IMG/VR virus record: IMGVR_UViG_3300045539_000055
Coordinates: 176 to 64,175 of that record
Reading direction: 5' to 3' (one strand)
Length of the DNA: 64,000 bases
From: a virus
Taxonomy: Duplodnaviria; Caudoviricetes
The notes beneath the pieces were generated by a model. That model did not search any database. It saw only the letters and a list, made by a program, of their open reading frames with translations, and was not told the DNA's origin. Positions within the stretch are counted from its first letter, which is position 1. Each line of letters starts with the position of its first letter. The translations under genes were made by a program, and so were the position numbers. This document shows positions 1 to 64,000 of the stretch, piece after piece.

Positions 1-1270
1 TTCTACCTGCAAGATACTTACCACTAAAATTAGAAGAAGCAAATTCTATAGCTCCTAATATTTGCCCTGCTGATGTAGGTTCTGTACTATTACTTAATTG
101 TATAGTAGCACCTGCCAAATCAGCTATTGCTAAATTAGGAACTGCTCCTCCAAGAATAGTTGCAAGAAAATTAGTAGTTCCTATTCCTACACTGTTTCTA
201 AAATATCCTTTACCATCAAAATAACCACCCCATCCGTTCCCGGTTTGTGCATCGCCATATACAGCAAAGCCACCCGATGTGAGTACTCTTCCTGCTATTC
301 CGACAGGATTATTAAAAACGGTTTCTGTACTTGTATTATATCCAAACACAGCACAACGACTATCGTAAGAAATCGGACCGGCTAAAGATGCAACAGAGTG
401 TAATTTTGATGTTGGAACAGTTGTTCCTATGCCTACTTTACCTTCTTGGTCAATTCGCATACGTTCAGTAGGAGAGCCACCGGTTTGCTGCGGAGCAGTC
501 ATAAACTTTAATATTCCACCACCTCCATTTCCTGAACTTGCAAAAGTTTGTGATACAGCTTCGATAGCTGCGGTAGCATAAGCAACCGATGCATCATCTT
601 TTCCTGAAAATTGTAATCTACCAAGTACAGAACCGGGTGCTATGTTTGTATCAAGATTTCTTAATTCCATAACACCGCCTGTAACATCTGCAACTACAAG
701 TTTTGGTGTAATACCAAAAGTAGGCGTACCGAAAGTATCTGTACCAACTAACACTTGAGTGTTTCCTACAATAAATATTGGAGAGTCAGAAACCGGAGAT
801 GTAGTTATTTTTCTAAATTCTAAGAAGTTACCACTATGGGAATCTTGACTATAAATTTTAACACCTACTGAAGAACCTGAGTCTGAAAACAAATCTGCAT
901 AATAACATACATTATCAAGAAGATGTGCTTGAACATTGACCCCACCAATAGAACCGGGGGTACTTGATGGGTTTTGACCATTTATTTGAATCAATAATGC
1001 ATCAGGAGAAAATGCAGGTTGTGTTTGATTTGGCAAATTGATTATTACAGGAGCCAATACACCTGTCGAAGTACCGTAGTCAAATGTTTTTGAACCGGTT
1101 ATTGTCTGTGCTCCAACAATTGTTACAAATTGATTTGTAGTTGTAGCAAGAGTGATGATGTCTGACAAAAGAAAATTCTTTGTCATTAACAAATCACTAA
1201 TATCTGTTCCAATAACATAGTCCGACAACTGCGGAGGTGTTGGTTGTGGGTATGTACTAATCTTTGCCAT
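1..1270 (-). CDS. Tail fibre / receptor-binding protein, 5' part (runs off window start)
   Basis: Not in the ORF track. ATG at 1270, MAKISTYPQPTPPQLSDYVIGTD...TKNF. N-terminus is paralogous to 60929..63748; contains ERMRIDQEGKVGIGT and VGIGT fibre repeats. Confidence 0.8.
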   Translation of the reverse strand, partial: MAKISTYPQPTPPQLSDYVIGTDISDLLMTKNFLLSDIITLATTTNQFVTIVGAQTITGSKTFDYGTSTGVLAPVIINLPNQTQPAFSPDALLIQINGQNPSSTPGSIGGVNVQAHLLDNVCYYADLFSDSGSSVGVKIYSQDSHSGNFLEFRKITTSPVSDSPIFIVGNTQVLVGTDTFGTPTFGITPKLVVADVTGGVMELRNLDTNIAPGSVLGRLQFSGKDDASVAYATAAIEAVSQTFASSGNGGGGILKFMTAPQQTGGSPTERMRIDQEGKVGIGTTVPTSKLHSVASLAGPISYDSRCAVFGYNTSTETVFNNPVGIAGRVLTSGGFAVYGDAQTGNGWGGYFDGKGYFRNSVGIGTTNFLATILGGAVPNLAIADLAGATIQLSNSTEPTSAGQILGAIEFASSNFSGKYLAGR

Positions 1271-1275
1271 TTCTT

Positions 1276-1512
1276 TTAGTCTGTTTTATGAGTTACTTCT
1301 CCGGTTTGAATGTTAATGATTGCATCTGCACCATACTTTTCAATTAATTCTTTTTCGTGTGCTGCAAATTCTACTTTTAATTCATCAATATGACGAATGA
1401 TTTGTTGCTTTTGTAATTCAACATCTCCAATTGCCATTTTTGCTTTGTTAAACTCAGAGTTTAATTCTTGAATTTTTGTTAATTCTTCTTGTGTTACTTG
1501 CTCGTTTGCCAT
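1276..1512 (-). CDS. Small coiled-coil protein next to fibre gene (possible fibre assembly chaperone)
   Basis: Heptad-rich 78 aa ending ELIEKYG...INIQTGE; has its own TATCTTTG promoter at 1546-1553. Confidence 0.55.
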   Translation of the reverse strand: MANEQVTQEELTKIQELNSEFNKAKMAIGDVELQKQQIIRHIDELKVEFAAHEKELIEKYGADAIINIQTGEVTHKTD

Positions 1513-1545
1513 TTTAATTTGATTTTTATTTGATTATTAATTATA

Positions 1546-1553
1546 CAAAGATA
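1546..1553 (-). promoter_or_regulatory. Bacteroidota -7 promoter box TATCTTTG
   Basis: CAAAGATA on +, intergenic, upstream of the minus-strand start at 1512. Confidence 0.6.
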
Positions 1554-1561
1554 TGAAAAAA

Positions 1562-1924
1562 TTACATTTCATTTCGTCTTAATACTCTTTCGAGTTTTCT
1601 TTCTATTTTTTTAGGGTTTGTAATAACCCTCGTTCTATCGGTTCCTTTATTTGTTTTCACATCAATTTGCATTGTACTCTTGCCATCTTTGTCTTTAATG
1701 ACATTATACTGCTTGAATTTTTGCTTACCATTTTCTTTGTCAGTTTGTTTTGTAAACTGAGTAGAACTTGAGCCATCCGAAGAATCTATAGTTACCTTTT
1801 CTTTGTTCAACGCAGAATACTTACCATTGCTTTGTTTTTCTTTTGATGTCATAACGCTTTTTACTCTATCGTAATTAGGGTCAGGCGTAGGTGCTAACGG
1901 AGTATCAGGTCTTTTAATTGCCAT
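1562..1924 (-). CDS. Small basic protein with N-terminal RPDTPLAPTPDP motif
   Basis: K/R-rich; motif shared with ORFs at 5763, 6212 and 6451. Confidence 0.7.
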   Translation of the reverse strand: MAIKRPDTPLAPTPDPNYDRVKSVMTSKEKQSNGKYSALNKEKVTIDSSDGSSSTQFTKQTDKENGKQKFKQYNVIKDKDGKSTMQIDVKTNKGTDRTRVITNPKKIERKLERVLRRNEM

Positions 1925-1929
1925 AATTT

Positions 1930-2397
1930 TTAAAATAAAGTTCGATTAATTCTTTTATAAGTATAGAACCCCAAAGCAATAAGCAACAGGATTAAAAGCC
2001 ACCAAAAATAAATTGTATAGTTTGCTTTCTTGTCAATGTCTTTTTTGAATGTTTTAACAGCAACAGCTTTTTTTACCTTGGCTTTAATTAAGACCTTTTC
2101 AGACACTTTTATTTTCGTGTTATCTACTAACACCTTTTTTGTTTTTTTATACCTGAGCTTTACGTTCTTGTACTTCTTGCCATCAACTTCAATAACTTTT
2201 GCAGTGTCAATTGGAGTTATCTCCAATTCATCAGTATCTGTTGTAATTTTAACATTGTTGTCCTGAGTAGCTACAGTTTCCTGTTTAGTTACAGAAGTAC
2301 TATCTGTCTTTACCACAGTATCGACCTTATCTACATTAACTTTTCTTGCAGCACAAGAAGTAAGTATTAAAAAACAAAGTATTAGTATCTTTTTCAT
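1930..2397 (-). CDS. Probable unimolecular spanin (lipoprotein with C-terminal TM)
   Basis: MKKILILCFLILTS|C lipobox, beta-rich middle, C-terminal TM YFWWLLILLLIALGFY; adjacent to endolysin and holin. Likely start 2397. Confidence 0.65.
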   Translation of the reverse strand: MKKILILCFLILTSCAARKVNVDKVDTVVKTDSTSVTKQETVATQDNNVKITTDTDELEITPIDTAKVIEVDGKKYKNVKLRYKKTKKVLVDNTKIKVSEKVLIKAKVKKAVAVKTFKKDIDKKANYTIYFWWLLILLLIALGFYTYKRINRTLF

Positions 2398-2669
2398 TAA
2401 CAGTTCCATTTTTTTAAAGCTAATGCTTTTCTTGTTGGTTCTCCATTTGGTTTTTTCATAGCACCCGGCATTCCTCCCATACGAGCACAGAATGACTTTC
2501 GTCTATTGGCATCTTTGCTTCCTGCCTTTAATTTAGATGGCTTTGTTGTTACAGCCATTTTTAATTTGCTTCCCGGATTAGCAGCTCTATAACTTGCCAC
2601 TCCTTTAGCATTTAATCCTCCTGATTCAGACTTTCCTTCTTTTCTTGTCCAAGCTGCTGTCTTTGCCAT
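2397..2669 (-). CDS. Conserved small basic phage protein
   Basis: AWTRKEGK...GGLNAKG...RRKSFCARM...WNC pattern, common in aquatic phages. Confidence 0.7.
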   Translation of the reverse strand: MAKTAAWTRKEGKSESGGLNAKGVASYRAANPGSKLKMAVTTKPSKLKAGSKDANRRKSFCARMGGMPGAMKKPNGEPTRKALALKKWNC

Positions 2670-2674
2670 TTTAA

Positions 2675-3178
2675 TTATATTTTTGGATAAGTAATTCCAT
2701 TATCAGTAATAATAATTCCTTTGTCAACTCTTGCTTTTAGAGTCTTCCAATCGAATCCATAATCGTATTGAAAATGTGGTGGGTCTATAAACTTTTTCCA
2801 ATCTGCTCCACATTCCCAACCTTTTGATTTAAAAAAATCAGTTACCTCTTTCCAATCAGCAATAGTGTCTTTGTCAAAATCTCTGATTTGAGAATAACTT
2901 GCTTCTTCAAAGGTTCCATTTCCATCATTATCATAAAGCAATACAATGTCAAATGCCAACCCATAATTATGAATTGACTGACCTCCTTTTGCATTAGTAA
3001 CTTTTGGTTTTTGATTATATAACTTGTCTTGAAGAGCATTGCTTCTAAAAACATAAGCAAATCTTAAACGAGCTCCTTTTCCTAATAGATTATTAGCTTC
3101 TCTATAGTCTTTAAGCATTTTATCCCTAAGTTTGGGATGTGCTTCTTTGATTCTATCGATTGTTATTTTATCCTCCAT
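2675..3178 (-). CDS. Endolysin, M15 family Zn peptidase (L-Ala-D-Glu type)
   Basis: RS..Q..LY, VTNAKGGQSIHNYGLAFD and DPPHFQ motifs. Confidence 0.9.
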   Translation of the reverse strand: MEDKITIDRIKEAHPKLRDKMLKDYREANNLLGKGARLRFAYVFRSNALQDKLYNQKPKVTNAKGGQSIHNYGLAFDIVLLYDNDGNGTFEEASYSQIRDFDKDTIADWKEVTDFFKSKGWECGADWKKFIDPPHFQYDYGFDWKTLKARVDKGIIITDNGITYPKI

Positions 3179-3609
3179 TACGTTATATGGTCAATATTGT
3201 TTTTAACATCTTTAGCTCTTGCAAATGCTTTCTTTAAAATTTTCCAAACATCAATATTGAATGTCTCTTCAACATTCTCTTTAATTGAAACTAATTCGAT
3301 AAAGATTAATACAATAGCACATATCTTCGTAAACATATACTGTATATTGAATGCTCTAATCACAAATTCATTTAAAAGATATTTGTCCATTGCAAAAAGA
3401 AACAATATACATACCTCGTACAAAAACATTTTTGAAATTATATTAGAAAGAGTTCTACTTCTAATACTTGAAAGACCTTTTAGTTTTATGCTTTTAAAAA
3501 CACCTGTTATGGTATCAAGCATTATTGCACAACCAACTGCAATTAAAAGCCCCTGTATAGGAACAAATAATAATATCAAAGATGACATTATATAGTTTAA
3601 ATATTTCAT
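3178..3609 (-). CDS. Holin
   Basis: Three hydrophobic segments, LDTITG and ELVSIKEN motifs; directly upstream of the endolysin. Confidence 0.8.
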   Translation of the reverse strand: MKYLNYIMSSLILLFVPIQGLLIAVGCAIMLDTITGVFKSIKLKGLSSIRSRTLSNIISKMFLYEVCILFLFAMDKYLLNEFVIRAFNIQYMFTKICAIVLIFIELVSIKENVEETFNIDVWKILKKAFARAKDVKNNIDHIT

Positions 3610-3743
3610 TATCTTCCCTGTCCTCTGTACGCTTTCACGTAATTCTTACTCGTTTTTAATGTGCTTGTTTTTGTCTTAGCAGCCACTCCCGACTTCTTAG
3701 GCTTAGGTTGATAAGCAGACTCTTGTTGTTTTACTTTTGCCAT
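3609..3743 (-). CDS. 44-aa basic peptide ending KNYVKAYRGQGR
   Basis: Manually translated, MAKVKQQ...YRGQGR; stop overlaps the holin start (TAATG). Confidence 0.7.
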   Translation of the reverse strand: MAKVKQQESAYQPKPKKSGVAAKTKTSTLKTSKNYVKAYRGQGR

Positions 3744-3744
3744 C

Positions 3745-4227
3745 TTACCAAAGAGCTATTACCAATGTTGCTGTTGATGGTTCTTCTAATTTAAGAACCT
3801 GAACAGGAAGAACGGTTCCGGCTGCAACTCCTGCAAAAGTTACAGAATCTCCACCTATCGTAGTTACCACTAAAGTTCCTGTTCCTCCAACATACAAGTA
3901 GCATCCTTGATTGCCTAATCCTGACATAGCAGATTGCTGATAAATTACAAAGGACCAATCTACAGCTATAGGGTTAGCAACTTGAGCTTCTGATTCGCTA
4001 ATAATTCCTGTAACTTGTGTTATACTGTTAAAATTTCCTCCATCATCATATACATAAATAACATCTCCCGGAGATACTCCATTAGTTATAAAATTTGAAC
4101 TTGGAGACACTAAAATAGAGCTTTCGTCTGTTTGAACACCTGTTGTTAAAACAAAAGGGTTTGGTATAGGGTACTGTGAAGGATATACCTGTAGTGCTCT
4201 TGAAAATGTTGTTTTGAATACTGACAT
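3745..4227 (-). CDS. Putative virion structural beta protein
   Basis: LYVGGTGTLVV...FAGVAAGTVLPVQV...TATLVIALW C-terminal module. Confidence 0.6.
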   Translation of the reverse strand: MSVFKTTFSRALQVYPSQYPIPNPFVLTTGVQTDESSILVSPSSNFITNGVSPGDVIYVYDDGGNFNSITQVTGIISESEAQVANPIAVDWSFVIYQQSAMSGLGNQGCYLYVGGTGTLVVTTIGGDSVTFAGVAAGTVLPVQVLKLEEPSTATLVIALW

Positions 4228-4232
4228 AATTT

Positions 4233-4415
4233 CTAATTTTTATTTATTTTATAAAATGTTTTATTAATCAATAGCTTCGGATTATTCATAGCAGCTTTTC
4301 TATCACTACACCCACAATCTTTTCCTGTTGCTTCCGCAATAGTCTCTACCACATACTTAATTCCTGTAGCGGCAGTTATCTTTTCAATTGTATCTCCGAA
4401 TCCTTGCGATTTCAT
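4233..4415 (-). CDS. Conserved small phage protein (GDTIEK...DCGC..RK)
   Basis: ORF track; recognisable CGC motif. Confidence 0.65.
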   Translation of the reverse strand: MKSQGFGDTIEKITAATGIKYVVETIAEATGKDCGCSDRKAAMNNPKLLINKTFYKINKN

Positions 4416-4427
4416 TTTGTAAAGATA

Positions 4428-4658
4428 TTAATTTTTTTTATTTTTTTGAACAGGCAGTTTGCTGACATTTCCTTTTAGGAATTTCATCTTTCCATCCAAT
4501 GATTTTTTTGACTCGTACTGCTTTGCTTTTTCAATTATCTTTTCTTGCTTTAGCATTTTTGGAGTTGGTTTTTTACCTGAGCCTTTTGCCGCTCTGATAT
4601 TATCATAAAGACCTCTCTGAGATACAGAACCATCTTTTCTTTTTATCATTTCTTTCAT
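4428..4658 (-). CDS. Small basic protein (GLYDNIRAAK motif)
   Basis: ATG at 4658 (or 4649); the track start at 4730 lies inside the structured RNA and is unlikely. Confidence 0.65.
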   Translation of the reverse strand: MKEMIKRKDGSVSQRGLYDNIRAAKGSGKKPTPKMLKQEKIIEKAKQYESKKSLDGKMKFLKGNVSKLPVQKNKKN

Positions 4659-4681
4659 CTCTAATAGTTTTAAAATATAAA

Positions 4682-4962
4682 AAACCAAGGTCCTAACAAA
4701 AAATCGGGCACGTTTCCGTGGAGCCCCCACTTATAATCTCTAACCTACCCATTAAGTGGGCGATACGGTTTGCTATTATTAAGATAGACAGTTGACTCTT
4801 GTCTAAAGATTTTGTCAGGGTAACTCATTCAAATCACTCAGGTCTTGCAACCTTACGCTACGGGGCGAACCCCATAGTGCCACTAAAGGTCATACAATGA
4901 TTACTTATGCTCATTGCCGACAATTAGTAATGTAATTTTAGCGAATTACTTTACCTTGGTTT
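4682..4962 (-). ncRNA. Candidate ~280-nt multibranched structured ncRNA, family not recognised
   Basis: 10-bp closing helix AAACCAAGGU/ACCUUGGUUU; hairpins CUAUGGGG-UUCG-CCCCGUAG, AGGUU-GCAA-GACCU, CACG-GAAA-CGUG; long-range CCUGACAAAA/UUUUGUUAGG. G-U pairs and tetraloops indicate the minus strand. Confidence 0.75.
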
Positions 4963-4970
4963 ATTTTTTA

Positions 4971-5129
4971 TTAAACAGGACTATGAAAGTCTCTACTTCC
5001 GTGTCCGGCAGGAGTTGCATCAGGTACAATCTCTGTGTCCGGGTTTAACGGAACTTCTTGTACTACTGTGTTCTCTACTGTAGTTTCAGGTGCTGTATCT
5101 TCAGTACCTGTAGTTTTAGCTTTTGCCAT
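4971..5129 (-). CDS. 52-aa acidic/Pro-Thr peptide
   Basis: Manually translated, MAKAKTTGTEDTAPE...NPDTEIVPDATPAGHGSRDFHSPV. Confidence 0.6.
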   Translation of the reverse strand: MAKAKTTGTEDTAPETTVENTVVQEVPLNPDTEIVPDATPAGHGSRDFHSPV

Positions 5130-5147
5130 CTCTACTTAATTTAATGA

Positions 5148-5321
5148 TTAACAATATGGGTTTTTACCACCCATTCCTTTTCCTGAGGCAGCTTTTGTAA
5201 CTTTACGAGTTACGCCATTACCATCAGCTTTGATTTTAAGCGGAGTATTATTTCCACTTGACATAGGCATCTGCATACGAGATGAACCCGGTAAATTCGG
5301 AGTGTCTTTTTCTTTAGCCAT
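5148..5321 (-). CDS. 57-aa basic peptide (MAKEKDTPNLPGSSRMQMPM...)
   Basis: Manually translated; N-terminus paralogous to the next ORF. Confidence 0.7.
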   Translation of the reverse strand: MAKEKDTPNLPGSSRMQMPMSSGNNTPLKIKADGNGVTRKVTKAASGKGMGGKNPYC

Positions 5322-5464
5322 TATTTCTTTTTAATATTTGTTTTTACATTACCTGTTTTTGCAGGTTTTTTTAATGCATTTTTAATAGCAGGTTTATCTG
5401 CTGCCATAGGCATCTTCATTCTTGACGATGCAGGTAATCCCGGTGTTGCTTTTGCTTTTGCCAT
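5321..5464 (-). CDS. 47-aa basic peptide (MAKAKATPGLPASSRMKMPM...)
   Basis: Manually translated; TAATG coupling to the downstream paralogue. Confidence 0.7.
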   Translation of the reverse strand: MAKAKATPGLPASSRMKMPMAADKPAIKNALKKPAKTGNVKTNIKKK

Positions 5465-5484
5465 TTTTTCTTAAATTTAGTTGT

Positions 5485-5760
5485 TTATGTTTCTTTTAAA
5501 TATTGAGTTCCCAAAGTGTTCTTTAAACTTGCCAATCCTTGAAGTTTGCCTGAACCGGTTTGAGTACGACCTCTTTCCTTTGAGGCTCTTCGTGCATCAT
5601 TAAGTTTCTTTTGACCTTCGTCAACCAATTTTTTTCTTGCATCTGCTCTTTTTTGAATATCAGCTAATGCAGTACCTACATCAGTAACTTTGGACTGAAC
5701 TGTTTCAGATGATTTTACCTTAGGTTTTTCTTCTTTTTTTGTAGTTTTATCTGTTGGCAT
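5485..5760 (-). CDS. Small basic hypothetical protein
   Basis: ORF track; in tight operon. Confidence 0.65.
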   Translation of the reverse strand: MPTDKTTKKEEKPKVKSSETVQSKVTDVGTALADIQKRADARKKLVDEGQKKLNDARRASKERGRTQTGSGKLQGLASLKNTLGTQYLKET

Positions 5761-5762
5761 AA

Positions 5763-6206
5763 CTATGAATTTTTTGCTTTTCCCTGTTTTACTAATGCTT
5801 TCTTTTCAGCATCAGTCAAAACTTTTTTACTGCCTGATGTTATATTATAGTAGTTTGCATTTTTGTTTCTACGGTCCATTGTATTAGTACTATCTTTTAC
5901 AAAAGAAGTTCTCAAATCCTCTCTACTTTTTTTAGAACCTGAAATAGAAGTTTTGGTAGTCTTTCCTCCTCCATCTACTATAGAAGCATTACTTCTTTTA
6001 TCAGAAGCAGGAATGAATTTTTTCTCGTATGGTTTAGCTTTAGCTACACCATCTTTTACATCCAATCCTGATGGAGTTTTACCTGATTTCTCATTTACAT
6101 CTTGAACTTTTTTTACTTTATTATATCTTGGTGTTAAAGAAAAAGGAGTTTCAGGAGTACTTGCTAACGGAGTATCGGGTCTATTTATTTTTTTAGGGTC
6201 CGGCAT
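5763..6206 (-). CDS. Basic protein with RPDTPLASTPE motif
   Basis: ORF track; shared motif near the N-terminus. Confidence 0.7.
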   Translation of the reverse strand: MPDPKKINRPDTPLASTPETPFSLTPRYNKVKKVQDVNEKSGKTPSGLDVKDGVAKAKPYEKKFIPASDKRSNASIVDGGGKTTKTSISGSKKSREDLRTSFVKDSTNTMDRRNKNANYYNITSGSKKVLTDAEKKALVKQGKAKNS

Positions 6207-6211
6207 AATTT

Positions 6212-6448
6212 CTATTGTTTTGTGTTAGGAATTTCAGGAGCCGGAGCCGGAGCATTTTGAGCCATCTTCATTTGACCTAACATACTAACTTGCTCTATAG
6301 CAGTATTAGCTGTTTGTTCATATTTACTTGCAACTCTTTGCTGAGGCATTCCACCCATTTGCGGTGCAGACTGTAATCCTGAACTAACAGGTTGTGGTTC
6401 CGGTGTAGCCGCTAACGGAGTATCAGGTCTTTGTGCTTGCTGTTTCAT
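6212..6448 (-). CDS. Disordered Pro/Gln protein with RPDTPLAATPEP motif
   Basis: ORF track; shared motif. Confidence 0.7.
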   Translation of the reverse strand: MKQQAQRPDTPLAATPEPQPVSSGLQSAPQMGGMPQQRVASKYEQTANTAIEQVSMLGQMKMAQNAPAPAPEIPNTKQ

Positions 6449-6450
6449 AA

Positions 6451-6753
6451 TTATCTTCTACTAAATAATGGTTCAGGAGTTGGAGCTAATGGAATGTCTC
6501 TGCTTGTAATTTTTTTAACAGCATCTTTTTTTGCACGAGGATTTTCTTCTCCTCTATCGTATAGTCGAGCTACACCTCTTGCGATGTCTCTTCCACCTGT
6601 TCTTTTTTCTTCAGCATTAGCTGCTATTTCTGCTCCTCTCTCTGTACGAGATGCTCTTTTATCCATTCTCTCAGCAACTCTTTCTGCTCTTTCAGGATTC
6701 TTTTCGGATATTCTTCCAAGTCTTTTGTACTGTCCTTTTCTTAAATCAGGCAT
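6451..6753 (-). CDS. Arg-rich protein with C-terminal RDIPLAPTPEP motif
   Basis: ORF track; motif variant at the C-terminus. Confidence 0.7.
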   Translation of the reverse strand: MPDLRKGQYKRLGRISEKNPERAERVAERMDKRASRTERGAEIAANAEEKRTGGRDIARGVARLYDRGEENPRAKKDAVKKITSRDIPLAPTPEPLFSRR

Positions 6754-6771
6754 AATTTCTATTTTTTAAAG

Positions 6772-6990
6772 TTAGTCTAATAAATTTGTGAAGAACCCTT
6801 TTTCAGTAAGGTCCTCAGGATTTCTTTTTGCTCTTTCTTTAGCTTTTGCAATCTCTGCATCTGTAAATAATAAACATCTCTCATCTCCTCCATCAGCATC
6901 CTCTACTTGAATAGCAATATAGCTATCAGCAGACCCGAATGTTCTGTTGGTATTATCAACGGGAATTAATCTTCCTTTAACTACTTTCAT
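6772..6990 (-). CDS. Conserved hypothetical protein
   Basis: CLLFTDAEI..A.ERA.RNPEDL; first gene after the minus-strand promoter at 7022-7029. Confidence 0.7.
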   Translation of the reverse strand: MKVVKGRLIPVDNTNRTFGSADSYIAIQVEDADGGDERCLLFTDAEIAKAKERAKRNPEDLTEKGFFTNLLD

Positions 6991-7011
6991 TATTATTTGT
7001 ATTTTAATTAA

Positions 7012-7029
7012 TAACTTTGTACAAATGTA
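7012..7029. promoter_or_regulatory. Two oppositely oriented, abutting -7 boxes serving divergent genes
   Basis: TAACTTTG (+, 7012-7019) and TACATTTG (-, 7029-7022) within TAACTTTGTACAAATGTA. Confidence 0.55.
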
Positions 7030-7044
7030 ATAAAAAAAAATTAA

Positions 7045-7491
7045 ATGAAATCAAATCAAAATGATTACCTAAAATATTGGAGAGTAATTCGCCAATTCGT
7101 AAAGATAAAATATGAACTAACTCAGGCTGATTTAGATATGCTTCTGTTCTTATACTCAGAAAAATATTTTGACAGAGATAAGTTTGAAGAGTTTGACACC
7201 CTACTTGGTTGGGATAAACAAAGATTTGAAAGACTTAGAAAGGAAGGATGGATTCAAGTTTTCAGAAGTCCTATGACTCCGGGAGGAAGAAGAGCTATGT
7301 ATCAATTATCAATCAAGTCAACCCGAATGATTCAGTCGATATATAGAAAACTAAACGGGGAAGAAATCCCCGTTAGTGAAACTCACAATAAAATGTTTCA
7401 GAGAAACGTATCTTACTCAGATAAAGTTTATCGTGATATGATTACTGAAATGAACAAGATTATAAAACAACAACGACATCCCTCTCTGTGA
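7045..7491 (+). CDS. Putative winged-HTH (MarR-like) regulator
   Basis: LTQADLDMLLFLY...FERLRKEGWI...RRAMYQLSIK pattern; only plus-strand gene in this arm. Confidence 0.6.
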   Translation: MKSNQNDYLKYWRVIRQFVKIKYELTQADLDMLLFLYSEKYFDRDKFEEFDTLLGWDKQRFERLRKEGWIQVFRSPMTPGGRRAMYQLSIKSTRMIQSIYRKLNGEEIPVSETHNKMFQRNVSYSDKVYRDMITEMNKIIKQQRHPSL

Positions 7492-7717
7492 TAATCGTGT
7501 ACTGCTTGTCGTCAATTATCATTGTAAATCCGTGAGCCTTATCGTAGTAGATGTCGTCATCTTTCTTGATATGTGGAACATCTGTTCCCGCCTCAATTAC
7601 TAATCCACGTTTGTAACGCATCTGATTCATATCTTCTCCTGAGAGAAACAATCCTGATTCTGTTTTCAACTCTTCATCAATAGTCTTGATGACAATGTAT
7701 TTACCTATTGGTTTCAT
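7460..7717 (-). CDS. groES: Co-chaperonin GroES
   Basis: MKPIGKYIVI...KTESGLFL...GLVIEAG...IITERDVVVVL; likely start 7717. Confidence 0.9.
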   Translation of the reverse strand: MKPIGKYIVIKTIDEELKTESGLFLSGEDMNQMRYKRGLVIEAGTDVPHIKKDDDIYYDKAHGFTMIIDDKQYTIITERDVVVVL

Positions 7718-7722
7718 TTGAT

Positions 7723-7968
7723 TTAATTTATTAGTTTGATAAAAATAGGTGTTCGCTCCCCAACGTATGCACATTCAATATTGAACTCATAGAACTCAAT
7801 AGCTTCTTGCTCGTTCATATCCTGAGTCATCAGTATCTCGATAACCTTGTCAACAGAATACACAAGCCTTCCTTCGGACCATACTCCAATGATGGCATCA
7901 TCTAATCCATCTGCTTTTAAGAATCCCTCTTCCGGGTACTCGTCTAATATTTTGCTTAGTATGCTCAT
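7723..7968 (-). CDS. Conserved phage hypothetical protein
   Basis: ADGLDDAIIG...AIEFYEFNI..AYVGE.TPIF. Confidence 0.7.
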   Translation of the reverse strand: MSILSKILDEYPEEGFLKADGLDDAIIGVWSEGRLVYSVDKVIEILMTQDMNEQEAIEFYEFNIECAYVGERTPIFIKLIN

Positions 7969-8195
7969 AGTCCAAACTTTTTTATGTCTTCTATAAATTT
8001 TCTTTTATCCCCATCCTTAGGGTACAATGCTACATCTACATATCCGGTTCCCCTTCTATGATTCAATGCCTCAGTTCTGAAATCCTTAAACCTTGGACTT
8101 TCATCCAACAATCCTTGACACTCTTCTAAGTCTGCCATCCCGGATTGGTTTAAGCCATAAACTTCTATCGTAACGTAATCAATCCCTCTTATCAT
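7965..8195 (-). CDS. Hypothetical protein
   Basis: ORF track; overlapping operon packing. Confidence 0.55.
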   Translation of the reverse strand: MIRGIDYVTIEVYGLNQSGMADLEECQGLLDESPRFKDFRTEALNHRRGTGYVDVALYPKDGDKRKFIEDIKKFGL

Positions 8196-8400
8196 AATTT
8201 TTAGATTCGTCTTTCCAATTTAACCAAAAACCAATAGCAACAATTACATTCATTCCCATTGATGTTACTATCTCAGTCAAGTCCTCATAGATATTTACTG
8301 TTAGGTGTACGTGTCCTACCATCCAAAATGGTATTGATAGGTTACACGCCACCCATATCACAGTAAATCTTATGAACTTTTTAGTCTTCTGCCTGCACAT
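8179..8400 (-). CDS. Small two-TM membrane protein
   Basis: Two hydrophobic stretches. Confidence 0.55.
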   Translation of the reverse strand: MCRQKTKKFIRFTVIWVACNLSIPFWMVGHVHLTVNIYEDLTEIVTSMGMNVIVAIGFWLNWKDESKNYDKRD

Positions 8401-9997
8401 AAGTACGAGCTAACGTAATTATCGCATCAGTACTTAAAATGGTTACAGCTACACTCACTGCATTCTGCAATGCTGAACGTGTTACTTTAAGCGGGTCAAT
8501 TACTCCCATCTTAATCAAGTCTCCAAACTCTCTTGTCTTCAAGTTGTAACCTTGACCTTCAGCTATACCATCTTTGTAAATGTCAGATGCCTTCAGTCCT
8601 GCATTAGCAAGTATCTGCAAGAACGGAGCCATAAGTGCACTCTTTAAAATCATAACTGCTGCATTATACTCAGGACTTTTGTCTCCATCAATCTCTAAAG
8701 CTGCCGATTCTTCAAGCAAAGCCTTTCCTGCACCCGGTAGAATCCCTTCCTCAAGTGCGGAACGTACTGCACAAACAGCATCATCAACCCTGTCGAACAA
8801 CTCTTTTTGCTCCAAATCTGTCTGTCCACCAACGAAAATTACCCCAATTCCACCTGTTAAAGATGCAATTCTCTCCAAAATAAAGTCCCTATCGTTCTTC
8901 TTTGTGGCATTTCTATGGGCATCCCACAGCTGATTTACTCTTTCCAAGATAGCATCTTGGTCTAATCTCAAGTCTGACTTGATGATTACGGTCTTATCCT
9001 TGCTAACAATCACTTTTGCAGCGTGCCCAAGGTCTCCAAAGTTGATAATACTTAGGTCATCCCCGGTCTTCTCACTGAAATAAGTAGCCCCAACACTGAT
9101 AGCGATGTCTTGCATCAGCTCGTGCTGCTTGTACCCGAAGCTCGGAGGAGGAACTGCACATACTTTGATGTTACCTTTCATCACATTTGCCGCCAAACTA
9201 TTAATCAAGTTACCTCCACAAGGAGAAATGATTAGCAACTTCTTACCTTCACTAACAATTGGTTTCAATACGTTCTCAATCTGTAGGATATTTGTAATCT
9301 CCATATCAGCAACCAATACCATAGTGTCTTCAAAGACACACTCGTCTTTCTTTTGGTCGTTCACAAACATAGGACTCAAATAACCCCTGTCGAACTTCAA
9401 ACCTAATGTGGTCTCAGCATAGGTCTCATCGTTTTGACTCTTCTCAACTGTAACAATTCCGGTTTTACCCACATCCTTGTACACCTCAGCAATAATCTTC
9501 CCAATCTCACGGTCATTGTTCGCTGATATACTCGCCACATCTGCCAACATTGTACTCGTAACTCTCTTGCTTCGTCTGCGTAACTTGTCCACCACCTTGT
9601 CGCTGATGTCCACCATACTTCTCAAGACCTCTGTCCGATTCAATTTCTCGTCAATAAGCTCAAGTCCACTAAGAACTAACCCTTCAGTAAGTACAATAGC
9701 GGTAGTAGTACCATCTCCTGCTGCGGTAGCAGTTCTCTCGGCAGCTTCCTTCATCATCTTAACCGCAAGGTTCTCCGATGGGTCCATTAAGTCTATTGAT
9801 TTAGCAACAGTTACACCATCTTTGGTTACAGTAATCCCGTGTGTGTGGTTTGGGGATTCAATTAGCACAGGATTTCCTCCCGGACCCAATGTACTTTTCA
9901 CAGCTTTGGACATTTTCTTAACGCCACTAACTAATTTTTTTCTACCTACTTCCCCAAAACATAAATCTTTTGGAGAATAACCTTGATTTTCTAACAT
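8381..9997 (-). CDS. groEL: Chaperonin GroEL
   Basis: STLGPGG, VTKDGVTVAKSI, AGDGTTTA, ALEEGILPGAG and GVIDPLKVTRSALQNAVS; no GGM tail. Confidence 0.97.
   Translation of the reverse strand: MLENQGYSPKDLCFGEVGRKKLVSGVKKMSKAVKSTLGPGGNPVLIESPNHTHGITVTKDGVTVAKSIDLMDPSENLAVKMMKEAAERTATAAGDGTTTAIVLTEGLVLSGLELIDEKLNRTEVLRSMVDISDKVVDKLRRRSKRVTSTMLADVASISANNDREIGKIIAEVYKDVGKTGIVTVEKSQNDETYAETTLGLKFDRGYLSPMFVNDQKKDECVFEDTMVLVADMEITNILQIENVLKPIVSEGKKLLIISPCGGNLINSLAANVMKGNIKVCAVPPPSFGYKQHELMQDIAISVGATYFSEKTGDDLSIINFGDLGHAAKVIVSKDKTVIIKSDLRLDQDAILERVNQLWDAHRNATKKNDRDFILERIASLTGGIGVIFVGGQTDLEQKELFDRVDDAVCAVRSALEEGILPGAGKALLEESAALEIDGDKSPEYNAAVMILKSALMAPFLQILANAGLKASDIYKDGIAEGQGYNLKTREFGDLIKMGVIDPLKVTRSALQNAVSVAVTILSTDAIITLARTYVQAED
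9324..9339. repeat. 16-bp palindromic repeat copy (inside groEL)
   Basis: GTGTCTTCAAAGACAC; encodes VFEDT. Confidence 0.9.
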
Positions 9998-10023
9998 TTG
10001 ATTTGATTTTTAATTGTTATGTG

Positions 10024-10031
10024 CAAATATA
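10024..10031 (-). promoter_or_regulatory. -7 box TATATTTG upstream of groEL
   Basis: CAAATATA on +, 27 nt from the groEL start. Confidence 0.6.
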
Positions 10032-10150
10032 GTACATTAATTTCTAATTAAGACCCCTTTTGAAGAAAATATGCGATAGCAAAACAATAATTATGTACAA
10101 AACTACCGCAATTATTATATTGGTGTTGTTGTTTGGTGGTTGGTCTGAAT

Positions 10151-10354
10151 GTGTCATCGTGTCGGAATGTCGTTTTTTGGTTTTCCCTACTCTCTCTTAG
10201 AAAATACTACTATATATATTTTTTTTCTGACTATAAAACTTACTCTTTTTCGACATTATCGACATTAAAAGAATAAAGAGTTAATAATCAATAAGTTATA
10301 AAAATTAAGTTGTCGCAAAAACAACAGAAAATATAACCGGTTCTGTCGATTATC
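10151..10354. other. AT-rich origin-like region with TGTCG/CGACA repeats and IHF-consensus site
   Basis: GTGTCGGAA at 10159, CGACATTATCGACAT at 10251, AATCAATAAGTTA at 10286-10298; similar layout at 22488-22670. Confidence 0.45.
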
Positions 10355-10387
10355 AAAAAAAAAAGAGAGAAACTTACGAATCTCTCT
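10355..10387 (-). terminator. Intrinsic terminator
   Basis: AGAGAGA/TCTCTCT stem followed by a U-run on the minus strand, downstream of the ORF ending at 10409. Confidence 0.6.
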
Positions 10388-10408
10388 GTTTCTTAGATTG
10401 AGTTTTGA

Positions 10409-10645
10409 CTACATATCACAGCTGTCTTCACTCTCCATCATCTCAGCCATAGCATTTCCTCTTGCTATAATTGAAATCTTCTCAGCTGTCTTAATAGACT
10501 TTTTCATCTGAGCAAGTTGGGCAATACCGGTTTGTCCATCAGGTCTGTCGTTAATCAACATACCATCCTTTACAGTAAGTCCACTAAAACCTCCTGAGGT
10601 CTTTTGTTGGTAGATACTGTTCTTCAAATTTAAAGGTTGTTTCAT
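10409..10645 (-). CDS. Hypothetical protein
   Basis: Likely ATG 10645 (MKQPLNLKN...), with -7 box TATCTTTG at 10671-10678. Confidence 0.65.
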   Translation of the reverse strand: MKQPLNLKNSIYQQKTSGGFSGLTVKDGMLINDRPDGQTGIAQLAQMKKSIKTAEKISIIARGNAMAEMMESEDSCDM

Positions 10646-10817
10646 TTTGCGAAATTTTAAAAGTTCACTACAAAGATAGGTTTTTTTTATTATCAGGTTC
10701 ATATAGTGTTTGGGTAGTATAGCGGTTTGGCGAGCCGACCCCCGGCAGGAAAGTCGGATTTTTTTTGAGGGGTGGGGGGGCGTTTCCCAAAAAGTTCTCG
10801 GATTTTTTAGGCTTTTT

Positions 10818-10986
10818 GCTACAGCCTACAGCCCCCCGCTCCCGCTACAGCCTACAGCTACAGCCCCGCTCCCGCATACATTACAGCCCCGCTACAGCGA
10901 CCCGCTCCCGCTCCGCTCCGCTACAGCCTCCCGCTCCCATAGTGTGCAAATGTAAACATCAACAGCCCCGCTATGAGCTCCCCGCT
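10818..10986. repeat. GC-rich mosaic array of CCGCT and TACAGC units at the early/late divergence (probable genome-end region)
   Basis: About 11 CCGCT and 8 TACAGC counted by eye; non-coding. Confidence 0.8.
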
Positions 10987-10988
10987 TT

Positions 10989-11004
10989 GTGTCTTTAAAG
11001 ACAC
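10989..11004. repeat. 16-bp palindromic repeat copy (perfect palindrome)
   Basis: GTGTCTTTAAAGACAC. Confidence 0.9.
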
Positions 11005-11148
11005 TATAAAAAACGTGTGAGCCCCCGCAAACAAAGGGTTAACGCCCTCCGATGAATAAACAGCCATATAAACCGCATAAAATTGCCCTTTGCGAAGCCC
11101 CGCAAACATTGAGAAAATGAACTTTTATTGAAAAAATATCAAAAAACA

Positions 11149-11180
11149 TTTGCATACTATATAGAAATAGACTAATATTG
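11149..11180 (+). promoter_or_regulatory. Early promoter (-33 TTTG / -7 TAATATTG)
   Basis: 20-nt spacer, same as the promoters at 13700 and 15688; AT-rich upstream tract. Confidence 0.55.
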
Positions 11181-11261
11181 TACAAGGAATGAGCGAGTAA
11201 TTGACATCGAAATCACCTAACTTACTGAAAATCAATTAATTAACATTAAATTTTAGAAATT

Positions 11262-11900
11262 ATGAGTACACTTTTAACAATCGAGGCGGCTTTTTTAAGT
11301 CAAACAAATGTAACAACCGCAATAAATTTGCGTGAAATTAGAGGGCTTCAAAGAACTTTAGCCAATGGGCAAAAAAAGAAATTTCAACAGACTTTGGAAT
11401 TATCCGCTAAGGTGGTGGAGGCTGTAAATTGGTTTGCATCCGAAGAGGGCAAAACAGCTACAGCCGAAGCGGGCATTTATTGGACTAATGAGCAAATCGG
11501 AAATAAGGTTTTTGGATGGCAAAAAAGCTACTTTTACAAAGTAGTTAAGGCGGGCAAATTGGAGGCTACAAAGGTGGAGCAATTCAACAGCCTATGCGAT
11601 GAAGCCGAAGCGAGAGGCGAAGAGCCAAACAGAACTTTAGAGGGCTTGCTTAAATTTGCCCGCTTAGGTGGTGGAACTACAGCCGAAGAGGGTGGAGCAT
11701 CCGAAGAGGGCGAAGAGACCGAAGAGAGCGGGGAAATCGGGGTTGAAATTCGCATCCCGACAATTTTCACGATGACCTACAAAGGTGGAGCGAAAAACGT
11801 ATCAATTCGCATCAATGAGGCGGGAGCAATAGCCACCACAAACAGCACTGAGGAAATCCTTGAGGCTATAGCATTTTTAACTAATTCAATCAATCAATAA
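11262..11900 (+). CDS. First early gene, hypothetical (helical N-domain, acidic linker)
   Basis: ORF track; GWQKSYFYKVVKA could be an HTH recognition helix. Confidence 0.7.
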   Translation: MSTLLTIEAAFLSQTNVTTAINLREIRGLQRTLANGQKKKFQQTLELSAKVVEAVNWFASEEGKTATAEAGIYWTNEQIGNKVFGWQKSYFYKVVKAGKLEATKVEQFNSLCDEAEARGEEPNRTLEGLLKFARLGGGTTAEEGGASEEGEETEESGEIGVEIRIPTIFTMTYKGGAKNVSIRINEAGAIATTNSTEEILEAIAFLTNSINQ

Positions 11901-11903
11901 TTT

Positions 11904-11919
11904 GTGTCTTCAAAGACAC
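11904..11919. repeat. 16-bp palindromic repeat copy (intergenic)
   Basis: GTGTCTTCAAAGACAC, 3 nt after a stop codon. Confidence 0.9.
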
Positions 11920-11937
11920 TTTAAAACCAATTTTTTT

Positions 11938-12858
11938 ATGAGAGCAACAGCATCAACAGGCGTAATTTACACCACTACAGGAGAATCAAGAAGAGGCAAT
12001 GTTTCAGGCTACCACCAAAAGCCAAGCCCGAATTTTTTAAACAAAACAGCCCACCGCATCGATGTTGCGGGGCTTAAAGCAATCGAGCAAAGAACCGCCA
12101 TAAAATTCGATGGTAGAGAGTACGAGAGCAAATTTACAATCGGTTTTGAGGTTGAAAAAAATCAATTGAGCCGTAACGCTGTGAGAGAGTACGAACTTTT
12201 TTGCGGGTTTGAAACCGACTCAAGCTGTGGCTATGAGGCTGTAACCCATATTTTACCGCTGTTACCTGCGGGGCAATGGCGAACAAAAGTTTACGATATG
12301 ATGCATAAAGCCGAGAAAATCATCGATGACAACTACAGCCCAAGCGATAGAAGATGCGGGGGGCACATTACAATCGGATGCGATGGATTGAATGGCGAAG
12401 AGTTAAACGCCTTAGTTCGCAAAAATGCGGGCATCGTTTTAGCCCTATTCAGAAGACGATTAAAAAACACCTATTGCGGGGCTAATCGTAGAATGCAACC
12501 CGAGACCGACAGCCGATTTAATTCTACTGATGGCTATCACTACAGCAACAGCGGATGGCACGGAAAATATCAAACAGCCCTTGTAAAAGGTCATTGTTTA
12601 GAGTTTAGAATCCCGAGCAAATTCGAGAGCGTTAAACAGATGATGAGACGATACGAATTGTTTTACGAGATGGTTAACTACAGCGTGAACAACCCGAGAG
12701 GCACACACGAAAAGTTTTTGAAAAGCATCACGCCAATCATAGTTTCAATGTACAATGGCGACACCGCCAAGGCTGAGGAAATTTTGAAATTTGCGAGACA
12801 CTTCCAAAAGTTCATCAACAAGGGCGAAATTCATCAAGACATCGCAATGTACCTTTAG
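11938..12858 (+). CDS. Putative amidoligase (COOH-NH2 ligase, glutamine synthetase/GCS fold)
   Basis: FTIGFEVE, D.S..GYE, CGGHITIG and LEFR motifs; likely ATG 11938. Confidence 0.8.
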   Translation: MRATASTGVIYTTTGESRRGNVSGYHQKPSPNFLNKTAHRIDVAGLKAIEQRTAIKFDGREYESKFTIGFEVEKNQLSRNAVREYELFCGFETDSSCGYEAVTHILPLLPAGQWRTKVYDMMHKAEKIIDDNYSPSDRRCGGHITIGCDGLNGEELNALVRKNAGIVLALFRRRLKNTYCGANRRMQPETDSRFNSTDGYHYSNSGWHGKYQTALVKGHCLEFRIPSKFESVKQMMRRYELFYEMVNYSVNNPRGTHEKFLKSITPIIVSMYNGDTAKAEEILKFARHFQKFINKGEIHQDIAMYL

Positions 12859-12866
12859 CAAGCAAA

Positions 12867-12884
12867 GGAGCGGGAAACCGCTCC
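12867..12884 (+). other. GNRA hairpin abutting hammerhead 1
   Basis: GGAGCGG-GAAA-CCGCTCC, no U-tract. Confidence 0.8.
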
Positions 12885-12935
12885 GCTGTATGCGGATGAG
12901 TGTCCGCACTGATGAGCCCAAGAGGGCGAAACAGC
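12885..12935 (+). ncRNA. Type III hammerhead ribozyme 1
   Basis: GCUGUA^UGCGGA-UGAGUG-UCCGCA-CUGAUGA-GCCC-AAGA-GGGC-GAAACAGC; predicted cleavage after 12890. Confidence 0.95.
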
Positions 12936-12954
12936 AACCTAAAATTTATGAGTT

Positions 12955-13146
12955 ATGAAATTAGAAATTTGTTTAAAATCGTTTGCCTTAGCGGTAGTTT
13001 ATTTGTCCTTAGCTGTAGCCCTTACAAGCGGGAAAGTTCAGGAGTTGATTAAATTCAATTCAGTTGACAGCGAGATTTTTATGTGTGTCCTTTGCGGGAG
13101 TGCGGGCTTGCTTTGTCTAATCGCTTCAATCAAAGTAAAGCGATGA
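12955..13146 (+). CDS. 63-aa two-TM membrane protein flanked by hammerheads 1 and 2
   Basis: ORF track; two hydrophobic helices. Confidence 0.65.
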   Translation: MKLEICLKSFALAVVYLSLAVALTSGKVQELIKFNSVDSEIFMCVLCGSAGLLCLIASIKVKR

Positions 13147-13178
13147 TAGTGCGAGAGGGTGGCGATTAAATGCGGGGA

Positions 13179-13194
13179 GTGTCTTCAAAGACAC
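13179..13194. repeat. 16-bp palindromic repeat copy abutting hammerhead 2
   Basis: GTGTCTTCAAAGACAC. Confidence 0.9.
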
Positions 13195-13243
13195 CCGTAC
13201 AAGGATGAGTGTCCTTGCTGATGAGTTCAAAAGAACGAAACGG
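13195..13243 (+). ncRNA. Type III hammerhead ribozyme 2
   Basis: CCGUA^CAAGGA-UGAGUG-UCCUUG-CUGAUGA-GUUC-AAAA-GAAC-GAAACGG; predicted cleavage after 13199. Confidence 0.95.
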
Positions 13244-13266
13244 AAACCTAATCTAATCTAATCAAG

Positions 13267-13413
13267 ATGAGTAAACAAGACAAGGCGAAAGCCAAAGAAC
13301 AGCACAGAAGAGCCACAGATTTTTATGCGTGGTTGGAAAAAATGGGGAATGTTTATATGGCAGACACCCGCAGAATGGACAGAGCAATTTTAATCGTGAT
13401 TGAAAATGTGTAG
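13267..13413 (+). CDS. 48-aa early peptide
   Basis: Manually translated, MSKQDKAKAKEQHRRATDFYAWLEKMG...; starts 24 nt after hammerhead 2. Confidence 0.6.
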   Translation: MSKQDKAKAKEQHRRATDFYAWLEKMGNVYMADTRRMDRAILIVIENV

Positions 13414-13648
13414 CGTGGAGCAAATTCAGGAGGCAATACTTCGGGATGGAGTAGCCTTCATAAATGTGTGGTCGCAAGATTGCGATGGAGTTCAGGCACA
13501 ATACCACAAAGAGTTTCAATCGGTGGAGGATTTTTTAGCGTGGGAGGTGGATTTTTACGAGTGGGCAGAGGGTAGCCAAGGCTATAGCCTAACAGACAAA
13601 GACAACCTCGATGAGTCGGTTACGTGGGGTGGATGGGGCGATTACTAA
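13406..13648 (+). CDS. Small acidic early protein
   Basis: ORF track; D/E/W-rich; likely ATG 13406. Confidence 0.6.
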   Translation: MCSVEQIQEAILRDGVAFINVWSQDCDGVQAQYHKEFQSVEDFLAWEVDFYEWAEGSQGYSLTDKDNLDESVTWGGWGDY

Positions 13649-13699
13649 GCCCCGCCAAGCCCCATAAACAAAGGGAAAATGAAAATAAATGAAATTTTA

Positions 13700-13731
13700 T
13701 TTGGTAGTGTCGATTACTCGTTCTATCTTTG
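13700..13731 (+). promoter_or_regulatory. Early promoter (-33 TTTG / -7 TATCTTTG)
   Basis: Consensus Bacteroidota promoter; near-duplicate of 15688-15719. Confidence 0.8.
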
Positions 13732-13765
13732 TCGAAATTTAGTTCATTAATCTAATCTAATCACT

Positions 13766-13957
13766 ATGAAAATTATCACAGACCGCAGAGTTTTGAATGC
13801 AGTAGCAAAGAAACACGATTTAAGTTTTTGCCCAAAGTATAAGTATTACGATGGCGATGACTATGACTTGCCTCGAGAGTTTATCTTAAATGGCAGAGTT
13901 TACATTTTAAAATATTACGATGGATGTTTCAATCCGTTTTTAACTTTAATTAATTAG
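13766..13957 (+). CDS. Small early protein
   Basis: ORF track; KYYDGCFNPF motif. Confidence 0.6.
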   Translation: MKIITDRRVLNAVAKKHDLSFCPKYKYYDGDDYDLPREFILNGRVYILKYYDGCFNPFLTLIN

Positions 13958-13972
13958 TGTCTTCAAAGACAC
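13957..13972. repeat. 16-bp palindromic repeat copy (at gene boundary)
   Basis: GTGTCTTCAAAGACAC overlapping a stop codon. Confidence 0.9.
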
Positions 13973-13988
13973 ACAAAACCAATTTATT

Positions 13989-14546
13989 ATGAGACAAATC
14001 ACAGAAAGAATTTGCACAGCCTTCGAGCAACGCAGAACATTAAAAATTGACAACACCGAAACAGATGGCACAAGCCTTTGGTTGTTCGGGAATGAAATTG
14101 CCCAATGGCGAGAGGATGGAATTTGGATAACCGATGCGGGTTGGAAAAGCAAAACCACCAAGGAGCGTTTGAACGGGTTAACGGGAGTCAACATCACGCA
14201 GAGAGCGGGCAGTTGGTACATAAACGGGAACCTTTGGCAAGGCGAGTGGACAAGCGTGAATGAGAATAACGGAATAACACAGACCCCGCAAGAGGTAGTG
14301 CAATTTGACATCACAAGCGAGTGGAAAGGTAACTACAGCAAGCCAATCTATTCAGTGTATCACACACACACAGAGGCAGAAATTCTACAGATTGAGTTTA
14401 TGCTAAGTGCTATCGGAATACCTACCACAAAAACGTATTCAGATACCGATGGAGAGTACAAGCCTAATCACTTTATCGTTGTGCCCGTAGCAGAGTTTGA
14501 GAGAGCAAAACAATTTTTAACCAAAGTGTCTTTGGAGACACTATAA
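13989..14546 (+). CDS. Conserved early hypothetical protein
   Basis: LFGNEIA...AGW.S.TTKERLNGL motif. Confidence 0.75.
   Translation: MRQITERICTAFEQRRTLKIDNTETDGTSLWLFGNEIAQWREDGIWITDAGWKSKTTKERLNGLTGVNITQRAGSWYINGNLWQGEWTSVNENNGITQTPQEVVQFDITSEWKGNYSKPIYSVYHTHTEAEILQIEFMLSAIGIPTTKTYSDTDGEYKPNHFIVVPVAEFERAKQFLTKVSLETL
14526..14541. repeat. 16-bp palindromic repeat, variant copy at gene end
   Basis: GTGTCTTTGGAGACAC. Confidence 0.8.
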
Positions 14547-14558
14547 AACCTAATCAAA

Positions 14559-14687
14559 ATGAAAAATTCAAAATCGTATGCAGTTTACATTATCTACATT
14601 ATTCTAATGACATCAATGCTTGTTTCAAGTTGTGCCTCAAGGTGCAAGCAACAGCGAAGATATTGGAATACACATAGAGCAGTTTAA
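14559..14687 (+). CDS. 42-aa predicted lipoprotein
   Basis: Manually translated, MKNSKSYAVYIIYIILMTSMLVSS|CASRCKQQRRYWNTHRAV. Confidence 0.55.
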   Translation: MKNSKSYAVYIIYIILMTSMLVSSCASRCKQQRRYWNTHRAV

Positions 14688-14715
14688 AAATTATTAATCA
14701 ATAAATCAAATCAAA

Positions 14716-14787
14716 ATGAAAAAAGTTGTAGCGATATTTTTAATATCAATAGTAATATCATTTATTTTAGCCCCATACCAAGGCTAA
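14716..14787 (+). CDS. 23-aa hydrophobic micropeptide
   Basis: MKKVVAIFLISIVISFILAPYQG, preceded by an AAATCAAATCAAA leader. Confidence 0.45.
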   Translation: MKKVVAIFLISIVISFILAPYQG

Positions 14788-14798
14788 AAAAGAGGGGA

Positions 14799-14814
14799 GT
14801 GTCTTCAAAGACAC
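14799..14814. repeat. 16-bp palindromic repeat copy in extended hairpin abutting hammerhead 3
   Basis: GGGA-GTGTCTTCAAAGACAC-TCTC. Confidence 0.9.
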
Positions 14815-14818
14815 TCTC

Positions 14819-14869
14819 GCTGTCTCAAGGTAATTGCCTTGACTGACGAGCCTATCAAGGCGAAACAGC
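14819..14869 (+). ncRNA. Type III hammerhead ribozyme 3
   Basis: GCUGUC^UCAAGG-UAAUUG-CCUUGA-CUGACGA-GCCU-AUCA-AGGC-GAAACAGC; predicted cleavage after 14824. Confidence 0.95.
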
Positions 14870-14889
14870 AAATTTAAAAACAAAAAAAA

Positions 14890-15267
14890 ATGAGCAATCT
14901 AACAAAAGTTGTCGATGGCTTTTTATGGCTAATCGTAACGGACAAAGCAAAAGAAATTTTTATCAGCGGGCTATTCGACTTGTACATCCTACACGATGAT
15001 AGTTCAGAGAGCTTAATCGAAGGCTTCGGGCAGTTGGTTGAGGCACTTGAAAACGGAATGGACATCGGAATTGAAGGCGGGCATTTGCCTAAGAAGGAGA
15101 CCCAAGCAGACCTACAGAAAGAGCTTGTACAGAAGTCAGGCATCAACATCGTAACGTGTGGAGAGTGTGCAGAGGTTATGTTACACAGAGTTACAGACGA
15201 GGTTGTAGTTTGTCCTTTTTGCGAGTTTTCTAACGACCCTTGTCATTTTCCCGACTTATATTATTAA
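14890..15267 (+). CDS. Early protein with C-terminal Zn ribbon
   Basis: CGEC...CPFC...DPCHFPDL. Confidence 0.7.
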   Translation: MSNLTKVVDGFLWLIVTDKAKEIFISGLFDLYILHDDSSESLIEGFGQLVEALENGMDIGIEGGHLPKKETQADLQKELVQKSGINIVTCGECAEVMLHRVTDEVVVCPFCEFSNDPCHFPDLYY

Positions 15268-15285
15268 TCACTAAATCAAATAAAA

Positions 15286-15534
15286 ATGAGCATTATCAAA
15301 ATCACAAAGCAAGATTGGAAAACGATTAACCCGACAAAAACGGGAATTGATAACCAAAAATTAGACAGAGAGTACACTATTTTATTCAACACGAATGAAA
15401 TGATTACAGCAAAAGAAAGCGAGCACGGAGGCACATACATAACCTACAAAAAGGCTATGGTGGATGGAATGACTTGCAAAGAAACATTAGACGAAGTTTA
15501 CGCCCTTATTTGTGCATCAGATGGAAGCAACTAA
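15286..15534 (+). CDS. Hypothetical protein
   Basis: ORF track. Confidence 0.6.
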   Translation: MSIIKITKQDWKTINPTKTGIDNQKLDREYTILFNTNEMITAKESEHGGTYITYKKAMVDGMTCKETLDEVYALICASDGSN

Positions 15535-15676
15535 ATCATTCAGCGTGTATTACGATGGAGTGTACGTTCAGAACGTAACAGCCCACAGCGGGTTCGAGGC
15601 AATAGACAAAGTTTTCTATTTGTACATAGAGAAACACCCGACCCTCGAAAGAAAAAAATTCAGTACTAAAAAATAA
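15521..15676 (+). CDS. 51-aa early peptide
   Basis: Manually translated, MEATKSFSVYYDGVYVQNVTAHSGFEAIDK... Confidence 0.5.
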   Translation: MEATKSFSVYYDGVYVQNVTAHSGFEAIDKVFYLYIEKHPTLERKKFSTKK

Positions 15677-15687
15677 TTCAAAATAAA

Positions 15688-15719
15688 TTTGGCAGTGTCG
15701 ATTACTTGTCGTACCTTTG
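15688..15719 (+). promoter_or_regulatory. Early promoter (-33 TTTG / -7 TACCTTTG)
   Basis: Consensus; spacer AGTGTCGATTACT shared with the 13700 promoter. Confidence 0.8.
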
Positions 15720-15748
15720 TCGAATATTAGTTTATTAATCAGGATTCT

Positions 15749-15764
15749 GTGTCTTCAAAGACAC
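15749..15764. repeat. 16-bp palindromic repeat copy between promoter and GATase start
   Basis: GTGTCTTCAAAGACAC. Confidence 0.9.
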
Positions 15765-15786
15765 TATCCGCAAATCAAATCAAATT

Positions 15787-22670: not shown

Positions 22671-25085
22671 AACGTAACAATATTTCAAAACATACGTGAT
22701 ACGGACACTCCTTTCTTTCGGGATGTACACGTTATCCTTGAGAGAATTAAGGATGGAGCAGGAGCTACCAAAGACATTGTAAAGCGTATCAGACAAGAAA
22801 AGAATAAAGCAGAGAGAAACGAGATTAAGAAACTACTTCCCGCTATTTGTTTCAGCGGTACTTTCAAGAAGAGATTAGATTCAGCACTCGACAAACACTC
22901 AGGGCTTATTTGTTTAGACTTTGATGGCTACCAAAAACAAAAAGAATTATTACAAGACAAAGAGACTATATCAAAAAACAAATATGTATTCTCAGTCTTT
23001 ATTTCCCCATCAGGAAATGGATTAAAAGTATTGGTTAAGATTCCCGCAGATGAGGACAACCATACAAACTACTTCAATAGCTTAGAAAAGCACTTTAACA
23101 GCCCTTATTTCGATAAAACGAGTAAGAACATCAGTCGAGTTTGTTATGAGTCTTACGACCCCTTAATTCACGTTAATGAGAACTCATCGATTTGGGATTT
23201 GATTGAAGAGCCTGAGTACACCGAAATAAATAGAGTACGAGACCAAGCTACTATTCCAATTTCAGATGAGAATAAGATTGTAGAGATACTCGTTAAGTGG
23301 TGGGAGAAGAAATACCCAATGCAAGAGGGTCAAAGAAACCACAACGCATACATACTTGCTATGGCATTCAATGACTTTGGAGTAAACAAAAGTCTTGCGG
23401 GTTATATCTTAAATCAGTTTGCTACTTCTGACTTCTCAATAAGTGAGATAGCAACAACGATTGATTCAGCCTACAGACATACAGCAAACTTCGGAACCAA
23501 GTATTACGAAGACGAAGAGCGTATTAATCAGATTCGTGCAAAGCTAAGAAGAGGCGTATCAAAAAAAGAGATTCGCTACCAACTACAAGATTCCAATTTG
23601 GATAGCGACACTATCGAAGCAGTCTTAAATAAAGTCGAAGATGAAAATTCTAAGATGACATTTTGGACTAAGAACGATAAAGGGGTCATCAAGATTGAAC
23701 ATATCTTATTCAAAACTTTCTTAGAGGATTCAGGATTCTATAAATTCTGTCCTGAGGGGAGCAGGAACTATGTGTTTGTAAAGGTTACTAACAACCTAAT
23801 AGACCATACTTCTGAGAAAGAAATTAAAGACTTTGTACTTGCTCACTTATTAGAGTTAGATGATTACAGCGTTTACAATTACTTCGCAGACAATACGAGA
23901 TTCTTTAGAGATGATTTCCTTTCAATGATTTCAACCATTGAGATATACTTTATAGCAGACACCAAGGATTCAGCGTACTTGTATTATAAAAATTGTGCTG
24001 TTAAGATTATGAAAGACAGCATCCTTACCATTGACTATGTTGATTTGGGAGGTTACGTTTGGAAAGACCACGTGATTGATAGAAACTTTAATATTTGTGA
24101 GGTTACGGGAGACTGTGATTTCAGAAAGTTTATTGGCAATATCAACGGAGGAGATGAGAATAGAATTAAGACTATGGAGAGTACTCTCGGATTCCTTCAA
24201 CACGGATATAAGAACTTATCATTTTGTCCGGCAGTGATTCTAAATGATGAGGTTATCAGCGATAATCCTGAGGGAGGAACCGGAAAGGGATTAGTTATGA
24301 ATGCCCTTAGCAATATGAAGAAACTCGTAGTGATTGATGGTAAATCTTTCAACTTTGAAAAGTCATTCCCTTATCAGTTAGTATCAGCAGATACTCAGAT
24401 ACTTTGCTTTGATGATGTTAAGAAACATTTTGATTTCGAGAGACTATTCAGCGTGATTACAGAGGGTTTGACATTGGAGAAGAAGAACAAAGATGCTATC
24501 AAGATTCCTTTCAGCAAGTCTCCTAAGGTTACAATAACAACCAACTATGCTATCAAGGGAGCAGGTAATTCATTTGCTCGTAGAAAGTGGGAACTTGAAC
24601 TACATCAGTACTACAATATGAACTTCACACCGAGAGATGATTTTGGTAAGATGATGTTCGGGGATTGGAACGATGATGAGTGGTGCGAGTTTGATAACTA
24701 TATGATTGGATGCTTGAGATTCTACCTTGCAAATGGATTGGTTAAATCTAAGTTTGTGAACTTAAAGATTCGTCAGTTATCAGCAGAGAGTTGCCACGAA
24801 TTTATCGAGTGGTGCGGATTGGTTGATAACAACGATAGAAGCAATGTGCTACCTACAAACGTAAGGCTTTACAAAAACGAGCTGTACAGCAATTTTGTTG
24901 ATGAATACCCTGACTATGGTGCGAGAGGTAGAATGAGTATCAGCCGAACTAAATTCTACAAATGGTTAGTAGCTTACGCTATTTACAAAGAGGGTATTAT
25001 GCCTGAGGAAGACAGAGACCATATCGGTAGATGGATAATCATCAAGAAGAGAGCAGATAACGATACACAAATTCAATTAAATTAA
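22662..25085 (+). CDS. Primase-helicase (BT4734/VirE-N primase domain, PriCT, P-loop helicase)
   Basis: KKLLPAICFSGTF, HSGLICLDFD, FISPSGNGLK, EGQRNH, Walker A GGTGKG, FDD and ITTNY. Confidence 0.9.
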   Translation: MTHNVTIFQNIRDTDTPFFRDVHVILERIKDGAGATKDIVKRIRQEKNKAERNEIKKLLPAICFSGTFKKRLDSALDKHSGLICLDFDGYQKQKELLQDKETISKNKYVFSVFISPSGNGLKVLVKIPADEDNHTNYFNSLEKHFNSPYFDKTSKNISRVCYESYDPLIHVNENSSIWDLIEEPEYTEINRVRDQATIPISDENKIVEILVKWWEKKYPMQEGQRNHNAYILAMAFNDFGVNKSLAGYILNQFATSDFSISEIATTIDSAYRHTANFGTKYYEDEERINQIRAKLRRGVSKKEIRYQLQDSNLDSDTIEAVLNKVEDENSKMTFWTKNDKGVIKIEHILFKTFLEDSGFYKFCPEGSRNYVFVKVTNNLIDHTSEKEIKDFVLAHLLELDDYSVYNYFADNTRFFRDDFLSMISTIEIYFIADTKDSAYLYYKNCAVKIMKDSILTIDYVDLGGYVWKDHVIDRNFNICEVTGDCDFRKFIGNINGGDENRIKTMESTLGFLQHGYKNLSFCPAVILNDEVISDNPEGGTGKGLVMNALSNMKKLVVIDGKSFNFEKSFPYQLVSADTQILCFDDVKKHFDFERLFSVITEGLTLEKKNKDAIKIPFSKSPKVTITTNYAIKGAGNSFARRKWELELHQYYNMNFTPRDDFGKMMFGDWNDDEWCEFDNYMIGCLRFYLANGLVKSKFVNLKIRQLSAESCHEFIEWCGLVDNNDRSNVLPTNVRLYKNELYSNFVDEYPDYGARGRMSISRTKFYKWLVAYAIYKEGIMPEEDRDHIGRWIIIKKRADNDTQIQLN

Positions 25086-25086
25086 T

Positions 25087-25185
25087 ATGACACCAAAACA
25101 AGAAAGAATAGTAGTAGAAATAATCGCTTGGGTATGCGTAATAATACTTGTTGCTACAGCAATTATTGCAGTTCGTTTATGGTAG
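25087..25185 (+). CDS. 32-aa single-TM micropeptide
   Basis: Manually translated, MTPKQERIVVEIIAWVCVIILVATAIIAVRLW. Confidence 0.45.
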   Translation: MTPKQERIVVEIIAWVCVIILVATAIIAVRLW

Positions 25186-26642
25186 ATATACTCGAAAGAA
25201 ATTCAGGATTCAATAACTACGAAATGTGGAAGCAGTGCGAGTTATTAAGAGGCGTTGTATTTCAAACTGTAGAGTCTAAGATTGGAAGAGGTAAAAATGT
25301 TAGAGTTGTTCAGAACTTCAAGCACGACACACCTAAAGAGGTTAGAGAACGAATAGCTAATAGCTGTGAGTACTATAAACAATTACACCTAAAAGATATG
25401 GAAAGAAATAATCAAATTAAATTTAGAGATTATCAGTTCGACATTATCAGAAAAGGCACAGAGATACTAACTAAAAGTGGATTTGTTTACCTTGCTATGG
25501 AAGTTCGTACAGGTAAGACATTAACAAGCCTTGGAATAGCAGAAAAGATTTGCAGCAGCAATGTTTTGTTTTTAACAAAAAAGAAAGCGATAGGCAGTAT
25601 TCAGAAGGATTACGAGCTACTTAATCCTCCTTATCATTTAACAGTTACCAATTACGAGAGTTTACATAAGATAGAAGATACCGATTGGGATTTAATTGTT
25701 TGTGATGAGGCTCACTCGATGGGTGCATTTGCCAAGCCGAGCAAGAGAGCAGTTCAGGTAAAAGACCTCATAAACTTGACAAAAGCTAATGTTATATTGC
25801 TATCAGGAACCCCAACTCCTGAGTCATACTCTCAGATGTATCATCAGGTTTATGGAATACCAAATAATCCATTTAAAGAGTTCAAAACTTTTTATAAATT
25901 TTGTAGTAAATTTGTAGTTGTTAAGACTAAAATGATAAATGGCTTAGTGATGAATGACTATTCCAATGGTATGTACACCATACTTGAGGAAATGGAACCT
26001 TTTATGATAAACTATACTCAAGCAGAAGCAGGTTTTATAGCCGAAACTATTGAAGAGGTATTTGAAGTTGAGCTAAAAGAATCAACCTATAAGTTGATTA
26101 AGAAGTTGAGTAGAGATTTAATTGTTCAAGGAAAGGAAGAAGTTATCTTAGGAGACACTCCCGTAAAACTAATGAGTAAGATGCATCAGCTATACTCAGG
26201 AACTGTGAAGTTTGAAAGCGGGAAGTCTATGGTAATAGATACCACCAAAGCAGAGTTTATTAAGTCTCAATGGATGGGATGTCAAATTGGAATCTTCTAT
26301 AAGTTTAAAGAAGAGCTTGAGGCTTTGAAGCAGGTATTCGGAGATGAGCTTACTACAGAGCTTAGTGTCTTTGAAGACACTTATAAAAACATAGCATTGC
26401 AGATTGTATCAGGGCGTGAGGGAATATCGCTAAAGAAAGCAGAGTACCTCGTGTATTACAATATTGATTTTAGTGCTACGAGCTATTGGCAATCTAAGGA
26501 TAGAATGACTACCAAGGACAGACCAAAGAACGAAGTGTTTTGGATTTTCTCCAAGGGAGGGATTGAAGAGCAGATTTATAAAGCAGTAACAAAAAAGAAA
26601 GACTATACATTAGCACACTTTAAAAAAGATTTTTACTTATGA
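25179..26642 (+). CDS. SF2 (SNF2-like) helicase
   Basis: FRDYQ, RTGKT, DEAH, LSGTP and GREGISL; likely ATG 25179. Confidence 0.9.
   Translation: MVDILERNSGFNNYEMWKQCELLRGVVFQTVESKIGRGKNVRVVQNFKHDTPKEVRERIANSCEYYKQLHLKDMERNNQIKFRDYQFDIIRKGTEILTKSGFVYLAMEVRTGKTLTSLGIAEKICSSNVLFLTKKKAIGSIQKDYELLNPPYHLTVTNYESLHKIEDTDWDLIVCDEAHSMGAFAKPSKRAVQVKDLINLTKANVILLSGTPTPESYSQMYHQVYGIPNNPFKEFKTFYKFCSKFVVVKTKMINGLVMNDYSNGMYTILEEMEPFMINYTQAEAGFIAETIEEVFEVELKESTYKLIKKLSRDLIVQGKEEVILGDTPVKLMSKMHQLYSGTVKFESGKSMVIDTTKAEFIKSQWMGCQIGIFYKFKEELEALKQVFGDELTTELSVFEDTYKNIALQIVSGREGISLKKAEYLVYYNIDFSATSYWQSKDRMTTKDRPKNEVFWIFSKGGIEEQIYKAVTKKKDYTLAHFKKDFYL
26365..26380. repeat. 16-bp palindromic repeat copy (inside helicase)
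   Basis: GTGTCTTTGAAGACAC; encodes VFEDT. Confidence 0.9.
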
Positions 26643-27391
26643 AAAAAATATATTTAGACAAGAAAGAGTTTCGATACAATAAGATTGAAGACTTAAAAGA
26701 GGAACTTGAAAAAAGAAGTATCTCTATTGGAGAAGGTTCTACAATTGGAGAAGGAACATTTTTAGGAAATAATATTTCTATTGGAAAGAATGTTGCAATT
26801 GGAGACTATTGTGGTATCGGAAACCACACGGTATTACAGACAAATGCAAAAGTAAGTAACCGCTCATCAATAGGTAATCATTGTCTTGTATCTACAGATG
26901 CATCAATAGGTTATCGTTCTTTTATTGGGAACTATGTAAACGTAATGTCCAATGCTCAAATCAAAAACAGATGTACAATTGGCAACAACTCTATCGTTGG
27001 AAATTCTACCGTAATCGGGTCAAATACATTTACAAGAAATAACGCTTCAATAGGCAATAGCGTAGTTATTGGAAATGATGTGTCTATTAGTTACGGAGTG
27101 TCTATTAGAGACCAAGCGTTTGTATGTAATGGCTCTACCATAGGAGACTACTCGTCTGTAAAAGAAAAAGTAAAACTTCAAAACAACATTTATATCGTTG
27201 GGTCATTAGGTCCGGCATCAGCTGTTACATACACGGGAAATAGAAATATGTCTATAGGTTGTAAACACTATACTATTGATGAGTTACTTAAAAATTTTCA
27301 ACAAATTGGGGAGTTAGAAGGTCTAAATCCTGAGCAAATAGTTGAGTACAAAGATTATCTTTTAATCATTGATAAATTCAGTAAAATATGA
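26639..27391 (+). CDS. Left-handed beta-helix (hexapeptide repeat) protein
   Basis: Tandem [IV]GxxxxIG repeats; C-terminal IGC cap. Confidence 0.85.
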   Translation: MKKIYLDKKEFRYNKIEDLKEELEKRSISIGEGSTIGEGTFLGNNISIGKNVAIGDYCGIGNHTVLQTNAKVSNRSSIGNHCLVSTDASIGYRSFIGNYVNVMSNAQIKNRCTIGNNSIVGNSTVIGSNTFTRNNASIGNSVVIGNDVSISYGVSIRDQAFVCNGSTIGDYSSVKEKVKLQNNIYIVGSLGPASAVTYTGNRNMSIGCKHYTIDELLKNFQQIGELEGLNPEQIVEYKDYLLIIDKFSKI

Positions 27392-27478
27392 TAAATAAAA
27401 TTATTGACAAATTTTTTTGGGTAGCAGTTTTTGCTGCCTTATATGGTTGCTTATTATTAATTTTAAACTAAAACAATT

Positions 27479-27595
27479 ATGAATTGGGATTATCCACCTG
27501 AAGAAAAAGAGTGTACTTGCAGATACTGCGGAGAGGACTCAGAAAAAGAATTTTGTAACAGAGAGTGTGCTAAAGCATACGAAGGAGATAACTAA
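27479..27595 (+). CDS. 38-aa zinc-finger peptide
   Basis: Manually translated, ...CRYCGE.....FCNREC... Confidence 0.6.
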   Translation: MNWDYPPEEKECTCRYCGEDSEKEFCNRECAKAYEGDN

Positions 27596-27599
27596 AGAT

Positions 27600-27887
27600 A
27601 TGGCAAGTAAAAGAAACAAGATGGCAGGAGACCATCCATCTTATGACAAATTAAATATGTCAGAAGAAAGAAAGAGAAAAAAATTAGCTTACGATACCAA
27701 GTATCAATCTTCTCCAAAAAGAGTTAACTACCGAGAAAAGTTAAACAAAGCTAATCGTGATGCCGGAACTTATGGCAATGGAGACAACTTAGATATGAGT
27801 CATACCAAAGCCGGAAGTATGGTAACTGAGAATATGAAATCCAATAGGGGTAGAAATGGTCATAACGGTAAATCAACTAAGAAATGA
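27600..27887 (+). CDS. Basic protein with degenerate HNH-like motif
   Basis: GDNLDMSHTK...E....NRGRNG; likely ATG 27600. Confidence 0.55.
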   Translation: MASKRNKMAGDHPSYDKLNMSEERKRKKLAYDTKYQSSPKRVNYREKLNKANRDAGTYGNGDNLDMSHTKAGSMVTENMKSNRGRNGHNGKSTKK

Positions 27888-28216
27888 TAAAGTGTTTATG
27901 TGTTGACGATAGCAACAAGCCAAATCAAATACCGCAAGACAAATGGATAGAAAAAGGTACTGAATATACTATTCTATTCAGTATGACTGTGCTTCCTCAA
28001 AAGCAATTAGCGTTTCAATTGTATGAGATTGACCTTGATGATAGTTGTTCTCCCTACACGTGGTTCCTCGCAAATCGTTTTTCTTTTAGAAAGGAAGACC
28101 TTGAGGCGTTGATAGCCTTTATACAAGAGTGCAATCGAATCAATTTCACAATGAATGAATTGAAAAAAACCATAAACATAGATGAAAGAGAGCCAAGTAC
28201 AATCGAAAAAGATTAA
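27884..28216 (+). CDS. Conserved hypothetical protein
   Basis: CVDDSNKP.....W...G..YT...F.A.RF. Confidence 0.7.
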   Translation: MIKCLCVDDSNKPNQIPQDKWIEKGTEYTILFSMTVLPQKQLAFQLYEIDLDDSCSPYTWFLANRFSFRKEDLEALIAFIQECNRINFTMNELKKTINIDEREPSTIEKD

Positions 28217-28424
28217 GGAGCTCGAGGCTCAGGGATATTACGTTATCAAGTTGATTAAGACCAACAAGAACGGTATTCCTGACCTTATAGCTATTCCTCC
28301 TAATTCAGATGTTGAGTTCTATGAGGTTAAAGCCCCAAATGGGAAAACATCTCCCCTACAGGAGTGGAGATTAAAAGAACTTACTGAACACGGAGTAAAA
28401 GCAGAGGTCTATAAACCATTATAA
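28182..28424 (+). CDS. VRR-NUC domain nuclease
   Basis: ESQVQ, GIPDL, FYEVKAPNGK.SPLQ. Confidence 0.9.
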   Translation: MKESQVQSKKIKELEAQGYYVIKLIKTNKNGIPDLIAIPPNSDVEFYEVKAPNGKTSPLQEWRLKELTEHGVKAEVYKPL

Positions 28425-28435
28425 AATTAAATTAA

Positions 28436-28930
28436 ATGCAATCAAAACAAGAAGAAATAGACGAACTCAAGAAAATAGTTAACGATGTTTTTTTAGTTGA
28501 CATAGATATTAAAAACAGCAAAAGAGGAGTAGTTGATGCTCGTAAAGTTTACTCTAAAATTCTAAGAGATAGCGGATATAACTATGAGTTGATAGGAGAA
28601 ACAATAAGCAAAGACCACGCTACTATAATTCACTATGTAAAAAACATAGAATATTTATTGTCTTACGACAAAGGATTAAGAGATAAATATGTTGCTTGTA
28701 AAAATGTGTTTGTTAAAAAAAAGAAGTCTATTTCAGACCAAGTAAAAAAAGATGTAGATATATATGTTACCGTAGTGAGATTAACAAATGAACTTCAAGA
28801 AGCTGTAGCAATTAAAGAAAAACTTTTAGATGAGTTTTTTGATTATATTGAAGACTATGAAAAAAGAACAGGTCATTTGCCAAATTCTCACGAATGCAAA
28901 CATCATATACTACCATTGTTTAACACATAA
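28436..28930 (+). CDS. Second DnaA domain IV-like HTH protein
   Basis: KRGVVDARKVY...IGETISKDHATIIHYVK. Confidence 0.75.
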   Translation: MQSKQEEIDELKKIVNDVFLVDIDIKNSKRGVVDARKVYSKILRDSGYNYELIGETISKDHATIIHYVKNIEYLLSYDKGLRDKYVACKNVFVKKKKSISDQVKKDVDIYVTVVRLTNELQEAVAIKEKLLDEFFDYIEDYEKRTGHLPNSHECKHHILPLFNT

Positions 28931-28939
28931 GAGTAATGT

Positions 28940-29134
28940 ATGGACCAAGAGAAAGATAGCGAAGACGAGAGAGCTTCCCGAATTGCGTATAGGATTAATG
29001 AATACCATTCGCTATTAGATAGTATCTATGAAGGCTTGGTTGACCGTGATTTTAAATTAGTTAGAAAAGAAGCACAGTTTCTAATTATGGAATTAAGATG
29101 CATACTAAAATCAACAGAAGAAGATGACTTTTGA
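28940..29134 (+). CDS. Small helical hypothetical protein
   Basis: ORF track; IYEGLVDRDF. Confidence 0.6.
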   Translation: MDQEKDSEDERASRIAYRINEYHSLLDSIYEGLVDRDFKLVRKEAQFLIMELRCILKSTEEDDF

Positions 29135-29537
29135 AACAGAACAAGATTTAAAAAGAGAACACAAGGCAATAACTACATTTGTAAATACGTTCAAGGGTTC
29201 GTTCCAAAAACTTGACCCACACGATATAGATTACAAAGTGTTTGATAAAGATGGAAAACTAATCGCTTACGTTGAGGTTAAAGGTAGAATAAGAACTATG
29301 CATAATGCATATCCTTTACCGGTAGCAGCGAGAAAGATTGTAAAGTTGACAGATAAAAGATTGACTCCCGTAGTAATATGGGCTTGCGAAGATGGTATAA
29401 TCTATGGTAAAGTTGATAAATTAAAAGGAGAAATCAAGTGGGGTGGTCGTGCCCCACGTGATAACTCCTTCAATGATGCTGAACTTATGGTTTATTATGA
29501 GAAACAAAAAGCTCTAAAGTATGTTAGGTTTGTTTAA
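29124..29537 (+). CDS. Putative PD-(D/E)XK nuclease
   Basis: E..D...E, IDY and YVEVKGR. Confidence 0.65.
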   Translation: MTFETEQDLKREHKAITTFVNTFKGSFQKLDPHDIDYKVFDKDGKLIAYVEVKGRIRTMHNAYPLPVAARKIVKLTDKRLTPVVIWACEDGIIYGKVDKLKGEIKWGGRAPRDNSFNDAELMVYYEKQKALKYVRFV

Positions 29538-32500
29538 TTATTGACCAAACTTTTTACTTCCAAAACTACCCTTCGATGATTTACTTCCTCCAAATTCTTT
29601 GCCTCCAAACTCTTTTGAGCCAAATCCTTTCTTGTCTTTTGGAACGTAATTATTTATGTCATCCTTAGCATCTCTTTCTTGAGCTTTTTCTAAAGCCTTA
29701 GCTTCTTTTTGGTCAAGATGATTTTCGTACCAATCTGAGCCCTCTCCAAAAGTCTCTTCGTATAACTTAGGGTCGTATCGTTTCATATCTTCTCTATTCT
29801 CATATCCTTGAAGAAGCTCTTTACCTAACTCTCTATCTTCCTTGGCTAATTTTTCATCTCTTGATGTTTGTTTCTTCTTAGCCATTTTTATAGAGCCTCT
29901 GATAGCACCTGCTACTTCAGGAGGTAATATCCCAATATTCGTTAAGAAAGCAGGACCTAATAAAACACCTAATGCTTTTCTGTCTTTTTCAGATATTTCG
30001 TGTTCTTTATTGAAATCATCTTTGTATTTTCCTGTAGCCCATAATTTTATCATTCCAAAGAACTGCATAGCTCTATCAGGAGCTATACCATACATACCAA
30101 GGAATTTTATAAACTCCTCAGGTTTGGCTGAGTACAAAGCTAATCTATCTTCTTCATCCATATCTAAAGCATCTTGAACTCCTGCTAAGAAATTTGCAGC
30201 TCCGGTCTGAACAAGTTTGTCAAGAATAGGTAGTGGAGATAAAATATCCGTAACTACAGATGTAGCTTGACCTTTTAATACACCATCAATTCTTTTATCT
30301 TCTTCGTCATCAGTCTCTCCTTTACCCATCATAGATGCAGCGGCATAACCCGTTAGTATAGTAATTCCTGCTGACATCATTCTAAAAGTAGCCATCTCCG
30401 CTGCATATCCCGCTAAAGACCTTGCAGCAACAATTTTATCTTCTTTTGTTGAAACGCCCCAATACCCTAATGTTGAAAGGTCAGCACCTAATCTTGATGC
30501 TTGATTCATTCTGAAACTTGCAAAAGCCATAAATACTTTAGTAAGCACTTGCTTTCCTGTTTCTTTAGAAGAAAACAAACTTCCTGCTAAATCACTGTCA
30601 GATACGTTTTGCTGTCTATCCACCATTCTTTGAGCATAGTTTGCTGCTGTTTCATTTATTGGATGATTTGAGTAATCAATATTCTTATAATCTTTACCTT
30701 GTTGTTTTAATGACTTCTCATAGTAAGCCTTAAAGGAAGCTCTCGCTACAGCAACATCGGGTCTAACTAAGAATGTTTTTAACCATTTTCTATTTGCCTC
30801 TTCAATAAGCTCCATTGCTTTTTTTGCATTAGAGTTTGCTGCTTCTTCAATTAGTTTATTGATTGATTCAACTTCTGCTTGAGACTCAATACCTCTGTTA
30901 GCGATGGCATATCCTGATTGAGAAATCCAATTGTTAAAATCAGAGTTATAAGATGCTGTTAAACTAAAAGTTCCCGCATTTACCCAAGTGTTCATAGCTA
31001 CCGGAACAAACTGTTTCAATATCTGAGTTGGTCCTCCTAATGCTTGTCCAACACCAAGGGTTGCTATTTTATTTAATCTTCTAACTGCCTTAGAAAGCTC
31101 ATCGTTTGAATAAGGATTTTTGTTTCTTGTGTTAGCAACATACAATTGAACTCTATTCGTAAGTAGTTTTGCATCCTCAGGATTTGGAACTATTTTACTA
31201 AAGCTATCAGAATTTAAAAACGCTTGAACCTGTCTAATTGGGGCTGCGGTTTCAATATCCACAAGTGCATCATACATAGAGTTAGAGTTGTTTCTATCAA
31301 AAGATAAATCAATATAGCTCAACACATCTTTCTTCGCATTCATTGGAAGATTTTTTGTGCCTGTCGTATCTTCTAATACTCCTGTTTTTTTGTTGTATAA
31401 TACACCGTTTGTATTATTTATAAAAGCTGAATCACTATTGGTTAAGTCAACATCTTGAGGAGCACTTTCCATTCTAACATACTTATCAGGAGAGTAGTTT
31501 AAGTCTCTGTCTAAAGTTTTATTATAAACATTAAGAGCTACATCTGATAATCTATCGAATTGGTTATCCCATTGCTTATGCCAAAAATCAATAGCTTCTA
31601 AGTTTATAGCATCAGTATTGTCTTTTATGTCTTGAATATCCGCTGAATTACCAATTACCTTATCATACACCTTTTGGTATAGCTCTGCTTTCTTTTGCTC
31701 TTGTTCGTTTCCTTTTCTTAAAGCTGCGATAGACTGCTCTATTAATCCCTTTCTTCTTCCGAACTCGATTTGCATTTCTTGCTCAGTTCCAATCACATTT
31801 CTAAGCATAAACGCAGCCATACCTCTTTCGGTATTATTCTCTGCTGTATTGAACTTCTGCCCGTTTGGTCTTACATCTTTATTATAAAACTGTTTAACGT
31901 AGTCGTTTATGATATTATTAGATTGCGTTTGTGCGTATGCTTTTTTATTAATCAATTTTGTTAAGCCCATTAAGTCCTGAACTACACCACCACGATTAAA
32001 TCCTTTGAACATTTTTTCAAAAACAATATTTAAGTTGGTAGTTTGTTCTGCGAAAGTTCTACCAAGTTGCTTAGAGAAATATTTTTTAAGCTGAATAGCT
32101 TTTATTCCTTTTCTTAAAACAATCTTAGCGTTTTGGTCTCCTTCGTATATAGATGTAACAGCATCCATAGAAGCTGTTGATTTGTTCTCTATAAAATTAG
32201 CAAGTGCATCAACTGCTGCAAGAGCATTTTGAGTCCTCATCTTGTTTGGGTCCATAGCCATAAACTTAGAGATGATTTCCTTTTCTCTCTTAGTGTATTC
32301 AACATCTTCTCCTGTAAACGCATCTATTCCGCTGTCTATACTGTTTTGTATCATTGCAGAATAAATTTCAAAAGCGGTATTAATAGTGTCTCTTACTATA
32401 CCTTCGTTTTTATCTGTCATTGGTTTATCCTCCTCCAACAGAGCCATCATTTCAGCTTCAGTAAATGTAGAAGCATCTACACCCATCAACTCTTGCAAAT

Positions 32501-35500
32501 CAGCAATTCTTTCAGCTCGAACTATATCTGCTTGAGATTTCTCTTCTACATTAATATATTCAGTGGCATCTTGAATGTTTACTGTATTTGCAAACCTTAC
32601 TTTTTGACCGCTTATTTTAGAGCCATCTACAGCCTCTTTTATCTTAGCTGCCATATCATTATAGACTTCAATACTTTTTACGATTGATGGGTCTAATTTT
32701 CCGAATTTAGAAGCTAAATCACGTAGGTTAGCATCTTTTGTTTTATCACGAGATAAACTTCTGATTTTCTTTCTTAATTTTTGAGCATCAGTTAATTTTT
32801 GAGCATAGTCAGCATTATCATAGACCTTAGTTACATACTCAATAAATCTTCTTGTAGATTTTTCACTAAGTACATTTGTATTTCCTAATCTATTTAAAAT
32901 AGCTTGCTCTTGAATCTTGTTTATTTTGCCTGACTTTCTTAATTCTTTTACTTCTTTTATTAAGGCTTGAGTAGCTTCTTTAATAGCTTTTACAGCATAT
33001 CTACCACCCCTGTCTTGGTCTTTAAGTTGCTTGTTACGTGCAACTCTTTCGGTCATTACTATTTTTCTAATGTCTTTCAATGTTCCAAGAAGTCTTGCTA
33101 CTGATGGAGCTCTTTTCTCTTTAAGACCAAAGTCTTTACGAATCTTACGCACTATAGCCTCTCTCTGTACATCTGTGGCATCTTCATAAACTTTTGACCC
33201 CATAACATAACCCATAACATTATCATAGGTTTTCTCATCACTAACGCCTCGTTTTTTAGATTTTGCTACAATACCCTTAACTTCTTCCAACATTCTGTTG
33301 AATCCCGGAATATCAAACTCAGAAATACCTTCACTTACGTTTTGAGTAGCTTGAGCCACAAGAGTCAATGCCTCGTTTATTTGTTCAGGAGTTACATCTT
33401 GGATTTCAGATACTTGCTGTATAGCATTCTGAAGAGTGATACCTGCGTTCACTAAAGCCTTTAATGTCTTAACTATGACCTTAGCTGTAGCTATAGCCAT
33501 AACTCTTGTTACATCGTTAAGCTCATTAGGGTCTAAGTCTAATGCAGTATCTAATCTATCCAAGAACTCAGATACCTTTTGAAGATTTGTTTTATCAGTG
33601 GTATCTAAATCAAGTAGGCTGTCAATTTCATTTACCTCTTGAGCAGCTTCTCTAATATTTATTCCTTCAGGTTGTAATCCAATGTCTCCTGCATCTTCTT
33701 CGTCAAATTCACTAAATTCTTCAGCAACAAGACCAACTCTCTGAGGACCAAACATTCCTTCTTTGTAGATTTGTTCTACAATTTTTTTAGCACCTTCTTC
33801 ATCTCCTTCTTCACGTAATTTTCTTGCCTGCTCTCTTAAACCTTCTATCTTATCGTTTATTCCTGAGAAATTTACAAATGCATTTTGAGCACGAGTCTCC
33901 ATTGTCATTGCTCTTCTTGCAAGTGGAGAGTACATTCTTGCGTGTACTTGCCAAGCATTCTCTTCTCCTTTAGGTCCAAAAGAATTTCCTAACTCAGCGT
34001 GTCCATAAAAATCGTGAGTAGCACGAAACACATCATTTATTAATAATGGTTTACCGTTAACATCTTTAAATCCTGAATCTCTAAGTAAAGGGTTTTCTTC
34101 TCTTTGTTGAGCTGTAATTGGTTCATTACCAAACTCGGCTTCCGTAGATAGAATAACTAATCGCTTATTATTTCTCAAGTCATCAATCATTTCTTGAGAG
34201 TTAGCATAAGGCTCTGTGTCTTTAAACTCAAATGTATATCCCTCGTTTATTAGCTCTTGATATTGCTCAATAGTTTCTTTAGCCATAGCTGCATAAGCGG
34301 CTTTGACTGTAGGGTCATTTGGATTATTTTCCATTGCAAGAAAAGCATCCTTCAGCCTTTTTAATTTGGCTTCATCTATTTTTCTTGTTCCTGAGTATTT
34401 TGGTCTTTCAGTTCCGAAAACTCTTTTGTAATATCTATCCGCAATTGTCTTAACTGCCGAAAGCGGCTTGTTGAAGAGTCTGTTTCCTGCGACAGGTCCG
34501 GCTGTTTGCTGCTCTGTTGTTGCTTGTCCATTTTCTTGTGTTTGAGTTGTTATTTGTGTCTTTGAAGACACTTTAGGAATTTTTCTATTTAAAATAGTTA
34601 TTGCTTGTTCTTTAGTTAGGTTTACTTTTTTTGTAATACCATCTTTCGCTCTCTTGTCAGGGAATGATATACTATAAGTATCTCCTACTTTAGAGATATA
34701 AGTTTTTTCAGCAATTTGAATAGGAGTTGCAATTCCATTCACATCTGATGTAGCTTTCTCATCTATTGCAGCTATAAAATCTTCAGAAGTCTTAGGTCCT
34801 TCAACAGTTACTGTTTCTGTAGTAGCTACTTCAGGTTGTTCTAATTGAGCTTGAATCTCAGAGTATCTTTGACCATCCTCTGTAGCTAACCATTTTTGCT
34901 CTGTTATATCATCAACTTCTTCTTTAGTTCTTCCCTCAGCCATAAGAGCTTGTCTTTCTTCTCGGAAAGATTCCACTCCTTTATCCATCAAAGCGTTTGC
35001 TTCTTCCTCAAGAGTTACTCTTTGCTCAGTAGTTATTTCTTGCGGTTTCGCATTGATGATAGTTTCTTCGGTAATTCCTTCGGGTTGGGCGTTTCTTTCG
35101 ACCACTTCTTGCAATCCCAAGCCGGTTTGTTCTGTGCGTAGCACGCTTTCATCTGTTGTTTGCTCTTGAATGGCATCTTCTTCTTCGTTTAAAAGGTTAC
35201 TTAATTCATTTTCTGACAACTGAGTACTTGTCTTTTCTTCTATAATAGCTTTCAATTTAGCTCCTGTCTCTTCGTCATTTTTTACACCAAGTGCTGAACG
35301 CAAAAGTCTTCTTGCGGTCATACCCTCAGTCTTCTCAACAAATTGTTCTTTGGTATATCTTACACCATCAATCATATATTGAGCTACTCCTTTCTTAGTT
35401 GTTCCTAAAGTTTTGCTTAGGTCAACTGAAGACTCTTCAGGTGCTAATTCTTTTGTATCTGCAATAACTGCTAACTCTTCGTTTATTTCTTTTATCTTAT

Positions 35501-38396
35501 CTGAATAGATTTCTCTTCTATTTGTTGATGAAGTAAGCTCTTCTTTAGCGGACATCAACTCCATAGTCCTTGCTAAAACAGCAGGCTTAATTTTGTTTTT
35601 GTTTTCTCCTACAGACAAAGCCTCTCTTGCATCTCTTTTCAATCCTACGTTCTCTTGTATTCTTTGATTGGTATCAGCATCAATTTTACCAAGTTGGTGC
35701 ATATTGTTAGCCCAAGATGATATTCTTGAATCAGAAGCAGATTCTGTACCTACAAAACTTGCATCAGTAAGTTTGTTTGCTATTTCTATGTTTGAGTTGT
35801 TTTTAATCCCTCTGTAGGTATTAATAGCCATATTGGAACTGTTATTTCCTATACCTCCTAATGCCTCAGCAGAAATCTCTTTCCAATTAATTTCCTGACC
35901 TGAGTTCATTTGTGCGGCAAGTTCTCCCGTAGCTTCTGCTAAAGGGTCAAATACAGCACGCTCAGCTATCTGAGTACCTACTTTTCTTGTTGTACTTGCA
36001 AGTACACTTGTTGGTTTAAATACTTTACCTGCAAGACCTGCTGATAAATAATCAACTATTGCAATTGGAATACCTCTTTCAAAACCTCTTTTTCCACCTT
36101 CATCCCAAACAGTGTCATCACTAAGAGCTTCTGCAACTTGATTAGGGTCATTTACATCATAACCTCTTTCTCTCATCACATCAAGTACTGAGTTGGTATA
36201 TTCCATAGCTAAACTTGTAGCAGCCATACCTGTTCTAAAACCTTGAACACCTCCCGCAATAGCTCCTCCCGGAGTAGATACTATACCTGTCGGACCTGCA
36301 AGAAAACCTGTTGCTCCAATAGCTGCACCTGTACCGGCTCCTGCCGCTGTAGTACCCGCTACTATCTTCATCCCATAAGGTAATATTTGACTAAGACTTG
36401 TTCCTGCCATAGTCAAAGCCAATTCAAATGGATTATCTAAGAACACATCGAATCCTTCGCTAAATCCTGAGGCTTGTTGCCAACGAGACATAACTCTACT
36501 CTGTTTTCCTGATTGATTAGTTAGATTATCAACAATAATTCGAGAAGCCTCTTCTTTATCTGTTTTGCTATTTACATCTTTTATTCCTAAAGCAAAAGCT
36601 AATATCTGCTGTGCGGCATTTCCATTCTTATAGGCATCGCTTACAGAGTTAGAGAATCCTGACCAATTGTCTTCAAAATCTCCTTGTATTTGTTTATTTG
36701 CCTTGGCATCAAAATAAGTCTTAGCATCCTCGTATTTTTTTGCAGCGTAGTTTTGAGTTAATTTTAAATCTTCATAGTTTTTAACTAACTCATTTTTTAA
36801 AGCCAAATCAGCAGAGTTCTTAGGAACTACCGTAGATATTTTGTCAATAGAAACTCCAAATGAATTTAAAGATTGCACATCAATATCTTCTTTCTTTTTC
36901 TTTGCTTCTGCATTTATTTTCGCAGCTTCTTGTGCTACTACTTTTGATTTTTTATCTAAATAAAGGTCAAAGTCTTCTCTTGCTTTTTCAACTTTTCCTT
37001 CAGTAATAAATCCTGAATCAAAAACTTGACCTCGCAATGCTTCTTCTTGCTTCTTGTACTTTGCTATTAATTTGTCAGTATCTGAACGCATTTTACCATT
37101 AACCACAAGGTTAGGGTATTTTTTTGCCTCAGGACCTCCTCCATATCCTTCTTCTAAGAAGTCAACCATATCTCTAACCTTGATGTACTCATCGTATGTC
37201 TTTTTATTAGACATATAGTCAACACCACGAGCTTTGTAGAACTTATCAGCTTCTACATCGATTGGGTTTACATCTTTCCAAGAGCCTTTAGCAAAAGCCT
37301 TTGCTTCTTTATCTGTGTTGAAGTCAAAAACTTCTCCTCTTTCTCTTGCTCTTTTAATGGCTTCTTTAAATGGAAGTTCTTCCCAAGTTTTTGGGTCCGA
37401 AGAATAATTGTTTGGGTCTTTAGGAAATAAAGTAGGTATAACTTTGTATTTACCATCTTCTTCAAAAGAGGTAAACTTAACAGTAGATAAAGTTCCATCA
37501 GGATTCAATCTACCATTTTTACGAAGTTTTTGTGCTTGAACTGATTTCGTTAATAAATCTCCTGTTATAGGTGCGTTTACAGGAACAGCGTTATCGTTTA
37601 TAAAGGATTTTAATTTATTTGATTCTTCTGAATTTATTTCAGAAATGTTTTGTAAATTAATCTCTATAGACTTTTTCCCATCTAAAGTTTTGGCAATAAT
37701 CTTGTCAGTACCAAAACCGGTTTCTTCAAAGTTAATACCAAACTTAGAAAACTTAGTTCTTAATGTAACTATAGCATCTTCTTCAGTTTTTGATATAAGA
37801 TTAGCATCTATTGCATTAAGAGATTTCAAGAACTCAGGAGCTGATTTTAAGCCCTTGTTTATAGCCTTTTTTTCTTTCTGTTGATTAGCTTCTTCTACAG
37901 CCTCTATCCCTTGTCTTCTTTTGGTTTCCTTAGAGATTGCTACAGCTTCTTTGAATTTTTTCTGTTGCTCTTCAATAAATCTCTCTTGGTCTGTTTTCTT
38001 GAAGTTTACACCTTTTAAATCAGCCGCAGTAAAGGTTTTCATTTGAGGCATTGCCTCTCTTACCTCATCTCCAAAAGTTGAGGCTGTTCTTTTAGTAGGA
38101 GTAGTAGCCGATGAACCATCTTCCGAAGACGAACCCGTAGTAATTTTTTGGTCCTTTTGAGGCGTGCCTGATACCGAAAAAACTTTTTTTTTTGAAGCAA
38201 CAGCTTGCCCACTAACACCCATTAATGTTTTGTAATCGTCAATGGTTTTAGTATATCCATCATTTACAAATGCATCATAAGAATCCTTTAGTGCATTTGG
38301 ATTTGTGGCTAATAATTTTTTATATTCTTCAAGGCTTTTAGTATATCCTTGAGAAACAAATAAATCATACGAGTCTTGGATTGCTTGTTCGTTCAT
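29538..38396 (-). CDS. Giant internal virion / DNA ejection protein (polyvalent-type), 2952 aa
   Basis: Last of three helical genes after the tail module; Gly/Ala hydrophobic segment; HDFYGH-motif domain; no DxDxD RNA polymerase motif seen. Confidence 0.75.
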   Translation of the reverse strand: MNEQAIQDSYDLFVSQGYTKSLEEYKKLLATNPNALKDSYDAFVNDGYTKTIDDYKTLMGVSGQAVASKKKVFSVSGTPQKDQKITTGSSSEDGSSATTPTKRTASTFGDEVREAMPQMKTFTAADLKGVNFKKTDQERFIEEQQKKFKEAVAISKETKRRQGIEAVEEANQQKEKKAINKGLKSAPEFLKSLNAIDANLISKTEEDAIVTLRTKFSKFGINFEETGFGTDKIIAKTLDGKKSIEINLQNISEINSEESNKLKSFINDNAVPVNAPITGDLLTKSVQAQKLRKNGRLNPDGTLSTVKFTSFEEDGKYKVIPTLFPKDPNNYSSDPKTWEELPFKEAIKRARERGEVFDFNTDKEAKAFAKGSWKDVNPIDVEADKFYKARGVDYMSNKKTYDEYIKVRDMVDFLEEGYGGGPEAKKYPNLVVNGKMRSDTDKLIAKYKKQEEALRGQVFDSGFITEGKVEKAREDFDLYLDKKSKVVAQEAAKINAEAKKKKEDIDVQSLNSFGVSIDKISTVVPKNSADLALKNELVKNYEDLKLTQNYAAKKYEDAKTYFDAKANKQIQGDFEDNWSGFSNSVSDAYKNGNAAQQILAFALGIKDVNSKTDKEEASRIIVDNLTNQSGKQSRVMSRWQQASGFSEGFDVFLDNPFELALTMAGTSLSQILPYGMKIVAGTTAAGAGTGAAIGATGFLAGPTGIVSTPGGAIAGGVQGFRTGMAATSLAMEYTNSVLDVMRERGYDVNDPNQVAEALSDDTVWDEGGKRGFERGIPIAIVDYLSAGLAGKVFKPTSVLASTTRKVGTQIAERAVFDPLAEATGELAAQMNSGQEINWKEISAEALGGIGNNSSNMAINTYRGIKNNSNIEIANKLTDASFVGTESASDSRISSWANNMHQLGKIDADTNQRIQENVGLKRDAREALSVGENKNKIKPAVLARTMELMSAKEELTSSTNRREIYSDKIKEINEELAVIADTKELAPEESSVDLSKTLGTTKKGVAQYMIDGVRYTKEQFVEKTEGMTARRLLRSALGVKNDEETGAKLKAIIEEKTSTQLSENELSNLLNEEEDAIQEQTTDESVLRTEQTGLGLQEVVERNAQPEGITEETIINAKPQEITTEQRVTLEEEANALMDKGVESFREERQALMAEGRTKEEVDDITEQKWLATEDGQRYSEIQAQLEQPEVATTETVTVEGPKTSEDFIAAIDEKATSDVNGIATPIQIAEKTYISKVGDTYSISFPDKRAKDGITKKVNLTKEQAITILNRKIPKVSSKTQITTQTQENGQATTEQQTAGPVAGNRLFNKPLSAVKTIADRYYKRVFGTERPKYSGTRKIDEAKLKRLKDAFLAMENNPNDPTVKAAYAAMAKETIEQYQELINEGYTFEFKDTEPYANSQEMIDDLRNNKRLVILSTEAEFGNEPITAQQREENPLLRDSGFKDVNGKPLLINDVFRATHDFYGHAELGNSFGPKGEENAWQVHARMYSPLARRAMTMETRAQNAFVNFSGINDKIEGLREQARKLREEGDEEGAKKIVEQIYKEGMFGPQRVGLVAEEFSEFDEEDAGDIGLQPEGINIREAAQEVNEIDSLLDLDTTDKTNLQKVSEFLDRLDTALDLDPNELNDVTRVMAIATAKVIVKTLKALVNAGITLQNAIQQVSEIQDVTPEQINEALTLVAQATQNVSEGISEFDIPGFNRMLEEVKGIVAKSKKRGVSDEKTYDNVMGYVMGSKVYEDATDVQREAIVRKIRKDFGLKEKRAPSVARLLGTLKDIRKIVMTERVARNKQLKDQDRGGRYAVKAIKEATQALIKEVKELRKSGKINKIQEQAILNRLGNTNVLSEKSTRRFIEYVTKVYDNADYAQKLTDAQKLRKKIRSLSRDKTKDANLRDLASKFGKLDPSIVKSIEVYNDMAAKIKEAVDGSKISGQKVRFANTVNIQDATEYINVEEKSQADIVRAERIADLQELMGVDASTFTEAEMMALLEEDKPMTDKNEGIVRDTINTAFEIYSAMIQNSIDSGIDAFTGEDVEYTKREKEIISKFMAMDPNKMRTQNALAAVDALANFIENKSTASMDAVTSIYEGDQNAKIVLRKGIKAIQLKKYFSKQLGRTFAEQTTNLNIVFEKMFKGFNRGGVVQDLMGLTKLINKKAYAQTQSNNIINDYVKQFYNKDVRPNGQKFNTAENNTERGMAAFMLRNVIGTEQEMQIEFGRRKGLIEQSIAALRKGNEQEQKKAELYQKVYDKVIGNSADIQDIKDNTDAINLEAIDFWHKQWDNQFDRLSDVALNVYNKTLDRDLNYSPDKYVRMESAPQDVDLTNSDSAFINNTNGVLYNKKTGVLEDTTGTKNLPMNAKKDVLSYIDLSFDRNNSNSMYDALVDIETAAPIRQVQAFLNSDSFSKIVPNPEDAKLLTNRVQLYVANTRNKNPYSNDELSKAVRRLNKIATLGVGQALGGPTQILKQFVPVAMNTWVNAGTFSLTASYNSDFNNWISQSGYAIANRGIESQAEVESINKLIEEAANSNAKKAMELIEEANRKWLKTFLVRPDVAVARASFKAYYEKSLKQQGKDYKNIDYSNHPINETAANYAQRMVDRQQNVSDSDLAGSLFSSKETGKQVLTKVFMAFASFRMNQASRLGADLSTLGYWGVSTKEDKIVAARSLAGYAAEMATFRMMSAGITILTGYAAASMMGKGETDDEEDKRIDGVLKGQATSVVTDILSPLPILDKLVQTGAANFLAGVQDALDMDEEDRLALYSAKPEEFIKFLGMYGIAPDRAMQFFGMIKLWATGKYKDDFNKEHEISEKDRKALGVLLGPAFLTNIGILPPEVAGAIRGSIKMAKKKQTSRDEKLAKEDRELGKELLQGYENREDMKRYDPKLYEETFGEGSDWYENHLDQKEAKALEKAQERDAKDDINNYVPKDKKGFGSKEFGGKEFGGSKSSKGSFGSKKFGQ
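34556..34571. repeat. 16-bp palindromic repeat copy (inside ejection gene)
   Basis: GTGTCTTTGAAGACAC; encodes VSSKT. Confidence 0.9.
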
Positions 38397-38410
38397 TTTT
38401 TTTATTTTTA

Positions 38411-40252
38411 TTAGTATTGAGCTGCGTTACCTTTTCCTTTTTCTAATAGTGTCTTTTTAGTTGCGGCAGGTGTATTTGCTTCTATCCATTCTATTACGTT
38501 TCCTGCTGCTGTATCAGCATCTTCTTGCTCATCCATATCATAACCTACAGGGAATCTATATGTTTTGTCTCCTATTTGTAAAGTTACAGCATTAAATGGA
38601 TTATACTTAGAATTTTTTATAATTTCAATTCCTGTTCCTTGAATAAGTTTTCTCATTTCAGCAGCAGCTTGTGTGTCTTTCATATAAGCCATACCTACGC
38701 CTGCTGTACCATCCCCCTTAATTACAGAAACTTTATTACTAAATTCAATTACAGGGTCTTTGACAGCAGTTCTTCCGGCTTTAACACCTGCGAAGTTTTT
38801 CTGAGAAGCACCCATCTTCATATTAGGGTCTCCACCTTTATTACGTTTCATTGTCTCAGCTACGTTGTCAACACCGTGAACCTCATTACCAAGTTCATTC
38901 CATTGTCCTAATGTAATCGTGTTAGGGTCATAATCTACTGTACGGTTTTTAACCTCATCAGCATATTTGAATGTTAATTTACCCGGAACACTTGTATCAA
39001 TATCTAACAATCCTCTTGATTGAGATAATTGAGAACCAAGTATAGTTTCAATTGCGGCTTTCTTATCGGCAGGCGTTCCTGCTTTAAATACATCTCCCCA
39101 AGTTCCAAGAGCATTGTCTTTCTCTTTCTTCTCTTCTCTTGCTTTAACAGCATCTTGAGACTCTTCATCTCTTGATACAGCACCTACAGCACTTGCCTCT
39201 TCTTTGTAATCGTATTGTGCTCTCATTTGTGCTCTAATAAACTCTTGAGCATCTTTGTCTTGCTCTTTAGAGAACTGCATAGCTCCCTGACCTGTGTTAG
39301 GGTCTATAACCTCTAATACTAAGTTTGAATTAGCGGCAGCTTCTTTCGGGTCATTAGTTATATCATAAGGCTTACCATTTGGTGCTACTTTTGCGTGGTC
39401 TAAAAGTACAGATAATTTATCAAAAGGAGTACCTAATACTGCTTGAATAGCATCATTTTCTGCTGTTATAAACTTAAATAATTCTTGTTTTGTTGCAGGG
39501 TCTATATCTACTCTACTTGTAATATCTTCAACGCTTGTTATTTTACCTTGTCTTGTAATTCCTCCAAGTTTAATAGCTGTTTTCTTTTCTTCTCCTAAAT
39601 TATCTACGAAAGTTTTTATAGGAGCAACATAATCATATTTATCCCATTCCCCGATAAGCATACCATTTACCCAATCAACACTTGCTGTTTTCCCGGGAGC
39701 ATCATCCATAGTAAAAACTTTTTTACCATCAATTTCTTTTTCAGTCTTCATACCTGACATTACTTTACCGTTTGGTGCGATAAATAAACCTGCCTTATTC
39801 CAATTCCCAAATCCTTCTCCTTGTTCTCTTTTACGAGTTTCATACAAAGATGCTTTACCATCTCTATATCTCTGCATTGTATTGGCGTAATTTTCTTGGT
39901 AAACTTTAAGTGCATTGAAAGCCAAATCAGTACCATCATTAATATTTTGTCTATTAATGGTATATTCTTTTAGAGTTATTTGTCCTCTTTTTAAAAGGTT
40001 TTCTTGTATTCTAACGTAGTTTGATGCTTGGTCTGCATATTCTAATGCGGCTGTTCTCGCTCCTTTATGTTCTCCATTAGGCGATTTAGCCAACTCGTTC
40101 ATTGTCTCACGAGTAGCTTGGTCAATTGCGGCTTTCTTTTCTTCCCGAACACGGTTAGTTTCGGCAAGCATATCACTCATATTCTTACCGACCTCTGCCC
40201 AATTTACTTGCGAGTCTGCTTCCCGTTCTGCATATTTATAGTATGTTGCCAT
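38411..40252 (-). CDS. Putative ejection/internal virion protein
   Basis: Helical 613 aa; podovirus synteny. Confidence 0.6.
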   Translation of the reverse strand: MATYYKYAEREADSQVNWAEVGKNMSDMLAETNRVREEKKAAIDQATRETMNELAKSPNGEHKGARTAALEYADQASNYVRIQENLLKRGQITLKEYTINRQNINDGTDLAFNALKVYQENYANTMQRYRDGKASLYETRKREQGEGFGNWNKAGLFIAPNGKVMSGMKTEKEIDGKKVFTMDDAPGKTASVDWVNGMLIGEWDKYDYVAPIKTFVDNLGEEKKTAIKLGGITRQGKITSVEDITSRVDIDPATKQELFKFITAENDAIQAVLGTPFDKLSVLLDHAKVAPNGKPYDITNDPKEAAANSNLVLEVIDPNTGQGAMQFSKEQDKDAQEFIRAQMRAQYDYKEEASAVGAVSRDEESQDAVKAREEKKEKDNALGTWGDVFKAGTPADKKAAIETILGSQLSQSRGLLDIDTSVPGKLTFKYADEVKNRTVDYDPNTITLGQWNELGNEVHGVDNVAETMKRNKGGDPNMKMGASQKNFAGVKAGRTAVKDPVIEFSNKVSVIKGDGTAGVGMAYMKDTQAAAEMRKLIQGTGIEIIKNSKYNPFNAVTLQIGDKTYRFPVGYDMDEQEDADTAAGNVIEWIEANTPAATKKTLLEKGKGNAAQY

Positions 40253-40254
40253 TT

Positions 40255-41034
40255 TTAACGTGTTTTAGGGAATAATTGTCCATAGATGTCATTTAATTGT
40301 GATTTTGGAAGTCCTGACATATAATCAGTAAACGCATCCCCTTTAAGTCCTCCAACACTTGATAAATTACCAAACCCTGATTGCGTAGATAATCCCTGAA
40401 CTTTATTTTGAAAATCAGTCTGAGTTAATCCCGCTCCTTTAGCACCTTCTTCAATCTTTCCAAACGCTTTAGCTGAACCTGTCTTTGCAAACAATGGAAC
40501 CATAGCTAAACCTTGTTGAAGAGTTGATGATAATCCCTGAAAGCCTTCTGATGTTGATTGAGCTGCTGCTCTTTCTGCATCTGCTGCGGCTTGTTGAGCA
40601 CCCTCTACTTCTCCTAAGTCTAACTGAACACCTAAGTCTCTTAAACGACTTTGTTCTGCTATCTGTTTGTTTTCGATGTCTGTCATTTCTTGACCCATAG
40701 CTGTACGAATACCCGCTTGAGCTTCGTTCTGAGCCATTAAAACTTTACCTGCTGTGGTTACTGCTCCTCTTTCTGATTCAACTCCGGCTTGAATAGCTTG
40801 AGCCCCCGCTGAGAGCATAGCATCTCTTTGAAGTTCATAAGGCTCTTTCTTTACCGCCATTTTATCAGTAAAATTTATTTCAAGTTTTCTACGTGCCTCT
40901 GCCATTGCAGCTGCTGCTTTTGCTTCTGCTTGTCTTTGCTTAGATTTTTGCTCTCCCGCTTGTATAAATGACATAGTTGTCGTTGCTGCCGAGATTGCTA
41001 ATCCACCGACTGCTATTGCTGTTGCTACTCCCAT
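40255..41034 (-). CDS. Putative ejection (pilot) protein
   Basis: Hydrophobic Ala/Gly N-terminus and A/Q-rich coil, as in T7 gp14/P22 gp7-type proteins. Confidence 0.65.
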   Translation of the reverse strand: MGVATAIAVGGLAISAATTTMSFIQAGEQKSKQRQAEAKAAAAMAEARRKLEINFTDKMAVKKEPYELQRDAMLSAGAQAIQAGVESERGAVTTAGKVLMAQNEAQAGIRTAMGQEMTDIENKQIAEQSRLRDLGVQLDLGEVEGAQQAAADAERAAAQSTSEGFQGLSSTLQQGLAMVPLFAKTGSAKAFGKIEEGAKGAGLTQTDFQNKVQGLSTQSGFGNLSSVGGLKGDAFTDYMSGLPKSQLNDIYGQLFPKTR

Positions 41035-41035
41035 T

Positions 41036-41446
41036 TTATAGTATTTTTATCATTTCACTTGTATATCCTTCTCCTTTTGACCAACCAAGTTCTTTATAGG
41101 TTTGAACTAAACTTGGATTTTTAATCAATGCATAACCATATTTACTTCCTGTTTGCTCGCAAATATTTGTAAGCGATTCTATCAGTAATTTAATTGCTTC
41201 TGTTCTTCTACCTTTTACTCGGTATTCCTTATTAGATATAATCCAATCTACCCAAGCAACTTTTGAGTTTGTCATATAGATAAATCCTGCACAAATTGGA
41301 ATGTCTCCATCGCAAACAATTATACCACCTTTCCCATCTTCAGGTAAAAAATCCTTAGCGGGTGGTTCCCAATTCCACTGTTTCCACCATCCTACAAGGA
41401 TTTCTTCATAATCTGTGTCGTAAAGAGGTCTAATTTCTAATTCCAT
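41036..41446 (-). CDS. GNAT-fold protein
   Basis: IRPL...WW..W.W..P....LP..G..G, WIISNKEYR, Y.ELGW; occupies the T7 gp13-like position; -7 box TATCTTTG at 41454-41461. Confidence 0.65.
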   Translation of the reverse strand: MELEIRPLYDTDYEEILVGWWKQWNWEPPAKDFLPEDGKGGIIVCDGDIPICAGFIYMTNSKVAWVDWIISNKEYRVKGRRTEAIKLLIESLTNICEQTGSKYGYALIKNPSLVQTYKELGWSKGEGYTSEMIKIL

Positions 41447-41467
41447 ATTGATACAAAGATATTAAAT

Positions 41468-42280
41468 TTAAGGGAAACTTTTCATTACATTAGATTCAAC
41501 AGCAAATAATTCAACTTTACTATTATAATTGTTGGAAAGTGTAGTTGTACAATAATGTCCTAAAACTCCGTGAGATTCAGCTACAGAATTTTTAATGTAT
41601 AAGAAATATGCATTTTGTGTAGTTATCGGAACCGTTATAGCTCCCGGAACTACAGTTGTTATTGTGATTTGGTTTAAGTTATTTGGATAATCAACCGTAA
41701 CTGCTGTTACCTTTCCTGCAAGTAAAGGCGTATTAGATGGTGGATTAAAGAAATAAACTAAATCTCCAATACTAATTATGTTTCCTACAGATATTAATGG
41801 ATTAATAGAAAACTTGATGATAGTGCCTCCCGTAACTTGAAAACTTCTTCCAATTCCATTTAAACTTCTAAGTGCAAATTCTCCAATACTATTGTTTCTA
41901 ACAAATGCAAAGTAAGCCGCTTCTTTTTTCTCAAACCAAGATTGGTCAATAAATCCTGAGAATTGCAAATCAGTTTCTAAGACAGCTCCCCAAGGAGCAT
42001 CTCCTTCTATGTTAATGGTCTTAAATAGTTTATTCTCAAGAGCAGCACTATTAAATACTGTTTGAATAGATGTTGGTGTAAATGCATTTGCAGGCTGACC
42101 CAACTTAGTCCACCAAGGTTGATAAAATGTATTTCTTAAATTATTTACATTATGCTTATAAAGATTCCCACCCTTAAAGGTATAAAAATAATTGTTCATT
42201 CCAATCATCCAATCAGGATAATAAGAATAGAAAGATACCCAACCGGCAACTCCTTCGCTATATGATAATGTATAATTCAT
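41468..42280 (-). CDS. Tail stabilisation/nozzle protein, C-terminal module
   Basis: YTLSYS...GWVSFYSYYP, KLFKTINIEG, KKE, G.LG.Y...VELFAV.S; likely ATG 42280. Confidence 0.7.
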   Translation of the reverse strand: MNYTLSYSEGVAGWVSFYSYYPDWMIGMNNYFYTFKGGNLYKHNVNNLRNTFYQPWWTKLGQPANAFTPTSIQTVFNSAALENKLFKTINIEGDAPWGAVLETDLQFSGFIDQSWFEKKEAAYFAFVRNNSIGEFALRSLNGIGRSFQVTGGTIIKFSINPLISVGNIISIGDLVYFFNPPSNTPLLAGKVTAVTVDYPNNLNQITITTVVPGAITVPITTQNAYFLYIKNSVAESHGVLGHYCTTTLSNNYNSKVELFAVESNVMKSFP

Positions 42281-42293
42281 AATCTTATTAATT

Positions 42294-44183
42294 TTATAAG
42301 CAAATATTTGTACATTGTGCAAATGTATCTAAAGTTAAGATTGTTCCTACATCTCCACTTGTTACTGTATAACCGGAATAATTATTAATACTCGCACTAA
42401 TAGATACACAAGCGAGGTCATTTATTATTCCTGTGCAAGATACGTTTGCTTTATCATTCGGAGCGGAACAAGCTGTACAACTTACAGTTACACCTATTAC
42501 ATCTCCTACATTAACAAAGTATGTACCAATGTCTGAAACATTTCTTGTTATAACAGAATTACCCTCTACATATATAACCATTACGCCATTTGCTGAAGTT
42601 TCTACAAAACTCCAATCTAACTGCACAAGAGGAGTTGTGTCTTGTATTAATCTTACTGAGAATCCATAATTTGGAGTGTATGAACCGCTGTTTAATACGC
42701 CATTAAAGGAGTTTAGATAGCGAATATAATTAAGTCCTACTCCATTATTGGTTCTGCTCCACCAATCTCCGTTAGCACCAAGATGTACGAACAAACCAAA
42801 ATCGCCACGACAACCTCCCGGAAGAGCTGTAAAACCACTTAAATTAGTAGCATCTGTATTAGGGCTATCCCAATGACACAGACCTGTTTCTTTCATTTTA
42901 CCACCAACATTTCCTATAGGTACTAAAGCATTTACTGTATTAGCTAATGTTGTCCATTCTGCATCTGTTGGAATATGATACCCAATAGGTGCTAACCCTC
43001 TTGGGTCATTTACAGCATATCCATTATATAATTTACCATAGGTCGGACCATTTAGAGGGTCATTATCGTAATAACACCAAGCCCCGGTTGTTAGATTATC
43101 CCAAGTAGTTGCATCAGTAACTTGTGGTATTGGGTCTCCGTTACTATAAGTTGTTACATCTAAATTACAAACAGTCCATTCTTGAGTTCCAATTGTGATT
43201 TCTGTACCCGGTACACAATCTAAACAGGCAGTATTACAAGCTGTTATTGCTACTATTACTCCGTTATCTACCTCTATTACTTTATTTGGAGAAGCTACGT
43301 TGCTCGTAAGGTAGAATCCATCAGGTAGCGGGAATTGACCATTTACATCTACAAAAACATAATCAAATAACCCTACGAAAGTATCTACAGCTGTGTGAAC
43401 TTTTGCAAAATAAAAAGTATTAGGAAACGGTGTAGAGCAAGGAATAGATGCCGATGCAAACACATTAGAAGCAGGAAAAGTTGGTAATGCTTCCGGACAA
43501 GCGGCTGTAAAATCCCAACCTGTTCCCGAACAAGGACCTATTATCTCAATAAGTAAAGCACTTGGAGTTGCAGTAGGTTTTGGTATTACCATTACGCAAA
43601 ATCCTGCTGAACCTGATTGTACAAAAAAATCAGCACTTGGAGGAGGAGATATTGTATCTGTTTGGAATGTTCCTGTATTATCAAATAAACCCGTTGAAGG
43701 GTTATATAAAAATACTGTATTAGTCTGTACCTGTCCTCCTGTGTACCAAGATGTACAAGCTCCTGTTGCACCTGTACTTCCTACAATTGTAAAATGCCCC
43801 GGATTTGGACTTTGAATAGCACCAAAAACAGGAGAAGATAACTTATTGTACACTACTCCATTATATGTAACTCTCATTCCATCAGGTACTGATTGAGGAT
43901 TCATTGAAACTATTATTGCTCCTGTTTCTGTACTTCCTACATCTAAATTTATTTGATAAACACCTTGACCTCCTGAACCTCCAATAGCAGTTCCGCAAGG
44001 TGCAGGACAAGGAGATACACAAGGCTCAGAAGTCAAAAGTATTCCCGATGACTGCTCTCTTGTTATTGTTCCATCTCCATAGAATCCATCAGGAGCTATG
44101 TTAGTTAAACCAAGGTCTAAATATACCGCTGTAGCTGTAGCTAAATCAGCGGCATCTAAATAGAATGTTGAATTTATTGCCAT
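42294..44183 (-). CDS. Cys-rich virion surface protein with Fibrobacter succinogenes major paralogous (FISUMP) domain
   Basis: IGTQEW...NL, YGKLYN.YAV..PRGLAP.GYHIPTDAEW, GFTALPGG.R, GFSVRL. Confidence 0.8.
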   Translation of the reverse strand: MAINSTFYLDAADLATATAVYLDLGLTNIAPDGFYGDGTITREQSSGILLTSEPCVSPCPAPCGTAIGGSGGQGVYQINLDVGSTETGAIIVSMNPQSVPDGMRVTYNGVVYNKLSSPVFGAIQSPNPGHFTIVGSTGATGACTSWYTGGQVQTNTVFLYNPSTGLFDNTGTFQTDTISPPPSADFFVQSGSAGFCVMVIPKPTATPSALLIEIIGPCSGTGWDFTAACPEALPTFPASNVFASASIPCSTPFPNTFYFAKVHTAVDTFVGLFDYVFVDVNGQFPLPDGFYLTSNVASPNKVIEVDNGVIVAITACNTACLDCVPGTEITIGTQEWTVCNLDVTTYSNGDPIPQVTDATTWDNLTTGAWCYYDNDPLNGPTYGKLYNGYAVNDPRGLAPIGYHIPTDAEWTTLANTVNALVPIGNVGGKMKETGLCHWDSPNTDATNLSGFTALPGGCRGDFGLFVHLGANGDWWSRTNNGVGLNYIRYLNSFNGVLNSGSYTPNYGFSVRLIQDTTPLVQLDWSFVETSANGVMVIYVEGNSVITRNVSDIGTYFVNVGDVIGVTVSCTACSAPNDKANVSCTGIINDLACVSISASINNYSGYTVTSGDVGTILTLDTFAQCTNICL

Positions 44184-44196
44184 ATTCTTAATTAAA

Positions 44197-47100
44197 TTAT
44201 GTTACACAGTCGCATAGGACATTTGTAATAGTTATACTTGTTTCAGCGTAAGGCTTTCCAATAGAACAATACACCACTCCTACTGCCGAAGCTAATAAAG
44301 GTAAACTTGACAGTATTCCTTGCTCGTTATAGAAGTAAATTGTTGTGTCAAAAGTCTCATTATTGGTTACTTCATAATAATTATATGGTGTTGTACACGT
44401 TAAATCACAATTACAACATACATCTACAGCACTTGTTCCAAAACACAAAGATACTTCAACGCCACAAGAATTACAAGGTTGTTGTGGGAGTAAAACTCCA
44501 TCTACTAACTCTCTCATAACGCCTCCTGTAGAATACATTCCATCGGGAGCTACATTTGTTAGGTTAATATCTTCAAAAATAGAAGTTGCTGTAGAGAAAG
44601 ATGCATTTAAGTAAACATTTACAAGTACACAATCGCAACATCCGTTTCCAATTGCTTCTCCTGAATAACATAGTTCAGCCGGTATAGCATCTCTTAAATC
44701 CCAAATTAAATAAAGGTACTCTCCAAGTGAACTTGCAGGAACTGTAAAGTCTGCATAATACAATGGAGCTGAGCCTGAATTAGGAGTAGCAACCGTAGAA
44801 GCTATCAATAATGCATTCATATCTACATTGGTATTATTGTACAACGTAGAACTTCTAAAGTATCTAAATTTGTCCTGAGCTATGTCGAATACATAATTAT
44901 CAGGAACAATAGCATTTGTAGCTAATCTCATAGTACTTCCCTCAGGAGGGAATCCACCTGACCCTACAAATCCTGATACGGTATTGTATCTTGATATAAG
45001 AGGACTTCCTGTTCCACCTGAGAATAAAACCAAGTTTTGAAGAAGTGGTCCTATGAAAGCTCCATCAGTATATCTATATTGAGTATGTATAGTACTTCCT
45101 GACTCTGAATCGTTTGTTACAACAACCTCAACAATAGTCATTGGCTCAGCTTGACAGCAATCTGCAAGTATATCCACAACCATATCTCCCGTATAGGTTA
45201 GAGTGATTTCTGCTGTTTCAATTAAAATGTTATTCTTATCAAAGAAAATACTTCCATCTACATTTGTTGCTCCTGATGTTACAACAGTTCCGTTATAATC
45301 AACACTCACAGTAAGTGTTTTGCCTACTTCTATATCTGAGAACACCCAAGCAATCTCAGAGATGCCTACAAGAGGACCTAAGTCAACACAATACACGAAA
45401 GTTTTTGAAACTTCTGTATCAACGGATAATGTAAATGTTTGACTGATTCCACAATTTAAACATTGAGCATTTATTGGCAATTGTTGGTCATTCATTGCTA
45501 ACACATACTCATTCATATAAGGGTCAAAACCTCCAAGTTTTTGGAAATTAAAAGATGCGTTAAATTTATCTCTAAACCACGTTCTCATACTTTGTTCAGA
45601 TATAGCTACTAACTGCTCGCTTTGGCTATCTCCTCCTTTTAATTGAAGAACTGCTCCACGTTTTGCATCAGCGAAAAATCTATCAAATCCCCATTGAACA
45701 TAACTCTCAGGATTAAAACTAATGCCATACTTTTCAGTACGTGCTATTTGTGTTCCTAAGACCTCAGGAGTAGCTGTAATGATACCACCGGCACTTGCAT
45801 CCGACAGTAAGTTTTTCTCAGCTAAAACGTAAGATATTTTATCTTCTTGTAAAGTAAGAATATCTGTGTTTCTTCCATCTAATAATTGGATTGGTCCAAA
45901 TGAAGATTCGCAATGCTTAAAGTTTGATAAACCTGAGTTGAACTCATTTAGCTTATTTATATTTGACTCTCCATTGTAAACGCCACTATATGTAATATCT
46001 GAAAACCTATCAGCAGATTTGTAATCTTGAGCAGCAACTGTAGTTACTCTTTCTCCAAAATTAAAAGACCTTCCTATAATAGAATCACGTATTTTATAGC
46101 TTTCAGCACCATTTCCAAAAGAGTAACAGTTAAAAAACTGAGTGTCAATTATAGCAGGAGTTCCTGTTGAAATGTTTTGATTTTGAATATTTCCTGCGTG
46201 GTTTCCATCTATGTCAATAGGGAAAGATAATTCATTCTCAAAAAATACATCAGGTAATGAGTCAGAAGGTTCTGTTTCAAATATGATTGTATTTTCTGCA
46301 CGATACACTTCAATGTTTGCAGTAATATAAATTCTACGAGAATATTTATAGTTTTTACCTGTACAACTATTTGTACTACTCCAACTAATAGTAAGTTGAT
46401 TAGTAGTTGGATTTCTATAAAATTGCCAATAATTTATATCTGTAGATACGTTAGTTAATTGAGTAGATGTACCCGGAACAAACTCATTTGTCTCTCCATC
46501 TCCTTTATCAATACCTGAATTTATAGTAAGTTGAATATTGTCTCCAACAAACCACTCATACATATTATCATAGTCTGATGTAGAAGTATAAACTTTTTCT
46601 AAAGTATAACCTCTTGGTTCACAAGCTCCCGCTACACCGGCTCTATTCCAATCTACATACCAATTTATTCTACTTCCGGCAGGTACATTGTAATCAATAT
46701 ACATACCCGGATTTGCAGGGTCTGCAATATTCATAGGATAAGTTAATATAAAATGGTCTCCTCCACTTCCCCAACCTTGTAGCTGACCCGGTGCTATAAC
46801 AGCATTTTGAGTTTGTACTAAATTAAAACTATTAGGATTTAACTTTATATATAATCCCGCAGGAACATTAATATTCACTGTAGGGTCTGTATCGCTTGGT
46901 ATCTCAAGAAAACCTTTTGGTTGAGGTTCTTTGTCAAGTACAGTTGTATAAACGCAATTTAAAGTCGGTCCTTGAGTATCTGCCTTAACAATAAGTCTAT
47001 CTCCATTTTCAACTTTTCTCATATTCTCTCCTTCGAGTAAAAGAAATGCTTCATTTGTCTCAGGATTAATGAAAAATAAATTACTGTAAACAGTCTCATA

Positions 47101-49074
47101 TCTTTCAGCATCAGGCTTAATCACAAACTTATATCTTGTAGCCCATTTAGGTGCTCTTTGAGTAGGAGGTATTATAGCTTGAATACTATTTTTATTTGGA
47201 GCATATCCACAAGGAACAAACTCTGCATTATTAGTACTAACTAAAGCGGTTGTAGCTCTATTAAATTCATCCATATAAACCAATCCTACTTCATATCCTC
47301 TATTGCTATGTAAACTTCGAGGGTTTGCAAGCTCTTGGAATATAGCTTGTGCATAAGTAACTTGATAATACTCATAAGCTCTTTTAGTTGGGGTAGTTAT
47401 ATCATCTACATATTCCATAGCAAGAAACTGAAAACCAATTACAGTACTTGCAGGAGATGTTATTATTTTTATAGGCTGTAATGCAGCTGTAAGCGTGTTA
47501 ATTCCACTTGCTTTTTTTGTAAAAGTATTAGGTGCAAGACCTAAATTGTTTGGTAATAAACAGTTGAAAGAATCTGTAAACGTAACTCCATTACAAGAAG
47601 TATCTTGTCCTACTATAGTTGTTGATACGGGAAGTATATTCAAAGCTGTACCTACTGCATTTTCAAACTGAGGACTTGTTGCTAATTCATATACAGAAGT
47701 ATAGTTTTGAGTCAACAAAAAGCTAAAAACAAGAGATACTCCATCAGTTGTCTCATCAGGAAATGGTGTATATCCTGTCCATTGTTTGTGAGATATTGTA
47801 ACATCTAAAGATATTGCAGCACCTTCAACTAAAGGAGAAGCTGCTAAATCAAAATTTACAATACAATCAGCTACAGTTAGACCTGTAGATGCAGGGTCTA
47901 TATTATAGACACCACTTGCTGTTGTATCTGTTAATGTTGTATTTCCAATTACTTCAGTTATTAATGTGGTCTGATATTCTATCTTAGTAGGTTGACCATT
48001 TTTATCAATCAAGTCATACCCTTCAACATAATTACCAAACATAAGTCTATTACCCATTATTGTTTGGGCTTTAGCAAATCTTGGTACATTATCGTAAAGT
48101 CTTAGAATTTCAGCTTCATTTAATACGGTAAATATTTTACTATTATTAAATGAATATTGCACAACTTGATTATTACCAAATCCTGCATTGGCTTTGTCTA
48201 TTTGCTGAATAATTTTTATTACATTATTCTCTGATTGTTTGAATAATAAATCAATACCAACCACAAGAGGACCTCCTGTATTGTAGTTTATAATTGCTGT
48301 GTTGCAGAAATTAGTCATACCCTCATTTAGCATACTATTAACGCTAAATTGGAACTGATTAGGAACAAACGCAGGAGCAGACCATTGAGATGTAGCAGAG
48401 TACTCTCCATCTACATACTTGTATCTATAGGCAAAACAAATAAATCTTGTCTCTAAAAAGTTTTGTTGTCCACTTGTAGTAATTGGAGTTACTTCAGGTG
48501 CTTCAATAGGTGGTTTTTTTATAACAAGAATTGCTTCAGGATTCAACACATCAAGATTTGCGACCGGATTAGGGTAGTTTCTATTTATGTTTATATTTCG
48601 TGGAGCATTATAATCATCTGTCCAAAATAAAAGGTCATCGATTAAATTTACTCCCGTAATTAAATACGTTGGATTAAAATTTAAAACGGTGTTGACACCG
48701 CTACCATCGTCAATACTAATAACGTGATATGTTAATATGTTTGTAAGTACATTGTAAGAAACGATTAAATCAAGTTTCCCCGTAGCTCCAACAGTAAATG
48801 CAGGGTCGTGAACAAACCAAAAGATTGTTTCATTAGCACTGTCTTGTATAGCTCCAATACACCTTGCTTGAGTACTTAACTGAGTTCCGTTAAGATAAGC
48901 CAATGTAGTTAGATGTAAGTTACCTTTTGTATTAGTAACAACACCAACTTCGGCTAATTCTGTTGAACCCATTCTGACATTCATAGCATCAACATATTCG
49001 CCATCAGGAAGCAATCGTTGGTCAACGATTTTATTCATTCTTCCTGCTAAAAAATTTCTTGTTACGTTTGCCAT
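44197..49074 (-). CDS. Tail stabilisation/nozzle protein, large N-terminal part
   Basis: RNFLAGRMNK..D.RL.PDGEY.DAMN, LFWTD..NAPR.IN, FAYRYKY.DGEYS and AKAQ...GNRLM.GNY. Confidence 0.8.
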   Translation of the reverse strand: MANVTRNFLAGRMNKIVDQRLLPDGEYVDAMNVRMGSTELAEVGVVTNTKGNLHLTTLAYLNGTQLSTQARCIGAIQDSANETIFWFVHDPAFTVGATGKLDLIVSYNVLTNILTYHVISIDDGSGVNTVLNFNPTYLITGVNLIDDLLFWTDDYNAPRNININRNYPNPVANLDVLNPEAILVIKKPPIEAPEVTPITTSGQQNFLETRFICFAYRYKYVDGEYSATSQWSAPAFVPNQFQFSVNSMLNEGMTNFCNTAIINYNTGGPLVVGIDLLFKQSENNVIKIIQQIDKANAGFGNNQVVQYSFNNSKIFTVLNEAEILRLYDNVPRFAKAQTIMGNRLMFGNYVEGYDLIDKNGQPTKIEYQTTLITEVIGNTTLTDTTASGVYNIDPASTGLTVADCIVNFDLAASPLVEGAAISLDVTISHKQWTGYTPFPDETTDGVSLVFSFLLTQNYTSVYELATSPQFENAVGTALNILPVSTTIVGQDTSCNGVTFTDSFNCLLPNNLGLAPNTFTKKASGINTLTAALQPIKIITSPASTVIGFQFLAMEYVDDITTPTKRAYEYYQVTYAQAIFQELANPRSLHSNRGYEVGLVYMDEFNRATTALVSTNNAEFVPCGYAPNKNSIQAIIPPTQRAPKWATRYKFVIKPDAERYETVYSNLFFINPETNEAFLLLEGENMRKVENGDRLIVKADTQGPTLNCVYTTVLDKEPQPKGFLEIPSDTDPTVNINVPAGLYIKLNPNSFNLVQTQNAVIAPGQLQGWGSGGDHFILTYPMNIADPANPGMYIDYNVPAGSRINWYVDWNRAGVAGACEPRGYTLEKVYTSTSDYDNMYEWFVGDNIQLTINSGIDKGDGETNEFVPGTSTQLTNVSTDINYWQFYRNPTTNQLTISWSSTNSCTGKNYKYSRRIYITANIEVYRAENTIIFETEPSDSLPDVFFENELSFPIDIDGNHAGNIQNQNISTGTPAIIDTQFFNCYSFGNGAESYKIRDSIIGRSFNFGERVTTVAAQDYKSADRFSDITYSGVYNGESNINKLNEFNSGLSNFKHCESSFGPIQLLDGRNTDILTLQEDKISYVLAEKNLLSDASAGGIITATPEVLGTQIARTEKYGISFNPESYVQWGFDRFFADAKRGAVLQLKGGDSQSEQLVAISEQSMRTWFRDKFNASFNFQKLGGFDPYMNEYVLAMNDQQLPINAQCLNCGISQTFTLSVDTEVSKTFVYCVDLGPLVGISEIAWVFSDIEVGKTLTVSVDYNGTVVTSGATNVDGSIFFDKNNILIETAEITLTYTGDMVVDILADCCQAEPMTIVEVVVTNDSESGSTIHTQYRYTDGAFIGPLLQNLVLFSGGTGSPLISRYNTVSGFVGSGGFPPEGSTMRLATNAIVPDNYVFDIAQDKFRYFRSSTLYNNTNVDMNALLIASTVATPNSGSAPLYYADFTVPASSLGEYLYLIWDLRDAIPAELCYSGEAIGNGCCDCVLVNVYLNASFSTATSIFEDINLTNVAPDGMYSTGGVMRELVDGVLLPQQPCNSCGVEVSLCFGTSAVDVCCNCDLTCTTPYNYYEVTNNETFDTTIYFYNEQGILSSLPLLASAVGVVYCSIGKPYAETSITITNVLCDCVT

Positions 49075-49075
49075 A

Positions 49076-49999
49076 TTACTTAATTATCTTGTCCATACCT
49101 CTTAAATTCATTAAGAGTCTGCCCGGATGAATATTACTAATTCTTATTTTTGCATTTGACAATAAAGCCTTTCTTTTTTTACGACAACGATTAATAACAT
49201 ACTCTTGAACATTGAATTTAGAACTCAATATTTCATATTCAATTGCAGCGTACACGTAGGCTTCAAATAGTTTATTAACCGTGATTAATGAATTGTCTCC
49301 ATTTTCCATACCATCAGACACATACTCAAGAATACAAAGTTCTCCCGCCATACTTGAATCGAAATTTATTACTCCTGCTTTTTTGTCAATTTTAAAAGTA
49401 GGATTAAAGTTTGCAGTTTCAGTATTTAATCCAAAAGGTGTGCCTACATTATAATCAAAATACCACATTCCATCCATATTCCAACCTGCCTGACCGTGAA
49501 ATTGATTTCCTTGATTTAAGTAGATGCTTTTCTTTAGTTTCATTAACCTATCATAATCAATATCTGAGTATTGTGGTTTAAGTACGTTTCCATTTTGGTC
49601 AAATAAAATATTTCCTTGTTGGTCCTGAAGATAAGCATTAGAAGATAATGCCTGAATATTTTCAGTCAAAGGTCTTAACCAACCATCTTTGTATAAAGAA
49701 ATACGAACCCAATTCACATAGTCTGATGGAAGTACATATCTTAGCGAATCTGCCACGCTTAACTCTAATACTTTTATTTCCTTGAACGCATCATAATTAA
49801 GCTCTTGTATGGCTCGTTTTGCGTGAAAGATTATTTTATACCTTTCTTCATTATTTACTAATGAGTGGTTTCCTGAATACATCAATAAGAAGTTATTGAC
49901 TATATCATCTAAACTAACATATTGGTACGAACCCCAATTTGCATCTTGAGGTGTGTTACCATTATTGTCGTAATATTCATATTGCGATATATATGCCAT
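49076..49999 (-). CDS. Tail ring / head-tail structural protein
   Basis: FHAKRAIQELNYD, LPSDYVNWVRIS and ILEYVSDG. Confidence 0.75.
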   Translation of the reverse strand: MAYISQYEYYDNNGNTPQDANWGSYQYVSLDDIVNNFLLMYSGNHSLVNNEERYKIIFHAKRAIQELNYDAFKEIKVLELSVADSLRYVLPSDYVNWVRISLYKDGWLRPLTENIQALSSNAYLQDQQGNILFDQNGNVLKPQYSDIDYDRLMKLKKSIYLNQGNQFHGQAGWNMDGMWYFDYNVGTPFGLNTETANFNPTFKIDKKAGVINFDSSMAGELCILEYVSDGMENGDNSLITVNKLFEAYVYAAIEYEILSSKFNVQEYVINRCRKKRKALLSNAKIRISNIHPGRLLMNLRGMDKIIK

Positions 50000-50014
50000 T
50001 TCTCGTTGTTTTTA

Positions 50015-50947
50015 TTATTGATTATTTTGCTGTTCTTGAATCATACCAAATTGAGCAACTTCAGTTTCACGAATTGAAATACCACAATATTGAAGTATCT
50101 TCATTACTAATATATAAATATCTGAAAAAGGAAGTTCAAAATCTTGATAATCAGGTTGTGATTGGTCAAAAGCAGGCTCCCCACTTACTAATGTAATATA
50201 TGTCCACTTTGGAGTTTTAGGGTATCTAAAATAAACACATTCAACTTTTCCTTTAGCATCTATAGTGTCGGGAAACAACTTAATTGTCTCTTCCTCAAGA
50301 GTGTATGATGGATAAAATTCAGTTGGACTTGTTAGGCTCGATGCATTAAGCATTGTGATTTTTCCAACACTTACTTTATCTGCTTCTTTTACTGCTTTTG
50401 AGTAAATATTATAAACCTGTCCTACTGCTGTAAAAAGATTAGCACTTAAAACCAATGTTGTGTTTGAAAATACATTTGTAATTGTAGCAACAGTACTTAA
50501 ATTTGCATTAACAACAACATCTCCTACAGACAAACCATCAGATAAAAATGTTGCAGCAGAATTTACAAGTAAATTTGAAGATACGCCTGTAGTGGCTCCT
50601 GATGTCAATTTTTTTGTATGACAAAGCATTTTAAGAATATAATAATCATCATCTCCTGTTGTAGTAAGAGATGGTGCTGAGTATCTATTTAAGCCTAAAT
50701 GTGCTAAATAATTTGTAACTAAAAAACCTTCAAGAGTTTCAGCTATAGGACCTTCAATTTCAGCATAATCACTCCCGGCTGTACGTGCATTTTCAGCATT
50801 TATAGCCTTGTTATAATTTTTGAAGTAATCTTCAAATATCTCCATCTGTGCATTTTCAGCAAATAAATTGAAGTCTGATGGAGAAATATACCCATAATTA
50901 TTTTTATTTAATACGGATAGTACTGTATTTCTAACTTCGTTTATCAT
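50015..50947 (-). CDS. Head-tail adaptor / ring protein
   Basis: V.SVLNK.NYGYISP.DFN..A..AQ, Y.RYP..PKW.Y, DFELP; -7 box TATATTTG at 50964-50971. Confidence 0.75.
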   Translation of the reverse strand: MINEVRNTVLSVLNKNNYGYISPSDFNLFAENAQMEIFEDYFKNYNKAINAENARTAGSDYAEIEGPIAETLEGFLVTNYLAHLGLNRYSAPSLTTTGDDDYYILKMLCHTKKLTSGATTGVSSNLLVNSAATFLSDGLSVGDVVVNANLSTVATITNVFSNTTLVLSANLFTAVGQVYNIYSKAVKEADKVSVGKITMLNASSLTSPTEFYPSYTLEEETIKLFPDTIDAKGKVECVYFRYPKTPKWTYITLVSGEPAFDQSQPDYQDFELPFSDIYILVMKILQYCGISIRETEVAQFGMIQEQQNNQ

Positions 50948-50974
50948 TTTTCAAATCTTTTTACAAATATACAT

Positions 50975-51002
50975 AAAAAAAGCACAGAAATAAATCTGTG
51001 CT
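50975..51002 (-). terminator. Intrinsic terminator
   Basis: AGCACAGA/TCTGTGCT stem followed by a U-run on the minus strand. Confidence 0.75.
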
Positions 51003-51036
51003 AATTTTCGACCAAGGACACCTCAATCCGGTTGTG

Positions 51037-51780
51037 TTATTGCGGCAAATTAGCCTCTAACATTTTAAGAGCATCAATCCCATCATCACTTGACAAGAAG
51101 TAAGCCACCATATCATAAGGGTCTTCTCCGTATGGTACTGACAACATTTTTTTCTTGTTCGTTGGTGTGTTGAACCAAACCTCTTTATCTCCGTTGCGTA
51201 ATGCTAATAACTTCTCTTCAAAGAATAATCTAACCTTAGCTTGAAACTGTAGTTCAGGGTCATTCAATGTAGCTAAGAAACCTTTTGGGTCATTTTTAGC
51301 AAATACCAATATATCTCTTTTTAATTCCGCTGTCGAAATTGTAGAAGGGTCTTTTCCAAACATAACTCTTGTTAGAGTTTCAATTTGTTCAAGAGAAAGT
51401 TTTCTTGCTTCAACTAAAGCATCAATCTCTAAATCTAAATCTTCTACTTCAGAAGCAGCATCTTTTTCATCATCTACTTCAACGAATATTCTTCCGTTTA
51501 AAGGATGATAGTGCAAGAACTCTTGCAATACAGGATTTGTTCTTGAAACAGATAAAAACCCATCTTCAAAAATAATAGGCTCAAGAATTGAGTTACCATC
51601 TTGCTCATCCTCGAAAGGAGACTTCTGATTAACTGCATATCTTAAAGCTCTGTTTTGATTCTTTTTTTCATCAAACCACATTAGTGGGAATCTTGGATGA
51701 TTTCTTGATGCTAAACTATAGGAAAGTGGATTGCCTATTGTCAATTTGTAAACTTTGTTTACTGAAACTATTGTTGCCAT
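51037..51780 (-). CDS. Conserved protein downstream of MCP
   Basis: LRYA.NQKSPF.DEQ and IIFEDG.L.V. Confidence 0.7.
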   Translation of the reverse strand: MATIVSVNKVYKLTIGNPLSYSLASRNHPRFPLMWFDEKKNQNRALRYAVNQKSPFEDEQDGNSILEPIIFEDGFLSVSRTNPVLQEFLHYHPLNGRIFVEVDDEKDAASEVEDLDLEIDALVEARKLSLEQIETLTRVMFGKDPSTISTAELKRDILVFAKNDPKGFLATLNDPELQFQAKVRLFFEEKLLALRNGDKEVWFNTPTNKKKMLSVPYGEDPYDMVAYFLSSDDGIDALKMLEANLPQ

Positions 51781-51815
51781 TTTTAATATTGATTTAATTT
51801 AATTTAATTTTTTTT

Positions 51816-51997
51816 ACCTTTTAAAAAGGTCCGAGCCTCAGATTACGATTATTCAAAGAGACTAAACAAAAAGAGAAGTTACTCCTTCCTTGCCCTTCGA
51901 CAATTCTTAGCTCCGTTTACTCAAACAACTTTCATAAGCGGCTCATTCCTAATTAGGAACTCTATAGCCACCCCCGAAGGGGCGGCATCTAAAGTTC
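51816..51997 (-). ncRNA. Candidate structured RNA in MCP 3' region
   Basis: GAACUUUA...GCCGCCCC-UUCG-GGGGUGGC..UAGAGUUC hairpin, then a GAGCC/GGCUC-closed multiloop. Confidence 0.5.
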
Positions 51998-52008
51998 TTT
52001 ACTATATA

Positions 52009-53427
52009 CTATCCGAAACGGAATAATACGAAGTTGTTTGCACCTAAAGTACATACACATCTTTCAGACAAGAAGTTAACCTCCATTGCATCCAAGTCAG
52101 ATGTTTGAGCACCACCGGCAGAACCTGTAATCCACGTTTTGTATCTACGGTCTTCAGCTTCTGAAGCACGGTATCTAACGTGTAAGAAAGGTCTCTTAGC
52201 GTTTTTACCCATAATTTGGTCGTACACTGAAGTAGAACCGGCAGGAACCATAAGACCTGTGATTGTACCTGTTGCTGTAGCAGCAGCATTGTTCAATCCA
52301 CCTCTCATAGTTGGGTCATTTAGGTATTTCCAATCAGACTTGTAGAAATCGTAACCTCTACGGAATCCTGTGAAACCTAAGTTTAATGCCATATCAACAT
52401 CATTGTCGAATAAACCGAAAGATGCAGACTGAGCAACACCACCTGAAGTGTAACCGTTTAATGTTGCTAACATATTGTCGATGTCGAAAGACAATCCACG
52501 GTTAACAAACACTACGTTTTCTTCGATAGCTCCTTGTTTGTCCAAACGAGAAACGATTGTGTCCCACTCTAACAAAGAAGTTGGAGAACCACCGCCCCAT
52601 ACGTTACCTCTATTGTTTACAACATAGAAGATACCTTGAGAACCGATGAAACCTGCTGTAGCAGCACCTGAACCCGAAACAGCCGGAACCGCTTCAATCA
52701 TTGCAGTTTCGATGTAGTCTTCAAAACGTAAACGAGTTTCGTGCTCTGATTTCAAATACCACAAGTAACCTGTAGCACCGTTTTCAGTAGTAACTTCAAC
52801 CCATCCGATTTGAGCCATATCAGAACCATTAACCGCATATTTATCTTTTAAGATAATAGGGTTGTTGCTGTAGATGTCATCTTCTGACTCTAATGAACCA
52901 ATCATCCCATTAGTTCCTTTTTTGAACTCAGAACCATAAATGAATACAGTACATTGAGTAGATACAGCAAATGCTTGACCTGTTGCCTCATAGTAAGCTA
53001 CTGTAAAAGTAGTTGCAGAAGGAACAGCAGTTACGATTGCTTTGTTGAATACACCTGTAGTGTTGTTCTGAATCATAACCGTTTGACCAACTCTAATTGC
53101 GATGTAAGTAACACCTGTGTCAGCTACTGTGAAAGTTGCTGTGTTGGAGTTAATTGCTGCCGCAGAAGTAATGTTGGTGTATTTAATGTGAAGACGACCT
53201 TGTTCTGCCCATTTGATTTGGTCAGAGTTAGAAGGCATCTCAGCACCTACCATTCTCAAGAATGATGCGATGGTTCTATTACCATAACGCTCAAATTCTT
53301 TCTCGTAAGTATCAGGAAGATACTGATTCAAGAAGTTGAAGTTGGTAATATAGTTTGTCTGCAATGCTACTTGCTCAGCACTTGGCTGTAATGCAAAAGT
53401 AGGATTTGATAATAATGTACCTGCCAT
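52009..53427 (-). CDS. Major capsid protein
   Basis: QYLPD.YEKE.ERYGNR, SDQI.W.EQGRLH, GSDMAQIGWVEV, GYLWYLKSE.ETRLRFEDY; follows portal and scaffold. Confidence 0.9.
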   Translation of the reverse strand: MAGTLLSNPTFALQPSAEQVALQTNYITNFNFLNQYLPDTYEKEFERYGNRTIASFLRMVGAEMPSNSDQIKWAEQGRLHIKYTNITSAAAINSNTATFTVADTGVTYIAIRVGQTVMIQNNTTGVFNKAIVTAVPSATTFTVAYYEATGQAFAVSTQCTVFIYGSEFKKGTNGMIGSLESEDDIYSNNPIILKDKYAVNGSDMAQIGWVEVTTENGATGYLWYLKSEHETRLRFEDYIETAMIEAVPAVSGSGAATAGFIGSQGIFYVVNNRGNVWGGGSPTSLLEWDTIVSRLDKQGAIEENVVFVNRGLSFDIDNMLATLNGYTSGGVAQSASFGLFDNDVDMALNLGFTGFRRGYDFYKSDWKYLNDPTMRGGLNNAAATATGTITGLMVPAGSTSVYDQIMGKNAKRPFLHVRYRASEAEDRRYKTWITGSAGGAQTSDLDAMEVNFLSERCVCTLGANNFVLFRFG

Positions 53428-53446
53428 TTTGATTAATTTTTAAAAT

Positions 53447-54556
53447 TTATATTCTTTTTATACTACGGATTTTAAGGCTTTTACCGGAATCAGGGTTTAC
53501 CGCTTTTACCTGCATTCCTCCCGTTGACTTTGTAACTTGAGGAACTTTGTTTTCAGACATTTGAATATTCTTAATGCCTTTCATTGTTCCATCAATTGCA
53601 TCTGCTTGCCCTTGTTCGTAAAAGAACTTTGCAAACTTCTCAGGGTTCATAGCAACAGCTAATGACCTATGATAACCTGCCGCATCCTTAACTAAGCCTT
53701 GCTCATCTAAAAACTTATTTATAAAGTTTGCAGGTGTAGCTTGTGCTTTTTTAAGCTCATTAGCATCTCCGGGATTGAAAGTGATTCGCTTGTCATTAAC
53801 ATTGAACTCAAAACCTTTGAACTCTCCGCTAAATACCTCCTCAGTCTTTTGGTTAAACCAATTCCTTTTTCTTTCATTCTCCTCTTCAATAGTCTTCGCT
53901 TGCTTGGTATATTGCTTGTAGCTTTCGTAAATTTCTTTTTCTTCATCAGAAACAAACGCAGCACTTGACTCAAGTGGCATTTTATACTGTTCTTTTTGAT
54001 TATTAAAAAACTTTTTAGCTTCGGCAATTGCCTTTTTTGTTGATATTTTAATTCTTTTAATTTGCGATTCGTCATCAATATCTTCATCATAACGATAATC
54101 ATCCATCAAAGAATCAATATCATCAGCATCAAGTCCTTCTTGAGTTGCTGATAAATAATTTCTAAGTAAACTTTCAGGTTCCATTGAGTCAAAATCTTTT
54201 CTAAGACTTAAAAAATCATCAAAACCTCTTCCTGTTTCCTTTTTGTATTTCATATAAGCAGCAACATCTTCAGGTAAAGCCTCAGCTTCTTCTCTTTGTG
54301 CTGTTAATTCATCTAATGAATTAATCTGCTTATTGTATCTTTTTCCAATATATGAAAGAACTTGTTCTTCTGATAATTCATCAGGCTCTCCACCTGTAGG
54401 CTCAATTACTTCATCAGCAATACGAGCTATTCCTTCAAATTTACCCGAACTTGACTCCCCTAAGATTTCTTGTTCGTGTTTCTCAAGTAATTCTTGTTCA
54501 ACTTGAGCAGTTCCCTTCTCTTCTATACCATCTAATAATCTTACTTTCATTTCCAT
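53447..54556 (-). CDS. Capsid scaffolding protein
   Basis: Acidic, helical; between portal and MCP; -7 box TAGCTTTG at 54589-54596. Confidence 0.7.
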   Translation of the reverse strand: MEMKVRLLDGIEEKGTAQVEQELLEKHEQEILGESSSGKFEGIARIADEVIEPTGGEPDELSEEQVLSYIGKRYNKQINSLDELTAQREEAEALPEDVAAYMKYKKETGRGFDDFLSLRKDFDSMEPESLLRNYLSATQEGLDADDIDSLMDDYRYDEDIDDESQIKRIKISTKKAIAEAKKFFNNQKEQYKMPLESSAAFVSDEEKEIYESYKQYTKQAKTIEEENERKRNWFNQKTEEVFSGEFKGFEFNVNDKRITFNPGDANELKKAQATPANFINKFLDEQGLVKDAAGYHRSLAVAMNPEKFAKFFYEQGQADAIDGTMKGIKNIQMSENKVPQVTKSTGGMQVKAVNPDSGKSLKIRSIKRI

Positions 54557-54614
54557 TTGATTTGATTTTAATTTGATTTAATTTTTTACAAAGCTATACA
54601 ATTTTTTTGATATT

Positions 54615-57050
54615 TTAACGAGGCTCAAATTCTCCTAAATCAAAACCATCTAAGCTATCCTCATTGGATTCAAAATCTAATGGAGGCAAGTTATTTTTTC
54701 TTTGATTTATGAGCTTAGACTGTTGAGTATTTTGAAGGCTAACACGCTTATCTTTAGCCTCTTCTTTTAATTGGTCTCTTTGAGATATTTTTCCAACCTC
54801 CATATTATTTAACTCTAAATTGTAATTAAACTCTTCAGCCATTAAATGAGATTTTAGTTCAGCCTCTACTTGCATAGTCTTGATATTATACTCAGTCTCC
54901 ATTTGTTTTAATTGCATTTTCATTTGCAATTGACCTTGCATATTCTGCATAGATGTTTGTGCGGCTAATTGCTGAGCTTGCATTTGCTGTTGAGAAATCA
55001 TAGCTTGTTTCTGCATATCCAACTTCTCTTCTCTATCTTGCTTCTTAACTCTTTTTTGTTTCAATAGTTGATTTGCAAGTTTAATGTTTTTAAGCTCACG
55101 TATATCAATAGCATCTTCAAGATTAATATCTCCTTTAGATAATGCCATATTGATATTAGCTTCAAGTTGTGCTTTTTGTTCTTCATCAGGTGCAACTTCA
55201 ATAAAAATACCAAAATCATAAATATAAAGGTCTGCGATGTCTCCTAATATAGATACATTGTATCTACCTATCTGATTAATAAACTCATCTTTGAAATCAG
55301 AATATTCTAAAATATCTGCAATTCTATAAGTCAATGCTTCTGACATTGAACGGAAAATATATAATCCACCATCAAGTATGTGTCGAGTAGCTGTATTTGA
55401 GTTCAGAGCTGCTAACTTCTGCAAACCAACTAATGAATTAGGGTCAGGAGTAGAGCCATCTCTCGCTTCATTAAGACCTGTTACCGTTCTAATCATATCC
55501 ATATAGTGATTATAATTAGTAATAAGCATCTGAGTCTTGCCTGTTCCTGCATTTGAATTTAACTGAGTAATAGGAACTTTAGCATTATTAAAATCTCCAT
55601 CTTGAGTAAAACTTCTACCTACAACAGAACCTGTTTGGAAGTATAACCTCAAAGCATCTTCAGGATTATAAGCTGCACCATTACCTAAATCAACTTCATT
55701 AAGACCATCGGCATCAATGAATACACCATCAGGTACAACTCGGTTAATTACTTGTTGCAATTTTAAATGCGTAATTTGGATAAGGTCTGCAAAAGGTATC
55801 ATTCTACGAACTAAAGACTCTATAGCTCCTTTGTACATTCTTGGAGCACAAGCTATGTAGTTTGGTAATGCGTGTTGAGATGCAGACTTTGGTCTAACCA
55901 TATTCTCTGACATTTTCCATTGTAGAAGAATATTAGTACCCATTACCATAATCCCCTCATACCACACATCAATAGTTTTTTCTATCTTTTCAAAATTACC
56001 TTCTTCCATCATTTCTGTTGGAGGATTGAAGGTATCATCTTTTTCAATAACTCTTGAGCCACCATTATCAAGTATCTTCTTTTTATAAACTATTTTCTTA
56101 GTAGTTTTATAATTGAAATACATCAACGTACACGTATCTCTTGAGAATACACTATTCTCATAAAACTGAGCTACATTGAAATAATCATACCATCCTTGGC
56201 TGTATTGTGTTATTTCTTGTAAATCTTCTTTGGTAAGACTTTGGTCAATTTTCATTAACTCAGTTATTGCCATAGTTTTAATTTCTCCCCAATAGAAACA
56301 ATCTCTAAAATAAGGGTCTTCGGTATAACTATAAACCATATTTGCAGGGTCAACATAAGATATTTTTACCCCTGCTCCTTGAAGAAATTCGTGCTTAGCG
56401 ATAGATATACCAAGTACGGTAGCATCATAGTCAAGCCTCTTACGAATATCATCGTAATGATTGACATCAAACATTGTATTTAGAGCCTCTTCTTCAGCTA
56501 TTTCAATAGCCGGCTTGTAATTTAATTGCATATACAATGCCAACTCTTCATCAGTGTTTGGTAACTCTTCAGGGTCCATAACAAAAGGGTCAACTCCTGA
56601 TAGGTCTTTAATCTTTGTTAAGATTTCTTTACCTGCCATTTGAGACTCCATCATCTCCTGATATTTGTTTCTCTTAGCTTGAGACATAGCATCTTGTGCG
56701 TATGCCTTAACTTTAAACAATCGTTCAGACATCCCATTAACTACGATGTCAACAAACTTTGGTATAATAGGAACCGGAGTCCAATCTAAGTTTAAATACG
56801 ATAAATCGCCATCAATAGCTAATTCGTTTTTATATTTACCAACTCCTTGTTCTCCTCTTGCATATAGTCTCAGCCTATGAAATTCTCTCCATTGACCATA
56901 ATATCTGCAATTATTTCCATCTTTGCGGAACCACTCATATTGAATTGCTTGACCAACTTGAAGCCCAAATTGTTCAGTTGCTTTTTCTGCATCAGTAGCT
57001 AACTGACTTGGAAAAGCTGACGATGTAATATCTATTGTTACGTTTTTCAT
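54615..57050 (-). CDS. Portal protein
   Basis: RLYARGEQ...KYK, LDWTPVPIIPKFVDIVVNG, TGLNEARDGS; Q-rich barrel coil. Confidence 0.9.
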   Translation of the reverse strand: MKNVTIDITSSAFPSQLATDAEKATEQFGLQVGQAIQYEWFRKDGNNCRYYGQWREFHRLRLYARGEQGVGKYKNELAIDGDLSYLNLDWTPVPIIPKFVDIVVNGMSERLFKVKAYAQDAMSQAKRNKYQEMMESQMAGKEILTKIKDLSGVDPFVMDPEELPNTDEELALYMQLNYKPAIEIAEEEALNTMFDVNHYDDIRKRLDYDATVLGISIAKHEFLQGAGVKISYVDPANMVYSYTEDPYFRDCFYWGEIKTMAITELMKIDQSLTKEDLQEITQYSQGWYDYFNVAQFYENSVFSRDTCTLMYFNYKTTKKIVYKKKILDNGGSRVIEKDDTFNPPTEMMEEGNFEKIEKTIDVWYEGIMVMGTNILLQWKMSENMVRPKSASQHALPNYIACAPRMYKGAIESLVRRMIPFADLIQITHLKLQQVINRVVPDGVFIDADGLNEVDLGNGAAYNPEDALRLYFQTGSVVGRSFTQDGDFNNAKVPITQLNSNAGTGKTQMLITNYNHYMDMIRTVTGLNEARDGSTPDPNSLVGLQKLAALNSNTATRHILDGGLYIFRSMSEALTYRIADILEYSDFKDEFINQIGRYNVSILGDIADLYIYDFGIFIEVAPDEEQKAQLEANINMALSKGDINLEDAIDIRELKNIKLANQLLKQKRVKKQDREEKLDMQKQAMISQQQMQAQQLAAQTSMQNMQGQLQMKMQLKQMETEYNIKTMQVEAELKSHLMAEEFNYNLELNNMEVGKISQRDQLKEEAKDKRVSLQNTQQSKLINQRKNNLPPLDFESNEDSLDGFDLGEFEPR

Positions 57051-59293
57051 TTGATTAATTGACTTGTTGAACCTTCATTAGAATACCTTGCGAAGTTAAT
57101 ACTTATTTTTGAATCTTTTTTCTCCGGCATATATAAATGCTTTTGGTTAGCCATAATAGCCAATCCCGAGCTAATAGATGCATCAAATTTAGTTCTATCG
57201 TTTATATCAAATTTCGCCCAATCCTCTAATGTACGTGTAAAAGGCATAGTACCCATATCTCCTCCATCTCTATAATCTCCTGTAAAATCTATTCCAACAT
57301 ATTTCTCTATGTAAGATTCAATTGCAGATGCGTGAGACTGTTTTACATCTTCGGATGAGTTTGGTATTCCTCCAAGTTCACGTTCAGTTTTAGTTAATTT
57401 ATTATATTGCTTGTCAGGTCTATTTAGACAGTAGTGTCTATAGCCTCTGTTTTTGAAATGATAAAGCAATCGAGGTTTATTGTTCTCTATAAGGATTGGC
57501 ATACCATAAAAAACGCAAGCCATAAGAACTTCTTCAAAGAATATCTCTGCGGTCTGAGGTCTTGCTATATACTCTAAGAAAAACTCATTTGAAGGAGCAT
57601 CATCCATATTGAACTTAGTAAGACCGTGTAGAGAACCATTTGAACCTCTACCTCCTACTACTGCTGATATATCATAGCTATCGCATCCAAACGAACCAAT
57701 GTGCTCATTTCCGGGATGCTTCATTCCATTTCGTAAATGAATATTGTTTTGCAAATGTTTTGCCGGGGTCCAACTAACTAAGAATCTACCCCTTGGGTCA
57801 GGAGTAAAAACAACCTGAGTATCTTTTATTCCATCTCTCCAATGAAGAGTACCTCTTGTTGTAAAGTGTTCTTTTATAAGACTGTCGTTATAGTCTATCT
57901 GTTGGTATATTTTTGTAAGGTTAAATAAAGATTGTTTACTCTCATCTCTAAATGCGTGAGACTCAGTTCGTGGAAACTGACGATAGAACTCATTTAGTGC
58001 ATCAGCATCGCTTTTAAGCGAATCAACTTCAGCTTCCCAATAGTTTATTGCTCCATTTTTTATCATCATACCATCAACCCCTAAAATAGGTTCTTCAGGT
58101 TTATGAAAAACAGGCATACCATATCTATCTATAAATCCTTCCATATTCCATTCCATTGGAATAAACAAAGAGTACAATCCGCTTTTAGTTTGTCCGTTAG
58201 CATTACGATGTTTTACATCTGAATCCTCAAACATATCTTTGTAGTTCTGACCTCCTTTTGATAATGCATTTGAGGTTGACCCCATCATACACTTACCAAT
58301 GATTTTAGAACCCAATCTTAAACAGGTTTTTGTTACTCGCCAATTCTCTTTGATATTGTTTGGCTTGGTCCATTTACCTGACTCATCGTGAGCCAAGAAT
58401 AATAGTTTCTCCCCATCATAAGAGTTGTCTTCTGTATTCTTCCAATCTATTGATGTATCTAACCCCTCTATGATTTCATTTTCAGTGTCGTACATATTTT
58501 TCTTTGTAATCTTAGATGCCGGTACACGGAAAGCTAATTCTGTCTTTGGCTTATCCATACCATCCATAATTGGCTTGAAGAAAAATGGAAGTCTGCTATT
58601 TATAGGAACTACTTTGTCAGTAAACATTTTCTTAGCATCGGAACCCGTTTTTGATAAGATTCCAATCCTTGCATCACGAGCAAGTGTTCCTACGTTTACA
58701 CATTCAGATGAAGACATAAATGAGAATCCTGAACGCCTGATTTTCAAGTATATCATACCGAAACTTCTTGAGTCCGCCCTACAGGCTTCCCAAAAAATCC
58801 AATAGATTCTATTTGCTTCACGAAAGTCGGGATAACCAATGTCAATGCTTGACCACTGAAGGTACATATAATGAGAACCCGTTATATAAGTAGGGATTCC
58901 ATTATTCATAAACCATACCCCGTTCTCTCTGCAATCAAATTCATTCTCAATATAATCAACCCATCTATTTTTAAAATCAGATGGCATTTCATTCCATTGG
59001 AATATTGATTGTATTCTTGAAAGTTGTTTTGGAAGTGGTTCTCTTTCCCAATATTGTTCAGAGTTTGAAGCGTGTCTTTGAAGACACTTTTTTGGAGCAG
59101 GTGGTAGTGCAATATGAAGTCCTGCTATATTTACAATTTCTCCTATCTGCCCTGTTTTGGAAATTACTATGACATCATATTGGTCATTATAGCCATATAG
59201 CCAAGACTTATTGCCATTCTTTTTAGTAATAGAATGGGCAGGTATGTAATCTTTAACTACATTGTATAAACTATTTAGACCTTCTTTCTGCAA
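57047..59293 (-). CDS. terL: Terminase large subunit
   Basis: YLKIRRSGFS, HDESGKW, GSTSN, FGCDSYD, IENNKP and DASISSGLA; start uncertain (TTG 59293 or 59341). Confidence 0.92.
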   Translation of the reverse strand: MQKEGLNSLYNVVKDYIPAHSITKKNGNKSWLYGYNDQYDVIVISKTGQIGEIVNIAGLHIALPPAPKKCLQRHASNSEQYWEREPLPKQLSRIQSIFQWNEMPSDFKNRWVDYIENEFDCRENGVWFMNNGIPTYITGSHYMYLQWSSIDIGYPDFREANRIYWIFWEACRADSRSFGMIYLKIRRSGFSFMSSSECVNVGTLARDARIGILSKTGSDAKKMFTDKVVPINSRLPFFFKPIMDGMDKPKTELAFRVPASKITKKNMYDTENEIIEGLDTSIDWKNTEDNSYDGEKLLFLAHDESGKWTKPNNIKENWRVTKTCLRLGSKIIGKCMMGSTSNALSKGGQNYKDMFEDSDVKHRNANGQTKSGLYSLFIPMEWNMEGFIDRYGMPVFHKPEEPILGVDGMMIKNGAINYWEAEVDSLKSDADALNEFYRQFPRTESHAFRDESKQSLFNLTKIYQQIDYNDSLIKEHFTTRGTLHWRDGIKDTQVVFTPDPRGRFLVSWTPAKHLQNNIHLRNGMKHPGNEHIGSFGCDSYDISAVVGGRGSNGSLHGLTKFNMDDAPSNEFFLEYIARPQTAEIFFEEVLMACVFYGMPILIENNKPRLLYHFKNRGYRHYCLNRPDKQYNKLTKTERELGGIPNSSEDVKQSHASAIESYIEKYVGIDFTGDYRDGGDMGTMPFTRTLEDWAKFDINDRTKFDASISSGLAIMANQKHLYMPEKKDSKISINFARYSNEGSTSQLIK
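59072..59087. repeat. 16-bp palindromic repeat copy (inside terL)
   Basis: GTGTCTTTGAAGACAC; encodes CLQRH. Confidence 0.9.
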
Positions 59294-59555
59294 ACCCTTG
59301 TTTTGTATCAGTTTTACTTCCTCCGTTTTCGGCAATATCAAGACTTTCTTTTTCAGCTTCTATTCTGCTAAGAATCTCGAATGCATCAAATATAGCCAAT
59401 TTTTTTGTAGCCGCTGCGTTCTTTAACTTGTCAGCAGCTAAGTCATCTCCTTCCATATCAGGATTCAAGATAGATTCTTCGGCTACTTTTATAAGTTCTA
59501 ATACTGCTTTATGACCGGCAGCAATAATTTTTAATTTTGTTTCTTTAGCTGTCAT
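59271..59555 (-). CDS. Putative terminase small subunit
   Basis: Helical; ADKLKNAAATKKLAIFDAFEIL...GFAERRSK; directly upstream of terL. Confidence 0.55.
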   Translation of the reverse strand: MTAKETKLKIIAAGHKAVLELIKVAEESILNPDMEGDDLAADKLKNAAATKKLAIFDAFEILSRIEAEKESLDIAENGGSKTDTKQGFAERRSK

Positions 59556-59559
59556 ATCG

Positions 59560-60126
59560 TTATCTATAAAACATTACATACACCATTCGCCCCTCTTTCC
59601 AACCTGTGTTTGGATATTTACTATGAAAGTAATTAGAAGGGTACATAAGAGCACGATTAGGTCTATATCCTACTACAGAATGCAAATCCCAATTATCCAA
59701 GTTATTTGCCTCTTCCGAAAGAAACCTATCAGCTTCTTCGTTTGAAACATCTAAAGGCATTTCATATCCAACATTCCTATGTCTCCAAAAAGCGGTTCCG
59801 TGGAGTCCTTCTTTTGTCGATGGAGATATATATAGCACGAGTGCTCTTTCAGGTCTAATATCGCCTACTTTTGAGTCTGCGTGTATTCTCCAATCAGTAT
59901 CGAACTCCTCAGTTGCAACTCTAAAGAAACCTAACAAACATTCACGTTGTACTCCATCTATAACACTTAGTTTTTCAACAATATATTTATCAAATTCTTC
60001 ATTGCTATATTGAACCCAAAACTTTTTATCTCCTAATTCAATTTCTTGAAATTCATTATTTGATAAAAGTTTATAAACAGAATCATAGACTCCTTGCCCT
60101 AAAAAATCATCTACAATATTTATCAT
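59560..60126 (-). CDS. 2OG-Fe(II) oxygenase
   Basis: IVDDFL, HAD (HxD), GTAFW, NRALMY....FHS, R...V.FY. Confidence 0.8.
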   Translation of the reverse strand: MINIVDDFLGQGVYDSVYKLLSNNEFQEIELGDKKFWVQYSNEEFDKYIVEKLSVIDGVQRECLLGFFRVATEEFDTDWRIHADSKVGDIRPERALVLYISPSTKEGLHGTAFWRHRNVGYEMPLDVSNEEADRFLSEEANNLDNWDLHSVVGYRPNRALMYPSNYFHSKYPNTGWKEGRMVYVMFYR

Positions 60127-60686
60127 AGCTTAATTGTTATTTGGTGGTCATACATACGATATAGCTTCTCTCCTTCAACAGTAAATTCATATTCACTATC
60201 GGGGGAAAAACAAACATAATCGCCTTGTTTTATTCCTTTGCTTAAAAGATACTCGTTTGGATATACCATCTGCCCCATTAAAGGTTCTTCAACACAAAAT
60301 TTTTCTATGAAATAATCTGTAGCTGCGATTGGTCTAACAAAACAATACTTATCATAAGCATTCCAAGTAGAATCTTTCTTGTATAAAAAGAATTGGTCTG
60401 TCTCTATAAAGAATAAATCATCTTTGAAGAAACTCTTGCCGCTTTTTTGACGACCCTTCATATCGTTGTAAAACTTAAACGCATTGTGATGCACAAGAAG
60501 GGTGTCTCCTATTGTTATAGGACCGGAATAGCCTATTGGAAGCTCGACAACTTTAGCATATCTGTTTGAGAATTTATGGTCCTCTTCTGAAGTACTAACA
60601 ATAAAGTCAGATACTCCTATGTCTTTTGTGTTGTCATACCGCTTTCCATTCATAGGCTTAACTATGAAGTAAAATGGAGATTTCAT
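60123..60686 (-). CDS. GroES-like protein with duplicated domain
   Basis: FIVKP...AKVVELP...IGDTLLVHHN and CFVRP...GIKQGDYV.F...EYEF.VEGEKLYRM. Confidence 0.6.
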   Translation of the reverse strand: MKSPFYFIVKPMNGKRYDNTKDIGVSDFIVSTSEEDHKFSNRYAKVVELPIGYSGPITIGDTLLVHHNAFKFYNDMKGRQKSGKSFFKDDLFFIETDQFFLYKKDSTWNAYDKYCFVRPIAATDYFIEKFCVEEPLMGQMVYPNEYLLSKGIKQGDYVCFSPDSEYEFTVEGEKLYRMYDHQITIKL

Positions 60687-60913
60687 TAAAAGTCTATATT
60701 AAATTCGATTGAAATTGGAATAGCAAAGGTAAACTCTTTCCACAGAACTACCTCTTCTTTTTTATTAATAATATAAATTAATACGTTTCCCGTTTCCGCT
60801 TGTCGTTTAATATGATGAATCTCGTTTGAATCTCCGAGAATTTTTTGACCTATTATGTAGTGCATTGCACCACTCTTATAGTCAGGTCCGATTGATATTT
60901 TTCTTATATCCAT
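60686..60913 (-). CDS. Conserved hypothetical protein
   Basis: IRKISIG.DYK..AMHY..GQ...WK.F....ISIE. Confidence 0.7.
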   Translation of the reverse strand: MDIRKISIGPDYKSGAMHYIIGQKILGDSNEIHHIKRQAETGNVLIYIINKKEEVVLWKEFTFAIPISIEFNIDF

Positions 60914-60928
60914 TTGATTAAATTTAAT

Positions 60929-63748
60929 TTATGCATTTATAATATTACGTTTCGATAATTCGCATCCGTAATTTTTAAATGATACCGCACCTGTTGCGGC
61001 AGTATTATTCCCCATCCATATTGCAGCGTGATGATTCACTCCTGTATTATAATCTGAGGTTATAGTCAGAACACTCGTAGTGGTAGTAACACCTGTTGAG
61101 TTTACAACTTTTGTTAATTGAATATTTATTGCAGGAATACCTGATGTTTTCCAAATTCTTATTCTGTATGTACTCGCAGTGTCTGTTCCTAAGAAACCTG
61201 AGCCTAAATCAAGAGATGATGCAGTACCTGTAGCATCGTTCCATATAAAGAATAAATTAGCACTTCCTTGCAATTTAGCTACTCCTATACTGTTTATCAT
61301 AGCTGTAGGCTCTATGTTTGTTGGAGTTGCTGTAGCATACATCTGTGAAAGTCCTGCAAAAAATCTTTGAGCAGCATTATTTGTTCCAAATCTAAATCTA
61401 TATGAAAAATCAAAATCAAAATTTGCCCCAAAAAAAGCTGTGCTACCAAAGTTAGTTCCAAAGAAACCTGTTACAGAGCTAACTGCTGTTGCTGTAGTGA
61501 ATTGTATTCCCATTGGGTTCTCAGCTAATGCAGTAACTGTACCTGTAGTAAGAAGAGTTCCTCCAACTCTTAGTGTATCAAAAGTAATACTTGTATCTTT
61601 AGGAAGCATATACCCATACTGATTAACCATAAACTTATTGTACATAAAGTTGGTGTCATCAATAGTAATCTGAGGTATTGTAGTAGGATTTGTTACAACT
61701 ACAGTCTGACTTGGATTAGTCATCACAGCACTTACATTTGTAACTCCTGTGCCTGCCATAATACCACTTTGCTGAGTAACTGTCAATACTACAGAAGCAG
61801 TTGATGGAGCAGGTGGTATTGGAGACTCAAATGAAATAAAAACTGCTACATCTTGTGTGCTCCATACAAATTCATAATAATCTCCTGCTATTGCATCTAA
61901 AAGAAAATTCCAAGAAGGAAGATTATGCCCATCAAAACTTCCGTGTTTTTTAGGAACTAATACTATTCCCGATGAGCCGGGCACATCCACGCCATTCTTT
62001 CTAAGCCATATTGTAACATCGTGTTCGTTTGCTGTTGGATTTCTAAATTGAGCAGACCATTGAATATTATATATTCCTGTATTTGCTATTGTAATTCTTG
62101 AGTTACTAACAACAGTAACACCGTTAGACAAATCAGTTATACCTAATAACATTGGATAACCTGTATTTATAACAGTCGCTAATTGGTCTGTTACATCAGA
62201 GAATGCTCCATAATATCCTAAAGGTGTAGCTGCGGTATTTGTACCCCACTTCAAACCTGTTGGTGTCGTGCTATCCGCTAAAAGAACTTGAGTGTCTAAT
62301 CCAACCGGTAATCTTGCAGGAGCTGTATCAAAAGTATATAAATCCCCCTTAGTTGTAAGAGGAGATACAGTTACGGAACCATCTGCCATTAAAAATTGCA
62401 ATCCTGTTCCTGCATCTTTTACAAACGAACCACCTTTTACAGCACCTCTTAGTCGAGTAGATGTAATTGTAGTATGACCTATAGTAACGGTATTGTCTCC
62501 TTCTCCAACAGCATTTGCACCAATCACAATTTCATTTATTGAAGATGTGTTTAGTGATTTTGAGTTGAATCCTATGAATATACTTTCACTTGCTGTGAGT
62601 AAGTTTCCTGCTGAAGAAAATCTTCCGGCATCTCTACCCAAAGCTGATACATAACTTGCCTCAGCATTTAATAATGAAAAATTACCAACAATAGAGTTAT
62701 AGCTTCCTGCAACACTTGCTCTCAATGCTTCCTGACCAACAACAGTATTAAATATACCTGTTTGATTGATAAACATAGTTTCAGCTCCAATTGCAGTGTT
62801 TTTATCTGCCTTGTTATTTAATAAGACTCTATATCCTAATGCTGTATTAAAATTACCAATTACATTAGTTTGCAATGTTCCATATCCTAAAGATACATTT
62901 CCAATACCTGTTTGTGCAAGATATTGAGAGAACATACCAACAGAAGTGTTGTTATTTCCACTTATATTGGTATATAGTGAAGCATATCCAACAGCAGTAT
63001 TTCTTGCAGCTGTTGTGTTAAAAGATAAAGTGAAAGCTCCTACGCCTAAATTACCAAATCCTGATGAGTTTAATTCTAATGTTCTATATCCTAATGCTGT
63101 GTTATTGTTACTTCCGGGTCCTGTTCCTTTACCAAGCCTTAAAGTATTTATGAATATATCTTGATTAGCAGTGTCTCCCACAGCTACAACATCTCCTAAA
63201 GTTGGGGTTATTGCTACAGGAGCATTTACCCATCTTATACCGGATGCTGTTTTAGAAAGGAATTGACCTGTAGTTCCAATAGCTGATGTATCGTCTTGTA
63301 TGTTTCCGGGAATTATTTTTGTTGAGGTAATATCCCCAATAAGAGTAATGTTTTGAGTTGCAGTATTACCTGCATTCAATACAGCCTGAAGATTATCTAT
63401 AGGAACATTAGCCCAAGTAATACTTACAGCCCCTTTACTAAGAACTTGAAAAACAGTACCCTGACTTCCACTTGTATCTTCAATATTTACAGGTTTAATT
63501 AATGTGGAAGAAATAGTACCTGTTAAATTTATATTTTGAGTAGCTATATTCCCGGCATTAAGAACTGCCTGTAAATTAGTGGTAACAGTAATTTGACTTT
63601 GAAAAAATTGTAACAACTCCCCTAACGAAAAATTCTTTGTCGCAAGGGGAGTAGCAGATGGTATAGGTCTAATAGCTTCTGTACCTATTAGCCTATCGCT
63701 TAGTAATAAAGGAACATCCGCTGATGGATAAGTAGATATTTTTGCCAT
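60929..63748 (-). CDS. Tail fibre / spike protein
   Basis: MAKISTY anchor, LQAVLNAGN repeats, NTA.G..AL beta-roll repeats, TTKGDL, C1q-like and lectin-like C-terminal domains. Confidence 0.85.
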   Translation of the reverse strand: MAKISTYPSADVPLLLSDRLIGTEAIRPIPSATPLATKNFSLGELLQFFQSQITVTTNLQAVLNAGNIATQNINLTGTISSTLIKPVNIEDTSGSQGTVFQVLSKGAVSITWANVPIDNLQAVLNAGNTATQNITLIGDITSTKIIPGNIQDDTSAIGTTGQFLSKTASGIRWVNAPVAITPTLGDVVAVGDTANQDIFINTLRLGKGTGPGSNNNTALGYRTLELNSSGFGNLGVGAFTLSFNTTAARNTAVGYASLYTNISGNNNTSVGMFSQYLAQTGIGNVSLGYGTLQTNVIGNFNTALGYRVLLNNKADKNTAIGAETMFINQTGIFNTVVGQEALRASVAGSYNSIVGNFSLLNAEASYVSALGRDAGRFSSAGNLLTASESIFIGFNSKSLNTSSINEIVIGANAVGEGDNTVTIGHTTITSTRLRGAVKGGSFVKDAGTGLQFLMADGSVTVSPLTTKGDLYTFDTAPARLPVGLDTQVLLADSTTPTGLKWGTNTAATPLGYYGAFSDVTDQLATVINTGYPMLLGITDLSNGVTVVSNSRITIANTGIYNIQWSAQFRNPTANEHDVTIWLRKNGVDVPGSSGIVLVPKKHGSFDGHNLPSWNFLLDAIAGDYYEFVWSTQDVAVFISFESPIPPAPSTASVVLTVTQQSGIMAGTGVTNVSAVMTNPSQTVVVTNPTTIPQITIDDTNFMYNKFMVNQYGYMLPKDTSITFDTLRVGGTLLTTGTVTALAENPMGIQFTTATAVSSVTGFFGTNFGSTAFFGANFDFDFSYRFRFGTNNAAQRFFAGLSQMYATATPTNIEPTAMINSIGVAKLQGSANLFFIWNDATGTASSLDLGSGFLGTDTASTYRIRIWKTSGIPAINIQLTKVVNSTGVTTTTSVLTITSDYNTGVNHHAAIWMGNNTAATGAVSFKNYGCELSKRNIINA

Positions 63749-63761
63749 TTCATTTTATTAA

Positions 63762-64000
63762 TTATATTACTACTTTTAAAATTCCATCTCCTGAGACATT
63801 TGTGTAATAAAAAGCTCCTACCGTTAAACCTCCTGCAAGTGCAGCTGCATTATCTGCATAATCTACTAATCCTACAACTTGAAGTTTTGATGTCGGAGCA
63901 CCTGTGGTTCCTATTCCTACATTCCCTGAAGCTGCAATACGCATTTTTTCATCAATAACAGAGGCTGTTCCTCCAATACCTGTTTCAAAAATAATATCAG
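63762..64000 (-). CDS. 3' end of a tail fibre gene (probably the gene starting at 1270)
   Basis: Open to the window end: DIIFETG...EKMRIAASGNVGIGTT...YADNAAALAGGL..G..Y. Confidence 0.75.
   Translation of the reverse strand, partial: DIIFETGIGGTASVIDEKMRIAASGNVGIGTTGAPTSKLQVVGLVDYADNAAALAGGLTVGAFYYTNVSGDGILKVVI

Follow-up and report, generated by a model that had tools for sequence, protein, structure and literature searches.

A structured candidate accessory RNA of about 280 nt from a podophage related to phages of Flavobacteriia

The 64,000-nucleotide stretch of viral DNA analysed here (the window, which covers nearly all of a 64,175-bp IMG/VR record with direct terminal repeats) carries on its minus strand, at positions 4682 to 4962, an element of 281 nt that is very probably a genuine structured non-coding RNA (ncRNA). 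The element folds strongly, its fold is conserved in a diverged homologue, its distribution is cassette-like and its sequence is present in RNA libraries from lakes. It belongs to an RNA family that is uncatalogued in Rfam 15 and is carried by few related freshwater phages. We interpret it, with a probability of roughly 0.45, as a stable, accessory ncRNA of phages, from a new family, that would act in trans and that would be derived from a late transcript and delimited by its closing helix and a U tract.

Location and fold of the element

The window derives from a podophage of 64 kb that has relatives among the phages of Flavobacteriia. Products encoded by its genome include a large terminase, a portal protein, a holin, an M15 endolysin and a chaperonin resembling GroEL. 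The terminase shares 77.7% identity with its counterpart in the uncultured spring podovirus MW202828.1 and 45% with those of the Flavobacterium phages vB_FspP_elemo, followed by Cellulophaga, Tenacibaculum and Maribacter phages. The element resides within a run of small, mostly basic genes just upstream of the holin gene, all of them on the minus strand; an earlier note made from the letters of the window had rightly placed it in a cluster of small late genes, which adjoins the holin and the endolysin. It occupies the 315-nt gap between the upstream gene p52 (4971 to 5129, minus strand), encoding an acidic product of 52 aa, and the downstream gene p75 (4428 to 4655, minus strand), encoding a basic protein of 75 aa from the ATG at 4655. 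The same note had described the flanking peptides as rich in lysine and arginine, which does not apply to the p52 product. No credible open reading frame is found within the gap, the only candidates being an ATG frame of 27 aa and a longer, GTG-initiated version of the next gene, and no part of the element longer than 12 nt has a second copy within the window.

Read from the minus strand, the element consists of a closing helix, P1, and two four-way-junction domains, each made up of one closing helix and three arms. P1 comprises 10 bp between AAACCAAGGU (4962-4953), which is preceded by an A-rich run, and ACCUUGGUUU (4691-4682, within 4679 to 4691), and encloses both domains. On its 3' side P1 enters a U6 tract (4684-4679), and the A-rich and U-rich runs prolong the helix by a weak A/U extension; the next start codon follows after 27 nt. 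The 5' domain (4820 to 4949) contains the long-range helices P2 (GUAAUUCG/UGAGUUAC) and P3 (AAAUUAC/GUGAUUU), the long hairpin P4 with a conserved 10-nt loop GCNURAGUAA (4910-4901), the 8-bp UUCG hairpin P5 (loop 4869-4866) and the GNRA hairpin P6, which has a GCAA loop (4848-4845) in the window copy. This arrangement is found both in the minimum free energy (MFE) structure of the window copy and in the fold of a diverged homologue, L054, described below. The 3' domain (4692 to 4819) is closed by P7, CCUGACAAAA/UUUUGUUAGG (4819-4810/4701-4692), and holds the P8 hairpin, a P9-P11 arm and a P12-13 hairpin with a GAAA loop (4716-4713). Conserved unpaired motifs are the P4 loop GCNURAGUAA, a GCGUAA sequence at a junction and the GNRA loops.

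For positions 4675 to 4975 of the minus strand, RNAfold yields an MFE of -95.7 kcal/mol, which none of 100 dinucleotide shuffles equals (mean -67.9 ± 5.9 kcal/mol; z = -4.76), whereas the plus strand of the same region reaches -74.0 kcal/mol (z = -2.75). The stronger fold of the minus strand fits an RNA that is read from this strand, and such a gap between the strands is expected from the many G-U pairs, which serve a minus-strand RNA. Together with the compensatory changes in L054, these values bear out the view of the earlier note that the region forms a structured ncRNA.

Every helix listed in that note occurs in the minus-strand sequence of 4682 to 4962, among them UUACUAA/UUAGUGG enclosing CAAUGA/UCAUUG, and UAGACA/UGUCUA. 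Two of the local hairpins listed, GUAAUU/AAUUAC and GUGAUUU/GAGUUAC, do not, however, represent conserved pairing. Their four strands form P2 and P3 instead, and L054 is unable to form the local versions of these two hairpins.

Conservation of the fold in two lineages

Homologues were sought in 80 related loci that had been fetched with a neighbouring 160-aa protein (651,749 bases searched). In these loci the element escaped both blastn (word size 7) and nhmmer. R1, a covariance model derived solely from the copy in the window, which matches positions 4676 to 4968 of the window itself, gave a single full-length match in the 651,749 bases, namely L054:2712-3000 (52.2 bits, E = 1.4e-14). Folded independently, the L054 copy reaches z = -4.0 and shares with the window copy the layout of P1 to P8, the 10-nt P4 loop and the UUCG and GCAA hairpins. 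A U10 tract stands at the place of the U6 tract of the window, with the next start codon about 20 nt further on.

In the R1-guided alignment of the window and L054, 95.5% of the cells are paired, and two-sided changes are seen at 30 of the 98 pairs, compared with 1-4 after sliding the partners by 1-3 columns. With three sequences the corresponding values are 95.6% and again 30 of 98 pairs (slid controls 1-5), and none of 500 shuffles is as high. RNAalifold counts 32 compensatory pairs out of 95, with a covariation term of -12.4. All ten pairs of P1 are kept in L054, five of them with both sides changed, and P7 and P8 are conserved as well. These counts come from two independent lineages and lean towards the structure of the window copy, since the alignment was fitted to that structure; the independent fold of L054 serves as the control for this bias. 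In line with the covariation that the earlier note had asked to be examined in homologues, we conclude from the aligned sequences that the secondary structure is conserved via compensatory changes in two lineages.

A close copy, L086:835-1130, was located by a motif scan and scores 293 bits with R1; the metagenome contig L101 carries exactly the same RNA. Compared to the window, L086 shows a swap from U-A to C-G at the base of P5 and a P6 loop changed from GCAA to GGAA, by which the GNRA type is retained. Identity between the two copies is 98.4% in the 3' domain and 100% in P1 and the spacers, compared with 75.6% for p57, 70.4% for p52 and 76.7% for p75 among the flanking genes, which in addition differ by large indels. 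The element itself differs by indels of -1 and +4, which excludes a conserved reading frame, and no alignable sequence is left between a putative peptide of the window and L054.

The 80 loci contain 61 gaps of at least 140 nt that are free of open reading frames, and only that of L054 folds as strongly, at -0.341 kcal/mol per nt, the next reaching -0.284. Further members were sought with patterns that demand about 16-22 exact bases from the two lineages, by which more diverged members would be missed; given such patterns, the family comprises three carriers in two lineages. A motif scan returned four stretches, that is, the contig of L054 and three stretches within coding sequence (L082, L084 and L085). 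A second scan returned three, of which one is the contig of L054 and one, L086, is a genuine new copy; the third, L087, goes unmatched by R1. Another scan gave 12 stretches, none of the 10 new ones being matched by R1; nine of these lie in frames open over at least 100 codons and one (L097) is open over 78. The 91 stretches of a further scan are about the number expected by chance, and the 89 new loci examined among them contain no new member: 77 lie in frames that are open over at least 93 codons, and the other 12 fold weakly (MFE per nt of -0.12 to -0.29), with the GCGTAA motif upstream in none of the 12. A metagenome scan yielded four stretches, of which L100 is the sequence of L054, L101 is the copy mentioned above, and L098 and L099 are chance matches. 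The single stretch from a genome scan, in a Halomonas MAG, was judged by eye to be a chance match at a gene end. Neither blastn of the window element and the L054 copy against 50,697 phage records nor megablast of the first 20 kb of the window against phage records gave a match, and an exact 23-mer scan of viral contigs gave none either. R1 applied unfiltered to three loci found nothing above 11 bits, and its search of 50 related virus records, without a match, is uninformative, as the known L054 record was also missed.

The inner fold of the 3' domain is ambiguous, as its MFE structure differs between the lineages. An alternative helix, CCCACUUA (4760-4753)/UAAGUGGG (4733-4726), which spans 4726 to 4760 on the minus strand and is mutually exclusive with P9-P12, had been noticed earlier as a possible pseudoknot or switch. 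In the window, a fold constrained to contain this helix is less stable by 4.7 kcal/mol (-90.9 vs -95.6 kcal/mol). In L054 its core recurs as ACUUAG/UUAGGU, a helix that is part of the MFE structure (-100.1 vs -92.6 kcal/mol for the projected P9-P11, a difference of 7.5 kcal/mol). The earlier suggestion is supported only in part: the core complementarity recurs, but its strands ACUUA and UAAGU, both conserved, show no covariation. A switch of the 3' domain between P9-P12 and the ACUUA/UAAGU helix is possible on the basis of the two lineages.

An optional cassette with traces in RNA libraries

Gene order around the slot that holds the RNA is conserved among related loci, and a p52-like gene stands ahead of the RNA in all three carriers. 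The RNA itself is carried by one of the 80 syntenic loci fetched with the 160-aa protein (L054) and by none of a second set of 80 loci fetched with p75. Far more common is p96, a basic, cysteine-bearing protein of 96 aa that is found in the region of 71 of the 80 loci, is absent from the whole window and matches part of the phrog_220 profile "minor head protein and DNA pilot" (E = 6e-17). Nine loci are free of p96. In two of them, L002 and L042, the flanking genes are both present with nothing in the slot; the remaining seven break off too near the slot to be judged. Four states of the slot between p52 and p75 are seen: the RNA followed by p75 (window and L086), a spacer of about 66 nt (L002, and L104 with a p75 that is 99% identical), p96 with a terminator-like hairpin ahead of it (L105 and L106, p75 97% identical) and the RNA followed by p96 (L054). 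A simple replacement of p96 by the RNA is rejected, given that L054 has both and that L002 and L104 have neither in the slot. The variation of the slot, along with an identity of the RNA above that of the flanking genes, shows that the RNA is an optional cassette which is under its own constraint or was recently exchanged. The existence of close relatives with near-identical flanking genes and without the RNA argues against an essential role in packaging or in the virion.

A sigma-70 scan found no promoter upstream of the element. In L054 a strong terminator (2678-2697, followed by T7) lies directly upstream of the RNA copy, so that the RNA may arise there only by read-through.

Parts of the region from 4400 to 5400 are held by 20 public sequencing runs, six of which are recorded as RNA. 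All sampled words of this 1,001-nt stretch are present in the DNA runs X1-X3, and 10 further DNA runs from seven studies, which are freshwater, lake or aquaculture metagenomes, contain 52-87% of the words. We compared the contigs of four of the RNA runs, from four studies, with the element, bearing in mind that contigs cannot prove transcription, strand, ends or level and that DNA may also be present in RNA libraries. Each of the four runs contains one contig inside the element, with an overall span of 4690 to 4952: 269 nt in X15 (4690-4952) and 254 nt in X16 (4690-4943), both with 0 differences, 244 nt in X17 (4698-4941) with 2 differences and 155 nt in X20 (4700-4854) with 0 differences. One of the differences in X17 changes a G-C pair to G-U in the UUCG stem P5. 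Contigs of at least 95% identity on p52 or p75 are not found in the four runs, where an uncovered part counts as no evidence.

The contigs of X15 and X16 stop at the same base, 4690, with no loose end listed there, which we take as a weak hint of an RNA end. As a lead for further work, contig limits that were true ends would define a mature RNA that keeps no more of P1 than two bases from the 3' strand, and the resulting stagger would be that expected of a double-strand-specific cut. In this respect the element resembles the stems that enclose rRNAs and the RNase III sites of phage T7, where 5' and 3' sequences pair over a long range, as in P1; the contigs are likewise limited just inside P1, at 4952 and 4690. 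In contrast to those processing stems, P1 is a helix of just 10 bp with a weak A/U extension, and the contig ends are not RNA ends.

Relation to known RNAs and possible roles

The 4,227 models of Rfam 15 gave no match at gathering thresholds in a cmscan search of the whole window, in keeping with the new ncRNA class suggested in the earlier note. In E-value mode, at E up to 10, the best scores on the element are 13-17 bits compared with thresholds of 60-91; the L054 copy scores 17.7 bits with serC (threshold 35) and 14.4 bits with HrrF (threshold 77), and no such noise family is common to both copies. The absence of tRNA and tmRNA hallmarks noticed earlier is borne out by ARAGORN, which finds no tRNA or tmRNA gene in the 64,000 bases.

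Several known kinds of element were considered and rejected. A retron or diversity-generating-retroelement RNA is ruled out, as the phage genome lacks a reverse transcriptase (PF00078, for which the controls matched in 4 of 14 genomes) and a second copy of any part of the element. No gene is interrupted in the manner of a group I or II intron, the p52 stop codon (4971-4973) being located upstream of the element and the p75 start at 4655, and no intron model of Rfam 15 matches at E up to 10. Resemblances to hammerhead or hairpin ribozyme cores in the window are short and due to chance, with none in L054 and no Rfam match.

In bacteria and phages, structured RNAs that exceed about 200 nt and contain several multi-helix junctions are rare, and the known examples have mostly proved to be ribozymes, riboswitches or parts of ribonucleoproteins (RNPs), with a few still unsolved. 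Closest in kind are GOLLD and ROOL, which are carried by phages or prophages, have no known function and were recognised through covariation and environmental data. The element shares with them the phage-borne, ornate, multi-junction architecture, the lack of an adjacent partner gene and the patchy occurrence. It differs in that both are in Rfam and neither matches the element, in their host group, which is not of the Flavobacteriia type, and in length, about 600-800 nt as opposed to about 280 nt. GOLLD and ROOL form homo-oligomeric assemblies (10.1101/2024.12.08.627333). Conserved intergenic structures have also been mined from IMG/VR, the collection from which our window originates, by Fremin et al. 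2023 (PMC10690425); that study describes a requirement for at least three matching regions and candidates with a mean length of 67 nt, compared with about 280 nt here. We found no paper describing the present RNA, with the proviso that the supplementary family lists of Fremin et al. 2023 could include it.

According to the interpretation that we favour, the element would be an RNA gene on the minus strand, in the same direction as the surrounding late genes, the transcript of which would pair its ends as P1, with the two independently closed domains and their UUCG and GNRA loops inside. P1 and the 3' U tract would delimit the RNA, either by ending it in the manner of a terminator, by forming a stem for double-strand processing, or in both ways. 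What remains, a folded core of about 263-281 nt, would be a stable RNA existing on its own; that the RNA exists as a discrete stable species seems likely. It may act in trans, most likely as a decoy or scaffold bound to a protein of the host or the phage, and such binding would confer a conditional advantage, e.g. in counter-defence or host takeover. Action in trans is proposed because the RNA, an optional cassette at a site of variable content, does not belong to the core of the phage. A role as decoy specifically is, in our estimate, unlikely. No partner protein was identified, nor any gene co-occurring with the RNA. As regards an RNP with the flanking peptides, as proposed in the earlier note, we see no evidence, with a downstream neighbour that varies from p75 in the window to p96 in L054. 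A more far-reaching version of the proposal, in which the RNA would be the founding member of a class of ornate phage RNAs, excised by its own stem and acting as an RNA-only decoy, for instance one that disables a host defence protein, or as a ribozyme, with a two-state 3' domain, is improbable.

The main rival is a cis-acting leader, either riboswitch-like or a protein-binding attenuator, for the next small late gene. Hereby meant is a scheme in which a ligand or protein would stabilise the domains and P1, P1 and the U tract would stop transcription, and the terminated leader would accumulate. The element is oriented as the operon, its U tract follows P1 directly, with the next start codon 27 nt further on in the window and about 20 nt in L054, and the short, leader-sized contigs of the RNA libraries fit a terminated leader as well. 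Tandem aptamers, too, consist of two serial multi-helix domains, which the architecture of the element recalls. Yet the gene that follows the element changes between carriers (p75 for the window and L086, p96 for L054), which speaks against a riboswitch tied to one downstream gene family, relatives with a p75 that is 97-99% identical have no element, and no aptamer family of Rfam matches at E up to 10. Moreover, a helix that closes about 260 nt would be a non-canonical terminator, and a terminator scan does not call P1. We hence regard a leader of this type as rather doubtful.

Less probable still is a ribozyme or self-processing RNA, possibly a selfish element that would be excised at the base of P1 and spread by recombination among co-infecting phages. 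Complex multi-junction folds with GNRA loops are typical of catalytic RNAs, and the sporadic, cassette-like distribution, the better conservation of the RNA compared to its flanks and the position of the contigs just inside both strands of P1 (4690-4952) would suit such an element. These contig ends cannot reveal cleavage sites, however, and against this possibility stand the lack of a match to any ribozyme or intron family in Rfam, the uninterrupted genes with the p52 stop upstream, and the lack of an adjoining endonuclease, reverse transcriptase or recombinase, with PF00078 absent from the genome.

A structural or assembly RNA that would work with the small basic proteins or the portal, similar to the pRNA of phi29, or that would be packaged into virions, is highly improbable. 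The setting in the late region of a podophage, amid small and mostly basic proteins, and a slot that otherwise holds p96, with its partial match to phrog_220, speak for it, as does the fact that pRNAs, likewise structured RNAs encoded by podophages, keep their secondary structure while their sequences diverge beyond recognition, much like the L054 copy, which is invisible to blastn and nhmmer. pRNA is an essential motor part that no member of its phage group is known to lack. The element, on the other hand, is found in just 1/80 and 0/80 of the loci that share its flanking genes, which speaks against a pRNA of the phi29 type and is at odds with an essential part expected in all relatives. Furthermore, the slot of L002 and L104 holds neither the RNA nor p96 and L054 has both, no pRNA family of Rfam matches, and the present genome, with its large terminase and direct terminal repeats, is not of the protein-primed phi29 type.

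Finally, a DNA-level element (MITE-like, cruciform or recombination site) or a fortuitous structure that is non-functional as RNA is scarcely credible, for the perfect 10-bp inverted repeat at the ends and the presence/absence polymorphism at one site are countered by a terminal repeat that differs in L054 and still pairs (5/10 pairs changed on both sides, internal helices likewise) and thus co-varies rather than keeping its sequence as a transposon end would, by a strand-specific fold with many G-U pairs, by a single copy in the window without a visible direct repeat at the borders, and by the matching RNA-library contigs.

Tandem-aptamer riboswitches and other long leaders share with the element a closing helix next to a U tract shortly before a start codon; the element differs from them in matching no aptamer family, in its variable downstream gene and in the existence of close relatives that lack it. 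The stable accessory RNA acting in trans is the reading we retain. An accessory RNA that does alter the conflict between host and phage would extend the list of phage morons by an RNA-only module; a leader or processing signal of this kind would be unusually elaborate. The RNA is small enough for probing and structure determination, it occupies a defined, dispensable genomic slot, and natural relatives with and without it exist, their p75 proteins being 97-99% identical. With a host available, testing this RNA by loss or gain of function would thus be straightforward.

Exchange of cassettes between p52 and p75

The slot between the genes for p52, a 52-aa protein encoded upstream of the structured RNA (4971-5129, minus strand), and p75, a 75-aa protein encoded downstream of it (4428-4655, minus strand), is a hot spot for the exchange of cassettes. 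This slot spans positions 4656-4970 in the window, about 1100-1500 in the related loci L105 and L106 and 2672-3303 in L054, the contig carrying a diverged homologue of the RNA. Depending on the locus, it is empty or holds p96, the RNA, or the RNA together with p96, with p75 meanwhile remaining 97-99% identical. A conserved basic cysteine protein of 96 aa, p96 is found in 71 of the 80 loci fetched with the neighbouring 160-aa protein, and it matches the phrog_220 profile ('minor head protein and DNA pilot') from position 526 to 606.

Context and variation of the structured RNA

In L054, a canonical intrinsic terminator with an 8-bp stem, a GCAA loop and a T7 tract (2678-2705) lies at the end of the p52-like gene, and P1, the closing stem of the RNA, starts only ~6 nt further on. 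The RNA of this phage arises either via read-through or via an unrecognised promoter. With regard to the window RNA (4682-4962, minus strand), the 269-nt contig from the public RNA-library run X15 carries six letters past position 4690 (about 4684-4690) which do not match the window and might be explained by a tail, by an adaptor or by sequence variation.

Compared to the window, the otherwise near-identical RNA of L086 shows an unrelated, weaker, A/U-rich stem-loop (about 1017-1040, minus strand) in place of the distal part of P5, the UUCG hairpin (window 4855-4880). Pairing at the P5 base is kept between the two by a U-A to C-G swap. Judged from this comparison, the P5 tip seems to be dispensable. 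In P4, the long hairpin of the 5' domain, the conserved loop (..AAGUAAU; 4901-4910, minus strand) and the likewise conserved 5' strand of the P4 base (AUUACU; 4924-4931) have complementary sequences, and an equivalent complementarity, GAGUA with UACUU, is present in L054. Such complementarity could enable an alternative fold or the intermolecular pairing of two RNA molecules.

Other proteins of the window and the start of p75

Three adjacent minus-strand genes encode small proteins of 147, 78 and 100 aa (5763-6206, 6212-6448 and 6451-6753), whose translations share the proline-rich motif (R)PDTPLA-TPEP and which look like paralogues; the 147-aa member, which was the one covered by the scan, has no family match in PHROGs or Pfam. 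Two giant minus-strand ORFs of 2,952 aa (29538-38396) and 1,625 aa (44197-49074) show no Pfam match at E 0.001. A full-length GroEL-like chaperonin is encoded at 8381-9997 on the minus strand (PF00118, 5e-58; phrog_5725), and the annotation of the relative MW202828.1 lists GroEL together with a 10-kDa co-chaperonin.

Finally, the first ~40 residues of p75 (MKEMIKRKDGSVSQRGLYDNIRAAKG...; window 4541-4655) are 74-92% identical in other viral contigs (L112-L183), which differ greatly in size, from 60 to >120 kb. This N-terminal stretch may constitute a widespread small phage protein module.

Follow-up and report, generated by a model that had tools for sequence, protein, structure and literature searches.

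Introduction

In the KorB-OB system of plasmid RK2, as in ParB-parS and SopB-sopC, one replicon carries about a dozen copies of a short palindrome, some of them far from promoters, and the palindrome's reader is a dimeric helix-turn-helix (HTH) protein encoded on the same element. In enterobacteria, REP/BIME elements are transcribed, intercistronic palindromes that are uniform within a genome and able to cap the upstream mRNA. Cluster A mycobacteriophages carry stoperators, sites at which a bound phage regulator halts elongation (accessible part of PMC9283540), and the clustered hammerheads of phages and prophages flank single genes, an arrangement implying that long transcripts are processed to gene-length mRNAs (accessible part of PMC3088659).

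Here we describe a 16-bp palindrome in the DNA of a phage whose host group is Bacteroidota. The whole stretch analysed, hereafter the window, is 64,000 nucleotides long. The palindrome has about ten copies per genome, is also found in well over 100 related contigs, and resembles the KorB, ParB and SopB sites in its shortness, its copy number and its occurrence far from promoters; its reader would be E1, a putative dimeric HTH protein encoded by the phage itself. The motif was not found in the literature searched.

Results

A 16-bp palindrome recurs in transcribed DNA

The palindrome GTGTCTTNNAAGACAC occurs in 12 exact copies in the window (at 9324, 10989, 11904, 13179, 13957, 14799, 15749, 16929, 21978, 26365, 34556 and 59072), with an expected number of 0, as none of 100 dinucleotide-preserving shuffles contained any match. 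The variant GTGTCTTTGGAGACAC at 14526 is the sole extra match at up to two mismatches (shuffle mean 0.25). The full 64,175-bp record adds no copy to these 13, and as a control the reversed pattern has no match in it. A preliminary description of this DNA had correctly given the positions, all three reading frames and, as hammerhead-linked, the copies at 13179, 14799 and 16929, and its observation is borne out by these counts. It had also reported a density gradient: 9 of the 13 copies do lie inside 10,989-16,944 (about 9% of the genome), but no data point to the "first-entering end" that it had invoked. On the sense strand the centre is TCAA in nine copies, TTGA in two (9324 and 26365), TTAA in one and TTGG in one; both orientations of the core had been noted.

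All window copies are in transcribed DNA, most of them 0-11 nt past a stop codon, and their flanks are A-rich leaders. The palindrome does not have the GC-rich hairpin and U-tract of an intrinsic terminator, and when 9000-23000, a stretch with 10 of the 13 copies, was scanned for terminators, the palindromes at 9324 (plus strand) and 14797-14816 (minus strand) were the only ones listed. We also considered an N4/crAss-type hairpin promoter, which calls for a phage-encoded virion RNA polymerase. This was rejected: no DxDxD-type motif was found in the eight largest proteins, the 2952-aa protein had a lysin-like domain as its sole match, and a palindrome lying 5' of or inside a ribozyme cannot be the promoter of that same ribozyme.

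Standalone copies lie at the junctions of the early operon

The features of the early region are listed below (ORFs were called crudely in the analysis scripts, as the longest ATG-started frames only; palindromes are unstranded).

10989-11004, unstranded: palindrome with centre TTAA, lying 257 nt upstream of the E1 start in the divergent control region, immediately after a GC-rich repeat tract
11262-11900, plus strand: E1 (212 aa), first gene of the rightward early operon, candidate dimeric HTH binder
11904-11919, unstranded: standalone palindrome, 3 nt past the E1 stop codon; the next ATG follows after 18 nt
13700-13731, plus strand: match TTTG-N20-TATCTTTG to the Bacteroidota-type promoter consensus, within a longer repeated element
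13957-13972, unstranded: standalone palindrome overlapping the stop codon of ORF 13766-13957; the next ATG follows after 16 nt
14526-14541, unstranded: variant palindrome at the 3' end of ORF 13989-14546; the next ATG follows after 17 nt
15688-15719, plus strand: second promoter match, TTTG-N20-TACCTTTG; the palindrome at 15749 lies about 30 nt downstream
15749-15764, unstranded: standalone palindrome in the 5' leader of a GATase/GGACT gene, 22 nt before its ATG

Most relatives have a copy at the place equivalent to 10989. The standalone copies lie 0-3 nt past stop codons and 16-22 nt before the next ATG, like the 3' ends of the hammerheads, and the RNA hairpin of the copy at 11904 folds with -6.8 kcal/mol (z = -3.3, given for the standalone hairpin). 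The strict promoter pattern TTTG-N18-21-TAnnTTTG has three matches in the window; the one at 15688-15719 is just upstream of the copy at 15749, and none adjoins the other 12 copies.

Some copies lie inside genes, and the one in terL is conserved at the nucleotide level

The following exact copies are located within coding sequences.

9324-9339, unstranded: in groEL (8381-9997, minus strand), encoding VFEDT
21978-21993, unstranded: at the 3' end of ORF 21651-22001, encoding VSSKTQE*
26365-26380, unstranded: in an SNF2-type helicase (25134-26642), encoding VFEDT
34556-34571, unstranded: in the 2952-aa virion protein, encoding VSSKT
59072-59087, unstranded: in the N-terminal part of terL, encoding CLQRH

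In addition, the variant at 14526 encodes the C-terminal VSLETL* of its ORF. The reading of CLQRH in terL requires a start upstream of the first ATG, probably the TTG at 59293, giving 748 aa. A check of synonymous sites had been proposed, and it favours selection on the DNA word in terL: the 16 nt are unchanged in 4/4 relatives examined (segment amino-acid identity 72-88%), while the codons flanking the palindrome vary among those four, synonymous changes included. In MW202828, which has a different palindrome, the same position encodes CYARS. About 10 of about 19 relatives that keep the groEL peptide VFEDT have the exact palindrome, as read by eye from the alignment. The helicase and virion-protein copies are far from gene ends, the terL copy has no cistron boundary to mark, and the centre orientation of in-gene copies is 74 versus 62.

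Half-sites are invariant and symmetric across relatives

The conservation anticipated in the preliminary description was found on scanning the relatives, 51 of 56 related loci having the motif, with 7-12 copies in each of five complete relatives. In 78 of 80 further E1-bearing loci, no 5+6+5 palindrome arm was commoner than GTGTC-N6-GACAC (ties included), and there the inner 6 nt are variable and in many cases lack self-complementarity (e.g. CTCAAA, TTCGAT). The consensus GTGTCY-TYRA-RGACAC consists of two 5-bp half-sites, GTGTC and GACAC, whose centres are 11 bp apart, with a variable 6-bp stretch between them. Of 53 changes in single-mismatch copies, 46 were at inner positions 6, 7, 10 and 11 and 7 at the ten outer positions, and conservation is higher at the outermost pair than further in. 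Outside hammerhead contexts the degeneracy is symmetric: in sense orientation, pair 6/11 is T·G 13 versus C·A 12 in standalone copies and T·G 10 versus C·A 15 in in-gene copies (n = 162 for both), the comparison with hammerhead-linked copies involving small, phylogenetically dependent counts. The sense-strand centre is biased towards TCAA, 85 versus 39 in standalone intergenic copies and 79 versus 6 at hammerheads.

Two side lineages have palindrome versions of their own. Loop positions 1 and 4 of the motif are self-complementary, and in MW202828 the whole loop is, its version GTGTCGTTAACGACAC being palindromic through the centre in 14/14 copies; this phage has a terL 81% identical to that of the window, an E1 29% identical and another palindrome. 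In these comparisons the motif type tracks the early region and not the structural genes; the motif is specific to the clade and changes in concert from one lineage to another. The motif is absent from elemoA and from locus L060. In bacterial genomes, the matches listed comprised scattered single copies and one phage-like contig, with no sign among them of enrichment in chromosomes.

At hammerheads the palindrome is an RNA hairpin

Four type III hammerheads were found in the window, with RF00008 scores all below the gathering score of 48.5 (no match reached it); they have the CUGANGA and GAAA cores, and pairing and covariation are seen in all three stems.

12868-12885, plus strand: non-palindrome hairpin GGAGCGG-GAAA-CCGCTCC, in the palindrome's place 5' of a hammerhead
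12883-12937, plus strand: type III hammerhead, 45.1 bits, fold computed
13179-13194, plus strand: hammerhead-linked palindrome
13192-13246, plus strand: type III hammerhead, 34.1 bits
14799-14814, plus strand: hammerhead-linked palindrome, its flanks extending it to a 10-bp RNA stem
14817-14871, plus strand: type III hammerhead, 45.1 bits, fold computed
16929-16944, plus strand: hammerhead-linked palindrome with a 10-bp extended stem
16947-17001, plus strand: type III hammerhead, 34.2 bits, fold computed

The hammerhead at 12883-12937, with its non-palindrome hairpin, is absent from the preliminary description.

A hairpin lies directly 5' of 81/81 hammerheads found; in 57 cases this hairpin is the palindrome, in 24 it is unrelated to it, and intermediates are nearly absent. 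In 47 palindrome-linked hammerheads, stem I has 27 different 5-nt arms and pairs in 47/47; the outer half-sites are fixed while the adjoining ribozyme stems covary freely. With G·U pairs allowed, flank pairing at 63 hammerhead-linked copies adds 3.86 bp to the helix in the sense reading and 0.92 bp in the antisense reading; 24 of these copies have a Watson-Crick first flank pair, 31 a G·U, 3 an A·C and 5 a mismatch. Standalone and in-gene copies showed no extension (0.49 bp versus 0.64 in the control). Minimum-free-energy folds place the 10-bp hairpin flush against stem III. At hammerheads, G·U-containing flanks thus lengthen the palindrome into a 10-12-bp RNA hairpin adjoining the cleavage site. 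In the L055/L056 lineage the palindrome itself is stem III of type I hammerheads, with the cleavage site 3-7 nt after it; MW202828 has its 14 copies and no hammerhead. Both the sense-strand-specific G·U flank pairing and the stem III palindrome of this side lineage had escaped the preliminary description.

E1 is a candidate binder

E1 had no Pfam, PHROG or PDB sequence match, and Foldseek also gave nothing. Its AlphaFold model (pLDDT 82) was compared with known structures by VIA-align; the best matches included KorB 8qa8_A (Z 5.0, rmsd 3.5 over 84 residues) and DeoR 7bhy (Z 5.0), followed by KorB-operator 1r71_A (Z 4.4), SopB 3mkw (Z 4.1) and, weakly, the VirB DNA-binding domain, all at noise level, since the tool treats Z under 8 as common arrangements. 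The model weakly suggests an HTH-like fold. Sequence searches did not detect a ParB/Srx N-terminal (CTPase) domain in E1. Homodimer modelling scored 0.49 (best of three controls, 0.00); among proteins with solved structures, 20 of 30 one-chain pairs and 1 of 23 single chains reach this mark. The runs agree in at least 91% of contacts, with a partner pLDDT of at least 77. These predictions support a putative E1 homodimer.

E1 homologues were found wherever a palindrome family occurs and were undetected in the motif-less elemoA and L060, a co-occurrence that may be due only to common ancestry of the early region. E1 had been named among several candidate binders; fold, dimer model and co-occurrence speak for it, though the fold matches are weak.

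Discussion

We infer that the palindrome is above all a site on double-stranded DNA, two-fold symmetric and recognised by a phage-encoded dimer, most likely E1, and we tentatively assign this reading a probability of about 0.45. A dimeric DNA site had been proposed before, and invariant symmetric half-sites, terL conservation, the clade-specific motif with its concerted shift and the E1 model argue indirectly for it; the RNA role at hammerheads had been missed. A dimeric HTH protein would recognise the GTGTC/GACAC half-sites. E1, as product of the first early gene, would be synthesised first and would occupy about ten sites at cistron junctions of its own early operon, together with the few conserved sites within the groEL, helicase, virion-protein and terL genes. 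Occupied in this way, the sites could switch off or tune early transcription as a multi-site operator or roadblock would, comparable to KorB operators and mycobacteriophage stoperators. The hammerhead may need a stable hairpin beside its cleavage site, any hairpin being sufficient, and the palindrome transcript would have been co-opted there for that reason; with flank pairs lengthening it to 10-12 bp, the cleaved upstream mRNA would end in a hairpin. 

The main rival places the element at the RNA level throughout. The hairpin (6-7 bp with a UNNA loop) would be a cistron-boundary signal in the early polycistronic mRNA, read by a sequence-specific RNA-binding protein or endoribonuclease and capping processed cistron 3' ends, with the hammerhead cleaving where present and an enzyme elsewhere. 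It would parallel, with ribozymes, the RNase III sites between T7 early genes. For the hammerhead-linked copies an RNA hairpin with G·U pairs is demonstrated, all 81 hammerheads have a hairpin directly 5', and the palindrome is stem III in L055/L056; in standalone copies, the distance to the next ATG, the stability of the fold and the centre bias fit as well, and because the palindrome stem is the same in transcripts of either strand, the orientation data are also compatible with an RNA-binding factor. We nevertheless consider this rival doubtful. Flanks never extend standalone copies, the loop-closing pair is degenerate symmetrically, with C·A as common as U·G, and the outermost pair is the more conserved, the opposite of simple hairpin thermodynamics. 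The self-complementary loop positions (the whole loop in MW202828), the in-gene copies away from cistron boundaries and the many copies in the hammerhead-free MW202828 also tell against it, and no candidate RNA-binding protein or nuclease was identified. A combined model, in which E1 reads the palindrome as DNA while E1, or the site as an RNA stem, sets hammerhead cleavage and cistron 3'-end capping, seems quite unlikely; if true, it would couple transcription shut-off to ribozyme processing of mRNA via a single 16-nt word co-evolving with its reader across a large clade of uncultured Bacteroidota phages.

It is improbable that the palindromes are exchange points at gene junctions for a recombination system, a reading that would account for the mosaic early region. 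The phage does encode a Sak single-strand annealing protein and a RecE-like exonuclease, the unit of promoter plus palindrome appears at different junctions (window 15669-15785 resembles 11744-11858 of a relative, L006), and promoter-stem-loop (PeSL) cassettes, which such exchange points would resemble, are documented (accessible parts of PMC4122927 and PMC2839356). A check for indel breakpoints at the motif had been proposed, and of about seven indel or replacement boundaries between the window and L006, as taken from the HSP list, about three coincide with a palindrome (13957, which bounds on the right a 63-aa gene missing from L006; 14799; 21978); however, the remaining boundaries have none, and boundaries fall at gene junctions anyway. 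Moreover, 16 bp is very short for homologous exchange, selection for evolvability would hardly fix in-gene copies at synonymous sites, and invariant half-sites with a free centre are left without explanation.

Equally improbable is a DNA site read by another protein: the lone opposite-strand winged HTH at 7045-7491 has weak PHROG matches, including a "transcriptional regulator" family (E = 0.0022), and a MW202828 homologue annotated "repressor protein", but its divergence is out of step with motif type (61% identity in the L057 variant lineage, 31-40% in L043 and L048, both with the window's motif) and motif-less elemoA has a homologue, making this earlier candidate a worse fit; the DnaA-domain-IV-like HTH proteins at 19925-20227 and 28436-28930 belong to a type whose boxes are asymmetric, and for a host factor no enrichment was seen in bacterial chromosomes among the matches listed.

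Like REP/BIME elements, the palindrome is conserved, transcribed, intercistronic, able to cap mRNA and uniform within the genome. REPs are longer, imperfect, spread by RAYT transposases and not known to occur within genes; no RAYT-type transposase was seen among the proteins scanned.

Stoperators likewise are short, many-copy and genome-wide in transcribed regions, mostly in short intergenic gaps (accessible part of PMC9283540). They are asymmetric sites of a monomeric immunity repressor in temperate phages, whereas the palindrome is two-fold symmetric, with in-gene centres split 74 versus 62 in orientation, and it was not assigned to this class; the proteins scanned included no integrase and no lysogeny module. 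PeSL cassettes of T4-type phages are also near-identical short repeats bordering small variable early genes (accessible part of PMC4122927). One copy here is PeSL-like, 15688-15764 combining promoter and stem-loop; as only 1 of 13 copies has a strict promoter just upstream, the palindrome was not classed as a PeSL, and its conserved unit is 16 bp, not a promoter-terminator composite, and also lies within conserved genes.

Several hammerheads flanking single genes are common to this phage and the known clustered phage hammerheads. Here, in contrast, a hairpin is obligatory at the cleavage site, and in 57/81 it is an invariant palindrome that elsewhere stands free of any ribozyme, an arrangement of which no description was found in the literature searched.

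With 13 copies in the window, the palindrome shares with KorB-type systems the multiplicity of identical palindromic operators. The preliminary description had likened it to parS/NBS/matS sites, a likeness that holds for copy number and clustering and for nothing beyond those two: GTGTCTTYRAAGACAC is unrelated to the parS and OB consensus sequences, so it was not taken as a parS site, and no ParA partner was found among about 30 proteins scanned. A further difference from KorB, ParB and SopB is that the sites here cluster at the cistron junctions of a phage early operon.

The palindrome in the window

The preliminary description reported a 16-bp palindrome at 13 places, most densely in the early region, and a scan of the window confirmed this distribution; the consensus is GTGTCY-TYRA-RGACAC. 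Exact copies of GTGTCTTNNAAGACAC numbered 12, against none in 100 shuffles, the variant at 14526 was the sole additional match at up to two mismatches, and the reversed pattern, used as a control, gave no match. Nine of the 13 copies were located within 10,989-16,944. The three reading frames ascribed to the in-gene copies also proved correct, the terL copy being in frame only with a terL start upstream of the first ATG. Such a start agrees with a stop-to-stop frame of 770 codons, with a PHROG profile alignment in which the first ~87 positions are missing, and with the 748-aa annotation in the closest GenBank relative; with a start at the first ATG (58987), an N-terminal stretch of ~100 residues conserved among relatives would be lost. 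TerL (57047-59359, minus strand) probably starts at TTG 59293, yielding 748 aa and an overlap with the upstream gene.

Standalone copies in the window either overlapped the upstream stop codon or followed it by at most 3 nt, and were found 16-22 nt before the next ATG, the same spacing as that between a hammerhead 3' end and its ATG. A set of 291 distinct copies, each with no more than one mismatch in the stem, was sorted by context using crude ORF calls; 74 lay directly 5' of a type III hammerhead, 68 at most 60 nt (mostly 15-22 nt) upstream of a plus-strand ATG, 97 within ORFs and 52 elsewhere between genes. Copies in the GenBank relative MW202828 likewise lay between a stop codon and an ATG, and a hammerhead pattern search of that genome found none.

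Genome setting

The virus record is 64,175 bp long with direct terminal repeats, and the window is nearly all of it. Minus-strand genes run from ~10.7 kb leftwards, across the record ends and via the structural genes to 29.5 kb; plus-strand genes occupy 11.26-29.5 kb. TerL and portal are 44-47% identical to proteins of the Flavobacterium phage elemo, portal identity to Cellulophaga phi38:1 is 34%, and the closest GenBank record is MW202828.1 (terL identity 81%). The Bacteroidota promoter consensus is TTTG-N20-TAnnTTTG.

Features of the early region and its surroundings
8381-9997, minus strand, GroEL-like chaperonin
10742-10766, plus strand, terminator-like hairpin with T-run
10819-10938, divergent control region, GC-rich tract of CTACAGC and CCCGCT/CCGCT units in short tandem repeats, immediately ahead of palindrome 10989
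11262-11900, plus strand, E1, first rightward early gene (212 aa)
11938-12858 and 15787-16917, plus strand, early gene pair
13690-13765 and 15680-15748, plus strand, ~70-nt repeated element, TTTGG-Y-AGTGTCGATTACT...CTTTGTCGAA, containing the promoter-consensus matches
13700-13731, plus strand, perfect promoter-consensus match inside the longer repeated element
15688-15719, plus strand, perfect promoter-consensus match inside the longer repeated element
19925-20227 and 28436-28930, plus strand, two small DnaA-domain-IV-like HTH proteins
20247-21645, plus strand, Sak single-strand annealing protein with RecE-like exonuclease

In gene 15787-16917, Pfam confirmed a GGACT domain and gave a weak match to GATase_4. 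For the GC-rich tract at 10819-10938, an origin, a packaging site and a small-RNA region are all possible identities. In relatives, the ~70-nt promoter-bearing element was found at differing junctions.

Conservation across relatives

At least one exact palindrome was present in 51 of 56 related IMG/VR loci, obtained by a search with a neighbouring early gene. After identical contexts were dropped, 257 exact copies were retained, with centres TCAA (134), TTGA (63) and TTAA (40). Five complete relatives carried 12, 10, 11, 10 and 7 copies, in each case densely clustered in the early region apart from a few far-off ones. In 78 of 80 further loci found with E1, no 5+6+5 palindrome arm was commoner than GTGTC-N6-GACAC, which stood first by itself or in a tie; L089 and L161 were the exceptions. 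Two lineages use variant words: GTGTCGTTAACGACAC in MW202828 (14 copies) and (A)GTCTGTTCNAACAGAC(T) in loci L055 and L056 (9 and 12 copies, respectively). Querying with the MW202828 E1 returned zero confirmed relatives, the L056 E1 returned four loci, every one from known or close contigs, and a search with the MW-type 16-mer gave 11 stretches, one of them a multi-copy relative; the variant lineages are too few for testing whether reader and site covary. Locus L006 (20703-20740) has both an intact palindrome and, 6 nt after it, a decayed copy (GTGTTTTAAAAAACAC), the latter at the position orthologous to window 21978.

None of four palindrome 16-mers was found in the literature searched. The matches listed in bacterial genomes comprised single copies in unrelated taxa, with no sign of a host regulon among them, and one contig from a Cytophagales MAG that is a phage relative. 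This 56-kb contig (WTJX01000555.1; L202, L249) carries at least five copies and a GGACT-gene homologue (53% identity). The contig probably represents a phage of the palindrome-bearing clade, and its place in a Cytophagales MAG hints at the host group.

The palindrome as an RNA hairpin at hammerheads

Four type III hammerheads were located in the early operon:
12883-12937, plus strand, type III hammerhead
13192-13246, plus strand, type III hammerhead
14817-14871, plus strand, type III hammerhead
16947-17001, plus strand, type III hammerhead

In each, the 5' hairpin is flush with stem III and the 3' end lies 16-20 nt before the next ATG. They were visible by targeted Rfam searches only: with scores of 45.1, 45.1, 34.2 and 34.1 bits against a gathering score of 48.5, standard annotation would miss them, and the window gave zero matches at Rfam gathering thresholds. 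A 51-kb Rfam E-value search of L056, L062 and L051 returned just one tRNA.

In 63 hammerhead-linked copies, the flanks added 3.86 bp of helix on the sense strand (G·U allowed), compared with 0.92 bp in the antisense reading and 1.98 ± 0.21 bp for shuffled partners. Of the first flank pairs, 24 were Watson-Crick, 31 were G·U, 3 were A·C and 5 were mismatches, and fold prediction gave a 10-bp hairpin flush against stem III. At hammerheads, the palindrome acts as an RNA hairpin. It forms the upstream hairpin in 57 of 81 pattern-found hammerheads; in the remaining 24 its place is taken by an unrelated hairpin, GC-rich in most cases (folds of -6.2 to -21.0 kcal/mol), as at 12868-12885 in the window. 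Covariation shows a module in which the hammerhead comes with an obligatory hairpin. Hammerheads grouped in clusters on phage transcripts have been described before (PMC3088659); no description of an obligatory hairpin at a hammerhead was found in the literature searched.

Type I hammerheads are present in L055 and L056, where the palindrome itself makes up their closed stem III; their best Rfam match is weak (RAGATH-1, 31.6 bits; gathering score 56.3). These hammerheads, with a long stem III, fall within 180-3450 in L055 and 3770-7700 in L056. Whichever the topology, 3-8 nt separate the end of the hairpin from the cleavage site that follows it, so that the upstream product would carry a terminal hairpin and a short tail. 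One marine metatranscriptome contained 18% of the sampled words, in contigs of relatives mostly 90-95% alike in which RNA ends were not readable, and three further expression runs gave next to nothing.

A virion RNA polymerase acting at hairpin promoters, as in N4 or crAss-like phages, was rejected, since neither an RNA polymerase motif (looked for in the eight largest proteins) nor homology was found and since the location of the palindromes beside or inside ribozymes is incompatible with such promoters. No phage RNA polymerase was found; the motif absent from the eight largest proteins was of the DxDxD type. The sole detectable domain of the 2952-aa virion protein (29538-38396, minus strand) is lysin-like (residues ~1321-1512). 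Relatives have proteins of similar or larger size, such as those of the 11-kb genes in MW202828 and in the Flavobacterium phage elemoA.

Evidence for a putative sequence-specific reader

Beside 47 palindromes, stem I had 27 different arm sequences and paired in all 47, and the palindrome arms showed no drift. Single-mismatch variants affected inner positions in 46 of 53 cases. At the pair adjoining the centre, degeneracy was symmetric in standalone copies (T·G 13, C·A 12) and in-gene copies (10 and 15); at hammerheads, T·G (8) and C-G (6) stood against three C·A. Among single-mismatch copies of the first data set, the G·U to A·C ratio of 18 to 10 was not decisive. Standalone copies were not extended by their flanks. 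In-gene nucleotide conservation, for which the preliminary description proposed a test, was seen at the terL copy, which was unchanged in 4 of 4 relatives with varying flanking codons; MW202828 encodes other residues at that place. The groEL copy gives weaker evidence, being exact in ~10 of ~19 relatives that keep VFEDT (alignment by eye). Taken together, arm constancy, the inner position of mismatches, symmetric degeneracy, unextended standalone copies and the terL and groEL copies point to a putative reader that is sequence-specific and two-fold symmetric.

Many of these observations would equally be explained by a reader that binds RNA, since the palindrome yields an identical stem from either strand. 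The sense-strand centre bias of standalone copies (85 versus 39) and the constant spacing of copies to start codons are in its favour.

E1 as the candidate reader

The candidate reader is E1. The motif type goes with the early region, E1 included, rather than with the structural module. E1 homologues of at least 37% identity all accompany GTGTC...GACAC sites with a TT-type centre, and those of at most 30% identity accompany the two variant words. The putative recognition helix reads QKSYFYKVVKAG in the window and QKSFFYKVVKAG in the clade majority, versus the differing SKAQGHKYARAS and KKAFFSEMINLG. In elemoA, which lacks a repeated palindrome, and in locus L060, neither E1 nor the palindrome was seen. 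The wHTH gene at 7045, also proposed as a binder, fits less well: it does not track the motif, and a homologue is present in elemoA.

Searches with E1 in Pfam, PHROGs and PDB profiles, and with Foldseek against the PDB, yielded no match, and the Atlas gave hypothetical viral clusters only, the nearest named family, DUF3102 (0.91), being a lead only. The AlphaFold model (pLDDT 82) had weak fold matches only, including the DNA-binding domains of KorB, DeoR and SopB. The homodimer model scored 0.49, the best of three controls 0.00; the homodimer mark was reached by 20 of 30 same-chain-pair structures and 1 of 23 single-chain structures. At least 91% of contacts were common to the runs, with a partner pLDDT of at least 77. 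The homodimer model supports pairing of E1 as a prediction and is no proof of it.

A possible role in shuffling

The palindrome may, in addition to its main function, have a PeSL-like shuffling role. The preliminary description had asked whether early-gene indel breakpoints fall at the motif; between the window and L006 this applied, in our own reading, to ~3 of ~7 boundaries, and the remainder ended elsewhere. Together with the Sak and RecE-like recombination genes that the phage carries, those boundaries hint at this possible added role.

Significance

With its defined 16-bp word, ~10 sites in each genome, three natural variants of specificity and a single strong candidate reader, the palindrome lends itself to ready, cheap tests of gene regulation in aquatic Bacteroidota podophages of a clade that is abundant but uncultured. 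Were E1 to bind the site, the phage, which shows no sign of lysogeny, would have multi-site control of a KorB- or stoperator-like kind. The hairpin and hammerhead module suggests a ribozyme route to hairpin-capped monocistronic mRNAs in hosts without Shine-Dalgarno-led initiation, and parallels in nature the engineered ribozyme insulators of synthetic biology.
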